Shown: positions 1-64,000 of the stretch, piece after piece
Layout of the letters: every line of letters begins with the position of its first letter
How positions within the stretch are numbered: position 1 is the stretch's first letter
Assembly: GCA_964606385.1 (NCBI GenBank)
Contig: CAZSFZ010000001.1
Coordinates: 3,519-67,518 of the forward strand
Source of the DNA: an uncultured bacterium
Lineage (GTDB): Bacteria > Omnitrophota > Omnitrophia > Omnitrophales > Aquincolibacteriaceae
Direction of reading: 5' to 3'
Length of the DNA: 64,000 nucleotides
Made by a program: the position numbers and the translations under genes
Notes under the pieces: generated by a model
Databases searched by the model: none
What the model was told of the DNA's origin: nothing
Seen by the model: only the letters and a program-made list of their open reading frames with translations

Positions 1-1801
1 TCTTGTCGATATTCTGAAGGAGCTCTTTGGCCTTTTTATTTTTAGGATCGAGCTTCAGCACATTCTCCAAGGCTTCTTTGGCCCCGACGGGATTTTGACG
101 TCCGAGGCACGCGAGCGCCAGCCCGAAATGACTTTCGGCGTTATTCCAGTCGTTGGCGATTGCGATGTGAAATTCTTTTTCCGCGACATCAAAATGCTGC
201 TTCTGGTTGAAAACATACCCGAGATTCTTGTGAAAACGCGCTTCTGTCTTTTTGTCTTTCGCGTAACGAAGCCCCTCCTGGAGAAGACCTACGGCGTTGT
301 CATAATCCCCTTTCTGCATTAGGGCCACGGCCAGCGTGCCGTAAATATCCGGGTCATCCTTTTCTTTTTGCAGGACCGTCACGAGGACCTGGATACAGTC
401 ATCCCACTGCCCCAGTTGATAGTGGATCTGCGCGAGGCCTTTCAGACATCCGGGATTCATATCCATCGCGCAGGCCGAACGGAAGTGCTTGATCGCTTCC
501 GAAGATTGATTGGTCTTGTAATAGATCTTCCCGAGATAGTTATGGATCTGGATCACTTCGCTCTTATTCTGGGTGAGCGGCAGCACCCGTTTAAAATAAC
601 GCTCGCTGTCGCTGTAGCGCTCCTTGTTGAAATAGGCGATCCCGAGGTTGATCAGCGCCTTCACGTTATTGGGTTCCTTGACGAGCATTCTGTCGAACTC
701 GCGGATCGCTTCGTCGTATTGGCCGTTCGCCATGGCGACAAAAGCCAGATTGGCCTTCAGGGTCGGGTTCTCCCGGTCGATCTGCAGTCCCCGCGAATAA
801 GCCTGATAAGCACCCATCGTGTTGTTCTGGGACATGTAGATATCCCCCAGCACGGTGAAGGCCTGGACTTTTTCAAGGTTCTGGCTCCGGAACTTGAACC
901 CTTGCACGGCCTGCGTCAGTTCTTTCACAGCGTTCTGGTAGTCGCCGATCTTGTAGTAAAGGATCCCGAGATCAAAATGGATCCGCGGATGATTGGGATT
1001 GATGGACACGGCCATTTTCCAGGCTCCCAACGCGTCATCCATCTGTCCCAGGGTTAGATAAAGGACCCCTAGGGTATAATAAAAATCAAACGACTGATCC
1101 CGTGCGGCCAATTTCAGATAGGAACCCAACAATCTTTGCAACACCATCGGCGGCAAGCTTGTCAGGCCTTTTTTGAAATCCATGGCGCGGGTTTGCGTGA
1201 TGATCTCATGATTTTCCCGGTCAAAACGGGAGGGCAATTGCTTGTCCACGATCGGGTACATGATGCTCGAGGCATCGCCGGTATGGATCGCTCCGAAAAG
1301 ATGCGCCAGCTCGTGCACCATGACGGTCTCTTCCTGGATCCGGTAAAGCTTCTCTACAGGATAACGCAGCACGAGATAACCCGAGAAAGGGCGCGCCTGG
1401 CCCAGCGTGTCGAGATCTCTGGGATCCATGTTCGCCTGGATGGCCTTGGCCGGCAGCCGGCTTAACCCGACCATGATATCGACATCGCCCAGGGGATAAC
1501 GCGACATCAGGTCCTCGATCAACACGAGCGTCGTATCGCTTTCGGAAACGGTGGGCCATTCGTACCATTTGGCCGGAACAAACTTGATCTTGAATTCGGC
1601 CTCAAAGATCCTTGAGGCGTAGGCCAGACGCCGCTCGAAATCGCCGCGCCAGTTACGCATCGCCTTGACGCCGGGGGTGACTGCGACCCCGACGCGAATA
1701 ACTTTCATCGAGGACGTCCTGGGAGCGGCGTGAGCCGGGGCAGGCAGCCCCGAGGTCAAAAAACTGAAAGCCAGCAGGAAGATCCCGATCTTTTTCATCA
1801 T
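1..1801 (-). CDS. Secreted matrixin-like zinc metalloprotease (metzincin) fused to C-terminal TPR repeats; partial, the C-terminus lies beyond the window start
   Basis: Manual reverse-strand translation (this gene is not in the ORF track because it runs off the edge). It starts at ATGATG (1801/1798) and overlaps the stop of the GT2 gene in an ATGA arrangement. Signal peptide MMKKIGIFLLAFSFLTSGLPAPAHA. Metzincin signature HELAHLFGAIH followed by a Met-turn SIMYP. Then more than 350 aa of TPR-like repeats (...GDYQNAVKELTQAV..., ...KALINLGIAYFNKERY..., ending ...LKLDPKNKKAKELLQNIDK at position 1). Confidence 0.7.
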   Translation of the reverse strand, partial: MMKKIGIFLLAFSFLTSGLPAPAHAAPRTSSMKVIRVGVAVTPGVKAMRNWRGDFERRLAYASRIFEAEFKIKFVPAKWYEWPTVSESDTTLVLIEDLMSRYPLGDVDIMVGLSRLPAKAIQANMDPRDLDTLGQARPFSGYLVLRYPVEKLYRIQEETVMVHELAHLFGAIHTGDASSIMYPIVDKQLPSRFDRENHEIITQTRAMDFKKGLTSLPPMVLQRLLGSYLKLAARDQSFDFYYTLGVLYLTLGQMDDALGAWKMAVSINPNHPRIHFDLGILYYKIGDYQNAVKELTQAVQGFKFRSQNLEKVQAFTVLGDIYMSQNNTMGAYQAYSRGLQIDRENPTLKANLAFVAMANGQYDEAIREFDRMLVKEPNNVKALINLGIAYFNKERYSDSERYFKRVLPLTQNKSEVIQIHNYLGKIYYKTNQSSEAIKHFRSACAMDMNPGCLKGLAQIHYQLGQWDDCIQVLVTVLQKEKDDPDIYGTLAVALMQKGDYDNAVGLLQEGLRYAKDKKTEARFHKNLGYVFNQKQHFDVAEKEFHIAIANDWNNAESHFGLALACLGRQNPVGAKEALENVLKLDPKNKKAKELLQNIDK

Positions 1802-2499
1802 GGGAGACAATTCTTGAAAAGCACGTTCAATGCGATAAAAAAATCACGGGCTTTGATCTTTTTTCCTTCGCTGGCCGTCCTGCCGCTGTACTGGATCGGC
1901 AGTTCCAGGATCTTGACGTTCCTTTTGGCAAGCTTGGCCGTGATCTCGGGTTCAAAATCGAAACGCTGGGCGCTTAAGCTCAGCGAAAGCATGAGGCTCT
2001 TGCGGATAAGTTTATAGCAGGTCTCCATATCGGTCAAACGGGTCCCGAAAAGAAGGTTCGTCAGAAAGGTCAGGAACCGGTTCGCGATATAATTCGGGAA
2101 CGCCATGCCGCACGGGACTCCTTTTTCCAGAAACCGGCTTCCGTAAACGGCATCGGCCTCTTTTTTCAGGATCGGCTCAAGAAGACGCGGCAATTCGGCG
2201 GGGTCATATTCGAAGTCGGCGTCCTGCACGACCAGGATATCCCCTGACGCGTGTTCCAGTCCCCGGAGGATGCTGTATCCCTTGCCGCGGTTCTGGTCGT
2301 TACGGAGCACGCGGATCCTTCCCGCCGTATCTTTTTCGCTCAAAAGTTGCGTGATGGCGTGGGTCCGGTCCTCGCTGTGATCATCCACCACAATCACCTC
2401 ATAATCCACGGGAAAAGGAACCCGGACGATCTTTTCAACAAGCTGCTCAATGGTTTGAGCTTCATTATAGGCAGGAATAATGATCGATAATTTATTCAT
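1798..2499 (-). CDS. GT2 family glycosyltransferase (dolichol/polyprenol-phosphate sugar synthase-like)
   Basis: N-terminus LSIIIPAYNEAQTI...VIVVDDHSEDRT...DADFEYDP is typical of GT-A/GT2 DPM1-like enzymes. 233 aa. Confidence 0.8.
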   Translation of the reverse strand: MNKLSIIIPAYNEAQTIEQLVEKIVRVPFPVDYEVIVVDDHSEDRTHAITQLLSEKDTAGRIRVLRNDQNRGKGYSILRGLEHASGDILVVQDADFEYDPAELPRLLEPILKKEADAVYGSRFLEKGVPCGMAFPNYIANRFLTFLTNLLFGTRLTDMETCYKLIRKSLMLSLSLSAQRFDFEPEITAKLAKRNVKILELPIQYSGRTASEGKKIKARDFFIALNVLFKNCLP

Positions 2500-2571
2500 A
2501 GATACAGTAAAATCGCCCCGTGATCTCAGCGTCCGGAAAACTGCTGTTTTTCGCGCTCTGTGATTTAGCAG

Positions 2572-2600
2572 TTTAACGCCAGCTCAAGGGGCTGTAAAAT
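2572..2600 (+). promoter_or_regulatory. Possible sigma70-like promoter (TTTAAC-17-TAAAAT) giving a near-leaderless transcript for the 2611 gene
   Basis: Divergent intergenic region 2500..2610. -10 TAAAAT at 2595..2600, -35-like TTTAAC at 2572..2577 with a 17-nt spacer. ATG at 2611. Confidence 0.2.
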
Positions 2601-2610
2601 AGTTTCTCAA

Positions 2611-4245
2611 ATGGAACCCCGTTCGGAACCTTTTTATCGTCATCTTTTTGTCGGCACGGCGATTCTTGCCTGCGCGGGCATGGTCTATCTTTCCCAGGGT
2701 TTTGGTATCATCTGGGACGAATGGATCCAGAGCCAGTACGGCAAACTGGTCCTGAATTTTTTCCTGAGCGGCGGGGCTTCACGCGATTGCCTCACCTTCG
2801 GCGAGACGCTCTATCTTTACGGCGGCCTTTTTGACACGATCGCCGTCGCCCTCTATGGTCTCATTTTCGGGGATCTGAAAACCCTCGTCGGATCTTCTTT
2901 AATGAAGGATTTCGTCCTCCCCCACTATTTCGAGACCCGGCACGCGATCAACGCCCTTTTCGGTTTCACGGCGATCCTTTTCACGGGGCTTCTCGGAAAA
3001 GAACTCCGGAATTGGCGCACAGGGCTTCTGAGCCTTTTGTTTATCCTCTTCAGCCCCCGTTTCTTCGGAAATTCGATGAACAATCCGAAAGACATTCCCT
3101 TTGCCATGGCTTATGTCATGTCGCTCTACGCCATGGTCCGCTTTTTTAAAGCCTGGCCTAAACCCAAAGTTTTGACGATCTTCTTCCTGATCATCTCGAT
3201 CGCGATCGCCATCAACATCAAGGCGGGCGGGTTGATGCTGATCGGGTACCTGCTTCTCTTCGCCTCCGGATTATGGGGGTTGGGGATCCTGCGGAAGAAA
3301 AAAATAGAAGCTCCCGCGCGCTTCTTCCTGTCGCTTGCGGGCATATCGCTTGCGGCTTATTTTTGCGGTCTTCTCTTCTGGCCCTACGGCCTGCTGGACC
3401 CGATCCATAATCCTCTCAAAGCCCTTTCCGAGCTTTCTCTTTTCAGCGGCGCCAAGGGCGTGCTTCTTTTTGAGGGCCGTATGATCCCCCACGGCCAAAC
3501 GCCCTGGTATTACCTTCCCAAGTGGATCTCTATTTCTGTTCCGCTTTATATCCATCTCGGGATCCTGGCCCTTCTTGTATTCTTTGTGAAGATCATCCGG
3601 TCCGGAAATGGTCGTTTCCTTGCCATGCTCCTTTTTGCCGTGCTTTTCCCGCCGGTCTATGCCGTCTTAAAACACTCCTTTGTGTATGACAGCTGGCGAC
3701 ATTTCCTTTTTGTTTATCCTCCCATGGTCGTGCTTGCCGCGATCGCCTGGGATTTTTCCTGGGACCTTCTGAAAAGCAAGAAAACAAAACTCCTCCTGGG
3801 AGTGATCCTGATGGCGACGCTCCTGGAGCCGGCATCCTGGATGGTGCGTTTTCATCCTCATGAATATATTTACTTCAATCCTTTGGTCGGAGGGCTTCGG
3901 GGGGCTTACGGCCGTTATGAAACGGATTATTGGGGAAATTCCCTGAAGATGGCGTCGGAATGGCTCAGCGGTCATTACAAACGCTCGGGCATCCAGCGTC
4001 CCATCCGGATCAAAGCGGACGGTGAACTTATTTCATCGGGTTATTATTTGACCCGCGATCTCGGGCCGGCCTATGTTCCTAGCCTCGAAAACGAACCGGA
4101 GTGGGATTTCTGGCTCAGTTTATCGCGAGGCATTGACCCTTTATACCTCCGGAACAAGGATTGGCCGCCCCTTGCCACGATCCATAAAGTCGAAGCGGAC
4201 GGCGTCACCCTTTGCGCCGTCATCGAGAATCCGGGCCGTCCATGA
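2611..4245 (+). CDS. GT-C fold membrane glycosyltransferase (PMT/ArnT-like, polyprenol-phosphate-sugar dependent), paralog 1
   Basis: 544 aa polytopic membrane protein. N-terminal loop motif GIIWDEW (a DE-type motif as in GT39/GT83). Conserved block GNSMNNPKDIPFA. C-terminal soluble domain. Clear paralog of the next gene. Confidence 0.6.
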   Translation: MEPRSEPFYRHLFVGTAILACAGMVYLSQGFGIIWDEWIQSQYGKLVLNFFLSGGASRDCLTFGETLYLYGGLFDTIAVALYGLIFGDLKTLVGSSLMKDFVLPHYFETRHAINALFGFTAILFTGLLGKELRNWRTGLLSLLFILFSPRFFGNSMNNPKDIPFAMAYVMSLYAMVRFFKAWPKPKVLTIFFLIISIAIAINIKAGGLMLIGYLLLFASGLWGLGILRKKKIEAPARFFLSLAGISLAAYFCGLLFWPYGLLDPIHNPLKALSELSLFSGAKGVLLFEGRMIPHGQTPWYYLPKWISISVPLYIHLGILALLVFFVKIIRSGNGRFLAMLLFAVLFPPVYAVLKHSFVYDSWRHFLFVYPPMVVLAAIAWDFSWDLLKSKKTKLLLGVILMATLLEPASWMVRFHPHEYIYFNPLVGGLRGAYGRYETDYWGNSLKMASEWLSGHYKRSGIQRPIRIKADGELISSGYYLTRDLGPAYVPSLENEPEWDFWLSLSRGIDPLYLRNKDWPPLATIHKVEADGVTLCAVIENPGRP

Positions 4246-5969
4246 AAACCATCGTTTCTTTTTTTTCAGCTTTCAGAACGGACGATACCGCCGCCCGGAA
4301 GATCTTTTGGATCCTGGCCGTTCTTGCCGGGATCTTCATGATCTGGATCAGTAAAGATTACGGCATTACCTGGGACGAATGGGAGGCGAGCACCTACGGT
4401 TCTTACCTCGTCCGGTATTTCCTGAGCGGTTTTAAGGACCTCACCTTTTTCAACTGGGAGGCCTTTCACCCTTACGGAAAACCCGTTTATATGGCGGCCT
4501 TCATCCTGAAAGGCCTTTTCTCGGGATCGGTCGCCGATTTCGTCCAGCACGGGCTCAGAACCGACAGCCTCATCCTCGGTTTTTATGAAACCGCCCACCG
4601 TCTCAACGCCTTGACGGGTTTTATGGCGATCCTTTTTACGGGCCTTCTGGCGAAGGAGCTCGGGAACTGGAGAACCGCCCTCCTCGCCTCCCTTTTCCTT
4701 TTCCTATCCCCGCGGTTTTTCGGAAGCGCCATGAATAATTACAAGGACATTCCATTCGCCGCCATGTACGCCGCTTCCTTCTATTTCATGCTGCTTTGGA
4801 TCAAAGCCCTTCCGGCACCTTCGAAAAAAATTTCCGCCGCGCTGGTCCTGTCGATCGCCGCCGCGATCTGGACGCGGGCCGGAGCTTTCATTCTGATCGT
4901 TTATCTTTTTTTCTTCGCGCTTCTCTACGCCTTTTTAAAATACAGGCGTCTTCATGCCCCTGCCCCCTGGATAAAGATCCTCGGGTTGACCCTGGCCGTC
5001 GCGCTTCTGAGCTATCTCGGAGGGCTCCTGCTCTGGCCTTATGCCCAGCTGGATCCCGTTCACCATCCGCTCAAGGCCCTCGTGAAATTCTCGAATTACA
5101 CCTACTGGGACCACGAGGTTTTCTTTAACGGTCAAATGACCCAGGCCAGCAAACTTCCCTGGTATTACGTCCCCCAGTGGATCCTGATCAGCACCCCGCT
5201 TTTTTTCCTCTCAGGCCTTTGTTTTTTGATGCTCTTCGCGCGCCAGATCCTTGAGAAAGGCCGGCGCTTTGCCATCTTCATGGTAGCTTTCGGTGCCCTG
5301 TTCCCGCTCCTTTATGTCATGGCGCGGCGGTCCGTGCTTTACGACGGCTGGCGGCATTTATTCTTCATCTATCCCCTGGCGGTCGTTTTGATCGCTCTGG
5401 CCTGGCAAAAGGCCTGGGGCTGGGCGTCCCGGTCGCGAGCCCTATGGATCTTCGCGGCATTTTTCCTGGCCCAGATCGCGGAACCTTCTCTTTGGATGAT
5501 CAAGAACCACCCGAATGAATATGTTTATTTCAACGCGCTCACGGGCGGACTCCGAGGGGCTTTCCTGCGCTACGAAACGGATTATTGGGGGAACAGTTTA
5601 AGGAAGGGTGCGGAATGGCTCGCGGATTATCAGGTCCGGGAAGGATTGGCGGGCCCGATCCAGGTCCGGGCGGACAGCACCGCGATGGCGTCGTACCCGT
5701 TCCTGAAAAAGAAACTGGGAGCCCTCTATACCCCGTTCGGCTATCCGGCGGATTTTCTGCAAAAAGAACAATGTTTTTTTCTGATCTACCCGCCGCTCTA
5801 CATGACGGGCATCGCCTACCTTCAGCCGTGGGATTACGCCCTGGTACTCTCCAAGAACTGGCCGGCCGAGGAGCTCAAAACCAAATGGCCTCCCCTTGGC
5901 ACGATCCACGAAGTCAAAGCCGACGGCGTCACGCTCTGTGCCGTGGTGAAGAACCCTCTCAAAAGATAA
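4242..5969 (+). CDS. GT-C fold membrane glycosyltransferase (PMT/ArnT-like), paralog 2 (tandem duplicate)
   Basis: Start MKTIVSFF at 4242 overlaps the upstream stop (ATGA). Motifs YGITWDEWE and GSAMNNYKDIPFA are collinear with paralog 1. C-terminal ...PPLGTIHEVKADGVTLCAVV matches ...PPLATIHKVEADGVTLCAVI of paralog 1. Confidence 0.6.
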   Translation: MKTIVSFFSAFRTDDTAARKIFWILAVLAGIFMIWISKDYGITWDEWEASTYGSYLVRYFLSGFKDLTFFNWEAFHPYGKPVYMAAFILKGLFSGSVADFVQHGLRTDSLILGFYETAHRLNALTGFMAILFTGLLAKELGNWRTALLASLFLFLSPRFFGSAMNNYKDIPFAAMYAASFYFMLLWIKALPAPSKKISAALVLSIAAAIWTRAGAFILIVYLFFFALLYAFLKYRRLHAPAPWIKILGLTLAVALLSYLGGLLLWPYAQLDPVHHPLKALVKFSNYTYWDHEVFFNGQMTQASKLPWYYVPQWILISTPLFFLSGLCFLMLFARQILEKGRRFAIFMVAFGALFPLLYVMARRSVLYDGWRHLFFIYPLAVVLIALAWQKAWGWASRSRALWIFAAFFLAQIAEPSLWMIKNHPNEYVYFNALTGGLRGAFLRYETDYWGNSLRKGAEWLADYQVREGLAGPIQVRADSTAMASYPFLKKKLGALYTPFGYPADFLQKEQCFFLIYPPLYMTGIAYLQPWDYALVLSKNWPAEELKTKWPPLGTIHEVKADGVTLCAVVKNPLKR

Positions 5970-5971
5970 AA

Positions 5972-6004
5972 CCCCCACGCCCTTACGGGCATGAGGGTTT
6001 TTCA
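5972..6004. terminator. Putative intrinsic terminator between convergent genes
   Basis: GC hairpin (gcccttacgggc) followed by a T-run (gggttttt) in the 56-nt gap between the 4242..5969(+) and 6026..6397(-) genes. Confidence 0.3.
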
Positions 6005-6025
6005 CAAACTTTCAACAAACCGAAT

Positions 6026-6397
6026 TTAGCGTTTGTTCTTTGCCGCCGGCTGGGCCTGTGCCTGGCTCTGGGCTAAGGCCTGGCTGACGCGTTTGAGGCT
6101 TTCAATCCTTGCCTGTCTTTCCTGAGGCGTTCCCGTTCCGACGATCTTGGCTAATGTGGAGATCGCCGCAGCCTTATCCGTAGCAGCGCTGGAGGCCTGC
6201 TCCGGCATATTGCTTTTTGCCGTAACATTGGAGGCGGCTTTACTTGAGGTGGTCACGGTTTGACCGGAAGGCGTTTGCCAGGTCGACTGGGTCTGGCTTT
6301 TGGGTTCTTCTTTCGATTTGGAACCCCAGCCCCAATCAAAAGCTGAAAAAGTGAAAGCACAGACGAGGCAAAGAACGAGTGAAAATATCTTTTTCAT
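6026..6397 (-). CDS. Small exported low-complexity (S/T/A/Q-rich) protein, hypothetical
   Basis: Signal peptide MKKIFSLVLCLVCAFTFSA. RBS AAGGAGGA upstream on the minus strand. 123 aa. Confidence 0.5.
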   Translation of the reverse strand: MKKIFSLVLCLVCAFTFSAFDWGWGSKSKEEPKSQTQSTWQTPSGQTVTTSSKAASNVTAKSNMPEQASSAATDKAAAISTLAKIVGTGTPQERQARIESLKRVSQALAQSQAQAQPAAKNKR

Positions 6398-6447
6398 ATC
6401 CGGTCCTCCTTTGCAAGCATGAAATCTTTGAGGCCTTCAAACAACAT

Positions 6448-6475
6448 TTGAATAGTGCGGTTAATTGTGTATATT
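6448..6475 (+). promoter_or_regulatory. Putative sigma70-type promoter TTGAAT-16-TATATT
   Basis: AT-rich divergent intergenic region. -35 TTGAAT at 6448..6453 and -10 TATATT at 6470..6475. This would start a transcript about 6 nt before the ATG at 6488. Confidence 0.3.
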
Positions 6476-6487
6476 AACAAAATCCAT

Positions 6488-6946
6488 ATGCCAAAGCAAG
6501 AAACCCTCGCCCCTCAACGTTCTAGGATCTTTGCGTGGACAGGCAACGTCCTTTTCTACGGCGCCATCCTCCTCATGATCGCCTTCGCGGAATTACCTTC
6601 TGTAAGCCCCGAGAATTTTCGGCTAAGGAAAGAGCTTCTCTCCGGGAATGAAGCGATCTTCGGAGAAGTAGGCTCCGCATTCGCCGTCTATAAGCCCTAC
6701 CTTCCCCAAAGAGGATCCGTGACTTTTTTTATGGACTTTCTTTATAACCCCTACGACCCGACAAGCGAAAAGCTCTATATGGCCCAAAGTTATCTGGCAC
6801 CTCTGGTCCTTAATGTACTCCCCGATGAAAAAGTCGCGATCGTTGCCTGTTCTCAAGGTCTTATCGCGGACGAGTGGATGCGCAGCACCGGATACCGGCT
6901 CAAGGTCCCCCTCGGAAACGGAGAAGGCATCGCTGAAAAAACATGA
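6488..6946 (+). CDS. Hypothetical small membrane protein
   Basis: The ORF is open from 6455. Start MPKQETL at 6488 is favoured by the promoter position. One TM helix (FAWTGNVLFYGAILLMIAFA). Its stop overlaps the next start (ATGA at 6943). Confidence 0.4.
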   Translation: MPKQETLAPQRSRIFAWTGNVLFYGAILLMIAFAELPSVSPENFRLRKELLSGNEAIFGEVGSAFAVYKPYLPQRGSVTFFMDFLYNPYDPTSEKLYMAQSYLAPLVLNVLPDEKVAIVACSQGLIADEWMRSTGYRLKVPLGNGEGIAEKT

Positions 6947-8370
6947 CAAACCTTTTTGCGGCTTTCTTTTATCCGGCTTTTTTAGGCTTTCTGGCGATGT
7001 CCGTCATGCTCCGCCGGGTCATATTCCCCAACCGCGCTCTGTTCTTTTTGGCGGCGTCGTTCCCGGTCGGGGCCGGGCTTTGCTCTCTCATCCTGTTCGT
7101 TTCCCACATCTTTTTTGCCCCCGGAGCGGGGTCCCTTTCCATAAGCCTCAGCCTGATGGCCGCTGTTTTTCTGCTGGGCTACCGGATCACCCGCCCTTCG
7201 CCGGATTCCGTGCCTGCTCACCCCAAAATCCCGCGGATGGATCTAAGAGACAAAGACACGCTCTTCAGACTGATCCCCTCGCTCCTGAGTTTTCTTCTTT
7301 TCGCGATCACATTCGTCACGGTGCTGGAGTATTATTCTCTCATGGCCCCTACCGAGATCTTTGGTGGCGGCGATGTCCGCTATTTTTGGTCCCTCAAGGC
7401 AAAATTCTTTTTCCGTGACCCGACGGTGTGGCGGGACATGTTCTCATCCAAACTCTTCTGGTCCCACACGGATTATCCCTTGCTGATGCCGGCGATACGC
7501 GCCTGGGGATGGAACTGGCTCGGCTACGAATCCCTGCTTTGGCCGCCGGTCGTCTCGATCGGATTCTACATCTCATGCGTTTTGATCCTGATCTGGTATC
7601 TCTCATCCTATGTCTCCTGGACCACGGGTTGGATCGGAGGGACCTTTTTTCTTGTCCTGACACCTTACCTCGTCTGGACCGTCTGGCAATACGCCGACAC
7701 CCCGCTGACCTTCTTCATTACGGCCTGCGGCCTGGCCCTGATGACAGCCTTGCGTTCCGACCAGAAAAAGGTTTTTATGGTTTCCGGTCTTTTGGGAGGG
7801 CTCGCGGCCTGGACAAAAAATGAGGGCCTTTTTTTTATCGCATGGACCTGTGTTCTTTTAGCGGGGATTTGTACCGTACGCTATCGCCGAAAGGCCAAAG
7901 GCTCTTTTGATCCTCTTTTTCAATTCCTGATCGGCGCCTTGCTGCCCCTTCTCGCGATCAGCGTTATAAAATTCTTGTTTGGGGCTCACGGGGATTTTTT
8001 TGTGCCGGGACGAACTCTCCGCGATTATCAAGGGCTCATTTTTGCCGGCTGGGGAAAAACCCTGGCGATCCTGAACGCATTCTATGCTTTTATGACCCCT
8101 TTCAAGGAATGGCGGGGCTTGTGGGGGTTCTTTGTGGCGGCTGCCATCGTTTTGGGGATTTCCAGGAAAAAGCGCGGAAGCGATTTCACGTGGGTCTTAT
8201 TCGTACTCGTACTGCTTACCAACCTCGGATATCTTTTCATCTTTCACATCACGACCCACGACCTGAAGTGGCATCTGCAGTTCTCGCTGGACCGTCTTAT
8301 CATTCACTCGGGCGGCCTGGCGGTCGCTTTCATCTTCGAGATCCTGACCTTTACCCGCAAGAAGGCCTAA
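6943..8370 (+). CDS. Polytopic integral membrane protein (about 12 TM); possibly another GT-C/DUF2029-like glycosyltransferase
   Basis: 475 aa, hydrophobic throughout with W/Y-rich loops. Translationally coupled to the upstream ORF. Confidence 0.5.
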   Translation: MTNLFAAFFYPAFLGFLAMSVMLRRVIFPNRALFFLAASFPVGAGLCSLILFVSHIFFAPGAGSLSISLSLMAAVFLLGYRITRPSPDSVPAHPKIPRMDLRDKDTLFRLIPSLLSFLLFAITFVTVLEYYSLMAPTEIFGGGDVRYFWSLKAKFFFRDPTVWRDMFSSKLFWSHTDYPLLMPAIRAWGWNWLGYESLLWPPVVSIGFYISCVLILIWYLSSYVSWTTGWIGGTFFLVLTPYLVWTVWQYADTPLTFFITACGLALMTALRSDQKKVFMVSGLLGGLAAWTKNEGLFFIAWTCVLLAGICTVRYRRKAKGSFDPLFQFLIGALLPLLAISVIKFLFGAHGDFFVPGRTLRDYQGLIFAGWGKTLAILNAFYAFMTPFKEWRGLWGFFVAAAIVLGISRKKRGSDFTWVLFVLVLLTNLGYLFIFHITTHDLKWHLQFSLDRLIIHSGGLAVAFIFEILTFTRKKA

Positions 8371-8388
8371 AAGGCTTTCTCTACACAA

Positions 8389-8436
8389 AAAAAACCGTCC
8401 CGCTACCCTGTCGGGTGCGCGGAACGGTTTTATGGT
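8389..8436. terminator. Putative bidirectional intrinsic terminator
   Basis: aaaaaaaaccgtcccgc...gcgcggaacggtttt: an A-run, an imperfect GC stem, then a T-run between convergent genes. Confidence 0.35.
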
Positions 8437-8451
8437 TTGAAACGGTCCTGA

Positions 8452-8931
8452 TCAGCGCTGGGCGTTCGCTTGACGGCGCAGCTGATTCTCGGCGTAGGCC
8501 TTGTCCCCCAGGATCCGGCGCGCGAGCTCGTCCTTGTTCTCGCCGTTATAAAAATCGTATTCCATGACGGCCAGGATCCGGAGCATGGTCATGATATCCA
8601 TATTGGAAACTGTCGGGTTCGTGAGCAGCGTTTCGCTGATCCTGTCGACATAAAAATCCGGCGTGTTCAGGATGGCGATATTGTCCCGGTTCCGGTAGAC
8701 CATCACCACGGCGGTCACGGCCTGTTTTTTCTCGTCCGCGCTCATCTTGTCCCACAGGGCCATATTCTGGCTCAGCTGGTTCATCATGTCGCCAAAGGCC
8801 ATCCCGGAATTCTGAGTGGACTCCTGTTTCGGCTCCATGACCGGTTTCTTATCGGTCTTAATACTGAAGAAACCCAGGCACAGCACCACTGCCAAAGTAC
8901 CCAGCACGATCATTCCTGTACGCTTTTTCAT
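8452..8931 (-). CDS. Hypothetical exported/membrane-anchored protein
   Basis: N-terminal signal/anchor MKKRTGMIVLGTLAVVLCLGFFSI. 159 aa. Last gene of the GT2-gspK-ctpA run. Confidence 0.45.
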   Translation of the reverse strand: MKKRTGMIVLGTLAVVLCLGFFSIKTDKKPVMEPKQESTQNSGMAFGDMMNQLSQNMALWDKMSADEKKQAVTAVVMVYRNRDNIAILNTPDFYVDRISETLLTNPTVSNMDIMTMLRILAVMEYDFYNGENKDELARRILGDKAYAENQLRRQANAQR

Positions 8932-8965
8932 GGCTTCGACTCTCCTTTAAATTTTTATAAAAAAA

Positions 8966-10108
8966 TCACCGGTACTTTTTCAAGATCGAGGATGCTTCCG
9001 CTAACTGAAGATCCTCTCCCTCCGGACTGTTTTCCACCACCCGGTCGGGGGTCAGGCCGACCCCGTCGATCGCCTGATCTGCGGGCGTGACGTACTTCGC
9101 AGTAGTTAACTTCATTCCGCTCACATCGTCAAGCGGAATGATCGACTGCACGGACCCTTTGCCGAAAGTTTTGACGCCCACAAGCGTCGCCCGGCGGTGC
9201 GCCTGCAGCGCCCCGGAGAAAACCTCGGAGGCGCTCGCGGATTTTTCATTCACCAGGATCACAAGAGGGAGCTTTGTGTCCGCTTTCCCGTAGGAAGCGT
9301 AATAATCTTTCCGTTGCTCCTCGATCTTGCTGTGCACCGAAAGGATCTTTTTGCCTTTGGGCAGGAACCGCTCCGCCAACGAAACAGCCTGCGTCATGAG
9401 GCCTCCGTCATTATTACGAAGATCGATCATGAGTGCTTTCATCCCCTTCTTTTTGAGATCTTTCAGGGCCTTGTCCGCCTGCTCGGTCGTGTTCTCCTGC
9501 CATGCGGCTATCTTCATATAACCGAGTGACCGGCCGGCCATCCGCGCATCCTGGATCGCCTTGACCTCGATCCTCTGCCTGATGATCTTGATATCCAAGG
9601 TTTCTTTGGACGGTCCTCTCTGAACTGTCACGACAACAGGCGTATCGGCGTCCCCGCGCAGCAAGGCCGAGACATCCGGAATGGTCTTTTGACCCACCGG
9701 GACCCCGTCGATCTTCAGGATGATATCTTCGGCGAGAAGTCCCGCTTTCTCGCCGGGTTTGCCCGGCTCCACCGCGGAGATCGCTATCTGGGGGCCCACC
9801 ATTTTCAGGATGATCCCGATCCCGGCGTACTCCCCTTTCATGCTGATCTGCAGCAGCGGGTAGCGCTCGGGATCGATGAATTCCGAGTACGGATCAAGCG
9901 AACTCAACATGCCTTTGACCGCCTGATAGAGCAGGCCCCGAGGCGTCACCTGGCCGGGATAAGCTTCATAGATGGCACCGATCGCCTTGGAGAACAGCTT
10001 GAGCTCGGCGATCAGACCTTCATCTTCCTGGGCATTTAAAAACGGCAGGGACAACGTTCCCAGGATCAGGAGGAGGATCAGGATGATGTTTGGAACTCTT
10101 CTTCCCAA
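8966..10108 (-). CDS. ctpA: C-terminal processing peptidase, family S41 (tail-specific protease) with PDZ domain
   Basis: PDZ block GIGIILKMVGPQIAISAVEPGKPGEKAGLLAEDIILKIDGVPV. S41 catalytic region LVNEKSASASEVFSGALQ...TLVGVKTFGKGSVQ. Confidence 0.85.
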   Translation of the reverse strand: MGRRVPNIILILLLILGTLSLPFLNAQEDEGLIAELKLFSKAIGAIYEAYPGQVTPRGLLYQAVKGMLSSLDPYSEFIDPERYPLLQISMKGEYAGIGIILKMVGPQIAISAVEPGKPGEKAGLLAEDIILKIDGVPVGQKTIPDVSALLRGDADTPVVVTVQRGPSKETLDIKIIRQRIEVKAIQDARMAGRSLGYMKIAAWQENTTEQADKALKDLKKKGMKALMIDLRNNDGGLMTQAVSLAERFLPKGKKILSVHSKIEEQRKDYYASYGKADTKLPLVILVNEKSASASEVFSGALQAHRRATLVGVKTFGKGSVQSIIPLDDVSGMKLTTAKYVTPADQAIDGVGLTPDRVVENSPEGEDLQLAEASSILKKYR

Positions 10109-11133
10109 TGTTGGATGACTCCTTTATCATCGAAAGTGGCGGCCACGCGAAGGGTTTGTTTTTTATGCTCCAATCGGGCGATCGCGACGGCGGAAAAATA
10201 CTTCGAGGAAAGCGTGAAGATCCCCGACTGGATCGCCGCGGTCAGGTCTTTTTTTTCATTATCATCCGGGTACCCGCTGCCGGCGAGCGTCTGCGGGACA
10301 GCTGAAAGGTCCTCAAAGAAAAGATCGTCCGCCGTCCCTTCATTCCGGTCGCGCCCGGCCCGGAACGCCAGGATCTTGTCGCAAAGGACCGGCTCCAGCC
10401 CGGCGGCCGCCAGCACAGGACGCGAAGCGGTGTTCAGATTGATAAGCCCCGAACTTTGGACCGTGAGGTAGGGCAACAGCTTTTCATAAATTTCATCCGT
10501 CATCCCCTTCACGTAGCGCAGCTCCTGCAGGGTCGGAAATGCCGCGTTGCGGGGAAGGTAAGCGGGGTTGAGCCCTTTGTAATAGTAACTTTCCGCGCCC
10601 GAGATCGAGGCGTCATCATCCTCGTCACGCCAATCCATGATCGTCTCCGCAAGGGCCCGCGCCTGGTCGTTCCCCCGGACCGCCGTTTGCAGGAAAAGCC
10701 TCTGGAGGATATCGGGTGATTTCACGCGATTGATATTGATCTTCCGTTCTTCGTCGGTAAGCCCGTAACGGAAGACCGGCTCCTCTCGGGACGATCTTAC
10801 CGTCGAGGGCTCCGCGGGATAAAGCACGGAGAACTCCCCTCCGTCGATCTTCACATCACGGAACCCGGTTTCATTCCGGCTCCAGGGTTGCGGCAGGGCG
10901 TCAAAAGGCGGGCGATCTTTTTTGTGCTGGAGCAGTTCATAGACCGACTTCCGGATCGCGGCCTCTCCGATCTTCCGGAGTTTCTGGCGGGTGTCCAAAC
11001 GCGAGATCACCTGCATTTTTTGACGCACGGCATATCCCACGGACAGGCTAAAGAGGCTCATGAAGGCGAGTACAAAAATGACCAGGATGAGGATACTGCC
11101 TTGGGAACGCCCCGCGAACCGGCCGCGCGTCAT
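10078..11133 (-). CDS. gspK: Type II secretion minor pseudopilin GspK-like
   Basis: Start MTRGRF preceded by RBS GGAGGA. N-terminal TM ILILVIFVLAFMSLFSLSV. INLNTA helix-hairpin-helix-like motif. GLTDEERKININ... block typical of GspK. Confidence 0.65.
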   Translation of the reverse strand: MTRGRFAGRSQGSILILVIFVLAFMSLFSLSVGYAVRQKMQVISRLDTRQKLRKIGEAAIRKSVYELLQHKKDRPPFDALPQPWSRNETGFRDVKIDGGEFSVLYPAEPSTVRSSREEPVFRYGLTDEERKININRVKSPDILQRLFLQTAVRGNDQARALAETIMDWRDEDDDASISGAESYYYKGLNPAYLPRNAAFPTLQELRYVKGMTDEIYEKLLPYLTVQSSGLINLNTASRPVLAAAGLEPVLCDKILAFRAGRDRNEGTADDLFFEDLSAVPQTLAGSGYPDDNEKKDLTAAIQSGIFTLSSKYFSAVAIARLEHKKQTLRVAATFDDKGVIQHWEEEFQTSS

Positions 11134-11149
11134 GAAAGATCCTCCGGCT

Positions 11150-12181
11150 TCAAAACGAAAGTTCCTTGAGGGCGGCCTCTTTGGAATCCAGCCCGAACTG
11201 CCGGAGCCATCCCTCAAATTCCCGGGCCGAGACTTTGCTTTTCTCCCAGATCTTCCGGCGTTCCTTCCAGAGATACGGTAAATGCCACAGGGTCGAGGCA
11301 TAGACCTTGAGGGCGATCCACGCGAGTTGCGGCAGTGAGGATTTTTTCACAAAATGCGCCGCCGGCCCCTGCCGGTGAAGGATCCCGTAAAAGTGATAAA
11401 AGTAGCGGGTCAAGGTATACCAGGGAGCCTGAAGGACATGCCTCAACGGGAAACACTTGATCATCACCCAGAGGCGGTTGCGCTCCACAAGATAGGCTTT
11501 GAGCGGGGACAAAAGCCCGAAAGAAGCCGAAAGTTTGTGGAAAGCCACGGCCTTGGGAACGAACCGGCACTGATAACCCAGCAGTCTCCCCCGGAGCCCC
11601 ACATCGATATCGTCGGCATACGCGAAGAATAACGGGTCAAAAAGGCCGCAGGCTTCCAGCATGGACCTCCGGTAAAAACCCGCGCACCCGCTCGGGCAAA
11701 AGACCTCCGGGATCGAATCATATTGCCCTTCGTCTTTTTCCAGGCGTCCGCGGGTCCTTCCCAAACCATCGCGCGTGATCGTTTGCCCCGTGTTTTCGAT
11801 CAGGTCCCTGCGCCCGTCATAAAAGATCTTGGAGGCGCACATCCCGACCTGCGGGTCCCGGAGCCCCCGGATCATCTCATCGATCCAGGCCGGTTCCAAC
11901 GTCGCGTCGCTATTCACAAGCGCGATGAATTCCCCCTGAGAGGCCCGGATCCCGATATTGCACCCCTCGGCAAATCCGACGTTCGTCAGGCTTTCAACGA
12001 TCACGATGGAGCGGCCGTACTTTTCCCGGATGAGCTTCAGGGAACCGTCCGTGGAGCCGTTGTCCATCAGCACGACCTCAAAAGAACGGTACGTCTGCCG
12101 CAAGAGGCTATCGAGGCACTCAAAGATAACGTCTTTTCCGTTCCAGTTAAGGACGACGATCGAAACAAGTCCCGGGGTCAT
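11150..12181 (-). CDS. GT2 family glycosyltransferase
   Basis: VSIVVLNWNGKDVIFECLDSLLRQTYRSFEVVLMDNGSTDGS...: classic GT2 N-terminus. 343 aa. Confidence 0.8.
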   Translation of the reverse strand: MTPGLVSIVVLNWNGKDVIFECLDSLLRQTYRSFEVVLMDNGSTDGSLKLIREKYGRSIVIVESLTNVGFAEGCNIGIRASQGEFIALVNSDATLEPAWIDEMIRGLRDPQVGMCASKIFYDGRRDLIENTGQTITRDGLGRTRGRLEKDEGQYDSIPEVFCPSGCAGFYRRSMLEACGLFDPLFFAYADDIDVGLRGRLLGYQCRFVPKAVAFHKLSASFGLLSPLKAYLVERNRLWVMIKCFPLRHVLQAPWYTLTRYFYHFYGILHRQGPAAHFVKKSSLPQLAWIALKVYASTLWHLPYLWKERRKIWEKSKVSAREFEGWLRQFGLDSKEAALKELSF

Positions 12182-12184
12182 GGT

Positions 12185-12535
12185 CTAGTAGATATTCCTC
12201 GCCTGGGGACCGCTGTCCTGGCCGGAAACCAGCGCGCCCGCCTTCGCTTTGGAAGGGCTCATGGAATCGATCTTCTTCTCCAGGCGGTCGGTACGTTCGA
12301 TCAGCTGGTCGATCTTGGCGTTGAACTGGTCGAAATAGCGCTTCATGTATTTATCGAGTCCTTCCGGCTGATAAAGACCACCGTCATTCTCGATCCTCCG
12401 GTCCGAGGCCATGTTCCAAGCCACGCCCACGGATTTGACGGATTCGTCCTTTGAAGAAACCTCCGTCGCCCCGAAAAGACAAGGAGCGCCAAGCCATAAC
12501 ATGATGAGGACCCACCCTATCAATTTCTTTTCCAT
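12185..12535 (-). CDS. Small secreted coiled-coil protein, hypothetical
   Basis: Signal peptide MEKKLIGWVLIMLWLGAPCLFGA. 116 aa. The next gene starts 4 nt after its stop. Confidence 0.45.
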   Translation of the reverse strand: MEKKLIGWVLIMLWLGAPCLFGATEVSSKDESVKSVGVAWNMASDRRIENDGGLYQPEGLDKYMKRYFDQFNAKIDQLIERTDRLEKKIDSMSPSKAKAGALVSGQDSGPQARNIY

Positions 12536-12605
12536 CGCATACCTCCCTCTTAACCGGTCTGTAGCTTATCGGCCACAAAGGCCTTTGTTTCACAAAATAA
12601 GCGCT

Positions 12606-15161
12606 TTAGCTTTTTTCGAACAATTTTTTCCGGTCGAGTTCAAAAACACAGACCCGGGTCCCGCCCGCCAGAGTGCCTTTTTCGATCAGGGGTTTGAAGA
12701 GCGTCATTCCCCGCCCCTGAAGGTAATATAATTGAAAGAGCACGGACCGGATAAGCCGGGCATCCGCGATCACGCTGTAAAAAGCCCCCGCGTCCTCGAT
12801 CAAGAGCACCGAGACCTCCAGGCCGCTGTCCGTGTATTCTTTCTCAATCAACTTGCCCGCGTCCATATAAAAGAAACTCGCCGGATGTCCCGAGAACCCT
12901 TGCCCGGGATTCCCCAGAAAAGCCTCCCCGGCCTTAAGATCAACGCGGGCACCATTCTTGAAGATCACCGTCTCCCCTTCGCGGACCGCCTCCGGGGATA
13001 CGTTCGTGTATTTCAGGAACTCCCCCGAAATGCGCATCATTTCGGAAACATAGCTCATGCCGGCGTCATCGCCCAGGATCCCGAAGATCCCTTTTGAATT
13101 CGACGGCCCTTTTTGGCGCACCGCGAGGGCTTTCCTGAAATCCCAGCGGGCGATCACGCTGACGGCAAGGTTCTGTTCGATCAGATCATTGTAGAGCAGG
13201 ACATAAGACGGCGGCATCCCGCCGCGGCCGTGCGTTTTATCTAAAAGCACATTTTTCTGATCCTCGTTCATGGAGGCCGGCAGCAGCGTAAAGGCCTCTT
13301 GACGGTCCACGCGAACGATCCTGGTGATCAAGTCCACGGCATCCGGAACCTGCATGCCGGATCCCACGAGAAGCTCCAGTGCGTCGTTCCCGCCCAGGTT
13401 GAGCATCCGGAGAATGCCGGCCGCTTCACGCTCGTCTTGCGCCATCAGCGCCCGGGCCATCCAGTAAGTCTCACGAAAATGCTGGGTCCCGCCGTCCGCG
13501 ATCACGGCCCGGCGCGCCACGCCCGTAATGAAATAGCCCGGCGGCCACCAACTGTCGATGATCGCGTCCTCGGGGGTCTTGAGGCGGAGTTCCACGAGCG
13601 CCTCATTCCAGACATCGTCCATGATCGGCGTGATCCCGGTCGAAACCACATGGGCCGAGATCAGGATCATGGGAGAGAACACGAAAAAAACAAAAAGGAT
13701 GGAAAAAAAACGGCTGCCCAGGATCTTTTTAGAAAAGGAGGGTAATTCCAACTTCTTCATAAAAGCTGTCAGGCTTTCGAGAAGGTGTTTCACCGCGAAG
13801 CCCGTAAAGATCGCGAGCGGCAGCACGAAAAGCACCGAAAATCTTTCCGTCTTGAGGGACATAAAAAGGATCGGGATGCTGAAAAAAACCAGGAAGAGAT
13901 ACCTCAAAATCTCTTGCGGATTTTTCCCCCGAAAAGCCCTGACGCCTTCCCAGAGAACGCCCAGAACCGCTAAAGCGAACGTAACATAGTTCCCGGTCAA
14001 GAAGATCAGCTTTTTAAGACCGATCCCGTTCGCTTCGCCCACGGTGAGAAAAATGTTCGGCCAGATATCGAACTTGGCCAGCGCGAAATCGTTCAGGACC
14101 GTCCAACCCGTCCGGATGGAATTGGCAAGACCCGCGGGCGTCAGGAAAAGAGCCAGAAATCCCGTGACGGCGAGCCCATAAATCCCCAAAACCTTCAGCC
14201 CGGATACGGTCACCCCGGAGGATCCCGACCGCCGAAAGAGCGCGAAGACGGCCAGGCTCGCCAAGAGACAGCCCGGGATCAGCACCAGGATGAACGGCCA
14301 CCCGGTCCAGAAAAGCGAGTAAAGCCCCGTTAAAAATGCCGCGATCACGGCACCCCAAACAAAATGCCTTTGAGGCCGGCACAGCCCCCAAAAGAGCGAC
14401 GCGAGGATAAGCATCGGGAAAATGTAATTGTAGGGGTCCGTGTCATACCATCCCAAGGCACTGCGCTGGATAAAGATCGGGGAAAGGGCCACCACCATCA
14501 TCCCGGCCGTGGCGGCCGCAAGCGGAAGGTTCAACACCCGCGATAGAACGACAAAAGATAAAAGAACGATCACGGTCAGCACGAGAGGCACATACGCTAC
14601 CGCTTCCGTAAGCATGATCTTGGGATCCCAAACGCGCATCACTTTGTAGCAGAAAAGCCCGACATACGGATGAAGCGAATAGGCCTCCCAATGGCCGTGC
14701 GGCGCCCGCATCAGCGGCTGAAGGTACTGTCCTCCCCTCTGAGTGTCCGCAATGCGCCCCGTCGTAAGCAGACGTTCCGTCTGATAGAGGTAATGGTAGG
14801 GGTCCGCTTCCAGCAAATAACGGGGTCTGGCGCGGCGCGTCTTTTCAATGCTGTCGGCCATATTTTGGACGGCTTGCCGGTACTGGGCCTGGTCCTCTTT
14901 TTTCAACCGTTCGACCTGTAACGAGACCAGTAAATCCCGTTCCGCGGCCGGGATCTGAGGGAGGTTCTTTTCAAGGGCCTTCTGGATCTGGCTCCGCATG
15001 GATTGGTCCACAGCCTCGCGGGCGAGCGACTGGGAAGAACGGAAAGAAAGCGCCAATCCTCCGTGAAGCATGTAGGTGCGGAAATAGACCGCGCCATAGG
15101 CCATGACAAGGAAAACCAGCGTCCATTTCAAAAGAGGGATCAAACGGTTCCGGATCTGCAT
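12606..15161 (-). CDS. Large GT-C membrane protein, candidate oligosaccharyltransferase (STT3/AglB/PglB-like) or related polyprenol-dependent glycosyltransferase
   Basis: 851 aa: about 13 TM helices plus a large C-terminal soluble domain. First luminal loop has acidic DP motifs (EADPYHYLY, WYDTDPYNY) reminiscent of STT3 EL1. A WW-containing motif DSWWPPGYF sits at the position of WWDYG. Confidence 0.5.
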   Translation of the reverse strand: MQIRNRLIPLLKWTLVFLVMAYGAVYFRTYMLHGGLALSFRSSQSLAREAVDQSMRSQIQKALEKNLPQIPAAERDLLVSLQVERLKKEDQAQYRQAVQNMADSIEKTRRARPRYLLEADPYHYLYQTERLLTTGRIADTQRGGQYLQPLMRAPHGHWEAYSLHPYVGLFCYKVMRVWDPKIMLTEAVAYVPLVLTVIVLLSFVVLSRVLNLPLAAATAGMMVVALSPIFIQRSALGWYDTDPYNYIFPMLILASLFWGLCRPQRHFVWGAVIAAFLTGLYSLFWTGWPFILVLIPGCLLASLAVFALFRRSGSSGVTVSGLKVLGIYGLAVTGFLALFLTPAGLANSIRTGWTVLNDFALAKFDIWPNIFLTVGEANGIGLKKLIFLTGNYVTFALAVLGVLWEGVRAFRGKNPQEILRYLFLVFFSIPILFMSLKTERFSVLFVLPLAIFTGFAVKHLLESLTAFMKKLELPSFSKKILGSRFFSILFVFFVFSPMILISAHVVSTGITPIMDDVWNEALVELRLKTPEDAIIDSWWPPGYFITGVARRAVIADGGTQHFRETYWMARALMAQDEREAAGILRMLNLGGNDALELLVGSGMQVPDAVDLITRIVRVDRQEAFTLLPASMNEDQKNVLLDKTHGRGGMPPSYVLLYNDLIEQNLAVSVIARWDFRKALAVRQKGPSNSKGIFGILGDDAGMSYVSEMMRISGEFLKYTNVSPEAVREGETVIFKNGARVDLKAGEAFLGNPGQGFSGHPASFFYMDAGKLIEKEYTDSGLEVSVLLIEDAGAFYSVIADARLIRSVLFQLYYLQGRGMTLFKPLIEKGTLAGGTRVCVFELDRKKLFEKS

Positions 15162-15236
15162 TTCACCTGGCGGTTCCTGTTAAAAAACCTTGAGTTCCAA
15201 AGTGCCTGGAGCATAATAGACCAAAATCGGCCGCCT

Positions 15237-15944
15237 ATGAATCCCAAAATTCTGATCATCATCCCCGCTTTCAACGAAGCTTCCTCTCTTGCCAAATTGC
15301 TCGAGGAGATCCGGACTGCAGTTCCCGAAGCGGACCGGGTCGTGATCAATGACGGTTCCCGCGATTTGACCGAGGAAACCGCCCTGAAAGCCGGGACCCT
15401 GGTGGCCACGCTCCCTTTCAACCTGGGGATCGGAGGCGCCGTCCAGACAGGATTCCAGATCGCTCACGAGGGCGGTTATGATGTGGCCGTTCAAGTCGAC
15501 GGCGACGGCCAGCACGACCCGGCTTCTATCCGTGACCTCATCAGGCCCGTCCTGGAAGGCACACTGGACCTCTGCGTCGGCAGCCGTTTTCTGGAACATC
15601 CGACGGGCGCTTTTCAGTCCACGTTCGCGAGAAGGGCCGGGATCCGTTTTTTCTGCCGCCTGCTCGAACTGCTGACGGGGCTCTATTTAACCGATCCGAC
15701 CTCAGGCTTTCGCGCGACAGGTAAAAAACTGATCGGTGTCTTCGCGGGGTTCTACCCCGTCGATTTTCCCGAACCGGAAGCGATCAAGATCGCGAAACGG
15801 TATAGCGCCCGGATCGGTGAGATCCCGGTCCGGATGCGCAAACGGCAGGGCGGGCATTCCTCGATCCGGTATTTCGCAACACTTTATTATATGGTCAAAG
15901 TCACGTTCGCCATTCTGATCGATCTATTGAAGAAAAAATCCTAG
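15237..15944 (+). CDS. GT2 glycosyltransferase, polyprenol-phosphate sugar synthase (DPM1/GtrB-like)
   Basis: Start MNPKILIIIPAFNEA at 15237 (the ORF-track start at 15003 is an upstream extension). Motifs VINDGSRD and DGDGQHD. Confidence 0.75.
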   Translation: MNPKILIIIPAFNEASSLAKLLEEIRTAVPEADRVVINDGSRDLTEETALKAGTLVATLPFNLGIGGAVQTGFQIAHEGGYDVAVQVDGDGQHDPASIRDLIRPVLEGTLDLCVGSRFLEHPTGAFQSTFARRAGIRFFCRLLELLTGLYLTDPTSGFRATGKKLIGVFAGFYPVDFPEPEAIKIAKRYSARIGEIPVRMRKRQGGHSSIRYFATLYYMVKVTFAILIDLLKKKS

Positions 15945-15954
15945 GAGAACCGCC

Positions 15955-16335
15955 ATGCAAGCCAAAACATTCGCCCTGATCATGACCGCCCTGATCCTCT
16001 TTTTTGTGATCAACGCGATCCGCCGTCAAAAAATGTCCTTCAAATATGCCGTCGTCTGGCTCCTGCTGAGCTCCGCCACGATCCTTTTCAGCGTTCAGGA
16101 CGCGTGGCTACAGGCGATCGCCAAGTGGGCGGGGTTCGCCCTGCCGAGTAATTTTGTTTTCTTCCTGCTCCTCATCTTCGTGATCCTCTTTTCGCTCCTC
16201 CTGACGCTTTACATTAACGAGCAGAACAGCCGCACAGAAGCCCTAGCCCAGTCGATCGCAAAATTGGACCACCGGCTTAAAAAAATCGAGGAAAAGGACG
16301 TAAAAAAAGATCCGGGGAGTTGCAGCAAGGCTTAA
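15955..16335 (+). CDS. Small membrane protein, DUF2304-like (commonly paired with DPM1-like GT2)
   Basis: 126 aa, 3-4 TM helices. Sits immediately downstream of the GT2. Confidence 0.5.
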   Translation: MQAKTFALIMTALILFFVINAIRRQKMSFKYAVVWLLLSSATILFSVQDAWLQAIAKWAGFALPSNFVFFLLLIFVILFSLLLTLYINEQNSRTEALAQSIAKLDHRLKKIEEKDVKKDPGSCSKA

Positions 16336-16338
16336 AGA

Positions 16339-17103
16339 TTATTTCTGATCGGAATCCAGAAGTAAAAAATCGTTGCCGGGCGGCGGGGCACCGGATCCCG
16401 CGTCGATCTCCTGAGGCGGTCCCGGCGGGTATTCTTCATAAGCGCCTTCAGCTTCCGCTTCGAATTTCCCGTCGAGCGATTCTCCGCGCATCGCCCCTTC
16501 CAGATAGGCGGCCAGATCTTCGCGCCCCGTATCGCGTAATTTGGAAACCGTTTCAAGCGCCATCGGGGCTTTCCCCATCTGCACATAGGCCAGCCCCAGC
16601 CCATAATAGGCCTCGTCAAAATCCGGGAACGCCTCGATCGCCTTTTTAAAATGCTCGGCCGCCGTAACAGGGTCCTGTTTTTCGGTCAGCGTGAACCAAC
16701 CAAGACCGAAATAGGCTTTGGTGTAATGGGGGTCGGCCTCCAGCGTTTTTTTGAAATTATCCGCCGCCAGTTCGGGACGGTTCGCGGGTCCGGCATAGGT
16801 AGAAGCGAGATTGAAATAGGCTTCCGCGTAATTGGGATCGTTGCGGATCGCCTGTTCGAAAGACCCGATCGCGCTCTGAACGGATTCTCCCTGCCGAAGA
16901 TAGATCAGGCCGAGAAGATTATAGATCGGAGCCTGGTTCGGTTCCGTTTTGAGGATCCTTTTGAGCACTTCGATCGCCTCATCATAACGGTCTTCCTGAA
17001 AAAATTGGATGGCCTTCTGATAATCGTTCATTTCGCCTTCCGCCGAAGCCGAAGGCGCGCCGGCAAGGATCAGGAGCAGCAAAAAACCCGAGACGCACCT
17101 CAC
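16339..17103 (-). CDS. Secreted TPR-repeat protein (last gene of the large minus-strand array)
   Basis: GTG start at 17103 overlapping the upstream stop (GTGA). Signal peptide VRCVSGFLLLLILAGAPSASA. Four or more TPR units (AIEVLKRILKTEPNQAPIYNLLGLIYLRQG...). The ORF-track version (start 17625) is an out-of-context 5' extension through the upstream gene. Confidence 0.5.
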   Translation of the reverse strand: MRCVSGFLLLLILAGAPSASAEGEMNDYQKAIQFFQEDRYDEAIEVLKRILKTEPNQAPIYNLLGLIYLRQGESVQSAIGSFEQAIRNDPNYAEAYFNLASTYAGPANRPELAADNFKKTLEADPHYTKAYFGLGWFTLTEKQDPVTAAEHFKKAIEAFPDFDEAYYGLGLAYVQMGKAPMALETVSKLRDTGREDLAAYLEGAMRGESLDGKFEAEAEGAYEEYPPGPPQEIDAGSGAPPPGNDFLLLDSDQK

Positions 17104-17699
17104 GAGGCAATCTCCTTCGAACCCTGCAGGCCGGCCACATCTTCGGCCCCGATCAGGGTCCTGGAGATGTCGAGCGTGCACTTGATGATGTCGGAGCCCT
17201 TGGATTTGGGCCCCATTGAATAACGCTGGACCAGAAAAAGGTAATCGGATTGTTCCAGAAGATTGACGAACGAGAGCACATTCGTCAGCAATCCCTCGCA
17301 ATCGATGCTTGTCTTGTAGATCGAATAACTGGGTTTTTCTTCGACGTCTCCGGGGCGGACGCTCGTGATCGTCACATTCTGCTGTTTCGCCAGGGTCTCG
17401 ATCTTCTTGAGCAACGCGGCGATGATCGCTTCCTGGGTCATCTCCCCCGTGTCCAGATAGACGCTGTACTGGGCATACTCCTCCAGGATCCGGTCCCGGA
17501 AAGAAATGATCCGCTTGCTGCGTTTGATGTTCTCTTTCTGCGCCTTGCTTTCCGCTTTCATGTATTCGGTCTGGGACAGGAACGGTCCGAGCATCAGGCT
17601 GTCCATAAGCATCACGGCAACGCATACGACCGCTGCGATAAAAAGGGCCTTCCGTCCTCCCGTCAGACTGGCAAAAAATTCTTCGAGGTTTATTTTCAT
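17100..17699 (-). CDS. GspM/PilO-like inner-membrane assembly protein
   Basis: 199 aa. Short cytoplasmic N-terminus, one TM (ALFIAAVVCVAVMLM), then a periplasmic alpha/beta domain. Positioned directly after the PilM-PilN fusion. Confidence 0.5.
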   Translation of the reverse strand: MKINLEEFFASLTGGRKALFIAAVVCVAVMLMDSLMLGPFLSQTEYMKAESKAQKENIKRSKRIISFRDRILEEYAQYSVYLDTGEMTQEAIIAALLKKIETLAKQQNVTITSVRPGDVEEKPSYSIYKTSIDCEGLLTNVLSFVNLLEQSDYLFLVQRYSMGPKSKGSDIIKCTLDISRTLIGAEDVAGLQGSKEIAS

Positions 17700-17700
17700 A

Positions 17701-19224
17701 TCAGAATCCCTGCGCCAGCACGCATTCGATCACAAAATCCGCAACATCCTGCTTTCCCTCTTTGCGCGATTGTGTTTCTTTCGTCTCGACCGACCCGAAG
17801 CGGTTGGAATCCCTCAACTGGGTCACAAAGGCGAACACGCGCGACATGGAATTGGCGGTCCCCGTCAAGGTCACGCGGCCTTCACTATCATAATCGACCT
17901 GCGCGAAATAAACGTCATCCCCGACATAATCATTGACGATCTTGAGGACCTGGAGCTCTTTCCCGCGGCTTTCAATCAGCTTTTTGACAATCCGGTTCTT
18001 GGTGGAGATCGACTCCAGCTTTTTGGCGTCTTCATTATATTGGCGGCTCGCCGTCAGGAGCTTTTGATTGACCAGCTTTTTAAAATAAATATTGCTGCCC
18101 ATGATCAGCGTTGTCAGAAAAAAGATGGCCATGATGAGAATACCGAGGCTCATGATGTCCCGGCCGCCTTCCCGGACCTGCTTCTTGATCTTGACCTCGC
18201 GCAAGAGAAGATTGATCTTGGCCTGCGCTTCATAAGCCAGCACCGAAAAAAGCTCAAAAAAGGAAAGCTGGCTTTCCTGATTGACCGCGCGCGTCGCCGC
18301 TTCATTCGCGTGGAAAAAATCCCGGTAATCGAAGGTGACCACTTCGATCTCTTTCACATGCATGCTGCCCGAGCGCCTGAGATCGTCTTCAAGGGTCGGT
18401 AATCCTTCGAGGATCCCCGTCGCGGAGATCAATTGGATCGGTTTTCCGACCCCTTGGTCAGCATACGCCCCGATGGACTTCGTGAGCTCGCTGATAAAAT
18501 CCTCCTTCGCCTGCTTGGCATTGGCACGAAGTGCGTCGGCTCCCACCGGAATATTGCGGACAAAAAGGATCTGCTCGCCTTCGATCACGGTCAGCTCCGA
18601 GTACTCTTCGCTAACATGCAATCCTCCCAAAGCCCCCTGGAGCGTTACCCCCCTTAAGGAATTGACGTAAGTCTTTACCATGCATTCGGATGCAACGACC
18701 ACCTTATCGAGGCTCAGTCCGGCCTGCTCGAAAATGGCCGGAAAGCGTTCGCCGATCTTCCGGTTCACGATAAAAAGCAGGACGCTTGTGTAGTGCTGCG
18801 CCGGAGCTTCCAGACACGAGAAATCGATCACGATCTCGTCGCGCATGTAAGGCGTGAAGCGCCCGGCCTGAAGATCGATGATCTTCGCAATTTCCTCTTT
18901 TTCCGTGGAAGGGATATCGATATTCTTGAAAATGTATTGCTTGGGGGAAATAATGCAAAGGCCTTGAGAGGGAGAGATCTTCTGCTTCTGACAATAAGAG
19001 GCAAGCGCCTGCGCGATCTCGGCATCGCTTTTACTGTCGATCTTTTCGGCGATCACGTTCTCGATCGTGAATTTTCCCTGGCTCGTCCGCCCGCTTCCGA
19101 TCTTGAGATGCTCCGCGCCGAGCGACACCACAAGCGTCACCGGAACGGGCATGAACCTGTCGAGCGGGCTCCCGCCCTTCGCCTTAGCTCCCCCGCCCGA
19201 TTTTTTGGGATCTAGGAGGGACAT
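17701..19224 (-). CDS. GspL-like protein: PilM (actin-like ATPase fold) fused to PilN-like TM/periplasmic domain
   Basis: 507 aa. The N-terminal ~350 aa are PilM-like. Then TM SLGILIMAIFFLTTLIMGS. Then a PilN-like C-terminus. Confidence 0.6.
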   Translation of the reverse strand: MSLLDPKKSGGGAKAKGGSPLDRFMPVPVTLVVSLGAEHLKIGSGRTSQGKFTIENVIAEKIDSKSDAEIAQALASYCQKQKISPSQGLCIISPKQYIFKNIDIPSTEKEEIAKIIDLQAGRFTPYMRDEIVIDFSCLEAPAQHYTSVLLFIVNRKIGERFPAIFEQAGLSLDKVVVASECMVKTYVNSLRGVTLQGALGGLHVSEEYSELTVIEGEQILFVRNIPVGADALRANAKQAKEDFISELTKSIGAYADQGVGKPIQLISATGILEGLPTLEDDLRRSGSMHVKEIEVVTFDYRDFFHANEAATRAVNQESQLSFFELFSVLAYEAQAKINLLLREVKIKKQVREGGRDIMSLGILIMAIFFLTTLIMGSNIYFKKLVNQKLLTASRQYNEDAKKLESISTKNRIVKKLIESRGKELQVLKIVNDYVGDDVYFAQVDYDSEGRVTLTGTANSMSRVFAFVTQLRDSNRFGSVETKETQSRKEGKQDVADFVIECVLAQGF

Positions 19225-19787
19225 GCCACCCTCACCGGAAGATCGATCATACTCATCATTTTCTGGCCTTCGCCTCCCTCGAGCTCAATTGTAACCTTAA
19301 CTGTCTCCGGAAAACAATTTCTATTCCACGCGGGGAACCAACGGTACCCCTTCGCGGTCGTGTCGTACGCGTAATATTCCAGTCCGAAGGACCGGACCTT
19401 GTCCAGAGCGGCGCGAAAAAGCTTCCGGTCCGCTTTGGATGTAACGGCCTCTTTGAAACTTTTCTGCAAGGAGACGAGCGTTTTACTTTTGGGATCATAT
19501 TGATAGCCCACATAAACAAGGTCACGGCCCGACAGGGACGCGAAAGCAAGGCCGTCCTTCTTCCCCTGGAAACCCCACTGCGGGTCCATGAACGCGTTTC
19601 TCAATTCAGACGTGAATTTCTCCACAAAAAGGCGGGCTTTCCATTCTGACCTGTCCTTGGATCCCCGGCTCCAAAGGCGGGTTCCCTGGGCGAAGGTCGT
19701 ATAGACGGCCCCTGCGAGGACCGCGGTGATCGTCACGGCGACGATCACTTCGACCAAACTAAAGCCCTGTCGTCTTCCAGCTTGCAT
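19212..19787 (-). CDS. Minor pseudopilin (GspJ-like)
   Basis: Prepilin N-terminus ...RRQGFSLVEVIVAVTITAVLAGAV. About 190 aa. Confidence 0.5.
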   Translation of the reverse strand: MQAGRRQGFSLVEVIVAVTITAVLAGAVYTTFAQGTRLWSRGSKDRSEWKARLFVEKFTSELRNAFMDPQWGFQGKKDGLAFASLSGRDLVYVGYQYDPKSKTLVSLQKSFKEAVTSKADRKLFRAALDKVRSFGLEYYAYDTTAKGYRWFPAWNRNCFPETVKVTIELEGGEGQKMMSMIDLPVRVACPS

Positions 19788-20211
19788 ACGGCACCATAAG
19801 GTAAAAAACACGGCTGATCGAGCGGCGGATCCCCCGATTCTCCCAGGATATTTTCGCTTCCGCCTCCAGCAGATTGTTATCGGGACTGATCGAACGGATA
19901 TTCAGATCGTATTGGTAGGCCCGGTGTTTCCCGAGCAGCACCTCATAACGCGGCACGGACGGAAAACTTTTCGGCTTTTCCTGCAGGCGCCGCTCGGTCT
20001 CCCAGATCTTGTTCTGCAAAAGCCATTCCGCCTGGTCCCAATTCTCAATCACGCTCAGGGCCGACAGGGATCCGATGAAGACCTTCTGGACCGCGACAAT
20101 GCCGACCGCAAGGATCACCACACTTAGGAGCACCTCGATCAGCGTAAAGCCTTTTTTAAGGCGGACCGCCCCCCTCCCGCTCATCACGTCCTTCGAAAAA
20201 GTCTTCTTCAT
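19759..20211 (-). CDS. Minor pseudopilin (GspI/GspH-like)
   Basis: Prepilin N-terminus KKGFTLIEVLLSVVILAVGIVAV. 150 aa. Confidence 0.5.
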   Translation of the reverse strand: MKKTFSKDVMSGRGAVRLKKGFTLIEVLLSVVILAVGIVAVQKVFIGSLSALSVIENWDQAEWLLQNKIWETERRLQEKPKSFPSVPRYEVLLGKHRAYQYDLNIRSISPDNNLLEAEAKISWENRGIRRSISRVFYLMVPYASWKTTGL

Positions 20212-20664
20212 TTATTTGGAGGGTTCCACTCCCCAGTTCACGATATCATCTTTGGCGGATTCGGGCTTCGGATCCTTGCCCAGAGAAGAAAGATCGTAAT
20301 CGTGGGGACGGCGCACTCCCGGGGACTGATATTGATAGGGCCGTTTCCAGGGATCCAGCGGTTGCTTTTCCAGATAGGGACCGTTCCAGTTCTCGGGGAT
20401 CGGGGTCGTGGTCGGTTTTTGCAGGAGCGCATTGAGGCCCTGGGTCGTGGTCGGAAGAAAACCGTTATCCAGTTCATAAAGTTTGAGAGCGGTCGGGATA
20501 TTCACTTCAATATCCGCCTTGGCCGCCGCCTGGCGCGCCTGTTCGGAACGCCCGGTGAGCCGCGGCACGACCATCGCCGAAAGCGTCGCGATAATGATCA
20601 CGACGAGAATGATCTCCACAAGCGAAAAACCTTTTTGAGAACACGGGACCTTGTCTTTTTTCAT
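20212..20664 (-). CDS. gspG: Major pseudopilin GspG
   Basis: QKGFSLVEIILVVIIIATLSAMVVP prepilin N-terminus. GspG core ...LDPWKRPYQYQSPG...DYDLSSLGKD. Alternative upstream start at 20697. Confidence 0.8.
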   Translation of the reverse strand: MKKDKVPCSQKGFSLVEIILVVIIIATLSAMVVPRLTGRSEQARQAAAKADIEVNIPTALKLYELDNGFLPTTTQGLNALLQKPTTTPIPENWNGPYLEKQPLDPWKRPYQYQSPGVRRPHDYDLSSLGKDPKPESAKDDIVNWGVEPSK

Positions 20665-20671
20665 AGAACCC

Positions 20672-21874
20672 TCACTGGTTAAAAACGATCGCATCAATAC
20701 TGAAAACGGGGAGCAGGATCGCCATGGCGACCAGCCCCAGAAGTAATCCGACGGTCAGGAGCGTTATAGGCTCCACCAATTGCGTCATGACCCGCGTGGA
20801 TTCATCGACCCGCTGGTCATACCAATCGGCAATATCGCGGAACGCCTGTTCCAAATGCCCCGTCTCTTCCCCAATGAGCAGCAAATGGACCGCAAAAAGC
20901 TGGAATCTCCCCGAGCTTTTTAGCGCCCCGCTCAGGGCAGCGCCTTGCTCCACCCGGCGCATCGCGGTCGCAAGGTCCTCCCGCATCGCTTCGTTAGAAA
21001 CCACGGGGACGGCGATCTTGAGGGCCTTCAGGAGAGGGACTCCCCCCTTCAGAAGCATTTCCATGGAGCGGGCAAAAGCGGCGAATTGGGCCATGAAAAC
21101 CATCTTGCCGGCCAGCGGCAGCCCCATCCTCCAGCGGGCCCATCGCACTTTCTGGACGGGACCTTTCGAACGCTTATAGAAAATGATGCCCAGAACCCCC
21201 GCGGCAAGAAGCACGATCAAACCGTAGTGCTGGACCCCGTCGCTAACCAGGATCAAGCCCCGCGTGAGCAGCGGAAGGTCCTGTCCGAACTCTTCGAAGA
21301 GCTTGGAGAACTGTGGCACCACATATGCCAAGAGATAGGCCACGGCAAAAAGGCCCAGCACCGCGACCAGCGAAGGATAGATCAACGCGTTCCGAACTTT
21401 CTGGAGAACGGAAAAACGCCGCTCGTGACATTCCGCCAAACGCGCCAGGGCCTCGTCCAGATGTCCCGTGTTCTCGCCCAATTCGACCATGGCCACCGCA
21501 AAAACATCGAACACAGCAGGATGTTCGCCCAAAGCCGCCGCGAAGGGTTTCCCGTGCCGGACTTCTTCCTTGATCGTTTCGCAGATCGACTGGAGTTTCC
21601 GGTCCTCGGTCTGTTCGGCCGTCACGGTCAGGGCCGCCAGTAGCGGGATCCCGGAGCGGACCAATCGCCCGAGCTGCTGATAGAAAAGCGTCAGCGAACG
21701 GCCACGGACCCCGCCCCCAAAAGGTCCCATTCCCCTTACGCCTTCTTCACGGACCTGGACGGGAAGCAGGTTCATTTCATGGATCTTGTCGACCGCCGCC
21801 GCATGCGACTCGGCCGACAGGATCCCTTTGATGAGTTCCTTGCCTTTTTTGGCTTCGTACTTGAATTTTTTCAT
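20672..21874 (-). CDS. gspF: T2SS/T4P inner-membrane platform protein GspF/PilC
   Basis: 400 aa. Two GspF repeat domains and three TM segments. N-terminus FKYEAKKGKELIKG... Confidence 0.85.
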   Translation of the reverse strand: MKKFKYEAKKGKELIKGILSAESHAAAVDKIHEMNLLPVQVREEGVRGMGPFGGGVRGRSLTLFYQQLGRLVRSGIPLLAALTVTAEQTEDRKLQSICETIKEEVRHGKPFAAALGEHPAVFDVFAVAMVELGENTGHLDEALARLAECHERRFSVLQKVRNALIYPSLVAVLGLFAVAYLLAYVVPQFSKLFEEFGQDLPLLTRGLILVSDGVQHYGLIVLLAAGVLGIIFYKRSKGPVQKVRWARWRMGLPLAGKMVFMAQFAAFARSMEMLLKGGVPLLKALKIAVPVVSNEAMREDLATAMRRVEQGAALSGALKSSGRFQLFAVHLLLIGEETGHLEQAFRDIADWYDQRVDESTRVMTQLVEPITLLTVGLLLGLVAMAILLPVFSIDAIVFNQ

Positions 21875-21880
21875 CGGATC

Positions 21881-24226
21881 TTATTCACCAGATTTCATAT
21901 GCGTTTGGCAGAATTTTTCAAGCCGCGCGCGATCGATGCTATTGAGCACAAGAAACAAGGTCGCTACGGAAAGTTCCTCTCCCGAAAGCCCTAAGCGTGA
22001 GATGCGAAGCGCCTTGGCCATGCATTCAACGGGCTTCACACCATCGGAAAGACCGATCCTGAGCAGAAGAACGCTGCCGGCCTCCAGCACCTCTCCGATC
22101 TTAAGGGCCGCTCCCGGAATCACTCCGGCAGGCAACGGCTGGTCAAAGATCTTCAGCAAGATCCCGCCGGCACTGATATTTTCCGTAGAACCGGCCAAGG
22201 GGATCTCCGCGAGCTTTTCTTTGTATTTTTGGACCAAAGGCGATTTCGCGTGGCTTTCAATGATACGGAACGAAACAGGAGCTTCGAGCTGGATCCGCTG
22301 GTACTTGCGCATATTCACAAATTCGTGGTCGGACGCGGTTTTTTCCGCAGGAGTTTCGGAAAGATCGACCGGCGGGATGGCCGGTTTGAGCTCAGGCATC
22401 TCAGCCGCTTTGTCCGCCTCCAGGGTCCTCAAAAAACCGCTTTCGGGTGCTGCCGCAGGGGGCTTCGGATTTTCCGGGACCACGGAAGGAGCCATCGGCT
22501 TACTGTAGTTCAACTCCTCATGTTCCGTAACTTCAAGGATCTCCTCGGGGGTCGTGATCCCGGCAAGGACCTTCGACCAACCGTCCCGGCGAAGCGTGAC
22601 CATCCCCTGCTGGATCGCCAGGGATTTGATCGCTTCCGCGGTGGCGCGCGCCATGATCAATTTACGGAGAGGCTCGGTCAGGATGATGAGCTCTTGGATT
22701 GCAATGCGCCCCCGGTATCCCGTCCCGTTGCACTGTTCGCAGCCGCGCCCGTGAAGGATCCGGATCTCTTTTTGAGGAACACCGCTTTCCTTTTCAATAA
22801 GGCTTTTAATCTCGGAAGAAACGCCGGGGTTTTCCTCACGGCAGTGCGGGCAGATGACACGGACAAGCCGCTGGGCCATAAAAGCCACCACGCTTGACGC
22901 GATCAAATAAGGCTCCACGCCGATGTCCAGGAGCCGGGTCACGCCGCTTGCCGCATCATTTGTGTGAAGCGTGGAAAGGATCAAGTGCCCCGTCAATGCC
23001 GACTGGATCGCGATCTCGGCCGTTTCGAGATCCCGCACCTCCCCCACCATCATGACATCCGGGTCCTGCCGGAGCATGCTCCGCAGCCCGTTCGCGAACG
23101 TCAGCCCGATCTCGGGGTTCACATGGATCTGGCTGACGCCTTCAAGTTCATATTCCACAGGATCTTCGATCGTGATAATCTTCCGCGTGGGGACATTGAG
23201 GCGGTTCAGGGCAGCATACAGGGTCGTACTCTTCCCGCTCCCTGTCGGACCCGTGACGAACACGATCCCGTTCGTCCGGTTCAAAAGTTCTTCAAAGACC
23301 GCCTGCTGTTTCGGGTCAAAACCCAGTTTCTCGAGCTTGAAGACATTCTTGCCGGGCAGGATGCGGATCACCAAACTCTCCCCGTGCGCCGTCGGGATGA
23401 AGGAAACACGCAGGTCGAGGGTCTCATCCTGGGTCTTCACCCTCATCTTGCCGTCCTGGGGAAGCCTTTTCTCGGCCACATTCAGATTGGTCATGATCTT
23501 GATACGGGACAGCATCGGAGAGAAAAACTCCTTCATTTCGCGCGGAACCGGCGCCTGCTGCAAAATACCGTCGATCCGGTAGCGAAGGCGGATCCCCGAG
23601 GTCAGAGGTTCAAGATGGATGTCGCTCGCACGTTTTTTGTAGGCGTCCAGAATAATCTGGTTCACCACATGCGAGACTGAGGCCGTGGAAGCGAGTTTTT
23701 CGATATCTTCTACTTCCTGAACGGGCGCCGAAGCCGAAGGCCGTTCATTCGCCGGGGTCACGGCAAGGATCTTGTCCACGGTCTCCGCGGCAAGGCCGTA
23801 ATGCTTCACGAGCATCTCTTCGATGTCCTTCTCCAGGGCGAAGCAAAGCTCGATATCGGTCCCCAACGCGAAACGCATCTCATCCAGAGTATGAATGTCG
23901 GGGATCCTGTGGACCGCGATCACGATCTTTCCGTTCTTCTGCTGGACCGGAAAAAATTTATAATAGGAAGCGAATTTCACGGGGACATTCTTGAAAACCT
24001 CGGGATCCGGCGCGGTCGTCTTGAGATTGATGACCGGCCGTCCCGTATTCTTGGAAAAAATATCGAGCAGTTGTTCTTCCGTAAGAAGGCCGGCATCGAT
24101 CACGACACGCAGGAACGGACTCGAATTCTGTTCGGCCTCCCGAAAAGCTTTCTCAAGCGCCTCTTTTGGGACGGCGCCTGACTCAAGAAGGATCTTGAAT
24201 GAGTTTTTGTCCAAAACGGGTTTCAT
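21881..24226 (-). CDS. gspE: T2SS/T4P assembly ATPase GspE/PilB with C-terminal PilZ (c-di-GMP-binding) domain
   Basis: Walker A GPTGSGKSTTL. Asp/His boxes. Tetracysteine CPHC...CEQC. After a Pro-rich linker comes a C-terminal ~110-aa domain with PilZ motifs RKYQR (RxxxR) and ENISAGG (D/NxSxGG). 781 aa. Confidence 0.85.
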   Translation of the reverse strand: MKPVLDKNSFKILLESGAVPKEALEKAFREAEQNSSPFLRVVIDAGLLTEEQLLDIFSKNTGRPVINLKTTAPDPEVFKNVPVKFASYYKFFPVQQKNGKIVIAVHRIPDIHTLDEMRFALGTDIELCFALEKDIEEMLVKHYGLAAETVDKILAVTPANERPSASAPVQEVEDIEKLASTASVSHVVNQIILDAYKKRASDIHLEPLTSGIRLRYRIDGILQQAPVPREMKEFFSPMLSRIKIMTNLNVAEKRLPQDGKMRVKTQDETLDLRVSFIPTAHGESLVIRILPGKNVFKLEKLGFDPKQQAVFEELLNRTNGIVFVTGPTGSGKSTTLYAALNRLNVPTRKIITIEDPVEYELEGVSQIHVNPEIGLTFANGLRSMLRQDPDVMMVGEVRDLETAEIAIQSALTGHLILSTLHTNDAASGVTRLLDIGVEPYLIASSVVAFMAQRLVRVICPHCREENPGVSSEIKSLIEKESGVPQKEIRILHGRGCEQCNGTGYRGRIAIQELIILTEPLRKLIMARATAEAIKSLAIQQGMVTLRRDGWSKVLAGITTPEEILEVTEHEELNYSKPMAPSVVPENPKPPAAAPESGFLRTLEADKAAEMPELKPAIPPVDLSETPAEKTASDHEFVNMRKYQRIQLEAPVSFRIIESHAKSPLVQKYKEKLAEIPLAGSTENISAGGILLKIFDQPLPAGVIPGAALKIGEVLEAGSVLLLRIGLSDGVKPVECMAKALRISRLGLSGEELSVATLFLVLNSIDRARLEKFCQTHMKSGE

Positions 24227-25683
24227 ATGCTGACACGGCTTTTCTTTTTAGGAGTTCTCCCGATCAGGTAGAAATCGCTGGCGGGAAGCTTGTCGAAAAC
24301 CCCGCTCACGATCGCCTCGCAATCATCAACCGCGTCCGAGACCGCCACGAATTCCCCTTTTCTTCCCGTGAACGCTTCGCCGACCGTGAACGGCTGGGTC
24401 ATGAAATTAAGGAGCTTCTCGGCGCGTCTGAAGTCGATCTGGTCCTCTTTCGGCAGCTCCTCCACGCCCACCACCTGGACGATGCGCTTCAAGGAATTGT
24501 GCTTCGCGAAAAGCGCGAGCATCTTCTGGCTCAGGTTATACGCCTTCTGTCCGACGATACGGGGGTCCAGGTTCGCGCAGCCGCTCTTGAGCGGGTCGAT
24601 CGCGGGATAAAAACCCTTCTGGGCGAGGTCGCGCGAAAGCGACAGGGCGCCGTCCAGACAGCTGAAGATCGCCACGACCGCGGGGTCGGTCATATCGTCG
24701 GAAGGCACGTAAACGGCCTGCAGGGAGGTGATCGAGCCGCGGCCGGGGATCGACCGGATCCTTTCCTGTACTGAATTAACCTCGGATTGGAGGGTCGGCT
24801 GATAGCCGGATTCCCCTGGGACGCGCCCGAGAAGCGCCGAGATCTCCTGACCTCCCTGAATAAAACGAAACACATTATCCATGAACAGGAGCACGTCCTT
24901 GTTCTGTTCGGCCATATCTTCCGCGAGCGTAATCCCGGTGTTCACGCACTCATAACGCGCGCCCGGCGGCTCATTCATCTGACCGAACACCAGCTTGACC
25001 TTCGGCAACAGGTTATTTTCTTTCAGTTCCGCGAAAAGGTCGTAACCTTCGCGGATGCGTTCCCCGATACCCGTAAAAATACAAACCCCACTGTGTTTCT
25101 TGACGATATTATTGATCAGTTCGAGGATAACGACGCTCTTGCCGCAGCCGGCACCACCCAGAATCCCCATTTTACTCCCCTTGCAAAGCGGGAAAAGCAG
25201 GTCGATGTACTTGATCCCGGTCTCAAGGAATTCGGGTTTGGCACCGAACTTGCTTTTCAGGTTGAATTGTTCCTCGCGGGGCGGCCGCCGGATGACCTTG
25301 AAATCCTTTCCCGTGAACGCCCCCAACTGATCGATCGGATCCCCGAACACATTGATGATCCTCCCGAAAAGCTCGTCCCCTGTGCGGATCGTGACCGGCT
25401 TCATGGTGTTGATCACCTTGGAATTAAGCTGAAGGTTCAGGGTCTCGGATAGAGAGATGCAGCGGACATCGTTCTTGCTTAAGTGCTCGGCGACTTCCAT
25501 CACGACCTTGCGTTTGTCGAACGTTTGTCCCACCAGCACGTCAAAAAGGGCCGGAAGATCGCTGATCTTGTCAAAGGTCACATCGACCACGGGACCGCGG
25601 ACACCGATGATCCTCCCTTGGACGTTCTTGGTGAACGCCGCTTCCATCGGGGTTTTTTCTGTGCTTTTTATTTCTTCATCCAT
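24223..25683 (-). CDS. atpD: F-type ATPase beta subunit
   Basis: GGAGCGKSVVILELINN...GIGERIREGYDLF, LLFMDNVFRFIQGGQEISALLGRVP, SITSLQAVYVPSDDMTDPA are collinear with F1-beta. Confidence 0.9.
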   Translation of the reverse strand: MDEEIKSTEKTPMEAAFTKNVQGRIIGVRGPVVDVTFDKISDLPALFDVLVGQTFDKRKVVMEVAEHLSKNDVRCISLSETLNLQLNSKVINTMKPVTIRTGDELFGRIINVFGDPIDQLGAFTGKDFKVIRRPPREEQFNLKSKFGAKPEFLETGIKYIDLLFPLCKGSKMGILGGAGCGKSVVILELINNIVKKHSGVCIFTGIGERIREGYDLFAELKENNLLPKVKLVFGQMNEPPGARYECVNTGITLAEDMAEQNKDVLLFMDNVFRFIQGGQEISALLGRVPGESGYQPTLQSEVNSVQERIRSIPGRGSITSLQAVYVPSDDMTDPAVVAIFSCLDGALSLSRDLAQKGFYPAIDPLKSGCANLDPRIVGQKAYNLSQKMLALFAKHNSLKRIVQVVGVEELPKEDQIDFRRAEKLLNFMTQPFTVGEAFTGRKGEFVAVSDAVDDCEAIVSGVFDKLPASDFYLIGRTPKKKSRVSI

Positions 25684-26585
25684 TAGCGTGTTTTCCTCGT
25701 TGATGCAAAACTGGCCGCCGTAAAAACCTCACGCACCGCCTTATTCAACTCTTCGCGCAACCCCTTCCTGAAAGAGATCAGAAGGCTCCGCCGTTCCGTG
25801 CCCAGCGATTCCAGAGCAGATTCCAGCTGCTGGGCCTGGATCGCCGCCTCCGTGAGCGGAATATCGTCCACGATCTCGTAAAGACGGCAATAGATCCAGA
25901 TGCCGGCGATCGTTCTCATGATGGAATTCCCGGACGTTTCAAGGATCACGTCAAACCTTCGTTGATCGTCCGCGACCTGGTCCTCATCCCCTTGCGTGAT
26001 ATCCCCGCCCCGGGTCCGGACCAGCTCGCCGGCCGGAAGCAAGGTCAGGATACGGGGTTTGATGACGGCAAAGCTCTTCGCCCACACGTGAACCAGGATC
26101 GTTTTGCCCGCCTGCCCGTTCATGATCCGTTCCGTCAGATAATCGCGAAGATAATGCGAAAGATCAAAGCGGTTCGGGAACTCCCCGAGCGTCAGGACCT
26201 TCTCGATCCGTTCCACCCCCATCATTTTCAGCATGGTCGCGCAGCGTCTTCCCAGGCAGATCACGCTCGAACCCGGGTATTTGATGTACTGTTGATGCGC
26301 GATCGCCGTGACCTTGGAATTCATCTGCGACATAAACGACTGGTCGGAAGCCAGCACTACAATATCCACCCCTGGATGGTCGTTCCTCAGTAACGGACAT
26401 GTGGTATTAATGTTCTTTACAGTTTCCAGAAATTCCAAAAACGCGTCAAAGAACCTTTGAAGGTTCTTCTTTTTCGCTGAAAACGCGAAAAAACGGCTTG
26501 TGGCGACGTCCTTGATAACCGAAATGATCTCTAACAGCGTATCAACATCATCCAAATCGCCTTTGATCCGTGTGACCTTGCTCAT
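25683..26585 (-). CDS. atpG: Putative F-type ATPase gamma subunit (divergent)
   Basis: 300 aa, in the gamma slot before beta. N-terminal helix ISVIKDVATSRFFAFSAKK resembles gamma ITKAMEMVAASKMRK. Otherwise divergent. Confidence 0.45.
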   Translation of the reverse strand: MSKVTRIKGDLDDVDTLLEIISVIKDVATSRFFAFSAKKKNLQRFFDAFLEFLETVKNINTTCPLLRNDHPGVDIVVLASDQSFMSQMNSKVTAIAHQQYIKYPGSSVICLGRRCATMLKMMGVERIEKVLTLGEFPNRFDLSHYLRDYLTERIMNGQAGKTILVHVWAKSFAVIKPRILTLLPAGELVRTRGGDITQGDEDQVADDQRRFDVILETSGNSIMRTIAGIWIYCRLYEIVDDIPLTEAAIQAQQLESALESLGTERRSLLISFRKGLREELNKAVREVFTAASFASTRKTR

Positions 26586-26597
26586 GCGCGACGGCCT

Positions 26598-27338
26598 TTA
26601 GGCCTGGAACTCCAATTTCTCTTTCATTTTCACGGACGATTCATTGACCGCATTGGCAAAACTCCCGTCCAAAAGAAGCGTTCCCATCTGCAGCACCACC
26701 CCGGCGATCAAGGGGATCTCCACGCTTGTTTCGATCTTGAGATCGGGCACATTCAGCTTCTGGCCCAGGATGCTTCGGAATTCATCTTTTTCTATCTGGT
26801 TCAAAGGGAACGCCGAACGGATCACCGGCGGGTTTTCTTTAACATCGACGGCGCTAAAGTCCGCCTTGGAGATCTCCTTGATGAAATCTTTCACGAATTG
26901 GGCATGAAGGAGCAGCGTGGCCTCAGGCGAAAAGATCGACTTCAGCATTTCGGCCGTAAAATCGATGACCTGCCGGCTCACCTCGGTCCGGATTTCACGG
27001 CTCAACTGGTCCCGTGACCCGTAAGCCTTGGAAATGATATCCTCCGCCTCCGTTCTCGCTTTTTTGACGATCTCCTCTTCCTTCTTGCGGGCTTTTTCAA
27101 GGGCCTGATTGGAAAGTTTGTCGGCGATCAGAGCCGCTTCTTCTTTCTTGGCCTGAAATTCTTTCTCCGCCATCTCATTCTTTTCGAGAAGCTCGCGCTG
27201 TTTCTTGACGAGTTCCTCATAGACGGAGCTCAGCCTCCGGACATTCGACTCCGTATCCCCGGACATCATTTTTCTCATGAAAAACACGAGCACGCAAAAA
27301 ACGATGATCTGTAAAAGCACGAATTGCAGTGTCAGCAT
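26598..27338 (-). CDS. F-type ATPase peripheral-stalk protein: b-like (TM plus coiled coil) with delta/OSCP-like C-terminal segment
   Basis: N-terminal TM LLQIIVFCVLVFF. Long K/E-rich helix. C-terminus ...IPLIAGVVLQMGTLLLDGSFANAV resembles the delta C-terminus. Confidence 0.5.
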   Translation of the reverse strand: MLTLQFVLLQIIVFCVLVFFMRKMMSGDTESNVRRLSSVYEELVKKQRELLEKNEMAEKEFQAKKEEAALIADKLSNQALEKARKKEEEIVKKARTEAEDIISKAYGSRDQLSREIRTEVSRQVIDFTAEMLKSIFSPEATLLLHAQFVKDFIKEISKADFSAVDVKENPPVIRSAFPLNQIEKDEFRSILGQKLNVPDLKIETSVEIPLIAGVVLQMGTLLLDGSFANAVNESSVKMKEKLEFQA

Positions 27339-27350
27339 AACGCTCCTTTT

Positions 27351-27581
27351 TTAAATAACCGATTTTGGCATAAAGATCTGAAAAGTGATGAGCAGGGAAA
27401 TGATCGAGGTCGCTTCCGCAAAGAGCAACATCAGGATCACGCCCAGATAGATCTTGGGCGCCGCCGAGGGGTTCCGGCCTAGTGCCTTAATACTGGCCGC
27501 TCCCACGACCGCAATCACGATCGAAGGGCCGACCACCGCGATGAACATGGCTATCAGGACCGCGACATTCTGTTGGTTCAT
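27351..27581 (-). CDS. atpE: F-type ATPase c subunit (proteolipid)
   Basis: 76 aa, two-TM hairpin with polar loop GRNPSAAPK and carboxylate E in helix 2 (LLFAEATSIISL). Confidence 0.75.
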   Translation of the reverse strand: MNQQNVAVLIAMFIAVVGPSIVIAVVGAASIKALGRNPSAAPKIYLGVILMLLFAEATSIISLLITFQIFMPKSVI

Positions 27582-27597
27582 AGGACCTTTCCTTTTT

Positions 27598-27876
27598 TTA
27601 GATATCCCACGATTCTTTCATGCCTTTAAAACTCGTGTCGACCTCCACGATCATGTAACAGCGGTTCTCGCGGAAGCTTACGACCCCCAGCCGGATCGGG
27701 ATGCTCGGATGATCGGCGATCTTAATGTCGCCTTCCACCAGCGTCGACACCAGCGGGTGGTGAAAAGCCAAAAGTTCGAACTCCCCTTCCTCGCTGGCCA
27801 AATAGACCGATTCGACCATATCATCAAATACCAAGCCCTGCAAACTTAAGACTTGCAGCTGGAACTTTGGCTTCAT
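27598..27876 (-). CDS. atpC: F-type ATPase epsilon subunit, beta-sandwich domain only (no C-terminal helical hairpin)
   Basis: 92 aa. FELLAFHHPLVSTLVEGDIKI matches epsilon G.E.GILPGH.PLLT.L..G. Confidence 0.6.
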   Translation of the reverse strand: MKPKFQLQVLSLQGLVFDDMVESVYLASEEGEFELLAFHHPLVSTLVEGDIKIADHPSIPIRLGVVSFRENRCYMIVEVDTSFKGMKESWDI

Positions 27877-27885
27877 GCGCGGCCG

Positions 27886-29388
27886 CTATTCAGCTTCCGC
27901 GACGGCAGCCGTCACAGCCGTCTCACGCTTTGCCCGCTTCTTCACAATCACCAAAAGCTCGTGAACGATCCGTGAGATGCGGCTTTTGATCTCGTCATTC
28001 AGGTCCTTGGTCTCACGGATCATGGTCAAAAGCTCCGGCTCTTCTCTTTGAACATGCGCCTGAAACTCCGCCAGGAATTCCTGCACTTGGGCAAGCGTGA
28101 GGTCCTTGAACATTTGTTCGTTTTTCGCGTAAAAAAGCATGACCTGGAATTCGACCGGCACGGGACTGCTGGCCGGCTGGGTCAGGAGGGCCTGAAGAAT
28201 CTTCCCCGCTTCCAGGCTCTTTCGGGCCTCTTCCGATTGGGTCGATGCCTGTAATTTGCTCACGCGCAGCAGTTCTTTGAACTGGATGAATTCCATGCGG
28301 GTTGAGCGGGAAACCGCCTTCGTCGCCTTCCATTGCACTTTACTTCCGACACGGGAAACCGAAAGACCCACGTCAACGGCCGGGCGGAACCCTTCATTAA
28401 AAAGAGAGGCGTTCAGGTACAACTGACCGTCCGTCATGGACACCAGGTTCGTGGGAATATAAGAGGTCAGGTCCCCCTCCAGAAGTTCCACCACCGGAAT
28501 AAAGGTCATGGACCCGCCACCGAGCTTTTTGTTGAGCTGCGCGGCTCTTTCGATCATACGCGAATGAAGAAAGAAAATATCCCCGGGATAGGAGTCGCGG
28601 CCCGGAGGCATTCCCATCATCAGCGACAGTTCTCGGTAGGCCCACGCGTGTTTGGTGAAATCATCAAAAAAAACAAAAACATCCTTTTTCTTGTACATGA
28701 AATATTCCCCGAGCGAACACGCCGCGTAGGGCGCCAGGTATTGCAGCCCGGGAGAGCTCGATGCGGGCGCCGACAGGATGATCGTATGCCCGAAACAATC
28801 ATGCTCTTTTAAAAGATCGATAAGCTTGACCATGGCAGAAAATGTTTTCCCGATCCCGCAATAGATGCAAACAACATCTTTGCCCTTTTGGTTGATGATA
28901 ATGTCCGTCCCGATGGTGGTCTTCCCGGTCATTTTATCCCCCAGGATGAGGGAACGCTGGCCTTTCCCTAAAGGCAGCATCATATCGATCAGTTTGATCC
29001 CGGTCTCGAAAGTCCGGGAGAGACTTTCACGGTCCATAATGGCGGGAGCGGCATTAAAGTAAGGGATGTAACTTTCAAATTCGATGGGCCCCATGCCGTC
29101 CATGGATTCGCCCAGGGGATTCAGGATCCGCCCCAAGGCTTTGGCCCCCACAGGCATGTGAAAGGGTTCGATGCTGGCAACGACGCGGTTGCCGGGGGTG
29201 ATCGGCTCATGCTCCTTGATGAGCAGGACTTGGGCCATATTCATATCAAAACCCATGATGATCCCTTCGGTCCCATAGCCGAAATGGACAAGCTGACCGA
29301 GAAAGCAATTCTGAAGACCGAGCACCTGCGCGATGCAGCCGCTCACGGTCTTCACGATCCCATTCTCTTTGTAATGCAGTTCAACCAT
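27886..29388 (-). CDS. atpA: F-type ATPase alpha subunit
   Basis: GDKMTGKTTIGTDIIINQKG (P-loop), LAPYAACSLGEYF, IPTNLVSMTDGQLYLNASLFNEGFRPAVDVGLSVSRVGS are collinear with F1-alpha. Confidence 0.9.
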   Translation of the reverse strand: MVELHYKENGIVKTVSGCIAQVLGLQNCFLGQLVHFGYGTEGIIMGFDMNMAQVLLIKEHEPITPGNRVVASIEPFHMPVGAKALGRILNPLGESMDGMGPIEFESYIPYFNAAPAIMDRESLSRTFETGIKLIDMMLPLGKGQRSLILGDKMTGKTTIGTDIIINQKGKDVVCIYCGIGKTFSAMVKLIDLLKEHDCFGHTIILSAPASSSPGLQYLAPYAACSLGEYFMYKKKDVFVFFDDFTKHAWAYRELSLMMGMPPGRDSYPGDIFFLHSRMIERAAQLNKKLGGGSMTFIPVVELLEGDLTSYIPTNLVSMTDGQLYLNASLFNEGFRPAVDVGLSVSRVGSKVQWKATKAVSRSTRMEFIQFKELLRVSKLQASTQSEEARKSLEAGKILQALLTQPASSPVPVEFQVMLFYAKNEQMFKDLTLAQVQEFLAEFQAHVQREEPELLTMIRETKDLNDEIKSRISRIVHELLVIVKKRAKRETAVTAAVAEAE

Positions 29389-29396
29389 GCGTCGGA

Positions 29397-30797
29397 TTAT
29401 TCCTTAGCTTCGGTTTGATCCGTTTTTTCGTTCTTTTCATCTTGAGGCTTCGGAGCCGCCGCCTGCGGCGGAGGCGCTTTTTTTCTTTCCTGAAAACGGC
29501 TTTCTTGGAGCTTTTTAAGCCAGGTCACATAAAAAATGGTGCTGACGATCCCGAGGAACAGCACGATCCCGAAAATGATCCACCACGTCATCGGTGTGTC
29601 CGGTTCCAAACCGACGGAGATCAACACGGCGTCTTTGACTTCGGTAAGCTGCTTCACCCAGTATTTGATCCGGGTCAAAAAGTCCTTCGCGTTCTCTTTT
29701 CGAAGCCCCAGTTCCGGCAAAAGCTGCTGGAGGTCATGGAGTTTCCCTTTCACCACGTTCATTTTCTGCTGGTTCAGCACATAGGCCTTCATGCGTTCTT
29801 CGAGCGAAGTGGAGCCGGCCACTTCTCCCTGAAGCTGCACGATCTCGTCCAGCATCCTCATGATCGCGTCCATCTGCTCCTTGGCAAATTTCAGATACGG
29901 TGTATCCTCAAAAAACTTGTAGAGATTCGTGGTCTGCTCTTTGTAATAGTTGATATCCTGTTCGGGAATACGCCAGATATCCTTGAGCACGATGGTGTAT
30001 TTCTTGTTCTGCTTGGCGTCAAACATCTCCTTTTTTTCCAGAAAATACACTTTCCGGGATTCGTCATAGAGGATATTGAACCCCTGCCGGTCGATCACAT
30101 CCTCCGCCTTGATGTCTTTCGGCAAAAGGGAGCTGATGGTGATTTCTTTGGGTTCGGTAGCGGGGTTTTCCGCCTCGATCACAAAACGGGCTTCCTGGAC
30201 GCCTTTCTTCTTCTCGTCTTCAAGCCGGCGCATCGCCTCAAGCGAAAAAGCGTTGTTCTGGATCTCTTCCAGCTGTTTCATATGCGCCCGGTAAAGCTCG
30301 ATATGCTGGTTGATCGCCAGCTGCTGGTTCTGCTCCTCAACGATCCGATCCAGGCTCTCCTGGGCTTTTTCATAGAGGAGCTTTCCGGTCTCAGCGTATT
30401 TGGTTTCCTTCAGACCATTGATCTGCTCTTCGAGGTTCTTTTTAACACTATCAATAGTCTCAGGGTCGATCTTCCAGACATCGCGAACCCGGAGTTCAAA
30501 CGTGAGGGTCTCCTTCGGTTGGAGCTCGACCTCTTTGGTGAGGTAATAAGTCTTTTTCTTGGTATCGTACTGGACCTCCAGCCCCGCTTTATCCAGGATA
30601 TCCTTTGTCGGATCGATCTCGGGCGGGAGTCCCTGGGTCACAACGGTCTTGAGGGCCTGCGTCTCGGAAGGATTGACGGCCAGGATCTTGATCCTGACGT
30701 CATCGGCGGCCTGAACGAAACCGGTCCAAGACAGAAAAAGCGCGGCAGACACACACGCTAACTTCCAGCCCGGAACTCTCTTTTTCCGCGTGTTCAC
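29397..30797 (-). CDS. Exported coiled-coil protein with internal duplication and C-terminal TM anchor plus Pro/Lys-rich tail; unknown function
   Basis: GTG start with RBS AGAGAGG. Signal peptide. Two similar ~150-aa modules (ILAVNPSETQ... / VIEAENPATEP...). TM WWIIFGIVLFLGIVSTIFYVTWL near the C-terminus. Confidence 0.55.
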   Translation of the reverse strand: MNTRKKRVPGWKLACVSAALFLSWTGFVQAADDVRIKILAVNPSETQALKTVVTQGLPPEIDPTKDILDKAGLEVQYDTKKKTYYLTKEVELQPKETLTFELRVRDVWKIDPETIDSVKKNLEEQINGLKETKYAETGKLLYEKAQESLDRIVEEQNQQLAINQHIELYRAHMKQLEEIQNNAFSLEAMRRLEDEKKKGVQEARFVIEAENPATEPKEITISSLLPKDIKAEDVIDRQGFNILYDESRKVYFLEKKEMFDAKQNKKYTIVLKDIWRIPEQDINYYKEQTTNLYKFFEDTPYLKFAKEQMDAIMRMLDEIVQLQGEVAGSTSLEERMKAYVLNQQKMNVVKGKLHDLQQLLPELGLRKENAKDFLTRIKYWVKQLTEVKDAVLISVGLEPDTPMTWWIIFGIVLFLGIVSTIFYVTWLKKLQESRFQERKKAPPPQAAAPKPQDEKNEKTDQTEAKE

Positions 30798-30861
30798 GGT
30801 AAAAACCTCTCTTTTTTTCTGTAATAACGGATCCCTAATTTCGTTCAGGATGGATCTTTAA

Positions 30862-33800
30862 TTACTTTTCCCCGCCGAACTCGAGCCAGGACTTTACGAT
30901 CGCCTTGGGCTCTTCGGCCTGCTGACCCAACTTCTCGCGCGCGCTGGCGTCTGTTGCCTCTTTCACCGCGAGAATATAGGCCTTCACTTCCTCCAGCTTG
31001 CCCTGCATCAGGTTGAGATTTGATTCCCCGCCCTTCATGACTTTTTTGATCTCATCGCCCACAAAACCGAGCGCCTTGGCCTGGTCGTTAGCGAGCGTCA
31101 CGAGGCGATTCACCAGCTCTTCGGTCTTTTTACCGGCATCACTGCTTTCTTTGGAAATCGCCGATGTCGCCTGCTGCACCTGTTCGAGGAGCGATTCAAA
31201 CTCTGCCATGCGATCCGTGATGGTCGGCTGCCCGTTCCGTTTACCGATCACTTCGTCAAGCTCCTTCACGGTATTCATGATGGTATAGGTCGAGGAATCA
31301 ATATCGGCAATTGTCTGTTCTTTATTACTGATCGCTTTCATGCCCGACCAATTCACATCCCCGGTACTCAGGTCGGCGATCCCCTGCCAATTGATCCCCG
31401 CCTTGGTCTGGGTGGCAAGGCCCTGCCAGCTCACGCCGCCCGTCATCACGGAAAGATCTTCCCAATTGATCCCCGCTTCGGTCAAAGCGTTCATATCCGT
31501 CCAGTTGATGCCGGCCACCGAAAGCCTGCTGATATCATCCCAATTTACGCCCGCTTCCGAAAGCACCGCGATCTCATCCCAATTCACGCCTCCCTCGGAG
31601 AGAGCGCGGATCCCGTTCCAATTCACGCCGGCATCAGTCATGGTCTTGAGATCGTTCCAATCGATGCCGGTCACGGAGAGGGTCCGGATATCGCTCCAGT
31701 TCACGCCCGCGGTCGTCATGACCGTCAGGTTGCTCCAATTAACGTTGGCGTCGGACATGGCGGCGATACTGTTCCAGTTGACTCCCTTCGCGGAAAGATC
31801 CTGCAATGCCTGCCAATTCACGCCCGCCAGGGACAGCGCCGTAAGTCCTTCCCAATTCACCCCGGCTTTGGAAAGAACATCCATCTCTGTCCAGTTGATC
31901 CCGGTTCGAGAAAGCGCCCGAAGATCGTTCCAGTTAATCCCGGCGCGCGAAAGAGCGTTGAAATCGCCCCAGTTCACGCCCGTACGGCTCAGCACGTTGA
32001 TATCAGTCCAATTCACCCCGGCTTTGGAGAGCGCCCCGAGATCCAGCCAGTTCACCCGGGCCTGGGTCAGACTGTTCAGATCCGACCAGTTGACGCCGGT
32101 TTTGGTGAGCACTTCTACATCCTGCCAGTTAACTCCGGCCGTCGAAAGCCTGCCGATGTCCTGCCAATTCACGCCTCCCATGGAAAGCTCGCGAATCCCC
32201 GTCCAGTTGATCCTGCTCCGCGAGAGCGCGTCAAGACCGGCCCAGTTCACGCCGGCTTTCGACAAAGCCCCCATATCCAGCCAGTTCACGCCCGCACGCG
32301 TCATGGTGTTCAGGTCCGCCCAGTTCACGCCGCCCACGGAAAGCGCCCGGATTCCGGTCCAGTTCACGCCCGCCTTGGAAAGAGTGCTCATATCAAACCA
32401 ATTCGTACCCGCCTTGGTCATCACCCCGAAGTCAGCCCAGTTCACACCTGTCCGTGAGATCACGCGCATGTCGGCCCAATTGACCCCCACACGGGACATA
32501 ACGCCCATATCCAGCCAGTTTACGCCGGCTTTCGAAAATACGCCGAGGTCGGCCCAGTTCACATCGCTTTCCGAGATCGTCTTCATCCCCGCCCAGTTCA
32601 CCTGGCCGCGGGACATAGCGTTAATCCCCAACCAGTTCACACCGGCTGCGGACATCAGCTGCATGTCCTGCCAATTAACATTCACTTTGGACATAACGCT
32701 GAAATCGCTCCAGTTCACGCCCGCGACTGAAAGACTGCGGATCCCGTTCCAATCCACCCCGGCCCTTGAGAGCACGTTGATCCCGCTCCAGTTCACCCCT
32801 GCACTGGACATATTGGCAAGATTATCCCAATCCACTCCCGCCTGCGTGATCATATTGATCCCGCTCCAGTTGATCGCAGCCTGCGACATCGTGGCAAGAT
32901 TGGTCCATGAAATGTTCGAACTCGCCATTTTCGCGAAATCGACCCAGTTGACGCGCGCCTTCGTGATCTCATTCATACCCGCCCAATTGACATTTGCCCG
33001 CGCCAGAAGATCCAAGTTACTCCAGTTCACACCCGCGCGCGTCATGAAGCCCAGGTCTGCCCAGTTCACGCGTGAATCCGACATCCGGTTGAACTCATTC
33101 CAGTTCACGCGCGCGCTGGTCATGGCCTGGAGATCCGTCCAGTTGACACGCGCCGTGGAAAGCTCACGAAGGTTGCTCCAGTTCACGCCCGACCGGGAAA
33201 GCGCGTCGATCCCCGACCAGTTCACACCTGCCGCCGTAAATCTTCCCATATCCGCCCAATTGATACCGGCACGCGTCATCACTTGAAAATCCGACCAGTT
33301 GATCCCTTCCCGAGTGATCACACGAAGATCGGCCCAATTCACCCCGGCCTTACTGAGGACATCAAATCCGGTCCAATTCACACCCGTCCTCGACAAGACC
33401 CCCATATCCAGCCAATTGACGCCCGCGCGCGAAAGTGCGTCGATCCCGCTCCAGTTCACGCCGCCGCGCGACATCACGCCGATATCATTCCAATTCACCT
33501 GGGCTTTCGCCATCCGGTCGAATTCCGCCCAGTTCACGCCCGCCCTCGAAAGAGCGTCGATGTTATTCCAGTTGACCCCGGAACGGGACATTCTTCCCAT
33601 ATCTTCCCAATTGATCCGGGCGGACGACATGCGATCAAATTCCGCCCAGTTGACCCCGGCTTTGGAAAGGGCTTCGATATTAAGCCAGTTCACGCCCGCC
33701 CGCGTCATCACGCCGAAATCACTCCAGTTGATATTGGCCGCGGCCATCCGGTTGAATTCACTCCAGTTCACGCCCGCGGTCGTCAAAGCCCGCATATCCA

Positions 33801-36800
33801 GCCAGTTCACACCCGCGCGCGACATCACCCCCATATCGTTCCAGTTCACGTTCGCCTTAGCCATTCGGTCGAATTCCGCCCAGTTCACCCCCGCTTTTGA
33901 AAGGGCTTCAATGTTGAACCAGTTCACCCCCGCGCGCGTCATCACGCCAAAATCGCTCCAGTTCACATTCGCTTGGGCCATCCGGTTGAATTCCGCCCAA
34001 TTCACTCCTGCCTTGGAAAGCGCTCCCATATCCAGCCAGTTCACACCCGCCCGAGTCATCACATGAAGATCATCCCAATTGATATTCGTCCGGCTGATCG
34101 CGTTAAATCCTTCCCAATTCACGCCCGCCGCGGTCAGCGCGCCCATATCCACCCAGTTGATTCCCGATCGCGTCATAACCCTCAAATCGTTCCAGTTGAT
34201 ACCAGTGCGGCTGATCGTATTGATCCCGGACCAATTTATCCCGGCATCCGTAAGAGCTCCGATATCCAGCCAATTCACGCCGGCACGCGTCATCACGTTA
34301 AGATCATTCCAGTTGACATTGGTCTTGCTGATCGTTTCCAGACCGTCCCAATTCACGCCCGCGCGCGTCATGGTCCCAAAATCGATCCAGTTGATCCCCG
34401 CGCGGGTGATCGCGTTCAGCCCGCTCCAGTTCACGTCGGAACCGATAATGTTATTGAGAGCGATCCAGTTCACGCCAGCCGTGGTCATATCGCCCATATT
34501 CGTCCAGTTGACGCCCGCGCGTGTCATCACATTCAGGTCATTCCAATTGATGCTGGTCCGGCTGATCGCGTTCAATCCCGCCCAGTTCACACCTGCCTGG
34601 GTCAGCGCGCCCATATCGAGCCAATTCACGCCCGCGCGCGACAGGGCATCCATCCCACCCCAGTTCACGCCGGATTTTGAAAGCGACCCCATATCCAGCC
34701 AGTTCACGCCCGCGCGCGTCATCACGCCGAAGTCATCCCAATTCAGGCCCGCCGCGGACATCCGGTTGAATTCCGCCCAGTTCACCCCCGCCGTTGAAAG
34801 TGTCCCGATGCTCAACCAATTCACGCCTGCGCGCGTCATGGCCCGCATGTCGTCCCAATTGACGCTGGTCCGGCTGATCGCGTCCAACCCCGCCCAGTTC
34901 ACGCCCGCTTTTGTCAGAGCGCCCATATCGAGCCAGTTCACACCGGCCTGGGTCATGGAACCGAGGTTATCCCAATTAACACCCGCGGCCGACATGCGGT
35001 TAAATTCCTCCCAGTTCACGCCGGCCTTTGAAAGCGATCCGATGCTGCCCCAATTGATACCCTCGCGCGTCATCGTGCTGAAATCGCTCCAATTGACGTT
35101 CGCGGCGGCCATCCGGTTGAATTCCGCCCAATTGACCCCCGCTTTTGAAAGCGCTCCCATATCCAGCCAGTTCACACCGGCTTTGGTCAGCGCTCCCATG
35201 TCGAGCCAATTCATGCCGACACGCGACATCACGTTGAGATCGCTCCAGTTAATACCGGCAATGGACAATGCCCCCATGCTCAGCCAATTCACACCGGCTT
35301 TGGACATTTCCCCCAGATCCAGCCAGTTCACGCTTGTGCGTGAAAGCACGTCAATACCGCTCCAGTTGATCCCGGCCTTTGAGAGCGCTCCCATGTCGAG
35401 CCAGTTCACACCCGCGCGGGACATCACATCGATCCCCGACCAGTTCACACCGCTCCGCGACAGCGCGTCGATCCCCGACCAGTTCACGCCTGTTTTGGAC
35501 ATTATTCCCATATCCAGCCAGTTCACGCCCGCGCGAGACATCACATTGAGATCCGTCCAATTGACGCCACCGACTGAAAGGGCCTGGATCCCGTTCCAAT
35601 TGACTCCCGCCTTCGAAAGAGCGCCCATATCGAGCCAATTCACACCCGCACGAGACATCACGTTCAGGTCATCCCAGTTCACACCGCCGGCCGAAAGCGT
35701 TTGGATCCCGCTCCAATTCACACCGGCTTTCGAAAGCGCTCCCATGTCGAGCCAGTTCACACCCGCGCGCGACATCACATCAAGGTCCATCCAATTCACA
35801 CCGCCAACCGAGAGCGCCTGGATCCCGCTCCAATTCACGCCGGCGCGGGACATCACATTAAAACCTTCCCAGTTCACATTTGAAGTTGATAACGCCGTGA
35901 AATCTTCCCAATTCACGCCCGCGCGCGACATCACATTGATATCGGTCCAATTGACGCCGCTCTGGGTCAAGAGACCCATTGCGAGCCAGTTCACCCCCGA
36001 GGTCATGACGTTCAGGTCGCTCCAATTCACATTGGTGCGGGTCAGTTCATTAAGCGCGGCCCAGTTCACATTCGCGATCGTCATCGCCCGGAGGTCCAGC
36101 CAGTTCACGCCGGCCTGGGACATCACATTAAGGTCTGACCAGTTCACGCCTCCGATTGAAAGCGCCTGGATCCCGTTCCAGTTCACGCCCGCTTTCGAAA
36201 GCGTTCCCATGTCGAGCCAGTTCACACCCGCGCGCGACATCACGTTCAGATCGTCCCAATTCACGCCGCCCCGCGAGAGCGCCTGGATCCCGTTCCAATT
36301 CACGCCCGCTTTCGAAAGCGTTCCCATGTCGAGCCAGTTCACGCCGGCCTTCGACATTGTGTTCAGATCATCCCAATTCACACCGCCCCGCGAGAGCGCC
36401 TGGATCCCGTTCCAGTTCACGCCCGCCTTCGACATCACACCAAGATCCAGCCAATTAACTCCCGTGGTCATGACATTAAGGTCTGCCCAATTGATATTCG
36501 CGCGGGTCAGTTCATTGAGCGCGGCCCAGTTAACTCCGGCCTTTGAAAAAACACCCATGTCCTGCCAATTCACTCCCGCACGCGACATGACGTTCAGGTC
36601 ATCCCAATTCACACCGCCGCGGGAAAGCGCCTGCATCCCGTTCCAGTTTACGCCCGCTTTCGAAAGCGCTCCCATGTCGAGCCAGTTCACACCGGCCTTC
36701 GACATCACATTCAGATCATCCCAATTCACTCCCCCACGGGAAAGCGCCTGGATCCCGGACCAATTCACGCCCGCTTTCGAAAGAGCGCCCATATCCAGCC

Positions 36801-39800
36801 AGTTCACACCCGCGCGCGACATCACGTTCAGATCATCCCAATTCACTCCCCCGCGGGAAAGAGCCTGGATCCCGGACCAATTCATCCCCACCCGCGACAT
36901 GACATTGAGATCGGTCCAGTTCACGCCGCTTTCCGAAAGCGCCTGCATGCCGTTCCAATTCACCCCTGCTTTCGAAAAAGCCCCGATGTCCAGCCAGTTC
37001 ACACCCGCGCGCGACATCACATTGAGATCCGACCAGTTGATGTTCGTGCGGCTAATGACATCCAATCCGGACCAGTTCACATTCGCTTTTGACATCGCGC
37101 CCATATCCAGCCAGTTCACACCCGCGCGCGTCATCACATTGAGATCCGACCAGTTGATGTTCGTGCGGCTGATCACATCCAACCCGGACCAATTCACGCC
37201 CGCTTTGGACATCACGCCCATATCCAGCCAGTTCACGCCGCCACGGGAAAGTGCCTGCATCCCTTCCCAATTGACACCGCCGCGGGAGAGCGCGTCGATT
37301 CCCGACCAGTTCACGCCCGCCTTGGACATCGTTCCCATATCCAGCCAGTTCACACCCGCTCGCGTCATCACATTGAGATCCGACCAGTTGATATTCGTGC
37401 GGCTGATGACATCCAACCCGGACCAGTTCACGTTCGCTCTGGTAAGCGCACTCAGATCCATCCAGTTGACGCCCGCGCGAGTCAGGACGTTGAGATCCGA
37501 CCAATTGATATTCGTGCGGCTAATGACATCCAACCCGGACCAATTCACGCCGGCCTTCGACATCTCCCCGATATCCAGCCAGTTCACGCCTCCCAACGAA
37601 AGCGCCTGGATCCCGCTCCAATTCACTCCGCCCGCCGAGAGGGCCTGGATCCCGCTCCAGTTCACTCCGGCCTTGGACATCACACCCATATCGAGCCAGT
37701 TCACACCGCCGAGGGAAAGAGCCTGCATGCCTTCCCAGTTCACGCCGCCGCGGGAAAGCGCGTCAATGCCGGACCAATTCACGCCCGCCTTGGACATCGT
37801 CCCCATATCGAGCCAATTGACGCCCGCCTTGGACATAACATTTAAATCCAACCAATTGACGCCGCCCCTTGAAAGCGCATCGATCCCCGACCAGTTCACC
37901 CCGGCCTTCGACATCACGCTCATATCGAGCCAATTTACGCCGGTCTTCGACATCACATTCAGATCCGACCAGTTCACGCCGCCGACCGAAAGCGCCTGAA
38001 TCCCGTTCCAATTGACGCCCGCCTTGGAGAACGCTTCCATATCGAGCCAGTTCACGCCCGCACGGGACATCACATTAAGGTCAGTCCAGTTCACACCACC
38101 GCGGGAAAGCGCGTCGATCCCACTCCAGTTCACGCCAGCTTTCGAGAGCACGCCCATATCAAGCCAGTTCACGCCCGCCTTGGTCATCGTATTCAAATCA
38201 GACCAGTTGACGCCCGCACGCGTCAGGACATTCATATCCGACCAGTTCACACCGGCCTTCGACATGACATCCAGATTGGACCAGTTGACGCCCGCTTTTG
38301 AAAGCGTCCCCACATCCAGCCAGTTCACACCGCCGCGAGAAAGAGCGTCAATGCCGGACCAATTCACGCCAGCCTTCGACATGATCCCGATATCCAGCCA
38401 GTTCACGCCGCCGGAAGAAAGAGCCTGGAGACCGCTCCAATTGACGTCGCTTTGCGAAAGAACGCTCATGCCGCTCCAGTTCACACCGGCCTTCGACATT
38501 TCTCCCATATCCAGCCAATTCACGCCGGCCTTGGACATCACATTCAGATCCGACCAGTTCACGCCGCCAACCGAAAGCGCCTGAACCCCGCTCCAGTTCA
38601 CCCCTGCTCTGGAAAGAACCTGCATATCCAGCCAGTTCACGCCGCCTTTGGAGAGCGCATCAATGCCGGACCAATTCACACCGGCTTTAGAAAGCGCTCC
38701 CATATCCAGCCAGTTCACACCGGCTTTGGTCATCACATTGAGATCTGTCCAATTCACCCCCGTCTTGGAAAGCACATTGAGATCCGACCAGTTCACGCCG
38801 CCGACCGAAAGCGCCTGGATCCCATTCCAGTTAACGCCCGCTTTGGAGAGCACGCCCATGTCGAGCCAATTCACACCGCCGCGGGAAAGCGCGTCAATGC
38901 CCGACCAGTTCACACCGGCCTGCGAAAGAACGCCCATATCCAGCCAGTTCACGCCCGCTCTTGTCATTTTGTTCAGATCGGACCAATTCACGCCCGCTCG
39001 CGTCAAGACATTCCAGTCCGTCCAGTTCACCGCCGCGCGGGACATCACACCCATATCAAGCCAGTTCACCCCCGCCTTCGAAAGCGCGTTCAGATCCGAC
39101 CAATTCACGCCGCCTTTGGAGAGAGCGTCGATCCCTGACCAGTTCACGCCCGCTTTGGAGAGCACGCCCATGTCGAGCCAGTTCACACCCGCACGAGACA
39201 TCACATTAAAATCGGACCAGTTCACGCCGGTTTTCGAAAGAACATCGAGATCCGACCAATTCACGCCGGCACGGCTCATCACATTCATGTCGGACCAATT
39301 CACTCCCGCGCGGGACAACGCGTTCATGCCGGACCAGTTCACGCCCGCCTTGGAAAGAACATCAAAGTCGGCCCAATTAACGCCGGCCTTGGACATCGTC
39401 CCCATATCCAGCCAGTTCACGCCGGCCTTGGACATCACATTAAGATCGGACCAGTTCACACCCGCTTTCGACAGCACATCCAGATCCGACCAGTTCACAC
39501 CGCCGACTGATAGCGCCTGGATCCCGTTCCAGTTCACGCCCGCACGGGACAGAGCGTTCATCCCGCTCCAGTTCACTTGTCCGCGGGAAAGCGCGTCGAT
39601 CCCCGACCAATTGACTCCCGCTTTTGAGAGTACGCCCATATCAAGCCAGTTCACACCCGCGCGCGACATCACATTAAAATCGGACCAGTTCACGCCGGTC
39701 TTCGAAAGGACATCGAGATCCGACCAGTTGATCCCCGCACGCGTCAGGACATTCATATCCGACCAATTCACCCCGGCTTTGGACATCACGTTCAAGTCAG

Positions 39801-42800
39801 CCCAGTTCACGCCGCCCCGCGAAAGCGCATCAATGCCGGCCCAGTTGACGCCGGCCCTGGACATCGTCCCCATATCCAGCCAGTTCACGCCCGCCTTGGA
39901 AAGGGCATCGATGCCGGACCAATTCACGCCTCCCCGAGACAGCGCGTCAATGCCGGACCAATTCACACCCGCTTTAGAGAGCACGCCCATATCGAGCCAG
40001 TTCACGCCCGCCCGCGACATCACATTAAAATCGGACCAGTTCACGCCGGTTCTCGAAAGCACATTCAAGTCCGCCCAATTCACGCTTGCGCTGGTGAGCA
40101 CGCTCATGTCAAGCCAATTGATCCCGGCCTTCGACATAATATTGAGATCCGACCAGTTCACGCCGCCTTTGGAGAGCGCGTCGATGCCGCTCCAATTCAC
40201 ACCGGCTTTGGACAGCACTCCCATGTCGAGCCAGTTCACGCCCGCGCGGGTCATGACATTCATATCCGACCAATTAACTCCCGTTCGCGTCAGAATATTC
40301 ATGTCGGACCAGTTGACACCCGCCTTCGACATCACTCCCATATCCGCCCAGTTGACACCCGCTCTGGAGAACACGTTCAGATCGGCCCAGTTGACACCCG
40401 CCTTCGAAAGCACATCAATGCCCGCCCAGTTGACGCCCGCCTTGGAGAGAACTCCCATATCAAGCCAATTTACACCCGCGCGTGACATCACATTAAAATC
40501 GGACCAATTCACGCCGGTTCTCGAAAGCACATTCAGATCCGACCAGTTCACCCCGGCGCGCGACATAACATTCATATCGGACCAGTTGACGCCCGCTTTC
40601 GACATCACATCCAGATCCGACCAGTTCACACTCGCGCGGGATAAAGCGTCGATCCCGCTCCAGTTCACCCCGCCCACGGAAAGCGCCTGGATCCCGTCCC
40701 AGTTCACACCCGCCCGCGACATCACATTAAGCCCGGACCAATTCACTCCCGCTTTGGAAAGAACGTCGAAATCGGCCCAATTGACGCCGGCCTTGGACAT
40801 CGTTCCCATATCCAGCCAGTTCACACCCGCGCGGGACATCACGTTCAGATCCGACCAGTTCACACCTGTTCTCGAAAGCACATTCAGATCCGACCAGTTC
40901 ACGGCCGCTTTCGACATGGCGCTCATATCCAGCCAGTTCACCCCGGCCCTGGACATCACATTCATATCGGACCAGTTCACGCCGCCTTTCGAGAGCGCGT
41001 CGATCCCCGACCAATTGACGCCCGCCTTCGAGAGTACGCCCATATCCGACCAATTGACTCCCGCCCGGGACATCACGTTCATATCCATCCAGTTCACGCC
41101 TGCTTTCGAAAGAACATCCATCCCGCTCCAGTTCACGCCAGCCTTCGAAAGCACGCCCATGTCGAGCCAGTTCACGCCCGCGCGAGACATCACGTTCAGA
41201 TCCGACCAATTAATACCGGTTCGTGAGAGCGCGTTCCAATCCTCCCAATTCACCGCGGCCCGGGATAACACTCCCATATCCGCCCAATTCACGCCCGCGC
41301 GCGTCAACACGTTCATATCCGTCCAATTCACACCGGCCTTAGAGAGAACATCCATACCGCTCCAGTTCACACCTGCCTTCGAAAGCACGCCCATATCCGC
41401 CCAATTGACTCCGGCTTTCGACATCACGTTGAGATCCGCCCAGTTCACGCCGGCTTTCGAAAGCACGTCGATCCCCGACCAGTTCACTCCGGCCTTGGAA
41501 AGCGTCCCCATGTCCGCCCAGTTCACGCCCGCCCGCGACATCACATTAAAATCGGACCAGTTCACCCCCGTCCGCGAAAGCACATCAAGATCCGACCAGT
41601 TCACGCCCGCCTTCGACATCACTCCCATGTCCAGCCAGTTCACGCCCGCGCGGGAGAGCGCGTCGATCCCACTCCAGTTCACGCCTCCTAATGAAAGCGC
41701 CTGGATCCCGTTCCAGTTCACGCCCGCTTTTGATAGCACGCCCATGTCGAGCCAGTTCACGCCCGCACGCGACATCACATTAAAATCGGACCAGTTCACG
41801 CCCGTTCGCGAAAGCACATTGAGATCGGACCAATTCACTCCCGCTTTTGACATCACTCCCATATCCGCCCAGTTCACACCAGCCTTCGACATCACATTCA
41901 GATCCGTCCAGTTCACGCCGGCCTTCGAAAGCACGTCGATCCCCGACCAGTTCACGCCGCCCACGGACAACGCCTGCAGGCCGCTCCAGTTCACGCCCGC
42001 TTTCGACATAATATTAAGATCGGCCCAATTCACACCGCCTTTGGAAAGCGCATCAATGCCGGACCAATTTACACCAGCCTTGGAGAGCACTCCCATGTCG
42101 AGCCAGTTCACCCCGGCCCTGGACATCACATTCAGATCCGCCCAATTCACGCCTGTCCGCGTCAGCACATTCAGATCCGACCAGTTGACGCCGGCTTTCG
42201 ACATCGCTCCCATATCCAGCCAGTTCACGCCCGCTTTCGACATAATATTGAGATCTGCCCAGTTCACACCGCCTTTGGAAAGCGCGTCAATGCCGGACCA
42301 ATTCACGCCCGCTTTGGAGAGCACTCCCATATCGAGCCAGTTCACGCCCGCGCGAGACATGACATTCATATCCGACCAGTTCACCCCGGCGCGCGTCAGG
42401 GCATTGAAATCCGACCAGTTAACGGCCGCTTGGGACATGGCGCTCATGTCCGCCCAGTTCACTCCGGCCCTGGACATCACATTCAGATCCGACCAGTTCA
42501 CGCCGCCTTTCGAGAGCGCGTCGATCCCCGACCAGTTCACCCCGGCCTTAGAAAGCACTCCCATATCCGACCAATTCACGCCGGCCTTCGACATCACATT
42601 AAGGTCCGACCAGTTCACGCCTGCACGCGTCAGCACATTCATATCCGACCAATTCACGCCCGCTTTCGAGAGAACATTGAAGTCGGACCAATTCACACCC
42701 GCCCGCGACATCACGTTCATATCGGACCAGTTGATGCCCGCCTTCGACATCACATCGATACCGGCCCAGTTGACGCCGCCCACGGAAAGCGCCTGCAATC

Positions 42801-45800
42801 CGTTCCAGTTCACGCCCGCCTTCGACATCACGTTGAAATCCGCCCAATTCACTCCCGACTTCGAAAGCACGTCGATCCCCGACCAGTTCACTCCGGCCTT
42901 GGAAAGCGTCCCCATGTCCGCCCAGTTCACGCCCGCCCGCGACATCACATTAAAATCGGACCAGTTCACCCCCGTCCGCGAAAGCACATCAAGATCCGAC
43001 CAGTTCACGCCCGCCTTCGACATCACTCCCATGTCCAGCCAGTTCACGCCCGCGCGGGAGAGCGCGTCGATCCCACTCCAGTTCACGCCTCCTAATGAAA
43101 GCGCCTGGATCCCGTTCCAGTTCACGCCCGCTTTTGATAGCACGCCCATGTCGAGCCAGTTCACGCCCGCACGCGACATCACATTAAAATCGGACCAGTT
43201 CACGCCCGTTCGCGAAAGCACATTGAGATCGGACCAATTCACTCCCGCTTTTGACATCACTCCCATATCCGCCCAGTTCACACCAGCCTTCGACATCACA
43301 TTCAGATCCGTCCAGTTCACGCCGGCCTTCGAAAGCACGTCGATCCCCGACCAGTTCACGCCCGCCTTGGAAAGCGCTCCAAGGTCAAGCCAGTTCACTC
43401 CGGCCTTGGACATCACGTTCATGTCCGCCCAGTTCACACCCGTGCGCGAAAGAACATTCATATCCGCCCAGTTCACACCGGCCTTTGAAAGAACGTCGAT
43501 CCCCGACCAGTTCACGCCGGTCCTGGAAAGAACATTCATATCCGCCCAATTGACTCCCGACCTTGAGAGCGCGTCAATGCCGCTCCAGTTCACGCCCGCC
43601 TTGGAAAGAACGTTCATGTCCGCCCAGTTCACGCCCGCGCGCGTCATGACGTTAAGATCCGACCAGTTGACCCCTGCGAGCGTTAAGGCATTCATATCCG
43701 CCCAGTTCACACCTGTTTTTGAGAGGACATTCAAGTCCGCCCAATTCACGCCCGCGCGAGACATCACATTAAAATCAGACCAATTGATACCCGCTTTCGA
43801 AAGCACGTCGATCCCCGACCAATTGACTCCCGCTTTGGAGAGCACTCCCATATCCAGCCAGTTCACACCCGCGGTTGAAAGCGCGTTCAGCCCCGACCAA
43901 TTCACGCCGGTTCGAGAAAGCACATTCAGGTCCGACCAGTTCACACCCGCTTTCGACATCGCCCCAAGATCAAGCCAGTTGGTCCCGGCCTTGGACATTA
44001 CGTTAAGGTCCGACCAATTCACGCCTCCGACCGAAAGCGCCTGGATCCCGTCCCAGTTCACTCCCGCTTTCGAAAGCGTTCCCATATCCGACCAATTCAC
44101 GCCGGCCTTAGACATCACATTCATATCCGCCCAATTGACGCCGGTGCGCGTCAGCACATTCATATCCGTCCAGTTAATACCGGCTTTGGACAACACATCG
44201 ATCCCGCTCCAGTTCACGCCGGCACGCGACATCACATTCATGTCGGACCAATTCACGCCCGCCTTCGAAAGCACATCGAGACCATTCCAATTGACCCCCA
44301 TCCGGGACAATACGTTCATATCAGACCAATTCACGCCGGCACGCGACATGACATTCAGATCCGTCCAGTTCACACCCGCCCGGGTTAAAACATTCATATC
44401 CGACCAGTTCACACCCGCTTTGGACATGGCTCCCATATCCAGCCAGTTCACGCCCGCTTTTGACATAATATTGAGGTCGGACCAGTTCACACCCGCCTTC
44501 GAGAGCACATCAATTCCCGACCAGTTCACACCCGCTTTCGACAAAACGCCCATATCCGACCAATTCACGCCGGCTTTGGACATCACATTCATATCCGCCC
44601 AATTGACGCCGGTGCGCGTCAGCACATTCATATCCGTCCAGTTAACACCCGCCTTTGAGAGCACATCGATGCCCGTCCAGTTCACACCGGCAAGCGACAT
44701 CACATTCAGATCCGTCCAATTCACGCCCGTACGCGTCAGAACATTCATGTCGGACCAGTTCACACCAGCCTTGGACATCACGCCCATATCCGACCAGTTC
44801 ACGCCGGCACGCGTCATCACGTTGAGATCCGCCCAGTTCACGCCCGTGCGCGTCAGAACATTCATGTCAGACCAATTCACACCGGTTTTTGAAAGCACGT
44901 TAAGATCGGACCAATTGACACCCGCTTTCGACATCACATTGAGGTCCGACCAATTGACGCCTCCGACCGAAAGCGCCTGGATCCCGCTCCAGTTCACGCC
45001 CGCTTTCGAAAAAACGTCCAGATCCGACCAGTTCACACCCGCGCGCGACATCGCCTGCAGATCCGCCCAGTTGACCCCCGTACGAGACAGAACATTAAGA
45101 TCCGACCAATTCACACCCGCCTTCGAGAGCACATCGATCCCCGACCAGTTCACGCCCGCTTTCGAAAGCACGTTCATATCCGCCCAGTTCACACCCGCTT
45201 TCGAGAGCACATCGATCCCCGACCAGTTCACACCCGCCTTTGAAAGCACGCCCATATCCAGCCAGTTAACCCCGGCCTTGGACATCACGTTGAGATCCGA
45301 CCAATTCACACCTGTGCGCGAAAGCACATTCAGGTCCGTCCAGTTCACACCGCTTCGCGACAGCACATCGATGCCGCTCCAGTTCACGCCGGCCTTCGAC
45401 ATCACGTTCATGTCCGCCCAATTCACACCGCTTCGGGATAACGCGTCCATCCCGCTCCAATTCACACCGGCTTTCGAAAGCACTCCCATATCCGCCCAGT
45501 TCACGCCGGCCTTTGACATCACGTTCAGATCGGTCCAGTTCACGCCCGCTTTGGAAAGCACATCGATCCCCGACCAATTCACGCCCGCTTTGGAAAGAAC
45601 GTCCATATCCGCCCAGTTCACCCCAGCACGGGACATCACATTCAGATCCGCCCAGTTGACTCCCGTGCGAGAAAGAACATTAAGGTCCGCCCAGTTCACC
45701 CCGCTTCGCGACAACGCGTCGATCCCGGTCCAATTCACGCCGGCTTTCGACATCACATTCAGATCCGCCCAGTTCACGCCGCTTCGTGACAGCGCATCGA

Positions 45801-48800
45801 CCCCGCTCCAGTTCACACCCGCTTTCGACAGCACGCCCATGTCCAGCCAGTTCACTCCGGCCTTCGACATCACATTCAGATCCGACCAGTTGATCCCCGT
45901 TCTCGAAAGAACGTTCATGTCGGACCAATTCACGCCGGCTTTCGAGAGCACATCGATCCCCGACCAGTTCACGCCGGCGCGCGACATCACGTTGAGATCC
46001 GTCCAATTCACTCCAGCCTTTGAAAAGACGTCGATCCCGCTCCAGTTGAGACCCGCCTTGGAAAACACGCTCAGATCCGACCAATTCACACCCGCACGCG
46101 AGAGCGCGTTCAGATCCGCCCAGTTCACACCGGCTTTCGAGAGCACATCGAGATCCGCCCAATTCACACCGCTACGGGAGAGAGCATCGAGTCCGGTCCA
46201 GTTGACGCCGGCGCGTGACATCACCTGAAGGTCCGTCCAGTTCACGCCCGTACGCGTAAGCACGTTCATATCCGACCAGTTCACCCCCGCCTTCGAGAGC
46301 ACGCCCATATCGGCCCAATTCACGCCGGCCTTGGACATCACATTGAGATCCGTCCAGTTTACGCCCGTTTTCGAGAGCACATCGATCCCCGACCAGTTCA
46401 CCCCCGCCTTCGAAAGCGTTCCCATGTCCAGCCAGTTCACACCCGCCTTGGACATCACGTTGAGATCCGACCAATTGACCCCTGCGCGCGTCAGCACATT
46501 CATGTCGGACCAGTTGATCGCGGCTTTTGAGAAAACCTCGAGATCAAGCCAATTCACCCCCGCTCGGGACATAGCGTTAAGATCCGCCCAGTTCACGCCC
46601 GTCTTGGAAAGCACATCCAGGTCGGACCAATTGACGCCCGCGGCCGCAAGCGCCTGGATCCCGCCCCAATTGATCCCGGCACGCGACATAACATTGAGAC
46701 CGGACCAATTGAGGCCGGCACGGCTCAAAGCGTTCATGTCCGCCCAGTTCACACCCGCGCGACTCATCACGTTCATATCCGCCCAGTTCAGGCCCGCCTT
46801 GGACAAGGTTCCGATATCGATCCAGTTCACGCCCGCTTTCGACATGACGTTGAGATCCGCCCAGTTCACGCCGGCTTTCGAAAGCACGTCGATCCCGCTC
46901 CAATTGACTCCGGCCTTCGACAGCACGCCCATATCCAGCCAGTTCACACCCGCCTTGGAAAGCGCGTCCATGCCGCTCCAGTTCACACCGGTCCTTGAAA
47001 GTACGTTCATGTCGGACCAGTTCACTCCGGCTTTCGACATCGCCCCCATATCCAGCCAATTCACGCCCGCACGGGTCATGACATTCAGATCGGTCCAGTT
47101 CACGCCGGTTTTGGAAAGCACGTCCAGATCCGACCAATTCACGCCGGCCTTGGACAGGGCCCCCATATCCAGCCAGTTCACGCCCGCTTTTGAGAGGGCA
47201 TCGATCCCCGTCCAATTCACGCCCGTTTTCGAAAGAACGTTCAGGTCCGCCCAATTCACGCCCGTTCTCGACATCACATTAAGATCGGTCCAGTTCACGC
47301 CCGTGCGCGTCAGCACATTCAGATCCGTCCAATTCACGCCGGCTTTGGAAAGAACATCCATCCCGCTCCAGTTCACGCCGGCCTTCGACAGAACATTAAA
47401 ATCCGTCCAGTTCACGCCGCCGCGCGAAAGCGCGTCGATCCCGGTCCAGTTCACCCCGGCTGCGGAAAGCGCCCCCATATCCAACCAGTTCACGCCCGCT
47501 TTCGTCATCACGTTCATATCGGACCAATTAATGCCCGCGCGCGTCAGCACATTCAGATCCGTCCAATTCACACCCGCTTTAAAGAGAACGTCCATCCCGG
47601 TCCAGTTCACGCCGGCCCGCGACATCGCCTGGAGGTCTGTCCAGTTCACGCCCGTTTTGGAAAGCACGTTCAAGTCCGCCCAATTCACGCCCGATTTCGA
47701 CAAAATATCGATCCCGCTCCAGTTCACACCGGCTTTCGACAGCACACCCATATCCAGCCAGTTGATGCCGGTCTTCAGCATAACATTAAGATCGGTCCAG
47801 TTGAGTCCCGCGCGGGTCAGAACATTGAGGTCCGACCAGTTGACCGCGGCCGTCGAGAGCGCGTTGAGGTCCTGCCAATTGACCCCCGCTTTCGAAAGTA
47901 CGTTCAGATCTGACCAGTTGACGCCGCTCCGTGACAACGCATCCATTCCGCTCCAGTTCACACCCGCCGCCGCGAGCGCCTGCATGCCGCTCCAGTTCAC
48001 GCCGCTTCGCGAGAGCGCGTCAATGCCCGTCCAGTTCATCCCGGCTTTCGACAGCACGCCGATATCCGACCAGTTGATCCCCGTTTTTGTGATCACCTGA
48101 AGGTCCGTCCAATTAACACCCGTTCTTGAGAGCACGTTCAGATCCTCCCAATTCACCCCCGCTTTCGATAACACATCGATGCCAGACCAATTCACGCCGG
48201 CTTTGGACAAGGCCCCCATATCCAGCCAGTTCACGCCGGCCCTGGACATCGTCTGAAGGTCTGTCCAGTTGACACCCGTCTTCGAGAGCACGTTCAGATC
48301 CGTCCAGTTCACACCGGCCTTCGACATCGCGCCTACGTCCAGCCAGTTCACGCCCGCTTTCGAGAGGACATTCAGATCCGTCCAGTTCACGCCGCCTCGC
48401 GAGAGCGCGTCGATGCCAGACCAGTTCACGCCCGCTTTGGACATCACCTGAAGATCCGTCCAGTTTAAATTCGCCCGGCTCAAGACGTTGAGATCAGACC
48501 AGTTCACGCCAGCCTTGGAAAGAACATTGAAATCCGTCCAGTTGATCCCGGCCTTGGACATGGTCCCCATCACGGACCAATTCACGCCGGCCTTGGACAT
48601 CACATTGAGATCGGCCCAGTTCACGCCGGCCGCGGAAAGCATCCCCACATCCAGCCAGTTCACGCCAGCCCTGGAAAGAACATTGATCCCCGTCCAGTTC
48701 ACCCCGGCTTTGGACATCACGTTCAAGTCCGTCCAGTTCACCCCCGCTTCCGAAAGAGCATCCACGCCGCTCCAATTCACACCCGCTTTGGAAAGCGCTC

Positions 48801-51800
48801 CCACGTCCGTCCAATTCACCCCAGCCTTGGACATAGCATCGATCCCGCTCCAGTTCACGCCGGCCACCGCAAGCGCCTGGATCCCGGCCCAGTTCACGCC
48901 TCCCCGGGACAGCGCATTGATCCCGGTCCAGTTGATCCCGGCCTTGGACAGCACGTTGAGGTCGGCCCAATTCACTTCAGATTTGGAGAGCGCGTCGATC
49001 CCGACCCAGTTGACCCCGGCCTTGGACAGTACATTAATGTCCGTCCAGTTCACGCCGGCCGCCGAAAGCGCCTGCACCCCGCTCCAATTAACGCCTGCCC
49101 TTGAGAGAACATCGATCCCGATCCAATTCACACCGGCCCTTGAAAGAGCCTGGATCCCGCTCCAGTTCACGCCGCTACGCGACAGGGCCTCGATCCCGCT
49201 CCAGTTCACGCCGGCCTTGGACAGTACGTTAATATCCGTCCAGTTCACGCCGGCCCGCGAGAGGGCGTTCATGCCGCTCCAGTTCACACCTTGTTTGGAA
49301 AGCACTTCCATGTCCAGCCAGTTCACCCCGGCGGTCGAAAACGCCTGGATCCCGGTCCAGTTGACACCGGCTTTTGAGAAAACATTAAGGTCGGTCCAGT
49401 TCACGCCCGCTTTCGAAAGCACATCGATCCCTGTCCAATTCACACCTTGATTGGAAAGAACGCCCATATCGGTCCAGTTGATCCCGGCTCTGGAAAGAGC
49501 ATCCATGCCGCTCCAGTTGATCCCGATCCGTGAAAGAACGTTAAGGTCCGACCAGTTCACGCCCGATTTGGAAAGCGCATCCACCCCGCTCCAGTTGATC
49601 CCAGCCCGTGAAAAAACATTCAGATCCGTCCAGTTCACACCCGCTTTCGAAAGGGCATCGAGGCCGCTCCAGTTCATGCCCGCTTTGGAAAGAGCGCCGA
49701 TATCCAGCCAGTTCACGCCCGCCGCCGAAAGCGCTTGGATCCCGCTCCAGTTCACGCCGGTTCTGGAAAGAACATTAAGGTCCTGCCAGTTAAGACCCGT
49801 TTTGGAAAGCAATCCGAAATCGACCCAGTTCACGCCCGCGGCCGCGAGAGCCTGCATGCCGTTCCAGTTCACGCCGGTTTTGGACAGAACACCCATATCC
49901 AGCCAGTTCACACCGGCCCTCGACATCACATCGATGCCCGTCCAGTTAACGCCGGCTTGCGAAAGGGCGTTGATGTCGCTCCAGTTCACATTGGCCCGCG
50001 ACAAAACCTGAAGATCCGTCCAGTTCACGCCCGCCCTGGAGATCACATCCACGCCGCTCCAATTGACGCCGGCCTTGGACAAGGCTCCGATATCCAGCCA
50101 GTTCATACCGGCCCGCGACATCACGTTAAGGTCGGCCCAGTTGATCCCCGTCACGGAAAGGTTTTGAAGATCGGACCAGTTGATCCCCGCTTTGGAGAGA
50201 ACGTTCAGGTCGATCCAGTTCACGCCGGCCTTGGAAAGAACATCCATACCGTTCCAGTTCACCCCTGCTTTCGACATCACATCAATGCCCGTCCAGTTCA
50301 CGCCCGCTTTGGAGAGCGCGTCGATCCCGGTCCAGTTGACGCCCATGCGTGAGATCACCTGAAGGTCCGTCCAATTCACACCGGCCCGGGAAAGCACATT
50401 GAGATCGGTCCAGTTGACGCCGGCCTTGGAAAGAGCGTCCATCCCGCTCCAGTTCACACCCGCCCGGGAGAGCGCGTTAAGATCCGACCAGTTGACACCC
50501 GTACGCGAAAGAACGTTCAGGTCTTCCCAATTGACCCCTGCCTTCGAAAGCACATTAAGGTCGGTCCAGTTCACTTGACTTGCCGCTAGCGCCTGCATTC
50601 CGGACCAGTTGACACCCGCCGCGGAAAGCAGATCAAGATCGGACCAGTTCACACCCGCTTTCGAGAGCACGCCGAAATCGGACCAGTTCACGCCGGCTTT
50701 GGAGAGCACGCCGAAATCAGTCCAGTTCACACCGCTCACCGAAAGCGCGTTCAGGCCGTCCCAGTTCACGTTCGCCGTGCTCATGACGCGCATGTCGGTC
50801 CAGTTCACATTCGCTTTGGTCAGCGCCGCGAGATTGTCCCAGTTGATGGTCTCCGACCAGTTGACCTTGGCGCCGGTCATCTTGGCGAAGTCATCCCAGT
50901 TCGCGCCTGCCCGCGACATCCGCTGGATATCCGCCCAGTTGACGCCGGCCTGCGCCATCACCTGAAGATCCGTCCAGTTGATCCCGATACCCGCCATCTT
51001 GCCCACGTCCAGCCAGTTCACGCCGCTCGCCGAAAGCGCCTGAATCCCGGACCAATTGACGCCGCCCACCGAAAGGGCTTCGATGCCGCTCCAATTGACG
51101 TTGGCTTTACTCAACTTGGAAAGATCGGACCAGTTCACCCCCACCGCCGACAAAGCACCGATATCCTCCCAGTTGATCCCGGCCTTCGCCAAGCGCCCGA
51201 TATCGCTCCAATTAACTCCGGACGTCGTCAGTTGCGCAAGGTCCTGGAAATTGATATTTGAAGTGCTGAACTGCATGATCTCCGACCAGCGGATCCCGGC
51301 ACGCGTAAGCGTACGGACGTCCTCCCAGTTCATGCCTTTCGAGGACATTTCGGCAAGATCATTCCAGTTAACACGCGCCTCCGACATAATCTTCAAATCG
51401 TCCCAGTTCGCTTTGGCGACCGCGATCAAAATATCCCCTGTCCGTTTGTAAAGGGTCTCGGCTGAATTCGCCCCAACCGCCGTCTTGATCGCCTGAATAT
51501 CGTCCCAGTTCATCAGATCGGTCTTGGCTTTGATGTCGGTGGTTTTGGTGTCGATGCTGCCTAAAGTAGAAACCGCGCCGGCGATGCCGCCCTGGATCGC
51601 CGTGTTGTAGGCAAATCGCGAGGAATAATCATTCCCTTTATAAGTGATGGTGACATCGGCCACGTAAGTATCGGAATTGGTGGGGGGCGTCCAGGATTGG
51701 CGGAACACGCTGTTATTCTTGATCGTTGCAGCGCCGGGAGCCGTAACCGCATCCCAGTTTTTATCATAGACGGTGATGGAGATATGCCCGGATGAAAAAC

Positions 51801-52374
51801 CCGAGTCCGAAATGATGGCGCCCGCACGCTCGATCCAGCTGTTGATCAAATAAGCATTCGATTCAAAGCTCAGCTCGGAACGGACCGTGTATTCGCCGAC
51901 CAGAATGCTGAACGAGTCCGAAGTCGCGGAAATGATGCCGCTGTCCGAGGCCTGAAGCGTGTACAGCTCTCCGGCCTTGTCAATATTGAGCCCCTTCCCC
52001 GAAAAATCCGCGACGCCCGCCACCGCGTCCATCGAGACCGTTCCCCGCAGAGTGCCGCCGGTAGGATTATTAAGAATGGCGAGAGTGATCGTATCCGTCG
52101 CATCCGTCACCACATTGTTGTTAATATCGAGGATCTGAACGACGGGGGCCGGATCAAAGGTCTGACCTGCGGCCGTGGACTGGGGCTGGGTGGAAAAATA
52201 AAGTTTATAAGCCGTCGCGGCGGCACTGCCCTCCACCGAACTGGACCCGTCATAACTTCCGCCCGTGTAGATCGCGGCCTGGGCCGGGATGGAACCGAAC
52301 ACAAAAAAGAGAATGGAAAGCAAGGCGATCAGCCTGGAACCTCGGACCTTATTTAAAACAGAGGGGGCGTTCAT
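30862..52374 (-). CDS. Giant (7,170 aa) secreted repeat protein: signal peptide and Ig-like N-terminal region, about 500 tandem 13-residue GVNW repeats, helical C-terminal ~200 aa
   Basis: Single uninterrupted 21.5-kb ORF. ATG overlaps the upstream stop (ATGA). Signal peptide MNAPSVLNKVRGSRLIALLSILFFVFGSIPAQA. Repeat consensus [LM]S[KR][AT]GVNW[STLA][DG][LMI][NDG][VA], e.g. LSKAGVNWSDLNVMSRAGVNWLDMGVLSKAGVNWSGIDALSK. Confidence 0.85.
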   Translation of the reverse strand: MNAPSVLNKVRGSRLIALLSILFFVFGSIPAQAAIYTGGSYDGSSSVEGSAAATAYKLYFSTQPQSTAAGQTFDPAPVVQILDINNNVVTDATDTITLAILNNPTGGTLRGTVSMDAVAGVADFSGKGLNIDKAGELYTLQASDSGIISATSDSFSILVGEYTVRSELSFESNAYLINSWIERAGAIISDSGFSSGHISITVYDKNWDAVTAPGAATIKNNSVFRQSWTPPTNSDTYVADVTITYKGNDYSSRFAYNTAIQGGIAGAVSTLGSIDTKTTDIKAKTDLMNWDDIQAIKTAVGANSAETLYKRTGDILIAVAKANWDDLKIMSEARVNWNDLAEMSSKGMNWEDVRTLTRAGIRWSEIMQFSTSNINFQDLAQLTTSGVNWSDIGRLAKAGINWEDIGALSAVGVNWSDLSKLSKANVNWSGIEALSVGGVNWSGIQALSASGVNWLDVGKMAGIGINWTDLQVMAQAGVNWADIQRMSRAGANWDDFAKMTGAKVNWSETINWDNLAALTKANVNWTDMRVMSTANVNWDGLNALSVSGVNWTDFGVLSKAGVNWSDFGVLSKAGVNWSDLDLLSAAGVNWSGMQALAASQVNWTDLNVLSKAGVNWEDLNVLSRTGVNWSDLNALSRAGVNWSGMDALSKAGVNWTDLNVLSRAGVNWTDLQVISRMGVNWTGIDALSKAGVNWTGIDVMSKAGVNWNGMDVLSKAGVNWIDLNVLSKAGINWSDLQNLSVTGINWADLNVMSRAGMNWLDIGALSKAGVNWSGVDVISRAGVNWTDLQVLSRANVNWSDINALSQAGVNWTGIDVMSRAGVNWLDMGVLSKTGVNWNGMQALAAAGVNWVDFGLLSKTGLNWQDLNVLSRTGVNWSGIQALSAAGVNWLDIGALSKAGMNWSGLDALSKAGVNWTDLNVFSRAGINWSGVDALSKSGVNWSDLNVLSRIGINWSGMDALSRAGINWTDMGVLSNQGVNWTGIDVLSKAGVNWTDLNVFSKAGVNWTGIQAFSTAGVNWLDMEVLSKQGVNWSGMNALSRAGVNWTDINVLSKAGVNWSGIEALSRSGVNWSGIQALSRAGVNWIGIDVLSRAGVNWSGVQALSAAGVNWTDINVLSKAGVNWVGIDALSKSEVNWADLNVLSKAGINWTGINALSRGGVNWAGIQALAVAGVNWSGIDAMSKAGVNWTDVGALSKAGVNWSGVDALSEAGVNWTDLNVMSKAGVNWTGINVLSRAGVNWLDVGMLSAAGVNWADLNVMSKAGVNWSVMGTMSKAGINWTDFNVLSKAGVNWSDLNVLSRANLNWTDLQVMSKAGVNWSGIDALSRGGVNWTDLNVLSKAGVNWLDVGAMSKAGVNWTDLNVLSKTGVNWTDLQTMSRAGVNWLDMGALSKAGVNWSGIDVLSKAGVNWEDLNVLSRTGVNWTDLQVITKTGINWSDIGVLSKAGMNWTGIDALSRSGVNWSGMQALAAAGVNWSGMDALSRSGVNWSDLNVLSKAGVNWQDLNALSTAAVNWSDLNVLTRAGLNWTDLNVMLKTGINWLDMGVLSKAGVNWSGIDILSKSGVNWADLNVLSKTGVNWTDLQAMSRAGVNWTGMDVLFKAGVNWTDLNVLTRAGINWSDMNVMTKAGVNWLDMGALSAAGVNWTGIDALSRGGVNWTDFNVLSKAGVNWSGMDVLSKAGVNWTDLNVLTRTGVNWTDLNVMSRTGVNWADLNVLSKTGVNWTGIDALSKAGVNWLDMGALSKAGVNWSDLDVLSKTGVNWTDLNVMTRAGVNWLDMGAMSKAGVNWSDMNVLSRTGVNWSGMDALSKAGVNWLDMGVLSKAGVNWSGIDVLSKAGVNWADLNVMSKAGVNWIDIGTLSKAGLNWADMNVMSRAGVNWADMNALSRAGLNWSGLNVMSRAGINWGGIQALAAAGVNWSDLDVLSKTGVNWADLNAMSRAGVNWLDLEVFSKAAINWSDMNVLTRAGVNWSDLNVMSKAGVNWLDMGTLSKAGVNWSGIDVLSKTGVNWTDLNVMSKAGVNWADMGVLSKAGVNWSDMNVLTRTGVNWTDLQVMSRAGVNWTGLDALSRSGVNWADLDVLSKAGVNWADLNALSRAGVNWSDLSVFSKAGLNWSGIDVFSKAGVNWTDLNVMSRAGVNWSGIDVLSKAGVNWSDMNVLSRTGINWSDLNVMSKAGVNWLDMGVLSKAGVNWSGVDALSRSGVNWADLNVMSKAGVNWTGIDALSRSGVNWADLNVLSRTGVNWADLNVMSRAGVNWADMDVLSKAGVNWSGIDVLSKAGVNWTDLNVMSKAGVNWADMGVLSKAGVNWSGMDALSRSGVNWADMNVMSKAGVNWSGIDVLSRSGVNWTDLNVLSRTGVNWSDLNVMSKAGVNWLDMGVLSKAGVNWSGIDVLSKAGVNWADMNVLSKAGVNWSGIDVLSKAGVNWSDLNVLSRTGVNWADLQAMSRAGVNWSDLDVFSKAGVNWSGIQALSVGGVNWSDLNVMSKAGVNWSDLNVLSKTGVNWSDMNVLTRTGVNWADLNVMTRAGVNWSDMGVMSKAGVNWSDMNVLTRTGVNWTDLNVMSLAGVNWTGIDVLSKAGVNWTDMNVLTRTGVNWADMNVMSKAGVNWSDMGVLSKAGVNWSGIDVLSKAGVNWSDLNIMSKAGVNWLDMGAMSKAGVNWSDMNVLTRAGVNWTDLNVMSRAGVNWSDMNVLSRMGVNWNGLDVLSKAGVNWSDMNVMSRAGVNWSGIDVLSKAGINWTDMNVLTRTGVNWADMNVMSKAGVNWSDMGTLSKAGVNWDGIQALSVGGVNWSDLNVMSKAGTNWLDLGAMSKAGVNWSDLNVLSRTGVNWSGLNALSTAGVNWLDMGVLSKAGVNWSGIDVLSKAGINWSDFNVMSRAGVNWADLNVLSKTGVNWADMNALTLAGVNWSDLNVMTRAGVNWADMNVLSKAGVNWSGIDALSRSGVNWADMNVLSRTGVNWSGIDVLSKAGVNWADMNVLSRTGVNWADMNVMSKAGVNWLDLGALSKAGVNWSGIDVLSKAGVNWTDLNVMSKAGVNWADMGVMSKAGVNWSDLNVLSRTGVNWSDFNVMSRAGVNWLDMGVLSKAGVNWNGIQALSLGGVNWSGIDALSRAGVNWLDMGVMSKAGVNWSDLDVLSRTGVNWSDFNVMSRAGVNWADMGTLSKAGVNWSGIDVLSKSGVNWADFNVMSKAGVNWNGLQALSVGGVNWAGIDVMSKAGINWSDMNVMSRAGVNWSDFNVLSKAGVNWSDMNVLTRAGVNWSDLNVMSKAGVNWSDMGVLSKAGVNWSGIDALSKGGVNWSDLNVMSRAGVNWADMSAMSQAAVNWSDFNALTRAGVNWSDMNVMSRAGVNWLDMGVLSKAGVNWSGIDALSKGGVNWADLNIMSKAGVNWLDMGAMSKAGVNWSDLNVLTRTGVNWADLNVMSRAGVNWLDMGVLSKAGVNWSGIDALSKGGVNWADLNIMSKAGVNWSGLQALSVGGVNWSGIDVLSKAGVNWTDLNVMSKAGVNWADMGVMSKAGVNWSDLNVLSRTGVNWSDFNVMSRAGVNWLDMGVLSKAGVNWNGIQALSLGGVNWSGIDALSRAGVNWLDMGVMSKAGVNWSDLDVLSRTGVNWSDFNVMSRAGVNWADMGTLSKAGVNWSGIDVLSKAGVNWADLNVMSKAGVNWADMGVLSKAGVNWSGMDVLSKAGVNWTDMNVLTRAGVNWADMGVLSRAAVNWEDWNALSRTGINWSDLNVMSRAGVNWLDMGVLSKAGVNWSGMDVLSKAGVNWMDMNVMSRAGVNWSDMGVLSKAGVNWSGIDALSKGGVNWSDMNVMSRAGVNWLDMSAMSKAAVNWSDLNVLSRTGVNWSDLNVMSRAGVNWLDMGTMSKAGVNWADFDVLSKAGVNWSGLNVMSRAGVNWDGIQALSVGGVNWSGIDALSRASVNWSDLDVMSKAGVNWSDMNVMSRAGVNWSDLNVLSRTGVNWSDFNVMSRAGVNWLDMGVLSKAGVNWAGIDVLSKAGVNWADLNVFSRAGVNWADMGVMSKAGVNWSDMNILTRTGVNWSDMNVMTRAGVNWLDMGVLSKAGVNWSGIDALSKGGVNWSDLNIMSKAGINWLDMSVLTSASVNWADLNVLSRTGVNWSDFNVMSRAGVNWLDMGVLSKAGVNWSGIDALSRGGVNWSGIDALSKAGVNWLDMGTMSRAGVNWAGIDALSRGGVNWADLNVMSKAGVNWSDMNVLTRAGINWSDLDVLSKTGVNWSDFNVMSRAGVNWLDMGVLSKAGVNWSGIDALSRGQVNWSGMNALSRAGVNWNGIQALSVGGVNWSDLDVLSKAGVNWSDLNVMSKAGVNWLDMGTMSKAGVNWADFDVLSKAGVNWSGMNALSRAGVNWSDMNVMSRAGVNWSDLDVLSKTGVNWSDFNVMSRAGVNWLDMGVLSKAGVNWSGIDALSKGGVNWSDLNALSKAGVNWLDMGVMSRAAVNWTDWNVLTRAGVNWSDLNKMTRAGVNWLDMGVLSQAGVNWSGIDALSRGGVNWLDMGVLSKAGVNWNGIQALSVGGVNWSDLNVLSKTGVNWTDLNVMTKAGVNWLDMGALSKAGVNWSGIDALSKGGVNWLDMQVLSRAGVNWSGVQALSVGGVNWSDLNVMSKAGVNWLDMGEMSKAGVNWSGMSVLSQSDVNWSGLQALSSGGVNWLDIGIMSKAGVNWSGIDALSRGGVNWLDVGTLSKAGVNWSNLDVMSKAGVNWSDMNVLTRAGVNWSDLNTMTKAGVNWLDMGVLSKAGVNWSGIDALSRGGVNWTDLNVMSRAGVNWLDMEAFSKAGVNWNGIQALSVGGVNWSDLNVMSKTGVNWLDMSVMSKAGVNWSGIDALSRGGVNWLDLNVMSKAGVNWLDMGTMSKAGVNWSGIDALSRGGVNWEGMQALSLGGVNWLDMGVMSKAGVNWSGIQALSAGGVNWSGIQALSLGGVNWLDIGEMSKAGVNWSGLDVISRTNINWSDLNVLTRAGVNWMDLSALTRANVNWSGLDVISRTNINWSDLNVMTRAGVNWLDMGTMSKAGVNWSGIDALSRGGVNWEGMQALSRGGVNWLDMGVMSKAGVNWSGLDVISRTNINWSDLNVMTRAGVNWLDMGAMSKANVNWSGLDVISRTNINWSDLNVMSRAGVNWLDIGAFSKAGVNWNGMQALSESGVNWTDLNVMSRVGMNWSGIQALSRGGVNWDDLNVMSRAGVNWLDMGALSKAGVNWSGIQALSRGGVNWDDLNVMSKAGVNWLDMGALSKAGVNWNGMQALSRGGVNWDDLNVMSRAGVNWQDMGVFSKAGVNWAALNELTRANINWADLNVMTTGVNWLDLGVMSKAGVNWNGIQALSRGGVNWDDLNTMSKAGVNWLDMGTLSKAGVNWNGIQALSRGGVNWDDLNVMSRAGVNWLDMGTLSKAGVNWNGIQALSIGGVNWSDLNVMSQAGVNWLDLRAMTIANVNWAALNELTRTNVNWSDLNVMTSGVNWLAMGLLTQSGVNWTDINVMSRAGVNWEDFTALSTSNVNWEGFNVMSRAGVNWSGIQALSVGGVNWMDLDVMSRAGVNWLDMGALSKAGVNWSGIQTLSAGGVNWDDLNVMSRAGVNWLDMGALSKAGVNWNGIQALSVGGVNWTDLNVMSRAGVNWLDMGIMSKTGVNWSGIDALSRSGVNWSGIDVMSRAGVNWLDMGALSKAGINWSGIDVLSRTSVNWLDLGEMSKAGVNWLSMGALSIAGINWSDLNVMSRVGMNWLDMGALTKAGVNWLDMGALSKAGVNWAEFNRMAAANVNWSDFSTMTREGINWGSIGSLSKAGVNWEEFNRMSAAGVNWDNLGSMTQAGVNWLDMGALTKAGVNWAGLDAISRTSVNWDDMRAMTRAGVNWLSIGTLSTAGVNWAEFNRMSAAGLNWDDFGVMTRAGVNWLDMGSLSKSGVNWGGMDALSRAGVNWLDMGALTQAGVNWAGLNAISRTSINWNDLNVMTRAGVNWTNMGDMTTAGVNWIALNNIIGSDVNWSGLNAITRAGINWIDFGTMTRAGVNWDGLETISKTNVNWNDLNVMTRAGVNWLDIGALTDAGINWSGINTISRTGINWNDLRVMTRSGINWVDMGALTAAGVNWEGFNAISRTNINWDDLHVMTRAGVNWLDMGALSKAGVNWAEFNRMAQANVNWSDFGVMTRAGVNWFNIEALSKAGVNWAEFDRMAKANVNWNDMGVMSRAGVNWLDMRALTTAGVNWSEFNRMAAANINWSDFGVMTRAGVNWLNIEALSKAGVNWAEFDRMSSARINWEDMGRMSRSGVNWNNIDALSRAGVNWAEFDRMAKAQVNWNDIGVMSRGGVNWSGIDALSRAGVNWLDMGVLSRTGVNWTGFDVLSKAGVNWADLRVITREGINWSDFQVMTRAGINWADMGRFTAAGVNWSGIDALSRSGVNWSNLRELSTARVNWTDLQAMTSARVNWNEFNRMSDSRVNWADLGFMTRAGVNWSNLDLLARANVNWAGMNEITKARVNWVDFAKMASSNISWTNLATMSQAAINWSGINMITQAGVDWDNLANMSSAGVNWSGINVLSRAGVDWNGIRSLSVAGVNWSDFSVMSKVNVNWQDMQLMSAAGVNWLGINAMSRGQVNWAGMKTISESDVNWADLGVFSKAGVNWLDMGVMSRVGVNWADMRVISRTGVNWADFGVMTKAGTNWFDMSTLSKAGVNWTGIRALSVGGVNWADLNTMTRAGVNWLDMGALSKAGVNWAGLDALSRSRINWTGIRELSMGGVNWQDIGRLSTAGVNWQDVEVLTKTGVNWSDLNSLTQARVNWLDLGALSKAGVNWTDINVLSRTGVNWGDFNALSRAGINWNDLRALSRTGINWTEMDVLSKAGVNWEGLTALSLAGVNWQALQDLSAKGVNWNSIAAMSDANVNWSNLTVMTTAGVNWSDIRTLSVTGIDWNDLKTMTDAGVNWNGIRALSEGGVNWDEIAVLSEAGVNWDDISRLSVAGINWTDMNALTEAGINWEDLSVMTGGVSWQGLATQTKAGINWQGIADLSTGDVNWSGMKAISNKEQTIADIDSSTYTIMNTVKELDEVIGKRNGQPTITDRMAEFESLLEQVQQATSAISKESSDAGKKTEELVNRLVTLANDQAKALGFVGDEIKKVMKGGESNLNLMQGKLEEVKAYILAVKEATDASAREKLGQQAEEPKAIVKSWLEFGGEK
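31345..51510 (-). repeat. About 20-kb array of degenerate 39-nt tandem repeats (encoding the 13-aa GVNW unit), with a 117-nt (3x13 aa) super-period in places
   Basis: The plus strand shows ccagttcac (reverse complement GTGAACTGG = VNW) recurring every 39 nt from ~31.35 kb to ~51.5 kb. The units are diverged at the nucleotide level. Confidence 0.85.
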
Positions 52375-54014
52375 GACGCGGTCCTCGCAAGCCGGCCGCC
52401 ATAATCCTTGACCCGGGTGGCATCCGTCGTTCCGGCCTTATAGCGGTTGGACATTTCCATGTACGCCGTGGCCGTTTCGGACCAGCCCCCGCCCCGAAGC
52501 CCCGAACCGCCGGCACCGGTCACGCCGCGAGCCGTGCTGGTCGCATCCAACCCCGGCCAGTCAAGGTTCGTGGCATTTCCTTCATAAGAACTTGTGGCCG
52601 TCAAAACACCATCGCCATGCGTGCCGCTAAAACCCCGTCCCGCCGCATTGCCGAGCGTGACCGCGCGTTCCCACACATTGCCGGACAATTCCATATTTCC
52701 GTAATAACCCGCCGCGGAGCCGGCGCGCGTCGTGGTGGAAGCCGCCGCGAAGATCCCCGCGCGAAGCGGCCCGCGATTCGGCCCGTCGCCTCCGGTCATG
52801 TTGGTATTACTGAAATTCACCGTCGCATTGGAGGTGCTGCAGGTTTCCGTTCCGTCTTCCGCGCCACCGCTGACTACAGCACAGACCGTTGCGGAGGTCC
52901 CGCCCCAGGCATAAGCCGAAGTCGTCGGATAATCGGATCCCCGGGCCATTTTTTCGTATTCAAGTTCCGAAAACGGCCTCAAGGCCGCCCAGTCCGCGTA
53001 AGCGGCAACATCCATCCAGGAAAGATAGCCGCAAGCACGGTCGGACCGGTCCGTTGTGGCATCGCCGCTTGTCCAGGCGATCGTATTGCGATCCACCACG
53101 GAGTCGCTGTTTTTCCCCGAAGCCGCAGTGATGTCGCGCGTTGCTTTTTGCGCCGCCGTAAGCGTGTTGAAAAAAGCGATCCACTGCCCTTCGGTGATCT
53201 CATATTTCATGGCATAGAAAGCCGCGTAGCCTTTCGGGAACGCCGCGCTCACCTCAAAAGAGGCGCCGCTCGAGGCGTCATTCGCACCGCTGTCCGTGTT
53301 GTAATACCACTGGGAAGCTCCGGTCCCGAAGGAAAGCCCCGCTTCGCTGTTGATCGCGCCCGGCAAACTTGTCGCACTTCCCCCGAATTCCATTTCGCCG
53401 TTCGTCCCGCTGTTCCCGTCCCCCGCGTAGAAACCTCCTTGCGGGATATAGACCATTTCGACCGCGAAAACCCGGATGAGTGTGTTCGCGCCGCTCGCGT
53501 TCGCATCACTGACGCCATCCTGACCGTAGTCCCAGAGAAGCTGAATGCTGGTCGTGGACAAGGACCCGCTTCCCTGCGCGGAACGCTGGATGAAGCATCC
53601 TTTTTTGTCAGCCGGAACGAGAATGTCAATCGCTGTCCCGGAGCCGCGCGAAAAACCCGTAGGATTCAGCCCGGCTGTTTTAAGTGTGGCATGGTTCCAG
53701 GTGGATCCGGAATCCGTGGAGTATTTGACGAAGAGCCAGGCCGCGTCATAATTCGCGGCATCCCGCCAGGAATTATCCCAAGAGATATTGTATTGGACTT
53801 TGATCGTGTTCGCCGTGGAATCCTGCTCGACAAGTGAAGCGCTGGAAACGGCAAGATTATTCGCGAATGAAGAAATCGGAAAGGAGAGGAAGAAGAGGAA
53901 GACGCCCTGAGCAAGCTTCCATCCGATTTTCCTGTCTAACTCCTTGTAGCAAAAGCGACTACAAGCACCTAAATGCCGTAAAAAGGTTTTGAGCATAAAC
54001 TCCACTTGTCTCAA
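52371..54014 (-). CDS. FGE-sulfatase (SUMF1/GldJ/GldK-type) domain protein with ~200-aa N-terminal extension and signal/anchor
   Basis: C-terminal domain motifs YAMKYEITEGQW, ELEYEKMARGSDYP, GNVWERAV, LRGGGWSE match the FGE fold. Hydrophobic N-terminal segment LAQGVFLFFLSFPISSFA. Its stop overlaps the giant-gene start. Confidence 0.7.
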   Translation of the reverse strand: MRQVEFMLKTFLRHLGACSRFCYKELDRKIGWKLAQGVFLFFLSFPISSFANNLAVSSASLVEQDSTANTIKVQYNISWDNSWRDAANYDAAWLFVKYSTDSGSTWNHATLKTAGLNPTGFSRGSGTAIDILVPADKKGCFIQRSAQGSGSLSTTSIQLLWDYGQDGVSDANASGANTLIRVFAVEMVYIPQGGFYAGDGNSGTNGEMEFGGSATSLPGAINSEAGLSFGTGASQWYYNTDSGANDASSGASFEVSAAFPKGYAAFYAMKYEITEGQWIAFFNTLTAAQKATRDITAASGKNSDSVVDRNTIAWTSGDATTDRSDRACGYLSWMDVAAYADWAALRPFSELEYEKMARGSDYPTTSAYAWGGTSATVCAVVSGGAEDGTETCSTSNATVNFSNTNMTGGDGPNRGPLRAGIFAAASTTTRAGSAAGYYGNMELSGNVWERAVTLGNAAGRGFSGTHGDGVLTATSSYEGNATNLDWPGLDATSTARGVTGAGGSGLRGGGWSETATAYMEMSNRYKAGTTDATRVKDYGGRLARTAS

Positions 54015-54291
54015 TGTTGCGCATCATGGGCGACTAATGCGTTACTGCTAATTCTTCGATGCGTGACTGAGTTTTTAACTTAACCTCAACTGGCTCACTA
54101 GGTTACATAATAATTATAGCATGAATTTTGCATAGGTATAGGGGAAATGGACATATTTCTTCTATAAAGGTAAGGGGGAAAAACGAGCCTTTTACGATGA
54201 ATGAAACTTTTCGAATTCAGTGAAAAAGCGAGGAAGTTTTAAATTAAACGCGGAATTTCACTTTATTTGCAAGTCAAATGAAATGAATGAC
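54015..54291 (-). promoter_or_regulatory. AT-rich intergenic region: candidate promoter/leader for the FGE-giant-ATPase-T2SS array
   Basis: A 277-nt drop in GC between the TPR gene stop (54292) and the FGE start (54014). This is the only sizeable non-coding gap on the minus strand between 58.5 kb and 16.3 kb. Confidence 0.3.
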
Positions 54292-55203
54292 TTACGGCTC
54301 CTTTTGAAGCTCCTCAAAGTCCTTTTTGAGAGGCTCATCGGGCCCGATGCGGGACAGTTGGTTGAGATCCCAAAGGCGGATCCGGATCTTCCGGGCTTCT
54401 TCGCTGGGCGGCTTGAGATTTAAATAATACTGATAGTACTTCCTTGCCTCCTCCTGATTCGCAAGGTGATAGTCATAAATGATCGCCAGATTGTGATACG
54501 CCCATGACAGTTTTGGATTCAAATTCAGCGCATTCTTATATTGAGCGATCGCGTCCTCATAACGGCCGAGGTCATAATAAATATTCCCAAGGTCGAAATA
54601 GGTGCCCACCAGCTGGTCTTTGAGATTGAGGTTCTCCGAATTAACGCCCGCGACCGCATTGACCGAGCCCTTGACGGATTCCTCGTTCTTTTTCGCGACA
54701 TCCAGAATGCGGCTCCGTTCCGGCTCGAGCACGGACTGGTTCAAAAGGCCTTTTAATTTTTCGTTGGTCTCGCTGAGTTCCTGGTTCTTCGCCGCGAGTT
54801 CCTGCTGCTTGATCGCGGACTCGAGACCGCCGCCCTCGGCCTGTGAAGGTTCCTGGCGGGACGCGTCCAGCTCGTTCTTTAAGGCGGCCGCGTTGGGCGT
54901 CCGTGCGTACCCCCCGCCCTGCGCGCGCAAAGCGAGGTCGTCCCTCTCCGTTTTGAGCTTCTCGTAAGAATCCTGAAGGTCGCGCATGTTCTGCCGCACA
55001 CGGCGATTTTCTTTTAGCGTTTCATTTAGCGTATACAGTATTTTTTCGACGTTCTGTCCCTCAGGCGTCGCGGGCGCGGCAGCTTCCGGTTTGGGATCTT
55101 TTTCATCCGCCGCGAGGGCCACAAACGGAATCACTCCAAGGGAGAAAACCAAAGCGATCAATATAAGTAGAAAAAATTTCGTGCAGGAAAAAACCTTATT
55201 CAT
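54292..55203 (-). CDS. Exported coiled-coil/TPR protein (possible PilF/pilotin-like secretin accessory)
   Basis: Signal peptide. Long heptad region. C-terminal TPRs (GNIYYDLGRYEDAIAQYKNALNLNPKLSWAYHNLAIIY). Its start overlaps the secretin stop. Confidence 0.45.
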   Translation of the reverse strand: MNKVFSCTKFFLLILIALVFSLGVIPFVALAADEKDPKPEAAAPATPEGQNVEKILYTLNETLKENRRVRQNMRDLQDSYEKLKTERDDLALRAQGGGYARTPNAAALKNELDASRQEPSQAEGGGLESAIKQQELAAKNQELSETNEKLKGLLNQSVLEPERSRILDVAKKNEESVKGSVNAVAGVNSENLNLKDQLVGTYFDLGNIYYDLGRYEDAIAQYKNALNLNPKLSWAYHNLAIIYDYHLANQEEARKYYQYYLNLKPPSEEARKIRIRLWDLNQLSRIGPDEPLKKDFEELQKEP

Positions 55204-56945
55204 TGCTGCGCCCTTTTGATGTCCGGGATCTTTTGCATCATCGCCGCGGATCCGTCCATCCTCCCCGATGAATACAAAACGCGATCCCCCTCGCGTTTGG
55301 CCGCGAGGTCATACGCCCCGATCCCCAGCATGCTCATCGAATTGACCGGCGCGGTCCGCGCGGATTGCGAAGTCGGATTCCGTGTCTTGATCGGGATCGG
55401 TTTGTCGAGATACTCCTCTTCGCCGGTCACGATGCGCGGAGTAATAATAACCGCGATCTCGGTTTTTTTGTAGCTTTCATTGCGCGCCTTGAACATATGG
55501 CCCAGCACAGGGATATCCATCAAATAGGGAAGCCCCTGATTTTTGATGGTCTGCTCGTCACGGATGAGCCCGCCCAGGATCACGGAATTCCCGTCCTGAA
55601 CGATCACGGTGGATTCCACGAAGGTCGTATTGACTTTCGGGATCACGTTGTTGGTGGGAGTCACCAATTCGCCGATCTGGCTCGAGATCTCCGGACGGAT
55701 CTTCATCGTCACAAAACCCTTGTCGTTAATGACCGGCGTCACCACCAGCACAAGCCCGATATCGATAAACCGGATATCTTCGCTCACGGACACGTTATTC
55801 CCGGTCCCGGTCGAGGTGGTCACCACATACGGGATCCGGTCCCCGATATTGATCTTCGCCTCTTCGCGGTCGAGGATCATGACCCTCGGATTCGCGAGCA
55901 ACTTCGTGTCCTCAACTTCCTTGACCGCCTGGAGCTGCGCCGCGATCTCGTTGGTCGAAAAATTCCCGATCATGATCTGCCCATACCTTCCAAGTGCGGA
56001 CGTGGTGTCGGCCATCGGGAAGGAACTGCTGACGCTGGAATTATCAAGCTGGCGAAACACTTTTTGCCAATCGATCCCCCAGCTGTATTTCGGGTTGAGC
56101 GTCAGCTGCAGGATCCGGGTCTCCACCATCACGGCGCGTGTCTGCCGGTCAAGCGCCTTGACCAGCCGAATCGCTTGGTCCATCCGTTCGGGATAAGCAG
56201 TGATCATGATCTGGTTTGACCGCGCGTCGGCCGACACGGTCCCGACGCCTTTTCCGTCGATCTGGGGTTTCAGCTGAGCCGCGACCTCCTCGGCTTTCGC
56301 GAACTGCAGCTTGACCACCTGGGTGTTCACATTGCTTTCCACCTGATTCAGAATCGTGTTCATCTGCATGAGTTTTTCAGGGATATCGATCATGACCACG
56401 GTCCCGGCGTCTTCATCGATGATCACCTTCCCGATCGCGCTCTGAACAGACTGCAGGGTCGCAAGCACATAGCTCGGCTTGGCCGTCTTGAGCGTGCGGA
56501 TCGAGACTTTTTTGTTGTCGTTGAAATTTTTCCCGTGCGTGAGCCCGTACTCATCTTCGGTCATGATGTAGATGATGCCGTTCCGGATCTCATAGGCAAG
56601 CTGGTTGGAGATCACCAGAATATCCAAAGCGTCTTTGATCTTGACGTTTTTGAGAAGCAGCGTCGAACGCCCCTGGACGTTACGGCTCGTCACGACATTG
56701 AGTCCGCCCTGAACGGCGATAAATTTAAAGACATCAATGACGTTGATGTCGCGCAGATCGAGAAAGATCGTTTTCTCAAGTCCCGTCGAGGGATCTTTAG
56801 CCGTAGCCGCACCGGGCGCGGGCGCCGCGGGCTTCGGCAGCGGGTCTGCCGGGAAAGCGGCCGGCACAAGGGACAGACTGACCGTCATAACGACAGCCAG
56901 CATCAATCTGAAAAACCTGTAAAAGCCTTTTTGCTGTTCCATGGT
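55200..56945 (-). CDS. gspD: Secretin GspD/PilQ
   Basis: Start MEQQKGFYRFF... Signal peptide. N domains. C-terminal secretin signature NSVILGGLIRDE...GLPYLMDIPVLGHMFKA...TEIAVIITPRIV. Confidence 0.85.
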   Translation of the reverse strand, partial: TMEQQKGFYRFFRLMLAVVMTVSLSLVPAAFPADPLPKPAAPAPGAATAKDPSTGLEKTIFLDLRDINVIDVFKFIAVQGGLNVVTSRNVQGRSTLLLKNVKIKDALDILVISNQLAYEIRNGIIYIMTEDEYGLTHGKNFNDNKKVSIRTLKTAKPSYVLATLQSVQSAIGKVIIDEDAGTVVMIDIPEKLMQMNTILNQVESNVNTQVVKLQFAKAEEVAAQLKPQIDGKGVGTVSADARSNQIMITAYPERMDQAIRLVKALDRQTRAVMVETRILQLTLNPKYSWGIDWQKVFRQLDNSSVSSSFPMADTTSALGRYGQIMIGNFSTNEIAAQLQAVKEVEDTKLLANPRVMILDREEAKINIGDRIPYVVTTSTGTGNNVSVSEDIRFIDIGLVLVVTPVINDKGFVTMKIRPEISSQIGELVTPTNNVIPKVNTTFVESTVIVQDGNSVILGGLIRDEQTIKNQGLPYLMDIPVLGHMFKARNESYKKTEIAVIITPRIVTGEEEYLDKPIPIKTRNPTSQSARTAPVNSMSMLGIGAYDLAAKREGDRVLYSSGRMDGSAAMMQKIPDIKRAQQ

Positions 56946-56952
56946 TTTTTTC

Positions 56953-57630
56953 CTAACGCAGTTCAACCCGATCCTCGCCCAGCGAAAGCACCACATGTTC
57001 TTCGTTGATCTTCGCGACCTTCAAAAGCCCGATCGGATCTCCTTCCCGCAAGAACGTCGTGATCCCTTTTTGGACATCTTCGATCATGCAGTAAACCTTG
57101 CTTGGATCCGTCGGGTTGTAGGAGATCCCGGTCAGCTTCAAGGTTTTTGTCATCTCCACAAGTTTGGTCGATTGCTCTTTTTCGAGCTTCTGAGCTTCTT
57201 CCGCGCGCTTGCTGTACGGCATGAACATCTTGCCGAGGTCCCAACTTTCGACCGGCTCTGTTTCCTTTGCCATCTCGCTGACCGGCGGGGGTTCCAGCAT
57301 CTTCGGTTCCAAGGTCCCGATCGAACCCACGACGTCTTTTTGGAGACCCGCAACCCCGAGCAACAGATCCGCCATGAACACCAGCCCCAGCACGACCACC
57401 AGATAGCGAAGGATCCGGTTCAGTTCTTTAATGCCGAACGAGGACTTGATCCGTTCAAACAGCTCGGTCGAAGCGTTCAGGAACTTCTCGGCCCACAGCC
57501 TCGGATCGAACTGTCCCGCCTGCTGGACTTTCTTGGCTCCCGCCGCTATATCTTTTTGATAAGCGCTCGGTTCCTCGATCAGATCAAGAAGCCGCTTCTC
57601 CGGCGTTAATGAGGAATCTGGCTGAGCCAT
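56953..57630 (-). CDS. GspC/PilP-like inner-membrane secretin-interacting protein
   Basis: One TM (LRYLVVVLGLVFMADLLLGVAGL) after a cytoplasmic N-terminus. Periplasmic C-terminal beta domain. Sits between ExeA and the secretin. Confidence 0.4.
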   Translation of the reverse strand: MAQPDSSLTPEKRLLDLIEEPSAYQKDIAAGAKKVQQAGQFDPRLWAEKFLNASTELFERIKSSFGIKELNRILRYLVVVLGLVFMADLLLGVAGLQKDVVGSIGTLEPKMLEPPPVSEMAKETEPVESWDLGKMFMPYSKRAEEAQKLEKEQSTKLVEMTKTLKLTGISYNPTDPSKVYCMIEDVQKGITTFLREGDPIGLLKVAKINEEHVVLSLGEDRVELR

Positions 57631-58541
57631 CCGGCACGCATTTCCTCGGAAACGATCTCCTCAATGATCTCCTCATCCACGATCCATTTTCGTTTCATCA
57701 CGAGCTGTTTCAGGGCCCGGTGACACAGCATGGTGATCTTCCGAGGATATCCCTGCGAGATCTTGTGGAGCATTTCGATGGCGTCATCCTGGAAGAGCCG
57801 GACATTCGAGCAATAATTCGCCTGCCGGATGCGGAACTGTATCATTTCCCGGGTCTCCTCGAGGTTCAAAGGATTTAATGTGTATTTAAAACTGATCCGG
57901 TCCATGAAATTCTGGATCTTCATGATCTTGGAATGAAGTTCGAGCTGTCCAAAAAGGACCAACTGCAGGAGCTTCGTGTCGTTCGTTTCGTAGTTCAGGA
58001 TCACGCGAAGCATTTCCATGGACGCTTCCGTGAGCTTTTGCGCCTCGTCCACAATAAGCACCACGGTCTTGTTCCCGATCACGGTCTTTTCATAAAGGAA
58101 TTTTTCCACGGCCTCTTTGAGATCCATCACGCTCGGGCGGCTCCCCTCGCCGCGAAGGCCCGTATATTGGTCGACATTGATGGAAAAATTTCGGACCAGG
58201 GAATAAAGGAATTCGTATTCATTTTCGAAACAGGGATCCAGCACGTAATGGACGATGAAATCGCCGCGCTCGCGGAGGGATTGGATGAGCTTGCGCGACA
58301 AAGTGGTCTTTCCGGTCCCGACATCTCCCAATACCACGGAAAGGCCCCGCCGCAAACGGAGCTCAATGAGAACATTGGTCAGTGTGGCCTGGTGGCCCTG
58401 AGAGAGATAGAGGAATTCCGGGTCCGGGCTCGTCGAGAACGGCTCTTTTTCGAATCCCAGCATGCGATAGTAGCTCATGGATCTCCTCGTCTTGAACTTA
58501 AGCGCGTCCGAAGACAGTCCGCCTGAGGACTTTAGCGCCAA
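57606..58541 (-). CDS. gspA: ExeA/GspA-type AAA+ ATPase
   Basis: YYRMLGFEKEPFSTSPDPEFLYLSQGHQ plus Walker A GDVGTGKTTL and the VDEAQ box. Confidence 0.8.
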   Translation of the reverse strand: MALKSSGGLSSDALKFKTRRSMSYYRMLGFEKEPFSTSPDPEFLYLSQGHQATLTNVLIELRLRRGLSVVLGDVGTGKTTLSRKLIQSLRERGDFIVHYVLDPCFENEYEFLYSLVRNFSINVDQYTGLRGEGSRPSVMDLKEAVEKFLYEKTVIGNKTVVLIVDEAQKLTEASMEMLRVILNYETNDTKLLQLVLFGQLELHSKIMKIQNFMDRISFKYTLNPLNLEETREMIQFRIRQANYCSNVRLFQDDAIEMLHKISQGYPRKITMLCHRALKQLVMKRKWIVDEEIIEEIVSEEMRAGWLSQIPH

Positions 58542-58614
58542 AAAACCCCGTATTATTTTTCGGCTGTTCCCCTGAAATCTATAGCATTATCCCCAAGAAA
58601 GAACTGGGGTTAAG

Positions 58615-60453
58615 TCAAGTCGGCTGAAGACGCTGGGATTTCTTCACAATCTCATGGATAACGGAGTTGACCGAGATGTTCTGCAGTGTCTCCAGCGGGC
58701 AAGGCGCCAAAAGAGACCAGTTCTGCCTTCCCGTAGTCCCCGGCACATTGATGCGGTAATCCCAGGCATCCCTGCCGTTAAAATTAGCCAACGAAAGCCA
58801 GTCCTGGAGTAGCTGAAGGCAGAAGATGGAACTGGTCTGAGCCGCGTTTTCAAGCGCCAGCTTCATGAATTTCGTCGAAACATCCTTTTCCGGATTTCCC
58901 GTTAGTCCGATGTGTTGCCAATACAGGGGCCGTTCCGTGTAGGAGTTTTTATAGGCATCCACCAGATGATAGGCTTCGTCCCGGCCGCGGCCGATAATCG
59001 AAAGAAGCTTTTCCTCGCTGTTCACCTCTTCATTCCAGCGAAGCCGTCCGTATTTTGAATTTTTCATGTCAAAAAGCCTGGCCCGGATCGGTTCAAAAGG
59101 CAGCTTGATATCTTCGCATTTTTTCTGAAAAAACCACTCATCCACCGTTCCCGCTTCATATTGCCACCAGGGGCAAAAAGGGCTTGTGTCATGCGTCGAG
59201 AGCATCGTAATGGAATTCTTTCGGTACATCTCGGCGCTCTTGAAATGGCCGTCCTTGTCCCAGTAACGGATCCAGCGCTGGACGTCCGACCCGGGAATCG
59301 CGTATTCCATCAAAACCTCATAAGAACACTGCGGAACCACACCGAGGTCTTCAGCGCACGGAAGCATGTTGGAGGCCTGGATCATCACGTCCAGGATCTT
59401 CGTTCCGTGCTCCTTCCAGGAAAATTCCTGGGGCGGATCGAAATGTCCGTTCTGCCCCGCGAAGATCTCCGGCTCCGACAGGGGAATGGTCCATAGCCGG
59501 AAAAGCCCCACAAAATGGTCGATCCGGTAGAGGTGGAAGAAATATTCGGCATACCCGATCTTCCGGCGGAGACTGTCGTAATTCGCCGCGGCCAGGTTAT
59601 CCCAATTGTAAGGCGGCATCCCCCACCGCTGTCCTTTTGAAAAATAAAGGTCCGGAGGAGCCCCCGAAGAAAGATCGAGTTTGTAATAATTCTGATGCGA
59701 CCAGACGTCCACACTGTCGCGGGCCACCAGGAACGGAAGATCCCCCATCAGCAACACACCCTTCTGGGTCGCATAGACCTTCACGGCCGAGAGCTGTTCG
59801 AAAAGCTGCCACTGGAGCCATTGATGAAAAAAGAAAGTCTCTTCGTTTTCCTGGATGAGATCTTCGATCGCCTCCTCTTTGACCGTTCTGAATTCTTCGG
59901 GCCACTCGGCCCAGCCCTTGTTCTCGAATTTTTCCTTAAGGATCTTGTAGCACGCGTAATGGACAAGCCAGGCACGGTGCGTCTTAAAAAAATTCACAAA
60001 AGCGGTTTCGGTCTTGGAGGTGGATGGATCATCATAGATCTTGCGGAAGAGGGCCATTTTTTCTTTTTTAAAATCATAACTGAGCCGCATCCCCTTGATG
60101 GGGAATTTTTGCCTGAGCGCGTCGATCTCCCCCGCGAATTTCCGAATGTTGTAGCCGATCAAATTCACCGGAGACAGGTACATCGGGTCCAAAGCAATGC
60201 TGCTTTGGGCATCATAAGGACAGAAATCGTATCCTACATCGTTCAGAGGGAGGAGCTGGATGACGGAAAGCCCCGTCTTTTGGCACCAGTCTACCAGCAA
60301 TTTAAGATCGGGGAATTCTCCGATCCCAACACTTTTGGCGGAATGGAGAGAAAAAAGCGGCGCGATCACGCCGGCGCGTCTGTGGGCGCCGATCCGTTTC
60401 CATATCTCGCCGCATTCCGAATCCAGAAACGAAGTATAATCCGTATGCATCAT
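58615..60453 (-). CDS. malQ: 4-alpha-glucanotransferase (amylomaltase, GH77)
   Basis: N-terminus RRAGVIAPLFSLHSAKSVGIGEFPDLKLLVDWCQKTGLSVIQLLPLND is a GH77 hallmark. 612 aa. Confidence 0.8.
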   Translation of the reverse strand: MMHTDYTSFLDSECGEIWKRIGAHRRAGVIAPLFSLHSAKSVGIGEFPDLKLLVDWCQKTGLSVIQLLPLNDVGYDFCPYDAQSSIALDPMYLSPVNLIGYNIRKFAGEIDALRQKFPIKGMRLSYDFKKEKMALFRKIYDDPSTSKTETAFVNFFKTHRAWLVHYACYKILKEKFENKGWAEWPEEFRTVKEEAIEDLIQENEETFFFHQWLQWQLFEQLSAVKVYATQKGVLLMGDLPFLVARDSVDVWSHQNYYKLDLSSGAPPDLYFSKGQRWGMPPYNWDNLAAANYDSLRRKIGYAEYFFHLYRIDHFVGLFRLWTIPLSEPEIFAGQNGHFDPPQEFSWKEHGTKILDVMIQASNMLPCAEDLGVVPQCSYEVLMEYAIPGSDVQRWIRYWDKDGHFKSAEMYRKNSITMLSTHDTSPFCPWWQYEAGTVDEWFFQKKCEDIKLPFEPIRARLFDMKNSKYGRLRWNEEVNSEEKLLSIIGRGRDEAYHLVDAYKNSYTERPLYWQHIGLTGNPEKDVSTKFMKLALENAAQTSSIFCLQLLQDWLSLANFNGRDAWDYRINVPGTTGRQNWSLLAPCPLETLQNISVNSVIHEIVKKSQRLQPT

Positions 60454-60484
60454 CCCTCATGCCCTTAGGGCTAGGACCTGTCGT

Positions 60485-61027
60485 TCAGGAAGAACCGAGG
60501 TCCTTGAAACGGTTAAAAATATTACGCAGATCCCCTTCGGCGGATCGCATGATCTGACTGCAAATGAAAATCAAGACCGAAAATTGCCAGCAGTCTTCGG
60601 GACCGATCACAAGCCCGGTCGAGACATTCTCCTGCTGCTGGAGCGCATTCGAAAAAAAATCCACGGCCCTGGCCAGCTTTTCTTCACGAACATCAAGGGA
60701 TTCTATTTTATTCTCATATTTCATGGAAGGAAAGCGAATCCCTCGCACCAGAAGAAATGTCGTCAAATAGTCCTCAACGCCTGAGAACTTTTTTTCGAAC
60801 TCAAATCCCTCGAACTGCGGCAGATGCGGCGGCAGGATGATCGAGGGTTTCTCGACCGTCACCTCGCCCTTGCGCACGACTGTGTCTCCGGGATGGATCG
60901 CCGATTCGGCCAGAAAAATATAAGGGATCAGCGTCGATTCAAAGGTTTGAAGGGGCTGAACGCGAGGGCGAATGATCTCGGTCGACTTAAGCGCCTTTTC
61001 CCAGGAGTCGTGGATGTCCATTGTCAA
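60485..61027 (-). CDS. Hypothetical protein
   Basis: 180-aa ORF with no recognisable motifs. Weak coding support. Confidence 0.35.
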   Translation of the reverse strand: MTMDIHDSWEKALKSTEIIRPRVQPLQTFESTLIPYIFLAESAIHPGDTVVRKGEVTVEKPSIILPPHLPQFEGFEFEKKFSGVEDYLTTFLLVRGIRFPSMKYENKIESLDVREEKLARAVDFFSNALQQQENVSTGLVIGPEDCWQFSVLIFICSQIMRSAEGDLRNIFNRFKDLGSS

Positions 61028-61031
61028 ACGC

Positions 61032-61484
61032 TCAATAGGAAATTCCGTCGGAAAGTTCGTTTTTGTCGCTCGTTTGATAGGGAAAATGGGCTTTCAATTT
61101 CTCACCGATACGAAGGGCCGCCTCCGAAATCCCCTCGGAGAACTTGTTCTGTTTAAAATGCTCCTGCATGACCTGGACCACGTCATTCCAGAACCCCTCG
61201 GGGACTTTTTCGTTGATCCCGACATCGCCGAGGATCGCGAATTTTTTGTCATGCGTCGCGAGAAAGATCAAAACGCCGTTCCTCTGGGACGTCTTCGTCA
61301 TCCCGATCTTCTGGAACACCTTCTGGGCATGCCCATAAACAGGACCTTTTGTCTTATATTCCAAGTGTATGCGGATTTCGCCCGAGGTGTTTTTTTCCGC
61401 CGCCTGGACCGCGGCAAGAATCTGTTTTTTTTCTTTTCCCGAGAAAAAGAACATAGGGTAGGTGATACGCATTGAAGTCACCAT
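61032..61484 (-). CDS. TPM-domain protein (cytoplasmic type)
   Basis: GEIRIHLEY...NGVLIFLATHDKKFAILGDVGI: TPM/TLP18.3 fold pattern. Overlaps the upstream gene by 7 nt. Confidence 0.55.
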   Translation of the reverse strand: MVTSMRITYPMFFFSGKEKKQILAAVQAAEKNTSGEIRIHLEYKTKGPVYGHAQKVFQKIGMTKTSQRNGVLIFLATHDKKFAILGDVGINEKVPEGFWNDVVQVMQEHFKQNKFSEGISEAALRIGEKLKAHFPYQTSDKNELSDGISY

Positions 61485-62236
61485 CGTCCTGAGGCGCCGC
61501 CGCCACCGAAACCACCGCCACCGCCAGAGAATCCTCCGAACCCACCGCCCCCGCTTCGGAACCCTCCCCCCATGGGACCAAAATAACCACGCCCTCCCCG
61601 GCGACCTCCGAGGTGGCTTGAATTAGCCCGGACAAAAAGGTGAAAAAGAAAAAAAACAGCGAAAAGCGCCAAAAGTTTTGCCGCTCGTGAAGACTGGTTT
61701 TCATGAGGGGCGCCCTTAAACTCCCCCTGCGTGGCTTTCATGATCGCATCCACACCGGCCGAGATCCCGCCCGCGTAATCCCCGGTTTGGAAATACGGCG
61801 CGACAACGTCCCGGATGATCTGACCCGCCAGAGCATCGGTCAAAACCCCTTCGAGACCGTACCCGACCTCGATACGCATCTTGCGGTCATTTTTGAAGAT
61901 AAGAAAGATCACGCCGTTATCCCTTCTCGCTTGACCCGCCTTCCAGGCCTCCGCAAGCTGCATTGAAAAATCTTCCAGCGATTCTCCCTCCAGGGACGGG
62001 AAGGTAGCGACCACGATCTGATTCGAGGTCTTTTCCTCAAAAGATCTCAGGATATTTTCAAGCTGGGCTTTGGCGGAGGAGGATAAAAGTCCCGCGCGAT
62101 CGGTCACATAGCCGTCCGCGCGCGGCGGAACTTTCAGGGCAAAAAGAACGGGAAGGGCGAGAAGGAATGCAAAGGTGAAAAAAGAAACGAGGCAGGCCGC
62201 TTTTTTAAAAAAAGTAGCCCGCCCCGTTTTTGACAT
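61478..62236 (-). CDS. TPM-domain protein, YgcG-like (signal/TM, TPM domain, Gly-rich C-terminal tail)
   Basis: GYVTDRAGLLSSSAKAQLENILRSFEEKTSNQIVVATFPSLEGESLEDF, then a TM, then GGGFRSGGGGFGGFSGGGGGFGGGGASGRW. Confidence 0.7.
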   Translation of the reverse strand: MSKTGRATFFKKAACLVSFFTFAFLLALPVLFALKVPPRADGYVTDRAGLLSSSAKAQLENILRSFEEKTSNQIVVATFPSLEGESLEDFSMQLAEAWKAGQARRDNGVIFLIFKNDRKMRIEVGYGLEGVLTDALAGQIIRDVVAPYFQTGDYAGGISAGVDAIMKATQGEFKGAPHENQSSRAAKLLALFAVFFLFHLFVRANSSHLGGRRGGRGYFGPMGGGFRSGGGGFGGFSGGGGGFGGGGASGRW

Positions 62237-62242
62237 CGTACC

Positions 62243-62839
62243 TTAGAATTTGACCTGCGGTGCGGTCTTGGCGTCCTGATCGGCCTGGAAATATGCCTTG
62301 CTCTTGAACCCCATCAGGTTGGCCGCGATCACATTCGGGAAACGGCGGCGAAAGGCGTTGAAATCCTGGGCCGCTTCGTTAAAGCGCTTCCGTTCCACAG
62401 TAATGCGGTTCTCGGTGCCTTCCAGCTGGGTCTGGAGCGCGAGAAAATTCTGGCTGGCCTTGAGATCCGGATATTTTTCCACGACCACCATCAGCCGGCT
62501 TAACGCGGAAGTCAGACCGGTCTGCGCTTCCTGGAATTTCGCGAGTTGTTCGGGATCATTGATCACAGCGGGAGAAGCCCCTGCCTGAGTGGCCCGGGCC
62601 CTCGCGTTCGTGACATTCTGGAGTGTTTCCTTTTCATGGGCCGCGTAGCCTTTTACGGTCTCGACAAGATTCGGGACCAGGTCCATGCGCCGCTGATAGA
62701 CATTCTCCACCTGCGCCCAAGCGCTCGTCACGCCCTCTTCTTTGGTTACAAGATTATTATAAACACCGCCGAACACAAGGGCTGTCAACACCCCAATGAG
62801 CACAATAACGCCAAGCGTGATCCATAAAACTTTTTTCAT
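62243..62839 (-). CDS. lemA: LemA family protein
   Basis: N-terminal TM then YNNLVTKEEGVTSAWAQVENVYQRRMDLVPNLVETVKGYAAHEKETL: canonical LemA. RBS AGGAGGA. Confidence 0.85.
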   Translation of the reverse strand: MKKVLWITLGVIVLIGVLTALVFGGVYNNLVTKEEGVTSAWAQVENVYQRRMDLVPNLVETVKGYAAHEKETLQNVTNARARATQAGASPAVINDPEQLAKFQEAQTGLTSALSRLMVVVEKYPDLKASQNFLALQTQLEGTENRITVERKRFNEAAQDFNAFRRRFPNVIAANLMGFKSKAYFQADQDAKTAPQVKF

Positions 62840-62885
62840 ATGAACGATCCTCCTTGATGATCGGGTGGAGAAAAAGAACGCGCGT

Positions 62886-62915
62886 ATTATAGCCTTGCGC
62901 GGATTTTTTTGGCAA
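62886..62915 (-). promoter_or_regulatory. Putative sigma70 promoter TTGCCA-18-TATAAT for lemA-TPM-TPM
   Basis: On the minus strand: -35 TTGCCA (62910..62915), 18-nt spacer, -10 TATAAT (62886..62891), about 47 nt upstream of the lemA ATG. Confidence 0.35.
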
Positions 62916-62950
62916 TCAATTAAAGAAGGAAAAGCCCGCGAGGGAATGTT

Positions 62951-64000
62951 TTAGTAATTGGTATTGAATGAAAAGTGAAGCTGGGATTTTCCGGCTTCCG
63001 TGATCGGCTTGTCCCCAAGCGGAACACCCCACATAAGACGGCCGGTAAAATTCTTGCGGAAGCGGACTTCGAAACCGCCGCCCACGCCGAGCATAAAATC
63101 GGACCGGGGCTCCCCGGAAGCCGAGTTCGGATCATGCGTGCGGCCATAACCGACGTCGCAGAAGGCGATCAGGCTCAGCTGATCCCTCATCGGGAGCGTG
63201 TCAAACGGCAATCTCCATTTGTCAGGAATGCCGTAGACCGGGATCAAGTAATCAAAACGGGATTGGAAGCCCTGGTCGGCGCCATAATCACTTTCAGGAT
63301 AACCGCGGATGGAATTGGCGCCGCCAAGAAAAAGCTGCTCTTGCGGCAACAACTTGTTCGGCGAGAACTGCCCCTGGACATCCCAAATCGCTTTCATGCG
63401 CCATGGCAACGCGGTCAAGCGGGTGAGCGAATAAGTGTATTTGACGAAAGAATGTTCGCCGCCGCGGCTGGCAAGAGGGTAGCCGTCCCCGCGGGTCGGT
63501 AACCCGAAATAGACCCCCTGTCCCAATCCCCAACCTCCCCACCGGTCCCTCGCCTGAAAATCGCCCTTGAGCGAGATGACCCTCTCTTTATCCCATACAG
63601 TGGTAACGCTCTGCGTGGAGGTGTGTTTTTCCTTGAAGTCAAAACCGAACTGGACATTGCCGGAATATTTTTCGGTGCGGATGAGCCGCTGCTGCAGGCC
63701 CAGACTGTAGATCTCGGAAGTCCCGTTGATGCCGTAGATCTTGAACTCCTTTTTGGGATTGACCTGCGAATGGCTGATCGACCAGATGAACTTCGTCCCA
63801 AAATTCGAGATCGGAATAATATGATAAAGGTAAAGAGCCCCAAAATGGTTCCCGAAAGTCGTCCCGATCAGGAACGTGTCGTCCAGCCCGAGCATGTTGT
63901 TGTTGCGGATGGTGAATCCCGGACGCTGTTTCCCGGTCAGTTTCACGCCTTGATTGTCATAAGAAGCCCCCACGTGGATCGGAAAATGATCTTCCACGTC
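62951..64000 (-). CDS. Omp85-superfamily outer-membrane beta-barrel, TpsB (ShlB/FhaC/HecB)-like; partial (N-terminus beyond window end)
   Basis: LFLGGANSIRGYPE motif. Alternating beta-strand pattern. C-terminal ...HFSFNTNY aromatic terminus. The frame is open to the window edge. Confidence 0.55.
   Translation of the reverse strand, partial: DVEDHFPIHVGASYDNQGVKLTGKQRPGFTIRNNNMLGLDDTFLIGTTFGNHFGALYLYHIIPISNFGTKFIWSISHSQVNPKKEFKIYGINGTSEIYSLGLQQRLIRTEKYSGNVQFGFDFKEKHTSTQSVTTVWDKERVISLKGDFQARDRWGGWGLGQGVYFGLPTRGDGYPLASRGGEHSFVKYTYSLTRLTALPWRMKAIWDVQGQFSPNKLLPQEQLFLGGANSIRGYPESDYGADQGFQSRFDYLIPVYGIPDKWRLPFDTLPMRDQLSLIAFCDVGYGRTHDPNSASGEPRSDFMLGVGGGFEVRFRKNFTGRLMWGVPLGDKPITEAGKSQLHFSFNTNY

Follow-up and report, generated by a model that had tools for sequence, protein, structure and literature searches.

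Omnitrophota are known to carry loci in which an F-type ATPase accompanies a type IV filament system. Seymour et al. (2023; PMC10066038) described clusters of 'symbiotic', non-respiratory F-type ATPase genes found together with type IVa pilus (T4aP) clusters, within 10 kb on 57 of 66 contigs and in every Omnitrophota class. The alpha subunit fell outside the respiratory clade, and the filament systems, annotated with TXSScan, were classed as T4aP. Giant genes adjoining T2SS-like genes were reported by West-Roberts et al. (2023). A 2026 preprint using strict thresholds detected alpha and beta in 125 of 176 genomes and gamma in only 30 of 176, and put the share of the rest of the class Gorgyraeia with V/A-type ATPase subunits at 70-99%. 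An earlier sequence-only reading of the DNA studied here pointed to a known linkage of giant and T2SS-like genes in Omnitrophota, in agreement with West-Roberts et al. (2023), and regarded the embedded F-ATPase as possibly unreported, a feature that Seymour et al. (2023) had already published.

The window analyzed here is a 64,000-nucleotide stretch from an Omnitrophota bacterium. The open reading frame list and a junction script placed 18 consecutive genes, from 54,014 to 16,339, on the minus strand with spacers of -53 to +64 nt. The co-directional, tightly packed 38-kb block proposed earlier was thus borne out for 18 of 18 genes, start/stop overlaps included. ATGA overlaps of 4 nt join the FGE-like gene to the giant gene (52371-52374) and the beta gene to the GspE gene (24223-24226), and a GTGA overlap joins the PilO-like and TPR genes (17100-17103); the ATGA claimed at 25683 is really a 1-nt TAATG overlap at the gamma/beta junction. 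The minus-strand run reaches upstream to at least 63,997, and below 16,339 functionally linked genes on the same strand resume (8,452-15,161) past a convergent GT2-DUF2304 pair. Promoter-like and terminator-like matches within the array were no commoner than in shuffled sequence. A chance arrangement or contig mis-join was ruled out, as every junction is kept in independent assemblies.

The order giant gene, cc466, alpha-(epsilon)-c-b/delta-gamma-beta, GspE-F-G-pseudopilins-PilMN-PilO-TPR was identical in seven of seven independent contigs, among which gamma identity was 43-86% and cc466 identity 36-71%. In 34 of 37 informative loci the giant gene comes next after the FGE-like gene, and in 41 of 43 a gene for a secretin or TPR protein lies before the latter. 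Linkage of the giant, atp and gsp genes, the loss of which in relatives was to have refuted the proposal, is therefore conserved among distantly related Omnitrophota. The canonical gsp order is C-D-E-F-G-I-J-L-M, and the locus matches it apart from a cargo-plus-ATPase segment inserted between gspD and gspE, which encodes an exported TPR protein, the FGE-fold protein, the giant protein, cc466 and the F-type ATPase. This insertion within an otherwise canonical order argues for functional integration. With modest confidence, we favor the view that the T2SS-like set and the giant-protein/ATPase cassette form a co-transcribed export machine with an ATP-hydrolysing F-type complex, the workings of which we infer from sequence.

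Secretion and filament genes

Coordinates refer to the minus strand unless stated. The secretin/GspC/ExeA block expected upstream on the same strand is present, and its four genes overlap. In transcription order they encode an ExeA/GspA-like AAA ATPase (311 residues; 57606..58541; Pfam AAA_22, 76.7 bits), a weakly GspC-like protein (225 residues; 56953..57630), a secretin of the GspD/PilQ family (598 residues; 55200..56996; Pfam Secretin 157.9 and Secretin_N 70.5 bits) and an exported TPR protein (303 residues; 54292..55203; Pfam TPR families) with a hydrophobic segment at its N-terminus. The top NCBIfam match of the ExeA-like protein is an XrtA/PEP-CTERM-associated ATPase (169.9 bits, under cutoff), and its gene is retained ahead of the secretin gene in many FGE-anchored loci. 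The GspC-like protein has no Pfam match, an NCBIfam GspC_delta score of 20.5 bits (cutoff 150) and one transmembrane segment, its single hydrophobic stretch (residues 72-90); its position between the ExeA-like and secretin genes is kept in related loci, as is that of the TPR gene between the secretin and FGE-like genes. The 277-nt intergenic gap that follows (54015..54291) is AT-rich, with 36% GC against 55% for the window. It has a perfect TATAAT and a poor -35 element, was not called by the consensus promoter scan and had no Rfam match; we regard it as a candidate promoter or leader of the array.

Several T2SS components fall under curated NCBIfam cutoffs, and some would suit a conventional type IVa pilus, retractile or adhesive, in which case the giant protein would be an independent adhesin, exported or anchored otherwise, that shares the operon only as another host-contact attachment factor. 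The TXSScan classification of Seymour et al. (2023) is consistent with such a pilus, and the secretin scores slightly higher against PilQ (222.8) than GspD (206.7), each under its own cutoff. The assembly ATPase (781 residues; 21881..24226; Pfam T2SSE 432.6 bits) scores nearly as well against PilB (553.8 bits) as against GspE (583.8 bits), again under both cutoffs. It has an N-terminal MshEN domain (62.1 bits), in which the strict MshEN c-di-GMP motif was unmatched, and a C-terminal PilZ domain with intact RKYQR and NISAGG motifs; Pfam called PilZ in GspE orthologues. The platform protein GspF/PilC (400 residues; 20672..21874; Pfam T2SSF 192.7 bits) gave an NCBIfam GspF score of 328.1 bits, below the cutoff of 424.

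The major subunit, in contrast, argues against a T4aP, since it passes the NCBIfam GspG equivalog cutoff (161 residues; 20212..20697; 141.1 bits against 88.85; prepilin motif KGFSLVE). The minor subunits likewise resemble GspI, GspJ and GspK. The GspI-like protein (150 residues; 19759..20211) has an N_methyl motif, the prepilin motif KGFTLIE and an NCBIfam GspI score of 38.8 bits (cutoff 44.35); the GspJ-like protein (199 residues; 19212..19811) has an N_methyl motif, a T2SSJ match of 21.5 bits and weak NCBIfam matches to GspJ and Verru_Chthon cassette C. PilM-, PilN- and PilO-type domains, which would again fit a pilus, occur in the next two gene products. The first, a PilM-PilN fusion (507 residues; 17701..19224; Pfam PilM_2 35.9 and PilN 41.5 bits; NCBIfam pilM 59.6 bits), is the architectural equivalent of GspL, and the second is a bitopic PilO/GspM-like protein (199 residues; 17100..17699; weak PilO 16.6 and GspM 22.9 bits) with a single transmembrane segment and a conserved position. 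The array ends with an exported TPR protein (254 residues; 16339..17103; Pfam TPR families), for which the GTG start at 17103 yields both a signal peptide and the overlap with the preceding gene. The window lacks a PilT/PilU retraction ATPase and a PilA-type pilin, and the cargo cassette lies within the gsp order at every locus examined. Moreover, beside a Sec signal peptide the giant protein has no detected autotransporter, T1SS or sortase feature. We consider an ordinary pilus with an unrelated adhesin quite improbable.

F-type ATPase genes

The alpha and beta subunits are the most canonical members of the ATPase. Alpha (500 residues; 27886..29388) exceeds the NCBIfam atpA cutoff (509.4 against 484.45 bits), and beta (486 residues; 24223..25683) exceeds that of atpD (508.3 against 462.85 bits); Pfam ATP-synt_ab matched both, at 233.7 and 226.5 bits, respectively. 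Canonical F1 alpha (450 bits) and F1 beta (438 bits) were the top PDB matches, and beta matched the Mycoplasma G1-ATPase beta at 325 bits. Walker A and Arg-finger motifs are conserved in alpha (GDKMTGKT and SVSRVG), as are Walker A GGAGCGKS and GIGERIRE in beta. The nearness of alpha and beta to canonical F1 would fit a conventional ion-translocating ATPase/synthase with its a subunit elsewhere, placed in the operon only for co-regulation. Such an enzyme might provide an ion gradient for Sec export and envelope assembly of the 7,170-residue protein in a cell that ferments and has no respiratory chain, and Omnitrophota do lack complete respiratory chains; a V/A-type ATPase, present in most of the class, could nevertheless serve instead.

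The c subunit (76 residues; 27351..27581; Pfam ATP-synt_C 33.8 bits) also favors a conventional pump. Its RNP loop and helix-2 carboxylate (FAEA), which aligns with D61 of E. coli and E65 of I. tartaricus, are kept in all loci, and it is 66-92% identical between loci whose gamma subunits are 43-86% identical. Conservation of this carboxylate is expected of an ion-translocating ring. Yet neither the window, six-frame motif scans nor the syntenic loci and their flanks (about 120 flanking loci, scanned only with the window proteins) yielded an a subunit (ATP-synt_A), although its gene may lie elsewhere in the genome. In the KO table of Seymour et al. (2023), one genome has K02111 and K02112 without K02108, a single anecdotal case. 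The complex has intact catalytic residues and a c-ring with a b/delta stator, and no proton channel was found in the locus, a combination that would suit ATP hydrolysis more than synthesis.

The remaining subunits depart further from a conventional enzyme, with gamma, b/delta and c far under family cutoffs. Gamma is divergent (300 residues; 25683..26585; Pfam ATP-synt 62.3 bits), scoring 37.9 bits against an NCBIfam cutoff of 194, and all named members among its 98 homologues are from Omnitrophota. The b/delta fusion (246 residues; 26598..27338; Pfam ATP-synt_B 29.3 and OSCP 31.3 bits) has an N-terminal transmembrane helix and is matched best in NCBIfam by TIGR03321, the b subunit of N-ATPase type (49 bits, full length, far under cutoff). 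Epsilon (92 residues; 27598..27876; Pfam ATP-synt_DE_N 41.8 bits) consists of the N-terminal beta-sandwich only and is absent from loci L004 and L123. Alpha lacks the N-terminal delta-binding tail, as its alignment begins at canonical residue ~23-34. Together with the placement of the ATPase genes between gspD and gspE, kept over deep divergence, and the position of alpha outside the respiratory clade (Seymour et al., 2023), these features make a conventional pump or synthase unlikely.

Giant repeat protein and neighboring gene products

The giant protein (7,170 residues; 30862..52374) comprises a Sec-type signal peptide, an N-terminal region of ~330 residues, ~511 tandem 13-residue repeats (consensus G-V-N-W-s-D-l-n-v-L-S-k-A) and a helical C-terminal domain of ~160 residues. 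Its 511 NW dipeptides are spaced by exactly 13 residues in 499 of 510 cases; N and W are invariant in the repeats, and N-W-S/T occurs in 52%. AlphaFold2 gave a pLDDT of 31 for 26 repeats, which is uninformative as to fold. Upstream of the ATPase, loci L001-L004 each encode a giant protein that shares the GVNW repeat and C-terminal domain, and the C-terminal domains of the window and L004 match with E=1e-19. The adjacent gene encodes cc466, a conserved type-I (bitopic) inner-membrane protein (466 residues; 29397..30797) with a signal peptide, two beta-sandwich/three-helix-bundle modules, a C-terminal transmembrane helix and a short basic, Pro-rich cytoplasmic tail. In one lineage a cc466::GGDEF fusion was seen.

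The two modules of cc466 are predicted to be periplasmic, and beside its Sec signal peptide the giant protein shows no recognizable outer-membrane or cell-wall anchor. Both would fit a giant protein that forms no surface fiber but a scaffold ('coat') in the periplasm or envelope, which cc466 anchors and the ATPase and T2SS-like proteins remodel. Such a scaffold is very unlikely, given the secretin and accessory proteins conserved directly upstream and a length of ~511 repeats that, if extended, would far exceed periplasmic dimensions.

The first gene product of the array is an exported protein with an FGE-sulfatase fold match (547 residues from a TTG start; 52371..54014; Pfam FGE-sulfatase 34 bits); an alternative in-frame ATG at 53996 would give 541 residues. 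It matched PDB FGE at 21-22 bits across 56 residues and had no NCBIfam match. FGE has a catalytic cysteine pair, whereas here cysteines occur only at positions 12, 16, 134, 322, 372 and 386, with none at the catalytic-pair positions and none after the RGGGW motif. Nor does the giant protein contain Cys or a [CS]x[PA]xR motif. The name FGE-like therefore overstated the enzymology, and the FGE-fold protein is probably non-catalytic.

Beyond the array, a GT2 glycosyltransferase and a DUF2304 membrane protein (15003..16335, plus strand; Pfam) form a convergent pair that occupies the same position in L001-L004 and in STT3-anchored loci; in many other genomes the pair is co-directional and upstream of the secretin block. 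Next is an STT3-like GT-C glycosyltransferase (851 residues; 12606..15161; Pfam STT3 58.4 and STT3-PglB_core 22.6 bits), which has WWPPG in place of WWDYG. WW[PS]PG[YH]F occurs in nearly all of ~29 aligned homologues, and the LLEADPY motif is largely conserved. Of 13 loci flanked by 4 kb or more on both sides, 12 have this STT3-like gene next to T2SS-like genes, in two different arrangements. Classical N-glycosylation of the repeats is doubtful, because the STT3-like protein lacks the WWDxG Asp and only the 52% of repeats noted above have S/T at +2. The same-strand continuation (8452..12535; Pfam) encodes a 116-residue exported protein, a GT2 (Glycos_transf_2), the minor pseudopilin GspK (10078-11301; T2SSK_1st 78.8 bits; NCBIfam GspK 111.9 bits, cutoff 130), an S41 C-terminal processing protease (8966-10108; Peptidase_S41 173.5 bits plus PDZ) and a 159-residue exported protein, in an order conserved in L086-L095 and L101.

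Proposed mechanism and comparison with known systems

In the export machine that we favor, transcription of the whole block would start in the AT-rich gap at 54.0-54.3 kb. The giant protein would cross the inner membrane by Sec, and a T2SS-like pseudopilus machine, judging by gene position only, would deliver it to the cell surface via the secretin, a step that the PilZ domain of GspE may place under c-di-GMP control. The cc466 protein could tether or sense the giant protein via the C-terminal domain of the latter. The F-type complex would hydrolyse ATP, not synthesise it, and might supply the envelope machine with mechanical or rotary work, by which the cell would attach to host cells or move on them. 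Glycosylation of exported components is the probable role of the adjacent STT3-like and GT2 genes.

If folded as a rod of repeats, hundreds of nanometres in length, the giant protein would be an atypical T2SS substrate. We found no report of a giant repeat protein and a 466-residue partner as fixed parts of the locus, of an ATPase with a conserved c subunit and without an a subunit in the locus, of an 'FGE' without catalytic cysteines, or of a locus-linked STT3-like gene with a variant motif. The pairing of ATPase and pilus was published in 2023, and that publication leaves undescribed the giant protein with its membrane partner, as well as the adjacent STT3-like gene. The window is one instance of the Omnitrophota ATPase/type IV-filament locus of Seymour et al. 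(2023), with an anatomy larger than reported there.

Gene order and conservation of the locus

The co-directional array described in the sequence-only reading was recovered by the ORF map and the junction script. Eighteen minus-strand genes run without a break from 54,014 to 16,339, and the spacers between them range from -53 to +64 nt. Three of the start/stop overlaps listed in that reading were found as described (ATGA at 52371-52374 and 24223-24226, GTGA at 17100-17103); at the fourth junction, 25683, the genes overlap by 1 nt as TAATG and not ATGA. The AT-rich gap that it placed ahead of the array is also present (54015-54291; 277 nt, 36% GC vs. 55% in the window) and is the widest spacer of the co-directional run, which extends to 63,997.

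Genes were assigned using Pfam and NCBIfam. The first gene in transcription order encodes an ExeA-like AAA protein and is followed, on the same minus strand, by genes for a GspC-like protein (a weak match), the secretin and an exported TPR protein, which borders the 277-nt gap. The first gene past the gap encodes the FGE-fold protein (52371-54014) and the next one the giant protein of 7,170 residues (30862-52374). A 466-residue membrane protein without a family match, cc466 (29397-30797), separates the giant gene from the F-type ATPase genes, which encode alpha, epsilon (N-terminal domain only), c, a b/delta fusion, gamma and beta in that order. They are followed by genes for GspE (MshEN, T2SSE and an intact PilZ domain with RKYQR and NISAGG), GspF, GspG, GspI-like and GspJ-like pseudopilins, a PilM-PilN fusion with the architecture of GspL, a PilO/GspM-like protein and a second exported TPR protein, whose gene is the last of the array and ends at 16,339. 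All of these genes are on the minus strand. Below 16,339, a GT2-DUF2304 pair is convergent to the array, and minus-strand genes for the STT3-like protein, a small exported protein, a GT2, GspK, an S41 protease and another small exported protein reach to 8,452. Upstream of the locus (58615-63997, minus strand) are genes for a GH77 4-alpha-glucanotransferase, a 180-residue uncharacterized protein, two TPM-domain proteins and LemA, and a minus-strand gene for a ShlB/FhaC-type two-partner-secretion transporter runs off the window edge at 63997.

Given this gene packing, transcription of the array as a single unit is plausible. Within the 277-nt gap, a perfect TATAAT is paired with a poor -35 element, and no Rfam family, riboswitch or other RNA was detected in this leader or across the window. 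Promoter-like and terminator-like consensus matches in the array were as numerous as expected from shuffled sequence. At the junction of the giant gene and cc466, the hairpin was weak (z = -1.4) and had no U-tract, so a terminator was not supported.

The window comes from an Omnitrophota genome. The 98 homologues of gamma (27-100% identity) were all from Omnitrophota where named, as were the 93 homologues of cc466 except for one MAG labeled Geobacteraceae; FGE-fold loci bearing this context were likewise from Omnitrophota. Context look-ups and tblastn showed an identical downstream order in seven of seven independent contigs: giant, cc466, alpha-(epsilon)-c-b/delta-gamma-beta, GspE-F-G-pseudopilins-PilMN-PilO-TPR and a convergent DUF2304/GT2 pair. 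Identity to the window was 43-86% for gamma and 36-71% for cc466, and the giant gene was usually cut off by the contig end. The upstream order was examined with the FGE-fold protein as the anchor in GTDB species genomes. The context was found at 48 of 80 loci; the giant gene lay 3' of the FGE-fold gene in 34 of the 37 with sufficient downstream sequence, and a secretin or TPR gene lay 5' of it in 41 of the 43 with sufficient upstream sequence. The linkage of atp, gsp and giant genes, which the sequence-only reading had made its case depend on, is therefore present in relatives, and the synteny excludes a contig mis-join. The giant proteins of related loci (L001-L004) share the GVNW repeat and the C-terminal domain (window vs. 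L004, E = 1e-19).

The other 32 FGE-fold loci were paralogues without this context; some occurred within one MAG, and the most distant were from Bacteroidota. Three family members (L014, L027 and L054) came from one MAG, and paralogues lacking the giant-gene context thus occur in the same genome. The relatives in Bacteroidota (L065-L084; Lewinella, Saprospiraceae and Chitinophagia) were full-length and 34-40% identical. Loci of the L064 type, in which FGE paralogues accompany fn3/FG-GAP proteins, were set aside as a different context.

The stop codon of beta overlaps the start of GspE, and the same adjacency was found in all seven related contigs. Canonical gsp genes are ordered C-D-E-F-G-...-L-M. 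Because of this order, the TPR/FGE-fold/giant/cc466/ATPase genes are read as a cassette inserted between gspD and gspE. The locus is a real, conserved and tightly packed T2SS-like gene set with a cargo-plus-ATPase cassette inside it.

The giant protein, its partners and the glycosylation genes

The giant protein carries a Sec-type signal peptide and is free of Cys. It contains 511 NW dipeptides, whose spacing is exactly 13 residues in 499 of 510 cases, and the repeat consensus is G-V-N-W-s-D-l-n-v-L-S-k-A with invariant N and W. The ORF is credible because the repeats have diverged at the DNA level. The sole exact repeat of at least 50 bp in the 21.5-kb gene is a duplication of about 503 bp at ~41456 and ~42860, 1,404 bp apart; the copy number of this 1,404-bp (36-repeat) unit is uncertain, and it could mark a mis-assembly. 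AlphaFold2 was applied to 26 repeats, 18 in-register segments from the same protein serving as a pseudo-alignment, and gave no usable fold (pLDDT 31) and one short helix per repeat. The N-terminal ~330 and C-terminal ~160 residues had no Pfam or PDB match, and searches with the C-terminal domain returned 7 and 20 matches, all short C-terminal fragments. Repeats encoded at 43000-44559 (minus strand) matched the Pfam family Lysostaphin_N (PF25533; 86 bits, cutoff 60). That N-terminal domain is itself built from tandem units of 13 residues that include an 'SKA.V.N' stretch; periodicity probably accounts for the match, and homology was not accepted.

The AlphaFold2 model of cc466 (pLDDT 82.6) comprises a signal peptide, two units of a beta-sandwich plus a three-helix bundle, a transmembrane helix and a short cytoplasmic tail; structural comparison of the model detected no specific relative. 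A variant of the locus, L052 (11617-21512), has an FGE-fold gene followed by a gene for a 1,950-residue SBBP beta-propeller protein in place of the GVNW giant. Its cc466 is fused to GGDEF, and only epsilon and c, with no alpha, b/delta, gamma or beta, lie between this fusion and GspE. Taken jointly, the cc466::GGDEF fusion and the PilZ domain of GspE point to c-di-GMP as a putative control of the locus, and a role of cc466 in signaling across the inner membrane is suggested. A C-terminal domain common to the non-repeat cargo of L052 was considered and rejected (E = 7 against the window, not significant; E = 0.004 against L004, weak).

The FGE-fold protein is exported and matches its family weakly (Pfam, 34 bits; PDB, 21-22 bits). 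Its Cys residues are only at positions 12, 16, 134, 322, 372 and 386, and none is in ...LRGGGWSETATAYMEMSNRY..., the position after the RGG motif at which the catalytic Cys pair of FGE sits. That pair is absent from the FGE-fold protein, and the giant protein has no [CS]x[PA]xR, that is, neither a Cys-type nor a Ser-type FGE motif. The most likely role of the FGE-fold protein is that of a module for structure or binding. A GldJ/GldK-type role was also considered and dropped, the protein having no NCBIfam match at all.

The STT3-like GT-C protein (12606-15161, minus strand; Pfam STT3, 58.4 bits) largely keeps the acidic LLEADPY motif among homologues. The window has WWPPGYF, and nearly all of ~29 aligned homologues have WW[PS]PG[YH]F where WWDYG/WWDxG is canonical. 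Because of this replacement, the family may not recognize the classical sequon. On metagenome contigs anchored on the STT3-like gene (L086-L122), T2SS-like genes adjoined it in 12 of the 13 loci flanked by 4 kb or more on each side. Two arrangements were seen: in one, the STT3-like gene is co-directional and follows the convergent GT2-DUF2304 pair; in the other, it converges on the TPR end of the operon and has the S41 protease upstream. That the linkage of the STT3-like gene to the locus survives a rearrangement favours a functional connection. N-W-S/T occurs in 52% of the giant repeats, and no sequon was found in GspG, both minor pseudopilins, cc466 or the terminal TPR protein. We hypothesize that the fibre is glycosylated.

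Several other genes occur near the locus. The S41 C-terminal processing protease, which carries a PDZ domain (8966-10108, minus strand), adjoins the STT3-like gene and GspK and was seen in both arrangements (L086-L121); the conserved C-terminus of the giant protein (...IVKSWLEFGGEK) is a possible target. A further glycosylation-type group at 1798-8370 encodes a GT2, a PMT-like GT-C protein and two multi-TM proteins (585 and 475 residues) without a family match, and in L086, L087, L090, L093 and L101 the 475-residue protein and the GT2 are again present downstream of the locus. Genes for S41-GT2-DUF2304-GT2 are co-directional 5' of the ExeA/secretin block in L015, L017, L023-L025, L028, L030 and L032-L050, and their equivalents in the window are beyond the opposite end of the locus. 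As the group sits at opposite ends in different genomes, the glycosyltransferase genes keep their association with the locus through rearrangement.

The F-type ATPase and the T2SS-like machinery

Alpha and beta were nearest to canonical F1 (PDB matches of 450 and 438 bits). Alpha scored 509 bits against canonical AtpA, and both subunits exceeded the atpA/atpD equivalog cutoffs. The motifs GGAGCGKS, GIGERIRE, GDKMTGKT and SVSRVG (Walker A, GER..E, Arg finger) were kept in five loci. Pfam also identified the rotor parts gamma (ATP-synt), epsilon (ATP-synt_DE_N) and c (ATP-synt_C). Gamma, c and b/delta are highly divergent (gamma, 38 bits vs. a cutoff of 194). Still, c was the best conserved small subunit across loci and has kept both the RNP loop and the carboxylate of helix 2, the Glu of FAEA aligning with D61 of E. 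coli. A single 246-residue b/delta fusion, in which only the C-terminal part of OSCP was matched, replaces separate b and delta subunits. Alpha begins at the beta-barrel and lacks the N-terminal tail, which is the delta-binding element. In two lineages (L004, 4208-5924; L123, 3846-5579) alpha is followed by c with no epsilon gene, and epsilon is therefore dispensable for this ATPase.

The ion-channel a subunit was not detected. No ORF in the window matched PF00119, no SLRLxGN-like motif was present in the six frames of the window, and no a subunit was called in L001-L004, L123 and L124 or in the other syntenic loci and flanks examined. It may be encoded elsewhere in the genome, and the complex would then be a conventional, co-regulated ion pump and far less remarkable; the helix-2 carboxylate of c is compatible with this explanation, and the want of a called a subunit across the loci has to be set against it. 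A 2026 preprint that applied strict thresholds found F-type alpha and beta in 125 of 176 genomes and gamma in only 30 of 176, and this low gamma count is consistent with a divergent gamma. That preprint also gives frequencies of 70-99% for V/A-type ATPase subunits in the remainder of class Gorgyraeia. In the KO table of Seymour et al. (2023), one genome had K02111/K02112 without K02108, an anecdotal case (n = 1).

The assembly machinery is T2SS-like. GspG passed its curated cutoff (TIGR01710, 141.1 bits; cutoff 88.85). For E, F, I and K the top-scoring family was Gsp, with all scores below the curated cutoffs, and the GspJ score, also below cutoff, was exceeded by that of a Verru_Chthon cassette model. 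The secretin scored slightly higher as PilQ than as GspD, both below cutoffs; the matches to GspM and GspC were weak (20-23 bits). Neither the prepilin peptidase GspO nor GspH was found in the window, and a prepilin peptidase may be encoded outside it. An ordinary pilus beside an unrelated adhesin is a rival explanation, to which the PilQ score and the PilM-PilN and PilO-like proteins lend themselves. The window, however, contains no PilA-type major pilin, the major subunit being of the GspG type, and the sole signal for a PilT retraction ATPase was a weak secondary match of GspE itself (194 bits vs. a cutoff of 319).

A working mechanism can be proposed. The array genes would be co-transcribed. 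The giant protein would be exported by Sec and moved through the secretin by the pseudopilus machine, while cc466 would tether or sense it. Regulation of GspE by c-di-GMP is envisaged, the F-type complex would perform ATP-driven, non-chemiosmotic work, and the exported components may be glycosylated. Alternatively, the giant protein could be a periplasmic scaffold, with which its Sec-type signal peptide agrees; the adjoining secretin genes fit passage through the secretin better. Carried to its end, the proposal is an envelope-spanning machine of a kind not characterized before, in which an a-less F1-c-ring motor, coupled through cc466 or the platform to the T2SS-like assembly, extrudes, tensions or reels a glycosylated fibre under c-di-GMP control. 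We regard this complete reading as speculative and rather unlikely. It would involve an ATP-driven rotary or mechanical motor and a fibre hundreds of nanometers long, with cargo specified by the conserved C-terminal domain and c-di-GMP acting through the PilZ domain of GspE and, in one lineage, GGDEF-cc466. Omnitrophota are abundant, uncultured nanobacteria that are thought to live on other cells. With such a machine, these ultrasmall bacteria would use the fibre for attachment to host cells or for movement on them, and the locus is among their most conserved candidate host-interaction systems.

Comparison with known systems

Canonical T2SS clusters may contain an adjacent substrate gene, as in the Klebsiella pul cluster, and follow the order C-D-...-E-F-G-I-J-(K)-L-M. 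The window shares the gsp order and has a Sec-exported candidate substrate in the cluster. It differs in lacking GspH and GspO, in having a PilM-PilN fusion as GspL and PilZ on GspE, in the move of GspK into the glycosylation gene group, in a candidate substrate that is a 7,170-residue repeat protein, and in the embedded F-type ATPase.

Among F1-related enzymes, FliI, FliH and FliJ of flagellar and type III systems are alpha/beta-, b/delta- and gamma-like, respectively. The likeness to the window is an F1-related ATPase whose stator is b/delta-like and whose stalk is gamma-like, on an export machine. However, FliI/SctN models scored only ~180-200 bits, the window has separate alpha and beta, true gamma and epsilon, and c, and its export machine is T2SS-like and not T3SS. 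N-ATPases (atpDCQRBEFAG) are also second, divergent F-type operons whose b subunit has a delta-like function, and N-ATPase b was the top curated match of b/delta over its whole length. All scores were nevertheless below the alt_F1F0 cutoffs (alpha, 478 vs. 750; beta, 453 vs. 752; b, 49 vs. 225), and the window has the order alpha-epsilon-c-b/delta-gamma-beta with no AtpQ/AtpR and no a subunit. Spacers of at most 16 nt leave no room for extra ATPase genes.

Mycoplasma mobile, a monoderm like other mycoplasmas, glides with a type 2 F1-like 'G1-ATPase' and giant surface leg proteins. The common features are an F1-derived ATPase diverted from ATP synthesis and very large surface proteins acting on host surfaces. 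We know of no c, b/delta or secretin/T2SS genes in the mycoplasma clusters. The MMOB1660/1670 models gave 390.9 (cutoff 600) and 410.1 bits (cutoff 850) and the MSC_0619 and MSC_0618 models 274.3 (cutoff 520) and 369.1 bits (cutoff 570), under the canonical atpA/atpD scores; the PDB G1-ATPase beta gave 325 bits compared with 438 for canonical beta. If the motor reading held, the F-type rotary motor would have a third use besides ATP synthesis/ion pumping and mycoplasma gliding. The gliding analogy was proposed by Seymour et al. (2023; PMC10066038).

The same study (Nat Microbiol) describes a non-respiratory 'symbiotic' F-type ATPase beside T4aP clusters. Among the Velamenicoccia it occurs in 56 of 111 species, and all other classes have it too; the ATPase and T4aP clusters are within 10 kb of each other in 57 of 66 contigs. 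The sequence-only reading had named no precedent for the embedded F-type ATPase; this earlier description supplies one, and the main claim to novelty falls with it. The phylum is the same, and so is the placement of the ATPase directly beside GspE/PilB-F-G-PilMNO. Seymour et al. placed their alpha outside the respiratory clade, grouped with Mycoplasma type 2/3, whereas by HMM and PDB scores, which are not a phylogeny, alpha and beta of the window score highest against canonical F1 (alpha, 391 bits against MMOB1660 and 274 against MSC_0619). Giant ORFs were handled separately in that study, and the available part of its text does not mention the GVNW giant, cc466, the FGE-fold protein, the gspD-gspE position, the absence of an a subunit or the link to the STT3-like gene. 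Literature searches on F1-like ATPases and pili found nothing beyond Seymour et al., and those on Omnitrophota and oligosaccharyltransferases found no link.

Omnitrophota giant genes flanked by T2SS/T4P genes were described by West-Roberts et al. (2023, preprint) and in a 2026 complete-genome preprint, and these loci share with the window a very large exported protein beside gspD/E/F-type genes. Their giants are multi-enzyme 'Archaeovorins' or dockerin-type proteins preceded by a system of >10 subunits that includes rcpC and a rotamase; in contrast, the giant of the window consists purely of 13-residue tandem repeats and has gsp genes on both sides. An ATP synthase beside these giant loci is not mentioned (0 occurrences in West-Roberts et al., 2023). 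We found no published description of the GVNW giant and cc466 as fixed members, the gspD-gspE insertion, a complex with a c-ring but without an a subunit, the non-catalytic FGE fold, the GGDEF variant or the STT3-like linkage. The repeat protein with its membrane partner, the insertion into the T2SS order and the c-ring without an a subunit in the locus turn a published observation into testable questions: what a c-ring does without a proton channel, whether an F-type motor is coupled to secretion or fibre handling, and whether the fibre is modified by an STT3-like enzyme without the canonical WWD motif. The window locus is a member of the class described by Seymour et al. (2023); its core is already known from that work, and several of its parts are newly defined here.

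Follow-up and report, generated by a model that had tools for sequence, protein, structure and literature searches.

Why should a set of F-type ATPase genes without a gene for subunit a stand between the gene of a giant surface protein and the genes of a secretion machine? This arrangement was found in an Omnitrophota bacterium, in the window analysed here, that is, the whole 64-kb stretch of DNA. A non-respiratory 'symbiotic' F-type ATPase adjoining pilus genes across Omnitrophota was described by Seymour et al. 2023 (Nat Microbiol, PMC10066038), on the basis of alpha/beta phylogeny, in which the symbiotic clade is separate from the respiratory one, and of co-location within 10 kb. A role in host attachment or motility was proposed there, with a gliding motor as the analogy. 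The accessible part of that paper also places alpha in a cluster with Mycoplasma Type 2/3 and notes that giant ORFs occur in genomes with the symbiotic ATPase. The present locus is from the same phylum and likewise has an F-type ATPase beside GspE/PilB-GspF/PilC-pilin genes; as those loci are presented in the accessible part, it belongs to them. Is the ATPase then an ordinary ion-translocating enzyme, or does it work for its neighbours?

Gene content of the locus

Six contiguous minus-strand ORFs fill positions 24223-29388 exactly, and all six are assigned by Pfam above the gathering score (Table 1). Their order is alpha-epsilon-c-b/delta-gamma-beta. The ATPase genes are separated by gaps of 8-16 nt or overlap, the start of gspE overlaps the stop of beta by 4 nt, and no excess of internal promoter-like or terminator-like sites was seen in the ATPase locus of the window. 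The ATPase is an integral block of an operon which also encodes a T2SS/type-IV-pilus-like machine, a giant repeat surface protein and a 466-residue protein, u466. The canonical atp order is a-c-b-delta-alpha-gamma-beta-epsilon. That of the N-ATPase is atpDCQRBEFAG (PMC2881411), and the window order matches neither. The initial annotation had described an F-type gene set in such an unusual order, with a c-proteolipid, a compact b-delta-like stalk and a short epsilon lacking its regulatory helices, placed between the giant gene and the T2SS genes. The description holds throughout, with the addition that u466 separates the giant gene from alpha.

Table 1. Features of the ATPase locus and its surroundings (window positions)
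Feature	Coordinates	Strand	Evidence
GspK-like minor pseudopilin	10078..11301	-	Pfam T2SSK_1st 78.8 bits
STT3/PglB-type oligosaccharyltransferase	12606..15161	-	Pfam STT3
PilM-PilN fusion, inner-membrane assembly component	17701..19224	-	Pfam PilM_2 + PilN
GspG-like major and two minor pseudopilins	20212-20697, 19759-20211, 19212-19811	-	Pfam T2SSG, N_methyl, T2SSJ
GspF/PilC platform protein	20672..21874	-	Pfam T2SSF 192.7 bits
GspE/PilB-type secretion ATPase	21881..24226	-	Pfam T2SSE 432.6 bits, MshEN 62.1 bits
F1 beta, catalytic, 486 aa	24223..25683	-	Pfam ATP-synt_ab 226.5 bits
gamma, 300 aa, strongly diverged	25683..26585	-	Pfam ATP-synt 62.3 bits
Fused b/delta peripheral stalk, 246 aa	26598..27338	-	Pfam ATP-synt_B at 8-130 + OSCP at 171-233
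c subunit, 76-aa hairpin	27351..27581	-	Pfam ATP-synt_C 33.8 bits
epsilon, 92 aa	27598..27876	-	Pfam ATP-synt_DE_N at residues 5-78
F1 alpha, non-catalytic, 500 aa	27886..29388	-	Pfam ATP-synt_ab 233.7 bits + ATP-synt_ab_C
u466, 466 aa	29397..30797	-	between giant gene and alpha, 8 nt upstream of alpha
Giant protein, 7170 aa	30862..52374	-	ORF; about 500 tandem 13-residue AGVNWSDLNVLSK repeats
Secretin, GspD/PilQ type, upstream of giant gene	55200..56996	-	Pfam Secretin 157.9 bits, Secretin_N

The subunits of the head are close to the canonical ones. Alpha scores 509 bits against the NCBIfam atpA model (cut-off 484) and beta 508 bits against atpD (cut-off 463); both reach 400-450 bits against solved F1 structures, and public records annotate them as F0F1 ATP synthase subunits. 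The P-loop of alpha is GDKMTGKT at 150-157 and its Arg finger is R346 in GLSVSRVG. Beta carries the Walker A motif GGAGCGKS at 176-183, the catalytic GIGERIREG at 205-213, DNVFRF and YVPSDDMTDPA. Among sequences of the window family, the Walker A motif and GIGER[IV]RE of beta are conserved in 64/64 and the Arg finger of alpha in 61/61. The residues which the initial annotation had singled out for checking, namely the beta P-loop, the catalytic Glu and the alpha Arg finger, are therefore intact family-wide, and the F1 head (alpha3beta3) is predicted to be catalytically competent.

In the rotor and stalk, gamma, epsilon, c and b/delta all score far under the NCBIfam equivalog cut-offs. Gamma has no PDB match by phmmer. 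Epsilon consists of the beta-sandwich domain, its C-terminal helices being missing. The c subunit, whose ion-binding site had also been proposed for checking, carries a membrane Glu56 and an R36-N37-P38 loop; all 56 distinct sequences of the window family keep this Glu and the RNPSAA loop unchanged. In canonical c-rings a polar RQP loop contacts gamma/epsilon, and we take the RNPSAA loop to be its counterpart. Within the window family the conservation of c (53-71%) is about equal to that of alpha/beta (52-74%), and that of gamma, b/delta and u466 is 28-43%. The b/delta protein has an N-terminal TM helix and a coiled coil followed by the C-terminal part of delta only, the OSCP match covering profile positions 105-167 of 172; among NCBIfam models it fits that of the N-ATPase subunit b best, over the full length at 49 bits, below the cut-off. 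Alpha lacks about 20 N-terminal residues (the PDB alignment begins at canonical residue ~23-34), which in canonical enzymes bind delta. Because the whole family is without the delta N-domain and without the alpha N-terminus that would bind delta, the stator appears to be remodelled.

On the secretion side, GspE has an N-terminal MshEN domain and a C-terminal PilZ-like domain, the latter weak in the window and clear in relatives. The PilM-PilN fusion is also conserved in related loci, and STT3 is conserved downstream in L001-L003, L007, L011 and L012.

Subunit a is absent from the locus

Could subunit a be hidden nearby? The initial annotation had found none in the 38-kb operon, and the search can be widened: the whole 64-kb window has no Pfam ATP-synt_A match. 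Polytopic ORFs were also sought by a hydropathy scan in all six frames. Those with a Pfam identity are two PMT_2 glycosyltransferases, STT3, DUF2304 and GspF. A 10-TM protein encoded on the other strand matches nothing in Pfam; what else the scan picked up lies antisense to the giant gene or to u466, apart from a single protein with a TPM domain. Nor did the TM helices of u466 and b/delta show an Arg or Lys that is conserved, and so no replacement stator was identified there.

Conservation of the locus in Omnitrophota

Is this arrangement a peculiarity of one genome? For comparison, 72 related Omnitrophota loci from at least 60 species were collected. All 72 are collinear, with the order giant, u466 (~460 aa), alpha, (epsilon), c, (c'), b/delta, gamma, beta, GspE, GspF, and the span from u466 to gspE is covered whole in 53 of them. 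No a-like polytopic gene lies within +/-10 kb in any of the 72, and the epsilon gene is missing entirely from 8. A sister Omnitrophota family, deeply diverged (alpha 43-48% identical to the window family), has the order epsilon-c-b/delta-alpha-gamma-beta, again between the giant gene and GspE and with catalytic motifs intact. It too lacks subunit a. Taken over both families, with their two gene orders, none of about 80 loci encodes this subunit. In three distinct sister-family loci (L073/75, L078 and L079) the Glu of c is replaced by Gln, and this is the only c gene found at each locus; one c' paralogue likewise has Gln.

The giant protein and u466 are part of the same pattern. The spacing from NW to NW in the giant protein is 13 residues in 499/510 cases, the protein has a conserved C-terminal domain, and the same repeat type and C-terminal domain are encoded upstream of u466 in related loci. 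u466 has a signal peptide, two tandem modules of a beta-sandwich and a helical bundle, and a C-terminal TM helix. It matches no Pfam or NCBIfam family, and its AlphaFold2 model (pLDDT 84) has no PDB match in fold. Its homologues form 93 clusters; the six named by the source are all MAGs, five from Omnitrophota/Omnitrophica and one from Geobacteraceae. In the sister family giant proteins end in a single fused u466 module with its TM anchor, which connects anchor and giant protein directly beside the ATPase. From these features u466 is predicted to be a bitopic anchor protein and a conserved partner of the ATPase.

Comparison with known systems

The initial annotation had pointed to the Mycoplasma gliding motor as a precedent. 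The Type 2 G1-ATPase (M. mobile gliding) and the Type 3 ATPase are likewise F1-derived alpha/beta/gamma/epsilon assemblies without subunit a, linked genetically to large surface proteins, and there too the neighbour of alpha encodes a signal-peptide protein with C-terminal TM helices. The alpha of the Type 3 'F1-like X0' enzyme also lacks the N-terminal delta-binding helix, and this ATPase (MIB-MIP system) is needed for surface function (PMC12994834). However, the Mycoplasma systems lack c and b/delta, which the window keeps; Type 3 has a 12-TM protein where the window has these two, and the partner machinery here is T2SS/T4P-like in a diderm. By profile scores alone, alpha and beta show no specific affinity to Mycoplasma Type 2/3: they fail the NCBIfam models of both families (391/600, 410/850, 274/520 and 369/570 bits) and score higher against canonical atpA/atpD. 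The precedent is therefore useful as an analogy and does not extend to membership.

The N-ATPase, also an accessory F-type ATPase with non-canonical gene order, lacks delta as a subunit of its own, and the C-terminal end of its long subunit b can be aligned with delta (PMC2881411, Dibrova et al. 2010). It differs in having subunit a, AtpQ, AtpR and Na+-binding c subunits, none of which is in the window; further genes would not fit into the 8-16 nt that separate the ATPase genes. The scores against the alt_F1F0 models are 478 and 453 bits (cut-offs about 750). Canonical F1Fo is closest in alpha/beta, in all catalytic motifs and in the c hairpin with mid-membrane Glu, whereas the window lacks subunit a, the delta N-domain and the alpha N-terminus, has a truncated epsilon (absent in some relatives) and embeds the genes in a secretion operon. 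To our knowledge, FliH-FliI-FliJ is the only well-studied F1-related ATPase with a b/delta-like stalk and a gamma-like protein on an export machine, but it is a homo-hexamer without a c-ring and serves a T3SS, while the window encodes a hetero-hexameric F1 with a c-ring and a T2SS-like link.

The words 'subunit a' do not occur in the main text of PMC10066038 as accessible, and no report was found in that part of c and b/delta retention, a c' paralogue, epsilon loss, Glu-to-Gln c variants, the u466 anchor module or the position of the ATPase directly beside the giant gene. Within that scope, four features seem not to have been described before: the lack of subunit a, the c-ring that is kept, the change of Glu to Gln, and the anchor module fused to giant proteins.

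What does the ATPase do?

We give about even chances to an ATP-hydrolysing F1/c-ring motor which would serve the secretion machine and the giant protein and would not be chemiosmotic, a reading drawn from sequence comparison. Beside synteny and catalytic motifs, it is favoured by the tight packing of the ATPase genes up to gspE, by the u466 anchor fused to giant proteins and by the remodelled stator, and the role proposed by Seymour et al. 2023 agrees with it. Three points stand against it. The invariant Glu and high conservation of c would be expected if c formed a working ion-binding ring opposite a stator that bears an Arg; an ordinary F1Fo would keep a b/delta stalk and a c-ring just as well; and no replacement stator was identified in u466 or b/delta. 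Might the enzyme then be a complete ion-translocating F1Fo, a pump or synthase that takes subunit a from an orphan atpB or a respiratory operon and energises the membrane for secretion? Glu56 and its neighbouring residues are invariant in the window family, c is under strong constraint, gamma and epsilon are kept along with the c-ring and b/delta, alpha and beta exceed the canonical cut-offs, and atpB genes are scattered in other bacteria, e.g. Helicobacter pylori. Some Omnitrophota also have a respiratory F-type ATPase, according to the accessible part of PMC10066038. Yet subunit a alone is missing at about 80 loci where the other subunits stay clustered, and three of these have Gln for the carboxylate. 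At 33.8 bits to Pfam, c is so diverged that a respiratory a would be an unlikely partner. A recognisable gamma is present in 30-35 of 176 complete Omnitrophota genomes and alpha/beta in 125, which implies that in most genomes there is no other canonical operon from which subunit a could come, and in one published genome table F-type alpha and beta appear without K02108, which divergence could hide. A borrowed subunit a is thus unlikely, though worth weighing. The initial annotation had offered it beside an F1-derived motor; of the two, the motor is better supported, by synteny in 72 loci and the sister family, intact catalysis and the loss of the c carboxylate.

Another explanation is that the F1-like head is an accessory secretion ATPase like FliH-FliI-FliJ, unfolding or feeding the giant substrate or activating an export gate, with the c-ring and b/delta as a static membrane dock and no working rotor. 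FliH/YscL have a b-like N-terminus and a delta-like C-terminus, as b/delta has, and b/delta weakly matches the NCBIfam HrpE/YscL model (E = 5e-4); alpha and beta score 160-199 bits against the FliI/SctN models (NCBIfam), epsilon is dispensable in 8 loci, and some relatives have lost the c carboxylate. This is nevertheless rather improbable, as a hetero-hexamer with non-catalytic alpha and a full-length gamma typifies rotary F1 and not homo-hexameric export ATPases, the invariance of the RNPSAA loop speaks for a rotor interface that has been conserved, and a dedicated ATPase, GspE, is already encoded. That a housekeeping ATP synthase lies beside secretion genes by chance is very improbable. In its favour, alpha and beta carry the F0F1 ATP synthase annotation and pass the canonical thresholds, but synteny and subunit content contradict it: subunit a is not at the locus, the other four subunits fall far under the equivalog cut-offs, about 80 loci all place the ATPase between the giant gene and gspE, and the symbiotic clade is set apart from the respiratory one in the accessible part of PMC10066038.

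How, then, would a motor of the F1/c-ring kind work? The alpha3beta3 head with the diverged gamma and truncated epsilon would sit on the c-ring, held by one fused b/delta stalk. We infer that the enzyme would run in the direction of ATP hydrolysis and that this would drive rotation of gamma, epsilon and the c-ring against alpha3beta3-b/delta. Such a motor would neither pump ions nor make ATP. Rotation would instead perform mechanical work on the apparatus that secretes or anchors the giant protein, and candidates for the membrane partner that would receive the torque are u466, GspF and PilMN.

Results

Six ATPase genes and a missing subunit a

The stretch 24223-29388 holds six adjoining minus-strand ORFs, all of which exceed the Pfam gathering score (see table). 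The alpha, beta and c subunits, the short epsilon and the compact b/delta stalk named in the initial annotation are borne out by these matches, with epsilon consisting of the beta-sandwich domain only, and the 466-aa gene between the giant gene and alpha (u466) is added to its list. Within the set, neighbouring genes are separated by 8-16 nt, except that gamma overlaps beta by 1 nt; beta in turn shares 4 nt with gspE. Promoter- or terminator-like sites in the region 19.5-31.5 kb show no excess over shuffled sequence. Given the small gaps and overlaps and this lack of excess, these genes look like one transcription unit.

Main features of the window; lengths refer to encoded proteins
Feature	Coordinates	Strand	Length (aa)	Domains and remarks
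10-TM protein	6943-8370	+		No Pfam match
GspE/PilB-type ATPase	21881-24226	-		MshEN N-terminal and PilZ C-terminal, also in homologues
ATPase gene set	24223-29388	-		Six ORFs below
alpha		-	500	ATP-synt_ab and ATP-synt_ab_C (Pfam)
epsilon		-	92	Beta-sandwich domain alone, residues 5-78 (Pfam)
c		-	76	ATP-synt_C (Pfam)
b/delta		-	246	ATP-synt_B 8-130 and C-terminal delta/OSCP part, profile positions 105-167 of 172 (Pfam)
gamma		-	300	Pfam match above gathering score
beta		-	486	Pfam match above gathering score
u466	29397-30797		466	Between giant gene and alpha
Giant protein	30862-52374	-	7170	13-residue repeats
ORFs antisense to giant gene	31340-50352	+	up to 2526	For example 38648-46228
4-alpha-glucanotransferase	58615-60453			
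Unrelated neighbours	60485-63997	-		Contain the two features below
LemA/TPM-domain cluster	61032-62839			
ShlB/FhaC-type two-partner-secretion transporter	62951-63997	-		Cut by window end

Is there a subunit a? By Pfam and a six-frame hydropathy scan, no match to ATP-synt_A (PF00119) exists anywhere in the 64-kb window, in agreement with the initial annotation, and none was found in the 72 + 10 related loci with flanks of up to +/-10 kb. The polytopic proteins that the two methods reveal in the window are two PMT_2 glycosyltransferases, STT3, DUF2304, GspF and one 10-TM protein; what remains of the hydropathy hits lies antisense to the giant gene or u466, apart from one TPM-domain protein. Could the subunit be hidden among such ORFs? 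In the 72 loci and the window together they are glycosyltransferases, STT3, DUF2304, GspF, one 10-TM protein and antisense artefacts in the repeat gene. None of them matches ATP-synt_A, and a subunit a hidden in the window or these loci was rejected. The antisense ORFs opposite the giant gene are very long, yet Pfam matches none of them; they arise from the codon structure of the repeat and should not count as genes. Hydrophobic antisense ORFs are also present in related loci.

Conservation of the arrangement

The nearest homologues of beta, at 61-96% identity and in at least 120 clusters, are Candidatus Omnitrophota in all cases where the source supplies a name. Twelve loci were obtained from contig look-ups of five of these homologues, 60 more by scanning GTDB species genomes with a gamma alignment, and the resulting 72 loci were annotated with HMMs from six lineages. 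All are from Omnitrophota MAGs, one of them on the 3.36-Mb chromosome OY759724.1. Some are titled "uncultured Planctomycetales bacterium" (L040, L043, L044, L046, L050-L052, L056, L058, L061, L063, L065 and L071); they have the typical Omnitrophota layout with a gamma 31-36% identical to that of the window, and are probably mislabelled Omnitrophota.

Every locus, to its contig limits, has the same order: u466, alpha, (epsilon), c, (x), b/delta, gamma, beta, GspE, GspF, ..., PilMN, where x is an extra hairpin gene. The run from u466 to GspE is complete in 53 loci, and beta followed by GspE is present in 63. Two apparent deviations are ORFs stretched to an upstream start codon, as gene calls show for L002; the other, L020, has a 330-aa b/delta ORF as in L002. 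Three sub-architectures can be told apart: epsilon and c, as in the window; c without epsilon (8 loci); and epsilon, c and a hairpin x of 71-124 aa (31 loci). Where the epsilon gene is absent (L011, L012, L027, L031-L034, L037), alpha is followed directly by c, with a gap of 21 nt in L011. Epsilon is therefore dispensable in the system.

In nearly every case a long ORF that runs off the contig end lies upstream of u466, and these ORFs carry G[VI]NW 13-residue repeats and a C-terminal domain as in the giant protein of the window. Most contigs of L013-L072 start or stop inside this repeat gene. Evidently this is where short-read assemblies break, and both the length of the giant genes and their upstream linkage are systematically under-recorded as a result.

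The F1 head

Over their full length, alpha and beta can be aligned with solved structures of canonical F1, scoring 350-450 bits; for beta, the score is 400-438 bits against canonical F1 beta and 325 against Mycoplasma mobile G1 beta (9io5_A). Their reading as F1 subunits holds, since both pass the equivalog cut-offs for atpA (TIGR00962, 509 bits, cut-off 484) and atpD (TIGR01039, 508 bits, cut-off 463), and in four clades they lie just above the canonical cut-offs and below the N-ATPase and Mycoplasma models of NCBIfam. Checking of the catalytic residues, which the initial annotation had proposed, found Walker A, the catalytic motif and the alpha Arg finger all in place. The beta of the window has Walker A GGAGCGKS at 176-183, the catalytic GIGERIREG at 205-213, DNVFRF and YVPSDDMTDPA, and Walker A and GIGER[IV]RE are kept in 64/64 family sequences. 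Alpha has the P-loop GDKMTGKT, and its Arg finger, R346 in GLSVSRVG, is kept in 61/61.

Compared with canonical alpha, that of the window begins about 20 residues later: the P-loop is found at residue 150, against about 169 in canonical enzymes; two ordinary alphas from our searches (P0225 and P0229) have it at 169. Among the 61 family alphas examined, 59 have a recognisable P-loop motif, which has this early position in 49 and lies within 10 residues of it in 8 more. The later start therefore leaves no helix for binding the delta N-domain, and this domain is also absent from b/delta according to Pfam.

Stalk, gamma and c ring

The other subunits are strongly diverged. Their NCBIfam scores against the cut-offs are 37.9/194 bits for gamma, 39.4/67 for epsilon, at most 30.7/124 for c, 25.7/65.5 for b and 25.4/57.5 for delta, and gamma is so diverged that phmmer found no solved structure for it. 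Between clades, gamma, b/delta and u466 are 28-43% identical, while c (53-71%) is as conserved as alpha and beta. The 56 distinct c sequences share an invariant RNPSAA loop, F-x-E-A-x-S and Q-x-F. As to the ion-binding site, another check proposed earlier, the carboxylate (Glu56 in the window) is invariant in 56/56 sequences of the family. Neither u466 nor b/delta was found to have a conserved Arg or Lys in its TM helices.

What is the hairpin x? By hhalign it is a paralogue of c, with its Glu matched to that of c (probability 98.1%, E = 1e-13); we call it c', and its candidacy as a replacement stator was rejected. Pfam does not recognise it. It lies between c and b/delta in one clade (L004:6286-6531, L009:5275-5571 and 29 other loci) and has conserved motifs of its own: PC in helix 1, a PSKTPAIQ loop and Glu in helix 2, this Glu being Gln in one c'. 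These motifs suggest a ring that may be heteromeric.

A sister family with another gene order

When a representative library was searched with alpha, the best match (P0214, 43% identity) was a member of a second large Omnitrophota alpha family; the other top matches were ordinary or oddly long alphas with uninformative names. A metagenome scan with the gamma of this sister family gave 5 loci only, and ten loci of the family were examined. In these the genes run: giant protein, epsilon, c, b/delta, alpha, gamma, beta, (small MshEN protein), GspE-PilZ, GspF, pseudopilins, GspK, PilMN. Here too the ATPase has a giant gene on one side and GspE on the other, and none of the ten loci contains a subunit a. 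The alphas of the two families are only 43-48% identical. Two diverged families with unlike gene orders thus have the position in common and both lack the subunit, which speaks for an old and maintained channel-less state and an equally old and maintained tie to the secretion/giant-protein system.

The c subunit of the sister family keeps Glu in four loci. In three distinct loci (L073/L075, L078 and L079) it has Gln instead, in a helix that is conserved apart from this residue (LVFAQTLAII), and this is the only c subunit found in the locus (for example L073:8970-9188). From what is established on F-ATPase biochemistry, a ring whose sole c lacks the carboxylate cannot translocate ions. The catalytic motifs of alpha and beta are intact in the sister family, the Gln-type loci included.

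The u466 module and the giant protein

No Pfam or NCBIfam family matches u466. Its homologues form 93 clusters, of which six have source-given names, all MAGs: five Omnitrophota/Omnitrophica and one Geobacteraceae. An AlphaFold2 model from a 68-sequence alignment (pLDDT 84, pTM 0.63) has an N-terminal signal/TM helix, two tandem modules of beta-sandwich and helical bundle, and a C-terminal TM helix at 402-434; Foldseek found nothing significant for this fold in the PDB. In the sister family, the giant protein itself ends in a single u466-type module with a TM helix; the u466 HMM scores about 120 bits there in L073, L075, L078 and L079, and the module can be seen by eye in L081 and L082; L080 has it as a separate 268-aa protein. 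Through this fusion the module is linked to the giant protein, whose membrane anchor comes to lie beside the ATPase genes. Since the module is fused in some loci and separate in others, the anchor is either its own gene or the giant's C-terminus.

The giant protein of the window is made almost entirely of 13-residue repeats with the consensus AGVNWSDLNVLSK. NW occurs 511 times, with a distance of exactly 13 residues in 499 of the 510 spacings, and 52% of the repeats contain an N-W-S/T sequon. Near its gene are an STT3/PglB-type oligosaccharyltransferase, GT2 and PMT_2 glycosyltransferases, and STT3 is kept in related loci. The sequon-rich repeats and these neighbouring genes suggest that the protein may be a heavily N-glycosylated surface filament. 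The giants of the sister family (L073:1-8658, L081:1-8416, L082:1-8809) are not of GVNW type, with 15 NW in 2886 aa.

The surrounding operon

Along the minus strand, 5' to 3', the genes of the window are: ExeA-like AAA protein, secretin, TPR protein, FGE-sulfatase-like protein, giant protein, u466, the six ATPase genes, GspE (MshEN and PilZ-like), GspF, GspG-like pseudopilin and minor pseudopilins, PilM-PilN fusion, weakly PilO-like protein, second TPR protein, STT3, GT2 glycosyltransferase and GspK-like protein. Of T2SS-type parts the window has secretin, GspE, GspF, GspG, a T2SSJ-like protein and GspK, with the place of GspL/M taken by the PilM-PilN fusion and the weak PilO-like match; GspC and PilT were not seen in the window. 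GspE scores 584/630 bits to type_II_gspE and 554/676 to PilB in NCBIfam. MshEN and PilZ are known c-di-GMP-binding modules. Since GspE carries both, and the sister family has an additional stand-alone MshEN protein between beta and GspE, the domain content points to possible c-di-GMP control of the machine.

Discussion

How does this ATPase compare with the known ones? With canonical F1Fo it shares the alpha/beta equivalogs and the helix-2 carboxylate of c. Canonical F1Fo, however, has a PF00119 subunit a with the stator Arg, normally beside c, which is lacking here in the window and 82 loci, and a separate full-length delta; here the delta N-domain is absent and gamma, epsilon, c and b/delta fall under their equivalog cut-offs. 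N-ATPases have the order atpDCQRBEFAG, with AtpR, AtpQ and subunit a, and a long b with delta-like C-terminus in place of a separate delta (PMC2881411). The latter trait recurs here, as ATP-synt_B and the OSCP C-terminal part are in one protein. As the initial annotation had stated, the order differs: alpha-epsilon-c-b/delta-gamma-beta, with no extra genes and gaps of at most 16 nt. The alt_F1F0 models of alpha, beta and b are not reached (478/750, 453/752 and 49/225 bits), and by order, missing AtpR, AtpQ and a, and these scores, N-ATPase membership was rejected. Mycoplasma Type 3 ATPases lack a, b, c and delta, have unrelated membrane partners such as a 12-TM protein, and their alpha lacks the N-terminal helix (PMC12994834). 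The parallel with Mycoplasma drawn earlier is an analogy, to which this alpha truncation adds a shared trait. It does not extend to membership in Type 2/3, since the models MMOB1660/1670 and MSC_0619/0618 are not reached (391/600, 410/850, 274/520 and 369/570 bits), canonical models score higher, and c and b/delta, unlike in Mycoplasma, are present.

Loci of this kind have been described. According to Seymour et al. 2023 (PMC10066038), ATPase/pilus loci occur in every Omnitrophota class, both gene sets lie within 10 kb on 57/66 contigs, and alpha clusters with Mycoplasma Type 2/3 ATPases. The kind is therefore already known. By the definition of that study (alpha/beta within 10 kb of T4P/T2SS genes in an Omnitrophota genome) the window, with beta overlapping gspE, is a further member, whose anatomy adds detail. 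The giant-gene preprint of West-Roberts et al. (10.1101/2023.11.21.568195) makes no mention of ATP synthase. A 2026 preprint (10.64898/2026.06.07.730766) reports T2SS/pilus genes beside giant genes, F-type alpha/beta in 125/176 complete genomes with recognisable gamma in 30-35, F1Fo as "incomplete", and V/A-type subunits as common in class Gorgyraeia; of the F-type subunits it gives alpha, beta and gamma only. None of these three sources mentions, in its searchable text, that subunit a is missing, that the c-ring and b/delta are kept, that c' and the Gln-bearing c variants exist, that the giant gene is directly adjacent, or that there is a u466 module.

There is a further question of concern: what does an F-type ATPase do without its channel? 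In our view the chances are about even that it is an ATP-hydrolysing F1/c-ring motor, built into the secretion/giant-protein apparatus as a module and not chemiosmotic. Such a motor working with the flanking machinery was already proposed in the initial annotation; the subunit composition, the synteny in two families, the catalytic conservation, the fusion and the loss of the carboxylate in a sublineage now support it better, and as an idea it is neither proven nor new. These features are observed, whereas that the enzyme works by hydrolysis, that it rotates and what accepts its torque we infer. Against the motor stands the c subunit of the window's own family, which is strongly constrained and never varies at Glu56; nor was any Arg-bearing membrane partner found in the operon. 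A more specific version is conceivable but rather doubtful: a phylum-specific and widespread rotary machine would use its F1 head to turn a channel-less c-ring, and the bitopic anchor module (u466 or the giant C-terminus) or the T2SS/T4P platform would receive the torque within the membrane, so that giant glycosylated surface filaments are extruded, put under tension or moved on host cells.

The same invariance and constraint speak for the chief rival, an ion-translocating enzyme whose subunit a is encoded elsewhere in the genome, which we regard as unlikely. In the accessible part of a published KO table, one of two alpha-bearing genomes has K02111 and K02112 without K02108; this is weak evidence against it, because the diverged c, gamma and b of the system also escape KOfam. 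Quite improbable is a third reading, in which the c-ring and stalk would be a static dock for an accessory ATPase, as in the FliH-FliI-FliJ complex. A housekeeping ATP synthase in a chance position is effectively excluded, both the housekeeping synthase and the chance juxtaposition being rejected.

Rotary F-type ATPases are textbook chemiosmotic enzymes, and the known exceptions are, to our knowledge, two F1-like systems of Mycoplasma that drive gliding and antibody evasion. Omnitrophota are ultra-small, probably predatory or parasitic bacteria. The initial observation is real and robust. This phylum keeps an F1 head, c-ring and stalk without the ion channel, between giant-protein and secretion/pilus genes. 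Metabolic reconstructions that score alpha and beta as "ATP synthase present" mis-score Omnitrophota with such loci. The system is phylum-wide and mechanistically puzzling, and would surprise specialists on rotary ATPases, even if already flagged in the literature. If the phylum-specific rotary machine is real, an F-type c-ring would here serve a mechanical purpose that has nothing to do with chemiosmosis, unlike the Mycoplasma motors, which have no c-ring. If the ATPase is a mechanical motor, F-ATPase rotation would have been recruited independently a second time for work at the cell surface, here with its membrane rotor kept, and this would give a handle on how proteins of 7,000 to >80,000 residues are exported or operated.

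What the first reader, a model, noticed from the sequence alone, without database searches (positions are those of the whole stretch)
21881..24226. GspE/PilB ATPase with a C-terminal PilZ domain
After the complete GspE core (Walker A, tetracysteine zinc site) and a Pro-rich linker, the last ~110 aa carry the two PilZ signature motifs (RKYQR and ENISAGG). This would make filament or secretion activity directly c-di-GMP-responsive. c-di-GMP control of T2SS/T4P ATPases is known through the MshE N-terminal domain and separate PilZ proteins. A C-terminal PilZ fusion to GspE is unusual.
Basis: seen in the sequence. Interest (0 to 1): 0.6.

Follow-up and report, generated by a model that had tools for sequence, protein, structure and literature searches.

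The report
Secretion-motor ATPase with fused PilZ sensor
The motor ATPase of a secretion/pilus-type machine in an uncultured Omnitrophota bacterium carries a built-in C-terminal PilZ receptor for the signal molecule c-di-GMP, apparently replacing the N-terminal c-di-GMP site that related motors use.

Summary
ORF 21881-24226 (minus strand, 781 aa) has four parts: an MshEN domain, a GspE/PilB-type ATPase (Walker A, four zinc-site cysteines), a disordered Pro-rich tether of about 60 aa, and a C-terminal PilZ domain (residues about 640-780).

Pfam scores this PilZ just under threshold (22.3 vs 22.5 bits) because of clade-specific loop insertions. Other evidence settles it:
- All 40 sampled relatives' tails hit PilZ.
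- RxxxR and [D/N]xSxxG are essentially invariant in 116 relatives.
- The AF2 model (pLDDT 94) matches only PilZ structures.

The fusion is not a one-off. It defines a clade of more than 100 protein clusters, and every named member is Omnitrophota.

The fused clade has lost the MshE-type N-terminal c-di-GMP motif: 0/58 members plus 0/4 locus proteins (including the window's own) pass NCBIfam NF053729. All 6 nearest PilZ-less relatives pass, including a syntenic Omnitrophota ortholog whose operon encodes a REC-GGDEF cyclase. This looks like a relocation of the c-di-GMP sensor on one motor.

The gene sits in a conserved operon: giant protein, F-type ATPase genes, GspE-PilZ, GspF, pseudopilins.

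I found no description of this fusion in the searchable literature. It is a new variant of a known kind. Ligand binding and the direction of regulation are inferred, not shown.

The parts
21881..24226 (-). Whole gene: MshEN / GspE-PilB-type ATPase / disordered linker / PilZ, 781 aa
   Evidence: ORF listing, translation, Pfam, NCBIfam. It is 100% identical to public protein P0002.
24044..24208 (-). N-terminal four-helix bundle (residues 7-61). It corresponds to the 53-residue MshE c-di-GMP-binding region, but the motif is degenerate: N8/F10/A31 and P37/L39/N60 stand where the motif has R/G/Q.
   Evidence: AF2 helices 7-16, 21-34, 38-44 and 50-61. NF053729 scores 23.2-26.1 bits against a cut-off of 38. 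Column counts are, the alignment against PilZ-less relatives, and the motif definition in PMC5013675.
23786..24043 (-). MshEN (T2SSE_N) Pfam domain, residues 62-147
   Evidence: PF05157, E = 5.2e-17.
22535..23692 (-). T2SSE ATPase core (N2D + CTD), residues 179-564
   Evidence: PF00437, E = 1.3e-129. GspE model 583.8 bits and PilB model 553.8 bits, both below their equivalog cut-offs.
23228..23251 (-). Walker A GPTGSGKS (residues 326-333)
   Evidence: G326-K332 are invariant in 58 relatives; S333 is nearly invariant (at least 90%).
22730..22852 (-). Tetracysteine zinc-binding region: CPHC (459-462) and CEQC (496-499)
   Evidence: C459, C462, C496 and C499 are invariant.
22313..22498 (-). Pro-rich disordered tether, residues 577-638
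   Evidence: AF2 pLDDT below 50 across 577-638. Linker length varies from 30 to 92 aa in the family and the sequence is poorly conserved.
21887..22309 (-). Canonical PilZ domain, residues 640-780: N-terminal loop, six-stranded beta-barrel and C-terminal helix. It has clade-specific insertions between beta1 and beta2 and between beta3 and beta4.
   Evidence: AF2 of the tail: pLDDT 93.9, pTM 0.85. The top 39 Foldseek PDB hits are all PilZ domains. All 40 relatives' tails hit PF07238. The family profile hits the PilZ domain of 5vx6.
22295..22309 (-). RxxxR motif (RKYQR, residues 640-644)
   Evidence: R640 and R644 are 116/116.
22163..22180 (-). [D/N]hSxxG motif (NISAGG, residues 683-688)
   Evidence: D/N is 116/116, S is 114/116 and G688 is 116/116.
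24223..25683 (-). Upstream gene: F-type ATPase beta-like subunit. Its stop codon overlaps the gspE-PilZ start codon (ATGA).
   Evidence: Pfam, junction sequence, conserved adjacency in relatives.
20672..21874 (-). Downstream gene: GspF/PilC platform protein, starting 6 nt after the gspE-PilZ stop codon
   Evidence: PF00482, E = 2.6e-57, junction, conserved adjacency.
17701..20697 (-). GspG-like major pseudopilin (20212-20697), two N-methyl pseudopilins including a GspJ-like one (19212-20211), and a PilM-PilN fusion (17701-19224)
   Evidence: Pfam.
55200..56996 (-). GspD-type secretin of the same machine, upstream of the giant gene
   Evidence: Secretin, E = 2.4e-46, and Secretin_N.

Best explanation
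The gene encodes the assembly ATPase of a T2SS-like type IV filament machine in an Omnitrophota bacterium. A canonical, ligand-competent PilZ domain is tethered to its C-terminus by a flexible linker of about 60 residues.

Proposed mechanism:
1. c-di-GMP binds the PilZ domain. The RxxxR loop wraps the ligand against the [D/N]hSxxG strand.
2. The liganded PilZ docks back onto the ATPase hexamer, or onto its N-terminal MshEN domain or platform partners (GspF, PilMN). This licenses ATP-driven pseudopilus assembly.
3. Operation of the machine, and of the co-operonic giant surface protein, is thereby coupled to cellular c-di-GMP.

Proposed evolution: an ancestor sensed c-di-GMP through the N-terminal MshEN motif, as V. 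cholerae MshE does. One Omnitrophota lineage acquired PilZ by gene fusion and then let the MshEN site decay.

What is shown: the domain architecture, the fold, motif conservation, clade distribution, loss of the MshEN motif, and synteny.

What is inferred: c-di-GMP binding, intramolecular docking, and the sign of regulation. I favour activation, because PilZ appears to substitute for an activating MshEN site.
For: PilZ identity:
- The tail scores 22.3 bits against PF07238.
- All 40 relatives' tails hit PilZ, best E = 7.8e-16.
- The family profile hits the PilZ domain of B. subtilis MotI/YpfA, 5vx6.
- The AF2 model has pLDDT 93.9.
- The top 39 PDB fold matches are all PilZ domains, many solved with c-di-GMP bound.

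Ligand competence: RxxxR and [D/N]xSxxG are invariant or nearly so in 116 proteins at 45-100% identity.

Real, selected fusion:
- More than 100 clusters from independent assemblies have the same length and architecture.
- All 34 fused sequences fall in one clade of an ATPase-core tree.

Sensor swap:
- NF053729 (MshE c-di-GMP motif, cut-off 38 bits) gives 55-68 bits in 6/6 of the nearest PilZ-less relatives.
- It gives 36.2 bits or less, or no hit, in 4/4 fused proteins, and 0/58 fused members reach E <= 1e-9.
- Motif scoring and the alignment agree.
- The basal fused members L007 and L012 look intermediate.

Link of c-di-GMP to this machine:
- The syntenic PilZ-less Omnitrophota locus L008 has a REC-GGDEF gene in the same gene string.
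- L006 has di-PilZ and PilZ genes right after GspE-PilZ.
- GGDEF domains and small pilZ genes near Omnitrophota giant genes are reported in bioRxiv 10.1101/2023.11.21.568195.

Operon context: tight coupling to atpB and gspF, and synteny conserved down to 41-48% identity.
Against: - No binding or activity data exist.
- This particular sequence is 0.2 bits below Pfam's PilZ gathering score.
- No GGDEF, EAL or HD-GYP gene lies in the window or within +/-10 kb of the fused loci examined. c-di-GMP synthesis in this genome is therefore unverified.
- MshEN binding of c-di-GMP is largely hydrophobic (PMC5013675), and the hydrophobic skeleton is retained here. Residual N-terminal binding cannot be excluded.
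- The full-length AF2 monomer gave no usable information on docking.
- The NJ tree has no support values, and PilZ-less L008 nests beside basal L007. Gain-then-loss versus placement error is unresolved.
Confidence: 0.68

Rival explanations
1. The PilZ tail binds c-di-GMP but acts as a brake, as YcgR and MotI do on the flagellar motor. Liganded PilZ would inhibit the ATPase or uncouple it from GspF, shutting the machine down at high c-di-GMP.
For: The closest solved structures by sequence profile and by fold are MotI/DgrA (5vx6) and YcgR-type PilZ domains, which inhibit motors. A long flexible tether suits an autoinhibitory or clutch arrangement.
Against: Characterised c-di-GMP inputs to GspE/PilB-type ATPases (MshE and related proteins) promote function (PMC5013675, PMC4624772). 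PilZ here appears to have replaced such a site, which suggests the same sign. Fold similarity to MotI reflects the generic PilZ fold, since BcsA and Alg44, which are activating, score almost as well.
Confidence: 0.2
2. The tail is a ligand-independent protein-interaction adaptor, like the Xanthomonas or Pseudomonas PilZ protein that binds the PilB N-terminal domain without binding c-di-GMP. It would serve only to recruit a partner.
For: A non-binding PilZ that interacts with PilB is an established precedent (PMC8389850; bioRxiv 10.1101/814665). No cyclase is encoded nearby.
Against: Non-binding PilZ proteins lack the RxxxR and DxSxxG motifs and have an altered fold. Here both motifs are invariant in 116 sequences, and the model is a full six-strand barrel plus helix that matches ligand-bound PilZ structures.
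Confidence: 0.07
3. It is a dual sensor. Both the MshEN domain and the PilZ domain bind c-di-GMP, perhaps with different affinities, giving a two-threshold response.
For: The MshEN hydrophobic and Gly skeleton (L13, L14, G17, L24, F28, G46, L53, F57) is retained. Hydrophobic contacts dominate MshEN binding. Basal member L007 scores 36.2 bits, just under the 38-bit cut-off.
Against: The RLG Gly residues, whose backbone amides read the guanine, and both Gln residues are replaced in nearly all fused proteins. 0/58 fused members plus 0/4 fused locus proteins pass the curated motif model, against 6/6 PilZ-less relatives.
Confidence: 0.05

Closest known systems
MshE-type ATPases with a c-di-GMP-binding MshEN domain (V. 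cholerae MshE VC0405; P. aeruginosa PA14_29490)
   Same: It has the same ATPase family (T2SSE) and the same N-terminal MshEN fold. The concept is also the same: the motor of a type IV filament or T2SS machine carries its own c-di-GMP receptor.
   Different: The receptor is a C-terminal PilZ beta-barrel on a disordered tether, not the N-terminal four-helix 53-residue motif. That motif is degenerate here: NF053729 scores 23-26 bits against a cut-off of 38.
PilB-PilZ-FimX complex of Xanthomonas citri (and PilZ/PilB in P. aeruginosa)
   Same: A PilZ-fold protein physically associates with a PilB-type ATPase to control filament assembly.
   Different: In Xanthomonas the PilZ is a separate protein, lacks the c-di-GMP motifs and does not bind the ligand, and c-di-GMP is sensed by FimX. 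Here the PilZ is covalently fused and keeps canonical binding motifs.
BcsA cellulose synthase and Alg44 (fused PilZ domains that gate a secretion machine; C-terminal in BcsA)
   Same: A canonical PilZ is fused to the catalytic or energising subunit of an envelope-spanning export machine. The fold match is strong (5ej1, 4p00, 4rt0).
   Different: The partner domain is a hexameric cytoplasmic traffic ATPase rather than a membrane glycosyltransferase or HlyD-like protein. The long disordered tether implies a different docking geometry.
YcgR / MotI (DgrA, YpfA) flagellar brake and clutch proteins
   Same: MotI is the best PDB match by both profile and fold. These are PilZ domains that regulate a molecular motor.
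   Different: They are free two-domain PilZN-PilZ proteins that act on flagellar rotor or stator components, and they are not fused to the motor ATPase.
T2SS-like loci next to Omnitrophota giant genes (West-Roberts et al., bioRxiv 10.1101/2023.11.21.568195)
   Same: The phylum and locus type are the same: gspD/E/F genes, pseudopilins, a giant gene and pilZ genes nearby.
   Different: That work describes small stand-alone pilZ genes and does not mention a GspE-PilZ fusion, the MshEN motif loss or the interposed F-type ATPase genes.

Membership tests
Canonical PilZ domain (PF07238; definition of Galperin & Chou, bioRxiv 10.1101/814665) | RxxxR motif in the loop preceding beta1 | tested here: met
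   RKYQR at residues 640-644. Both Arg are 116/116 in relatives. In the model the motif precedes the first strand.
Canonical PilZ domain (PF07238; definition of Galperin & Chou, bioRxiv 10.1101/814665) | [D/N]hSxxG motif | tested here: met
   N-I-S-A-G-G at residues 683-688, with h = Ile. D/N is 116/116, S is 114/116 and the final G is 116/116.
Canonical PilZ domain (PF07238; definition of Galperin & Chou, bioRxiv 10.1101/814665) | Six-stranded beta-barrel followed by one long C-terminal alpha-helix | tested here: met
   The AF2 tail model (pLDDT 93.9) has six strands and helix 132-149. The top 39 Foldseek PDB hits are all PilZ domains, E down to 5e-6.
Canonical PilZ domain (PF07238; definition of Galperin & Chou, bioRxiv 10.1101/814665) | Profile score at or above Pfam's gathering threshold (22.5 bits) | tested here: inconclusive
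   This sequence scores 15.9 bits (whole protein) and 20.3-22.3 bits (tail). All 40 homologous tails match at E <= 1e-3, best 7.8e-16. The shortfall is explained by clade-specific insertions.
Canonical PilZ domain (PF07238; definition of Galperin & Chou, bioRxiv 10.1101/814665) | Binds c-di-GMP | not testable with these tools
   Inferred from motif invariance and fold only.
GspE/PilB-type T2SS/T4P assembly ATPase (PF00437 T2SSE) | T2SSE domain with Walker A and the conserved catalytic boxes | tested here: met
   PF00437, E = 1.3e-129, residues 179-564. GPTGSGKS at 326-333. Invariant core residues are listed.
GspE/PilB-type T2SS/T4P assembly ATPase (PF00437 T2SSE) | Tetracysteine zinc site in the C-terminal domain | tested here: met
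   CPHC at 459-462 and CEQC at 496-499. All four Cys are invariant.
GspE/PilB-type T2SS/T4P assembly ATPase (PF00437 T2SSE) | Encoded with a GspF/PilC platform protein, (pseudo)pilins, an assembly platform and a secretin | tested here: met
   GspF, GspG-like and GspJ-like pseudopilins, GspK, a PilM-PilN fusion and a secretin lie on the same strand.
GspE/PilB-type T2SS/T4P assembly ATPase (PF00437 T2SSE) | Equivalog-level assignment to GspE (TIGR02533) or PilB (TIGR02538) | tested here: not met
   583.8 bits against a cut-off of 630.25, and 553.8 against 675.65. It belongs to the superfamily but cannot be called an orthodox GspE or PilB.
MshE-type c-di-GMP-binding MshEN domain | MshEN (T2SSE_N) fold | tested here: met
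   PF05157, E = 5.2e-17. A four-helix bundle plus alpha/beta subdomain appears in the AF2 model.
MshE-type c-di-GMP-binding MshEN domain | Tandem 24-residue motif RLGxx(L/V/I)(L/V/I)xxG(L/V/I)(L/V/I)xxxxLxxxLxxQ, two copies with a 5-residue spacer (PMC5013675). NF053729 cut-off is 38 bits. | tested here: not met
   23.2-26.1 bits. The R/G/Q positions read N8/F10/A31 and P37/L39/N60. 0/58 fused relatives reach about 38 bits, while 6/6 PilZ-less relatives score 55-68 bits.

The most novel reading that the evidence does not exclude
Within one bacterial phylum, a molecular motor has swapped its second-messenger sensor. An ancestral N-terminal MshEN c-di-GMP site on the T2SS-like ATPase was functionally replaced by a C-terminally fused PilZ domain and then decayed.

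The resulting c-di-GMP-gated motor is co-transcribed with a divergent F-type ATPase and a giant surface protein. This would make c-di-GMP the switch that arms the attachment or predation apparatus of Omnitrophota.
Probability: 0.4. Interest if true: 0.7.

Novelty: new variant of a known kind. Interest (0 to 1): 0.55.

Why it matters
c-di-GMP control of type IV filament and T2SS motors is known through two routes. One is the MshEN domain in cis. The other is separate adaptor proteins (PilZ, FimX) in trans.

A covalent PilZ fusion would be a third solution. Its sister lineages keep the MshEN site in the same operon context, which gives a natural experiment in how the same signal can be wired into the same hexameric ATPase through two unrelated receptor folds at opposite ends of the protein.

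The fusion also gives a concrete regulatory handle on the machinery that surrounds the giant genes of Omnitrophota. These are ultra-small, partly predatory or host-dependent bacteria with almost no experimental genetics. The tail is about 140 aa and folds confidently, so binding and structural tests are straightforward.

Tried and rejected
1. A k-mer-indexed homologue search with the tail alone found only one 134-aa fragment. It was uninformative, and the full-length query was needed.
2. The search for related loci with the tail alignment failed because no stretch was conserved enough.
3. The look-up of encoding contigs could not locate the window protein or its identical database twin P0002. 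The rest of the source contig, and any cyclase genes on it, could not be examined.
4. Regex and Pfam screens found no GGDEF, EAL or HD-GYP gene in the window or in the fused-clade loci. The only GGDEF found is in the PilZ-less locus L008.
5. Full-length AF2 gave well-folded domains but no accessible inter-domain geometry, so docking of PilZ onto the ATPase could not be assessed.
6. An assembly or frameshift artefact was considered and rejected, because the same architecture recurs on many independent contigs from different projects.
7. I considered that the 466-aa upstream protein might be the missing F-ATPase a-subunit and rejected it. It has a signal peptide, a coiled-coil-rich body and a single C-terminal TM segment.
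8. Literature searches for a described GspE/PilB-PilZ fusion found none. These covered PilZ architecture surveys, a PilB cofactor review and two Omnitrophota genome papers. The library lacks most subscription journals, so absence is not proof.
Full report
**1. Observation**

The window contains one uninterrupted minus-strand ORF at 21881-24226 encoding 781 aa.

- Pfam finds T2SSE at residues 179-564 (E = 1.3e-129) and MshEN at 62-147 (E = 5.2e-17).
- Walker A (GPTGSGKS, 326-333) and two CxxC pairs (459-462, 496-499) are present. All four cysteines are invariant among relatives; Walker A G326-K332 are invariant and S333 is nearly so.
- RKYQR lies at 640-644 and NISAGG at 683-688.
However, the domain begins at about residue 640 and is about 141 aa long, not the last 110 aa.

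**2. Is the tail a PilZ domain?**

On this sequence alone Pfam is borderline. It scores 15.9 bits on the whole protein and 20.3-22.3 bits on the isolated tail, against a gathering score of 22.5. Four independent lines settle the question.

- **Homologues.** A full-length search returned more than 100 clusters of 712-805 aa at 45-100% identity covering the whole query. Most already carry precomputed PF07238 + PF05157 + PF00437, and all named ones are Candidatus Omnitrophota/Omnitrophica.
- **Motif conservation.** In 116 full-length relatives R640, R644 and G688 are 116/116, D/N683 is 116/116 and S685 is 114/116, amid variable neighbours.
- **Profile searches.** All 40 sampled tails hit PilZ at E <= 1e-3, best 7.8e-16. 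A profile of these tails hits the PilZ domain of B. subtilis YpfA/MotI in the PDB.
- **Structure.** AF2 on the tail alignment gives pLDDT 93.9 and pTM 0.85, with six strands and a terminal helix. The top 39 Foldseek PDB matches are all PilZ domains, including MotI, PP4397, BcsA, Alg44, YcgR, MapZ, MrkH, VCA0042 and PlzA. Many of these were solved with c-di-GMP bound.

The tail alignment shows why this clade scores low. It has a longer beta1-beta2 insert and an extra ~20-residue loop after the [D/N]xSxxG strand, both of which more distant members lack.

**3. Whole-protein anatomy**

Full-length AF2 (pLDDT 82) shows three well-folded modules: MshEN (7-156), N2D+CTD (184-566) and PilZ (640-780). 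A segment at 577-638 with pLDDT below 50 joins the ATPase to PilZ. The linker varies from 30 to 92 aa in the family.

**4. The N-terminal c-di-GMP site is gone**

The MshE motif is two copies of RLGxx(L/V/I)(L/V/I)xxG(L/V/I)(L/V/I)xxxxLxxxLxxQ with a 5-residue spacer (PMC5013675).

- The skeleton survives here (L13, L14, G17, L24, F28; G46, L53, F57). The R/G/Q positions, however, read N8/F10/A31 and P37/L39/N60. Across the family these positions are never the motif's G or Q.
- NCBIfam's curated motif model NF053729 (cut-off 38 bits) gives 23.2-26.1 bits for the window protein.
- The same model gives 55-68 bits for 6/6 of the nearest PilZ-less relatives (L008, L009, L010, L014, L015, L019).
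- It fails in 4/4 fused proteins: window 26.1, L012 26.9, L007 36.2, L006 no hit.
- None of 58 fused family members reaches E <= 1e-9, roughly the cut-off.

**5. Distribution and origin**

- A capped scan of species-representative genomes returned 80 GspE/PilB loci.
- An HMM of the tails finds a fused PilZ only in L005, L006 and L012 (Omnitrophota) and L007 (labelled Planctomycetota, with the same synteny).
- All other relatives, from PVC and other phyla, end just after the ATPase domain.
- An NJ tree of the ATPase core puts all 34 fused sequences in one clade. The only PilZ-less sequence inside it is L008, next to the basal fused L007. The tree has no support values.
- L008 is an Omnitrophota locus with the same gene order. 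Its 575-aa GspE has an intact MshEN motif (67.9 bits), and a REC-GGDEF diguanylate cyclase (E = 1.2e-40) sits in the same gene string.
- An exhaustive profile search shows the fused PilZ belongs to a large ordinary PilZ radiation, with 9438 representatives at E <= 1e-3. Many of the top hits are stand-alone or tandem PilZ proteins.

The simplest history is one fusion of a stand-alone pilZ gene to gspE in an Omnitrophota lineage, followed by decay of the MshEN site.

**6. Genomic context**

All genes lie on the minus strand, in this order:

| Gene or product | Coordinates |
|---|---|
| GspA-like AAA ATPase | 57606-58541 |
| Secretin | 55200-56996 |
| TPR protein | 54292-55203 |
| FGE-sulfatase-domain protein | 52371-54014 |
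| 7170-aa repeat protein | 30862-52374 |
| 466-aa membrane-anchored unknown | 29397-30797 |
| F-type ATPase alpha, epsilon, c, b/delta, gamma, beta | 24223-29388 |
| GspE-PilZ | 21881-24226 |
| GspF | 20672-21874 |
| GspG-like pseudopilin, two further pseudopilins | 19212-20697 |
| PilM-PilN fusion | 17701-19224 |
| TPR protein | 16339-17625 |
| STT3 oligosaccharyltransferase | 12606-15161 |
| GT2 glycosyltransferase | 11150-12181 |
| GspK | 10078-11301 |
| S41 protease | 8966-10108 |

The atpB stop codon overlaps the gspE start codon (ATGA), and gspF starts 6 nt after the gspE stop codon. The same order recurs in relatives down to 41-48% identity. No GGDEF, EAL or HD-GYP gene and no second PilZ is present in the window.

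**7. Mechanism**

I consider c-di-GMP binding by the tail likely, given invariant ligand-contact motifs on a canonical fold. The tether allows the liganded domain to reach any surface of the hexamer, its own MshEN domain or the platform proteins.

PilZ seems to have taken over from an MshEN site, and characterised MshE-type inputs promote function. I therefore favour activation or licensing of assembly, with a brake model as the main rival. These steps are inference, and the tools could not test docking.

**8. Comparison with the known, and novelty**

c-di-GMP control of these motors is established for MshEN in cis and for PilZ/FimX in trans. Fused PilZ domains are established for BcsA, Alg44 and many signalling proteins.

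Several sources do not mention a GspE/PilB-PilZ fusion:
- two PilZ architecture surveys;
- a 2024 review of PilB cofactors;
- the two Omnitrophota giant-gene and genome papers.

The proteins themselves are in public databases, with PilZ hits precomputed. I therefore rate this a new variant of a known kind. It is a real, conserved and apparently undescribed architecture with a clear evolutionary story, but the regulatory principle is familiar.

**9. Limits**

- There is no biochemical evidence.
- The tree lacks support values.
- The rest of the source genome could not be reached, so its c-di-GMP enzymes could not be checked.
- The searchable literature is incomplete.

Noticed in passing
window 24223-29388 (minus strand); also L001-L004, L006-L008, L012: A set of F-type ATPase genes in the unusual order alpha, epsilon, c, b/delta fusion, gamma, beta sits directly upstream of gspE-PilZ, with no recognisable a-subunit. 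The beta stop codon overlaps the gspE start codon. The arrangement is conserved across the clade, and gamma and b/delta are very divergent (20-27% identity between loci). This may explain why a 2026 preprint reports gamma as 'missing' from most Omnitrophota. Co-operonic F-ATPase and T2SS-like genes are odd and may deserve their own study.
   Followed up: partly
window 30862-52374 (minus strand): A 7170-aa ORF with strong negative GC skew (-0.25 to -0.31). Its only Pfam signals are massive Lysostaphin_N-like short tandem repeats. It lies between the secretin and the ATPase/T2SS genes, and relatives have large (truncated ORFs of ≥1187-1774 aa) to giant (8495 aa in L003) ORFs at the same position.
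   Followed up: partly
window 29397-30797 (minus strand): A 466-aa protein with no Pfam hit. It has a signal peptide, a long charged coiled-coil-like body and a single C-terminal TM segment. It is conserved in position between the giant gene and the ATPase genes in the syntenic loci where the upstream flank is available (L001-L004, L006, L008, L012).
   Followed up: partly
L008 4054-4965: A REC-GGDEF diguanylate cyclase (E = 1.2e-40) is encoded inside the syntenic gene string of an Omnitrophota genome. That genome's GspE lacks PilZ but has an intact MshE-type c-di-GMP motif.
   Followed up: yes
L006 12191-13599: A tandem di-PilZ gene (303 aa) and a single-PilZ gene (174 aa) lie immediately downstream of GspE-PilZ, ahead of gspF. 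They are possible donors or paralogues of the fused domain.
   Followed up: partly
L077 3094-5085: A PAS-HisKA-HATPase_c histidine kinase with a C-terminal PilZ domain (664 aa) is encoded just upstream of a PilZ-less GspE and GspF in another Omnitrophota genome.
   Followed up: partly
window 12606-15161 and 11150-12181 (minus strand): An STT3/PglB-type oligosaccharyltransferase and a GT2 glycosyltransferase are embedded in the T2SS-like cluster, and the placement is conserved in relatives. This suggests N-glycosylation of pseudopilins or of the giant protein.
   Followed up: no
window 17701-19224 (minus strand): PilM and PilN are fused in one 507-aa protein, and the fusion is conserved in relatives (477-507 aa).
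   Followed up: no
L007 (JBFMDM010000003.1): This contig is labelled Planctomycetota but carries the ATP-synthase / GspE-PilZ arrangement typical of Omnitrophota, and it branches at the base of the fused clade. No GspF was detected within 10 kb downstream. Either the taxon is mislabelled or the lineage is a divergent sister.
   Followed up: partly
window residue 639 of the ORF (nt 22310-22312): The residue before RxxxR is Met here, but Arg in 59/116 relatives and Leu in 26/116. From memory of work on PP4397 and VCA0042 (not checked here), this position influences whether PilZ binds monomeric or dimeric c-di-GMP, so stoichiometry may differ within the family.
   Followed up: no
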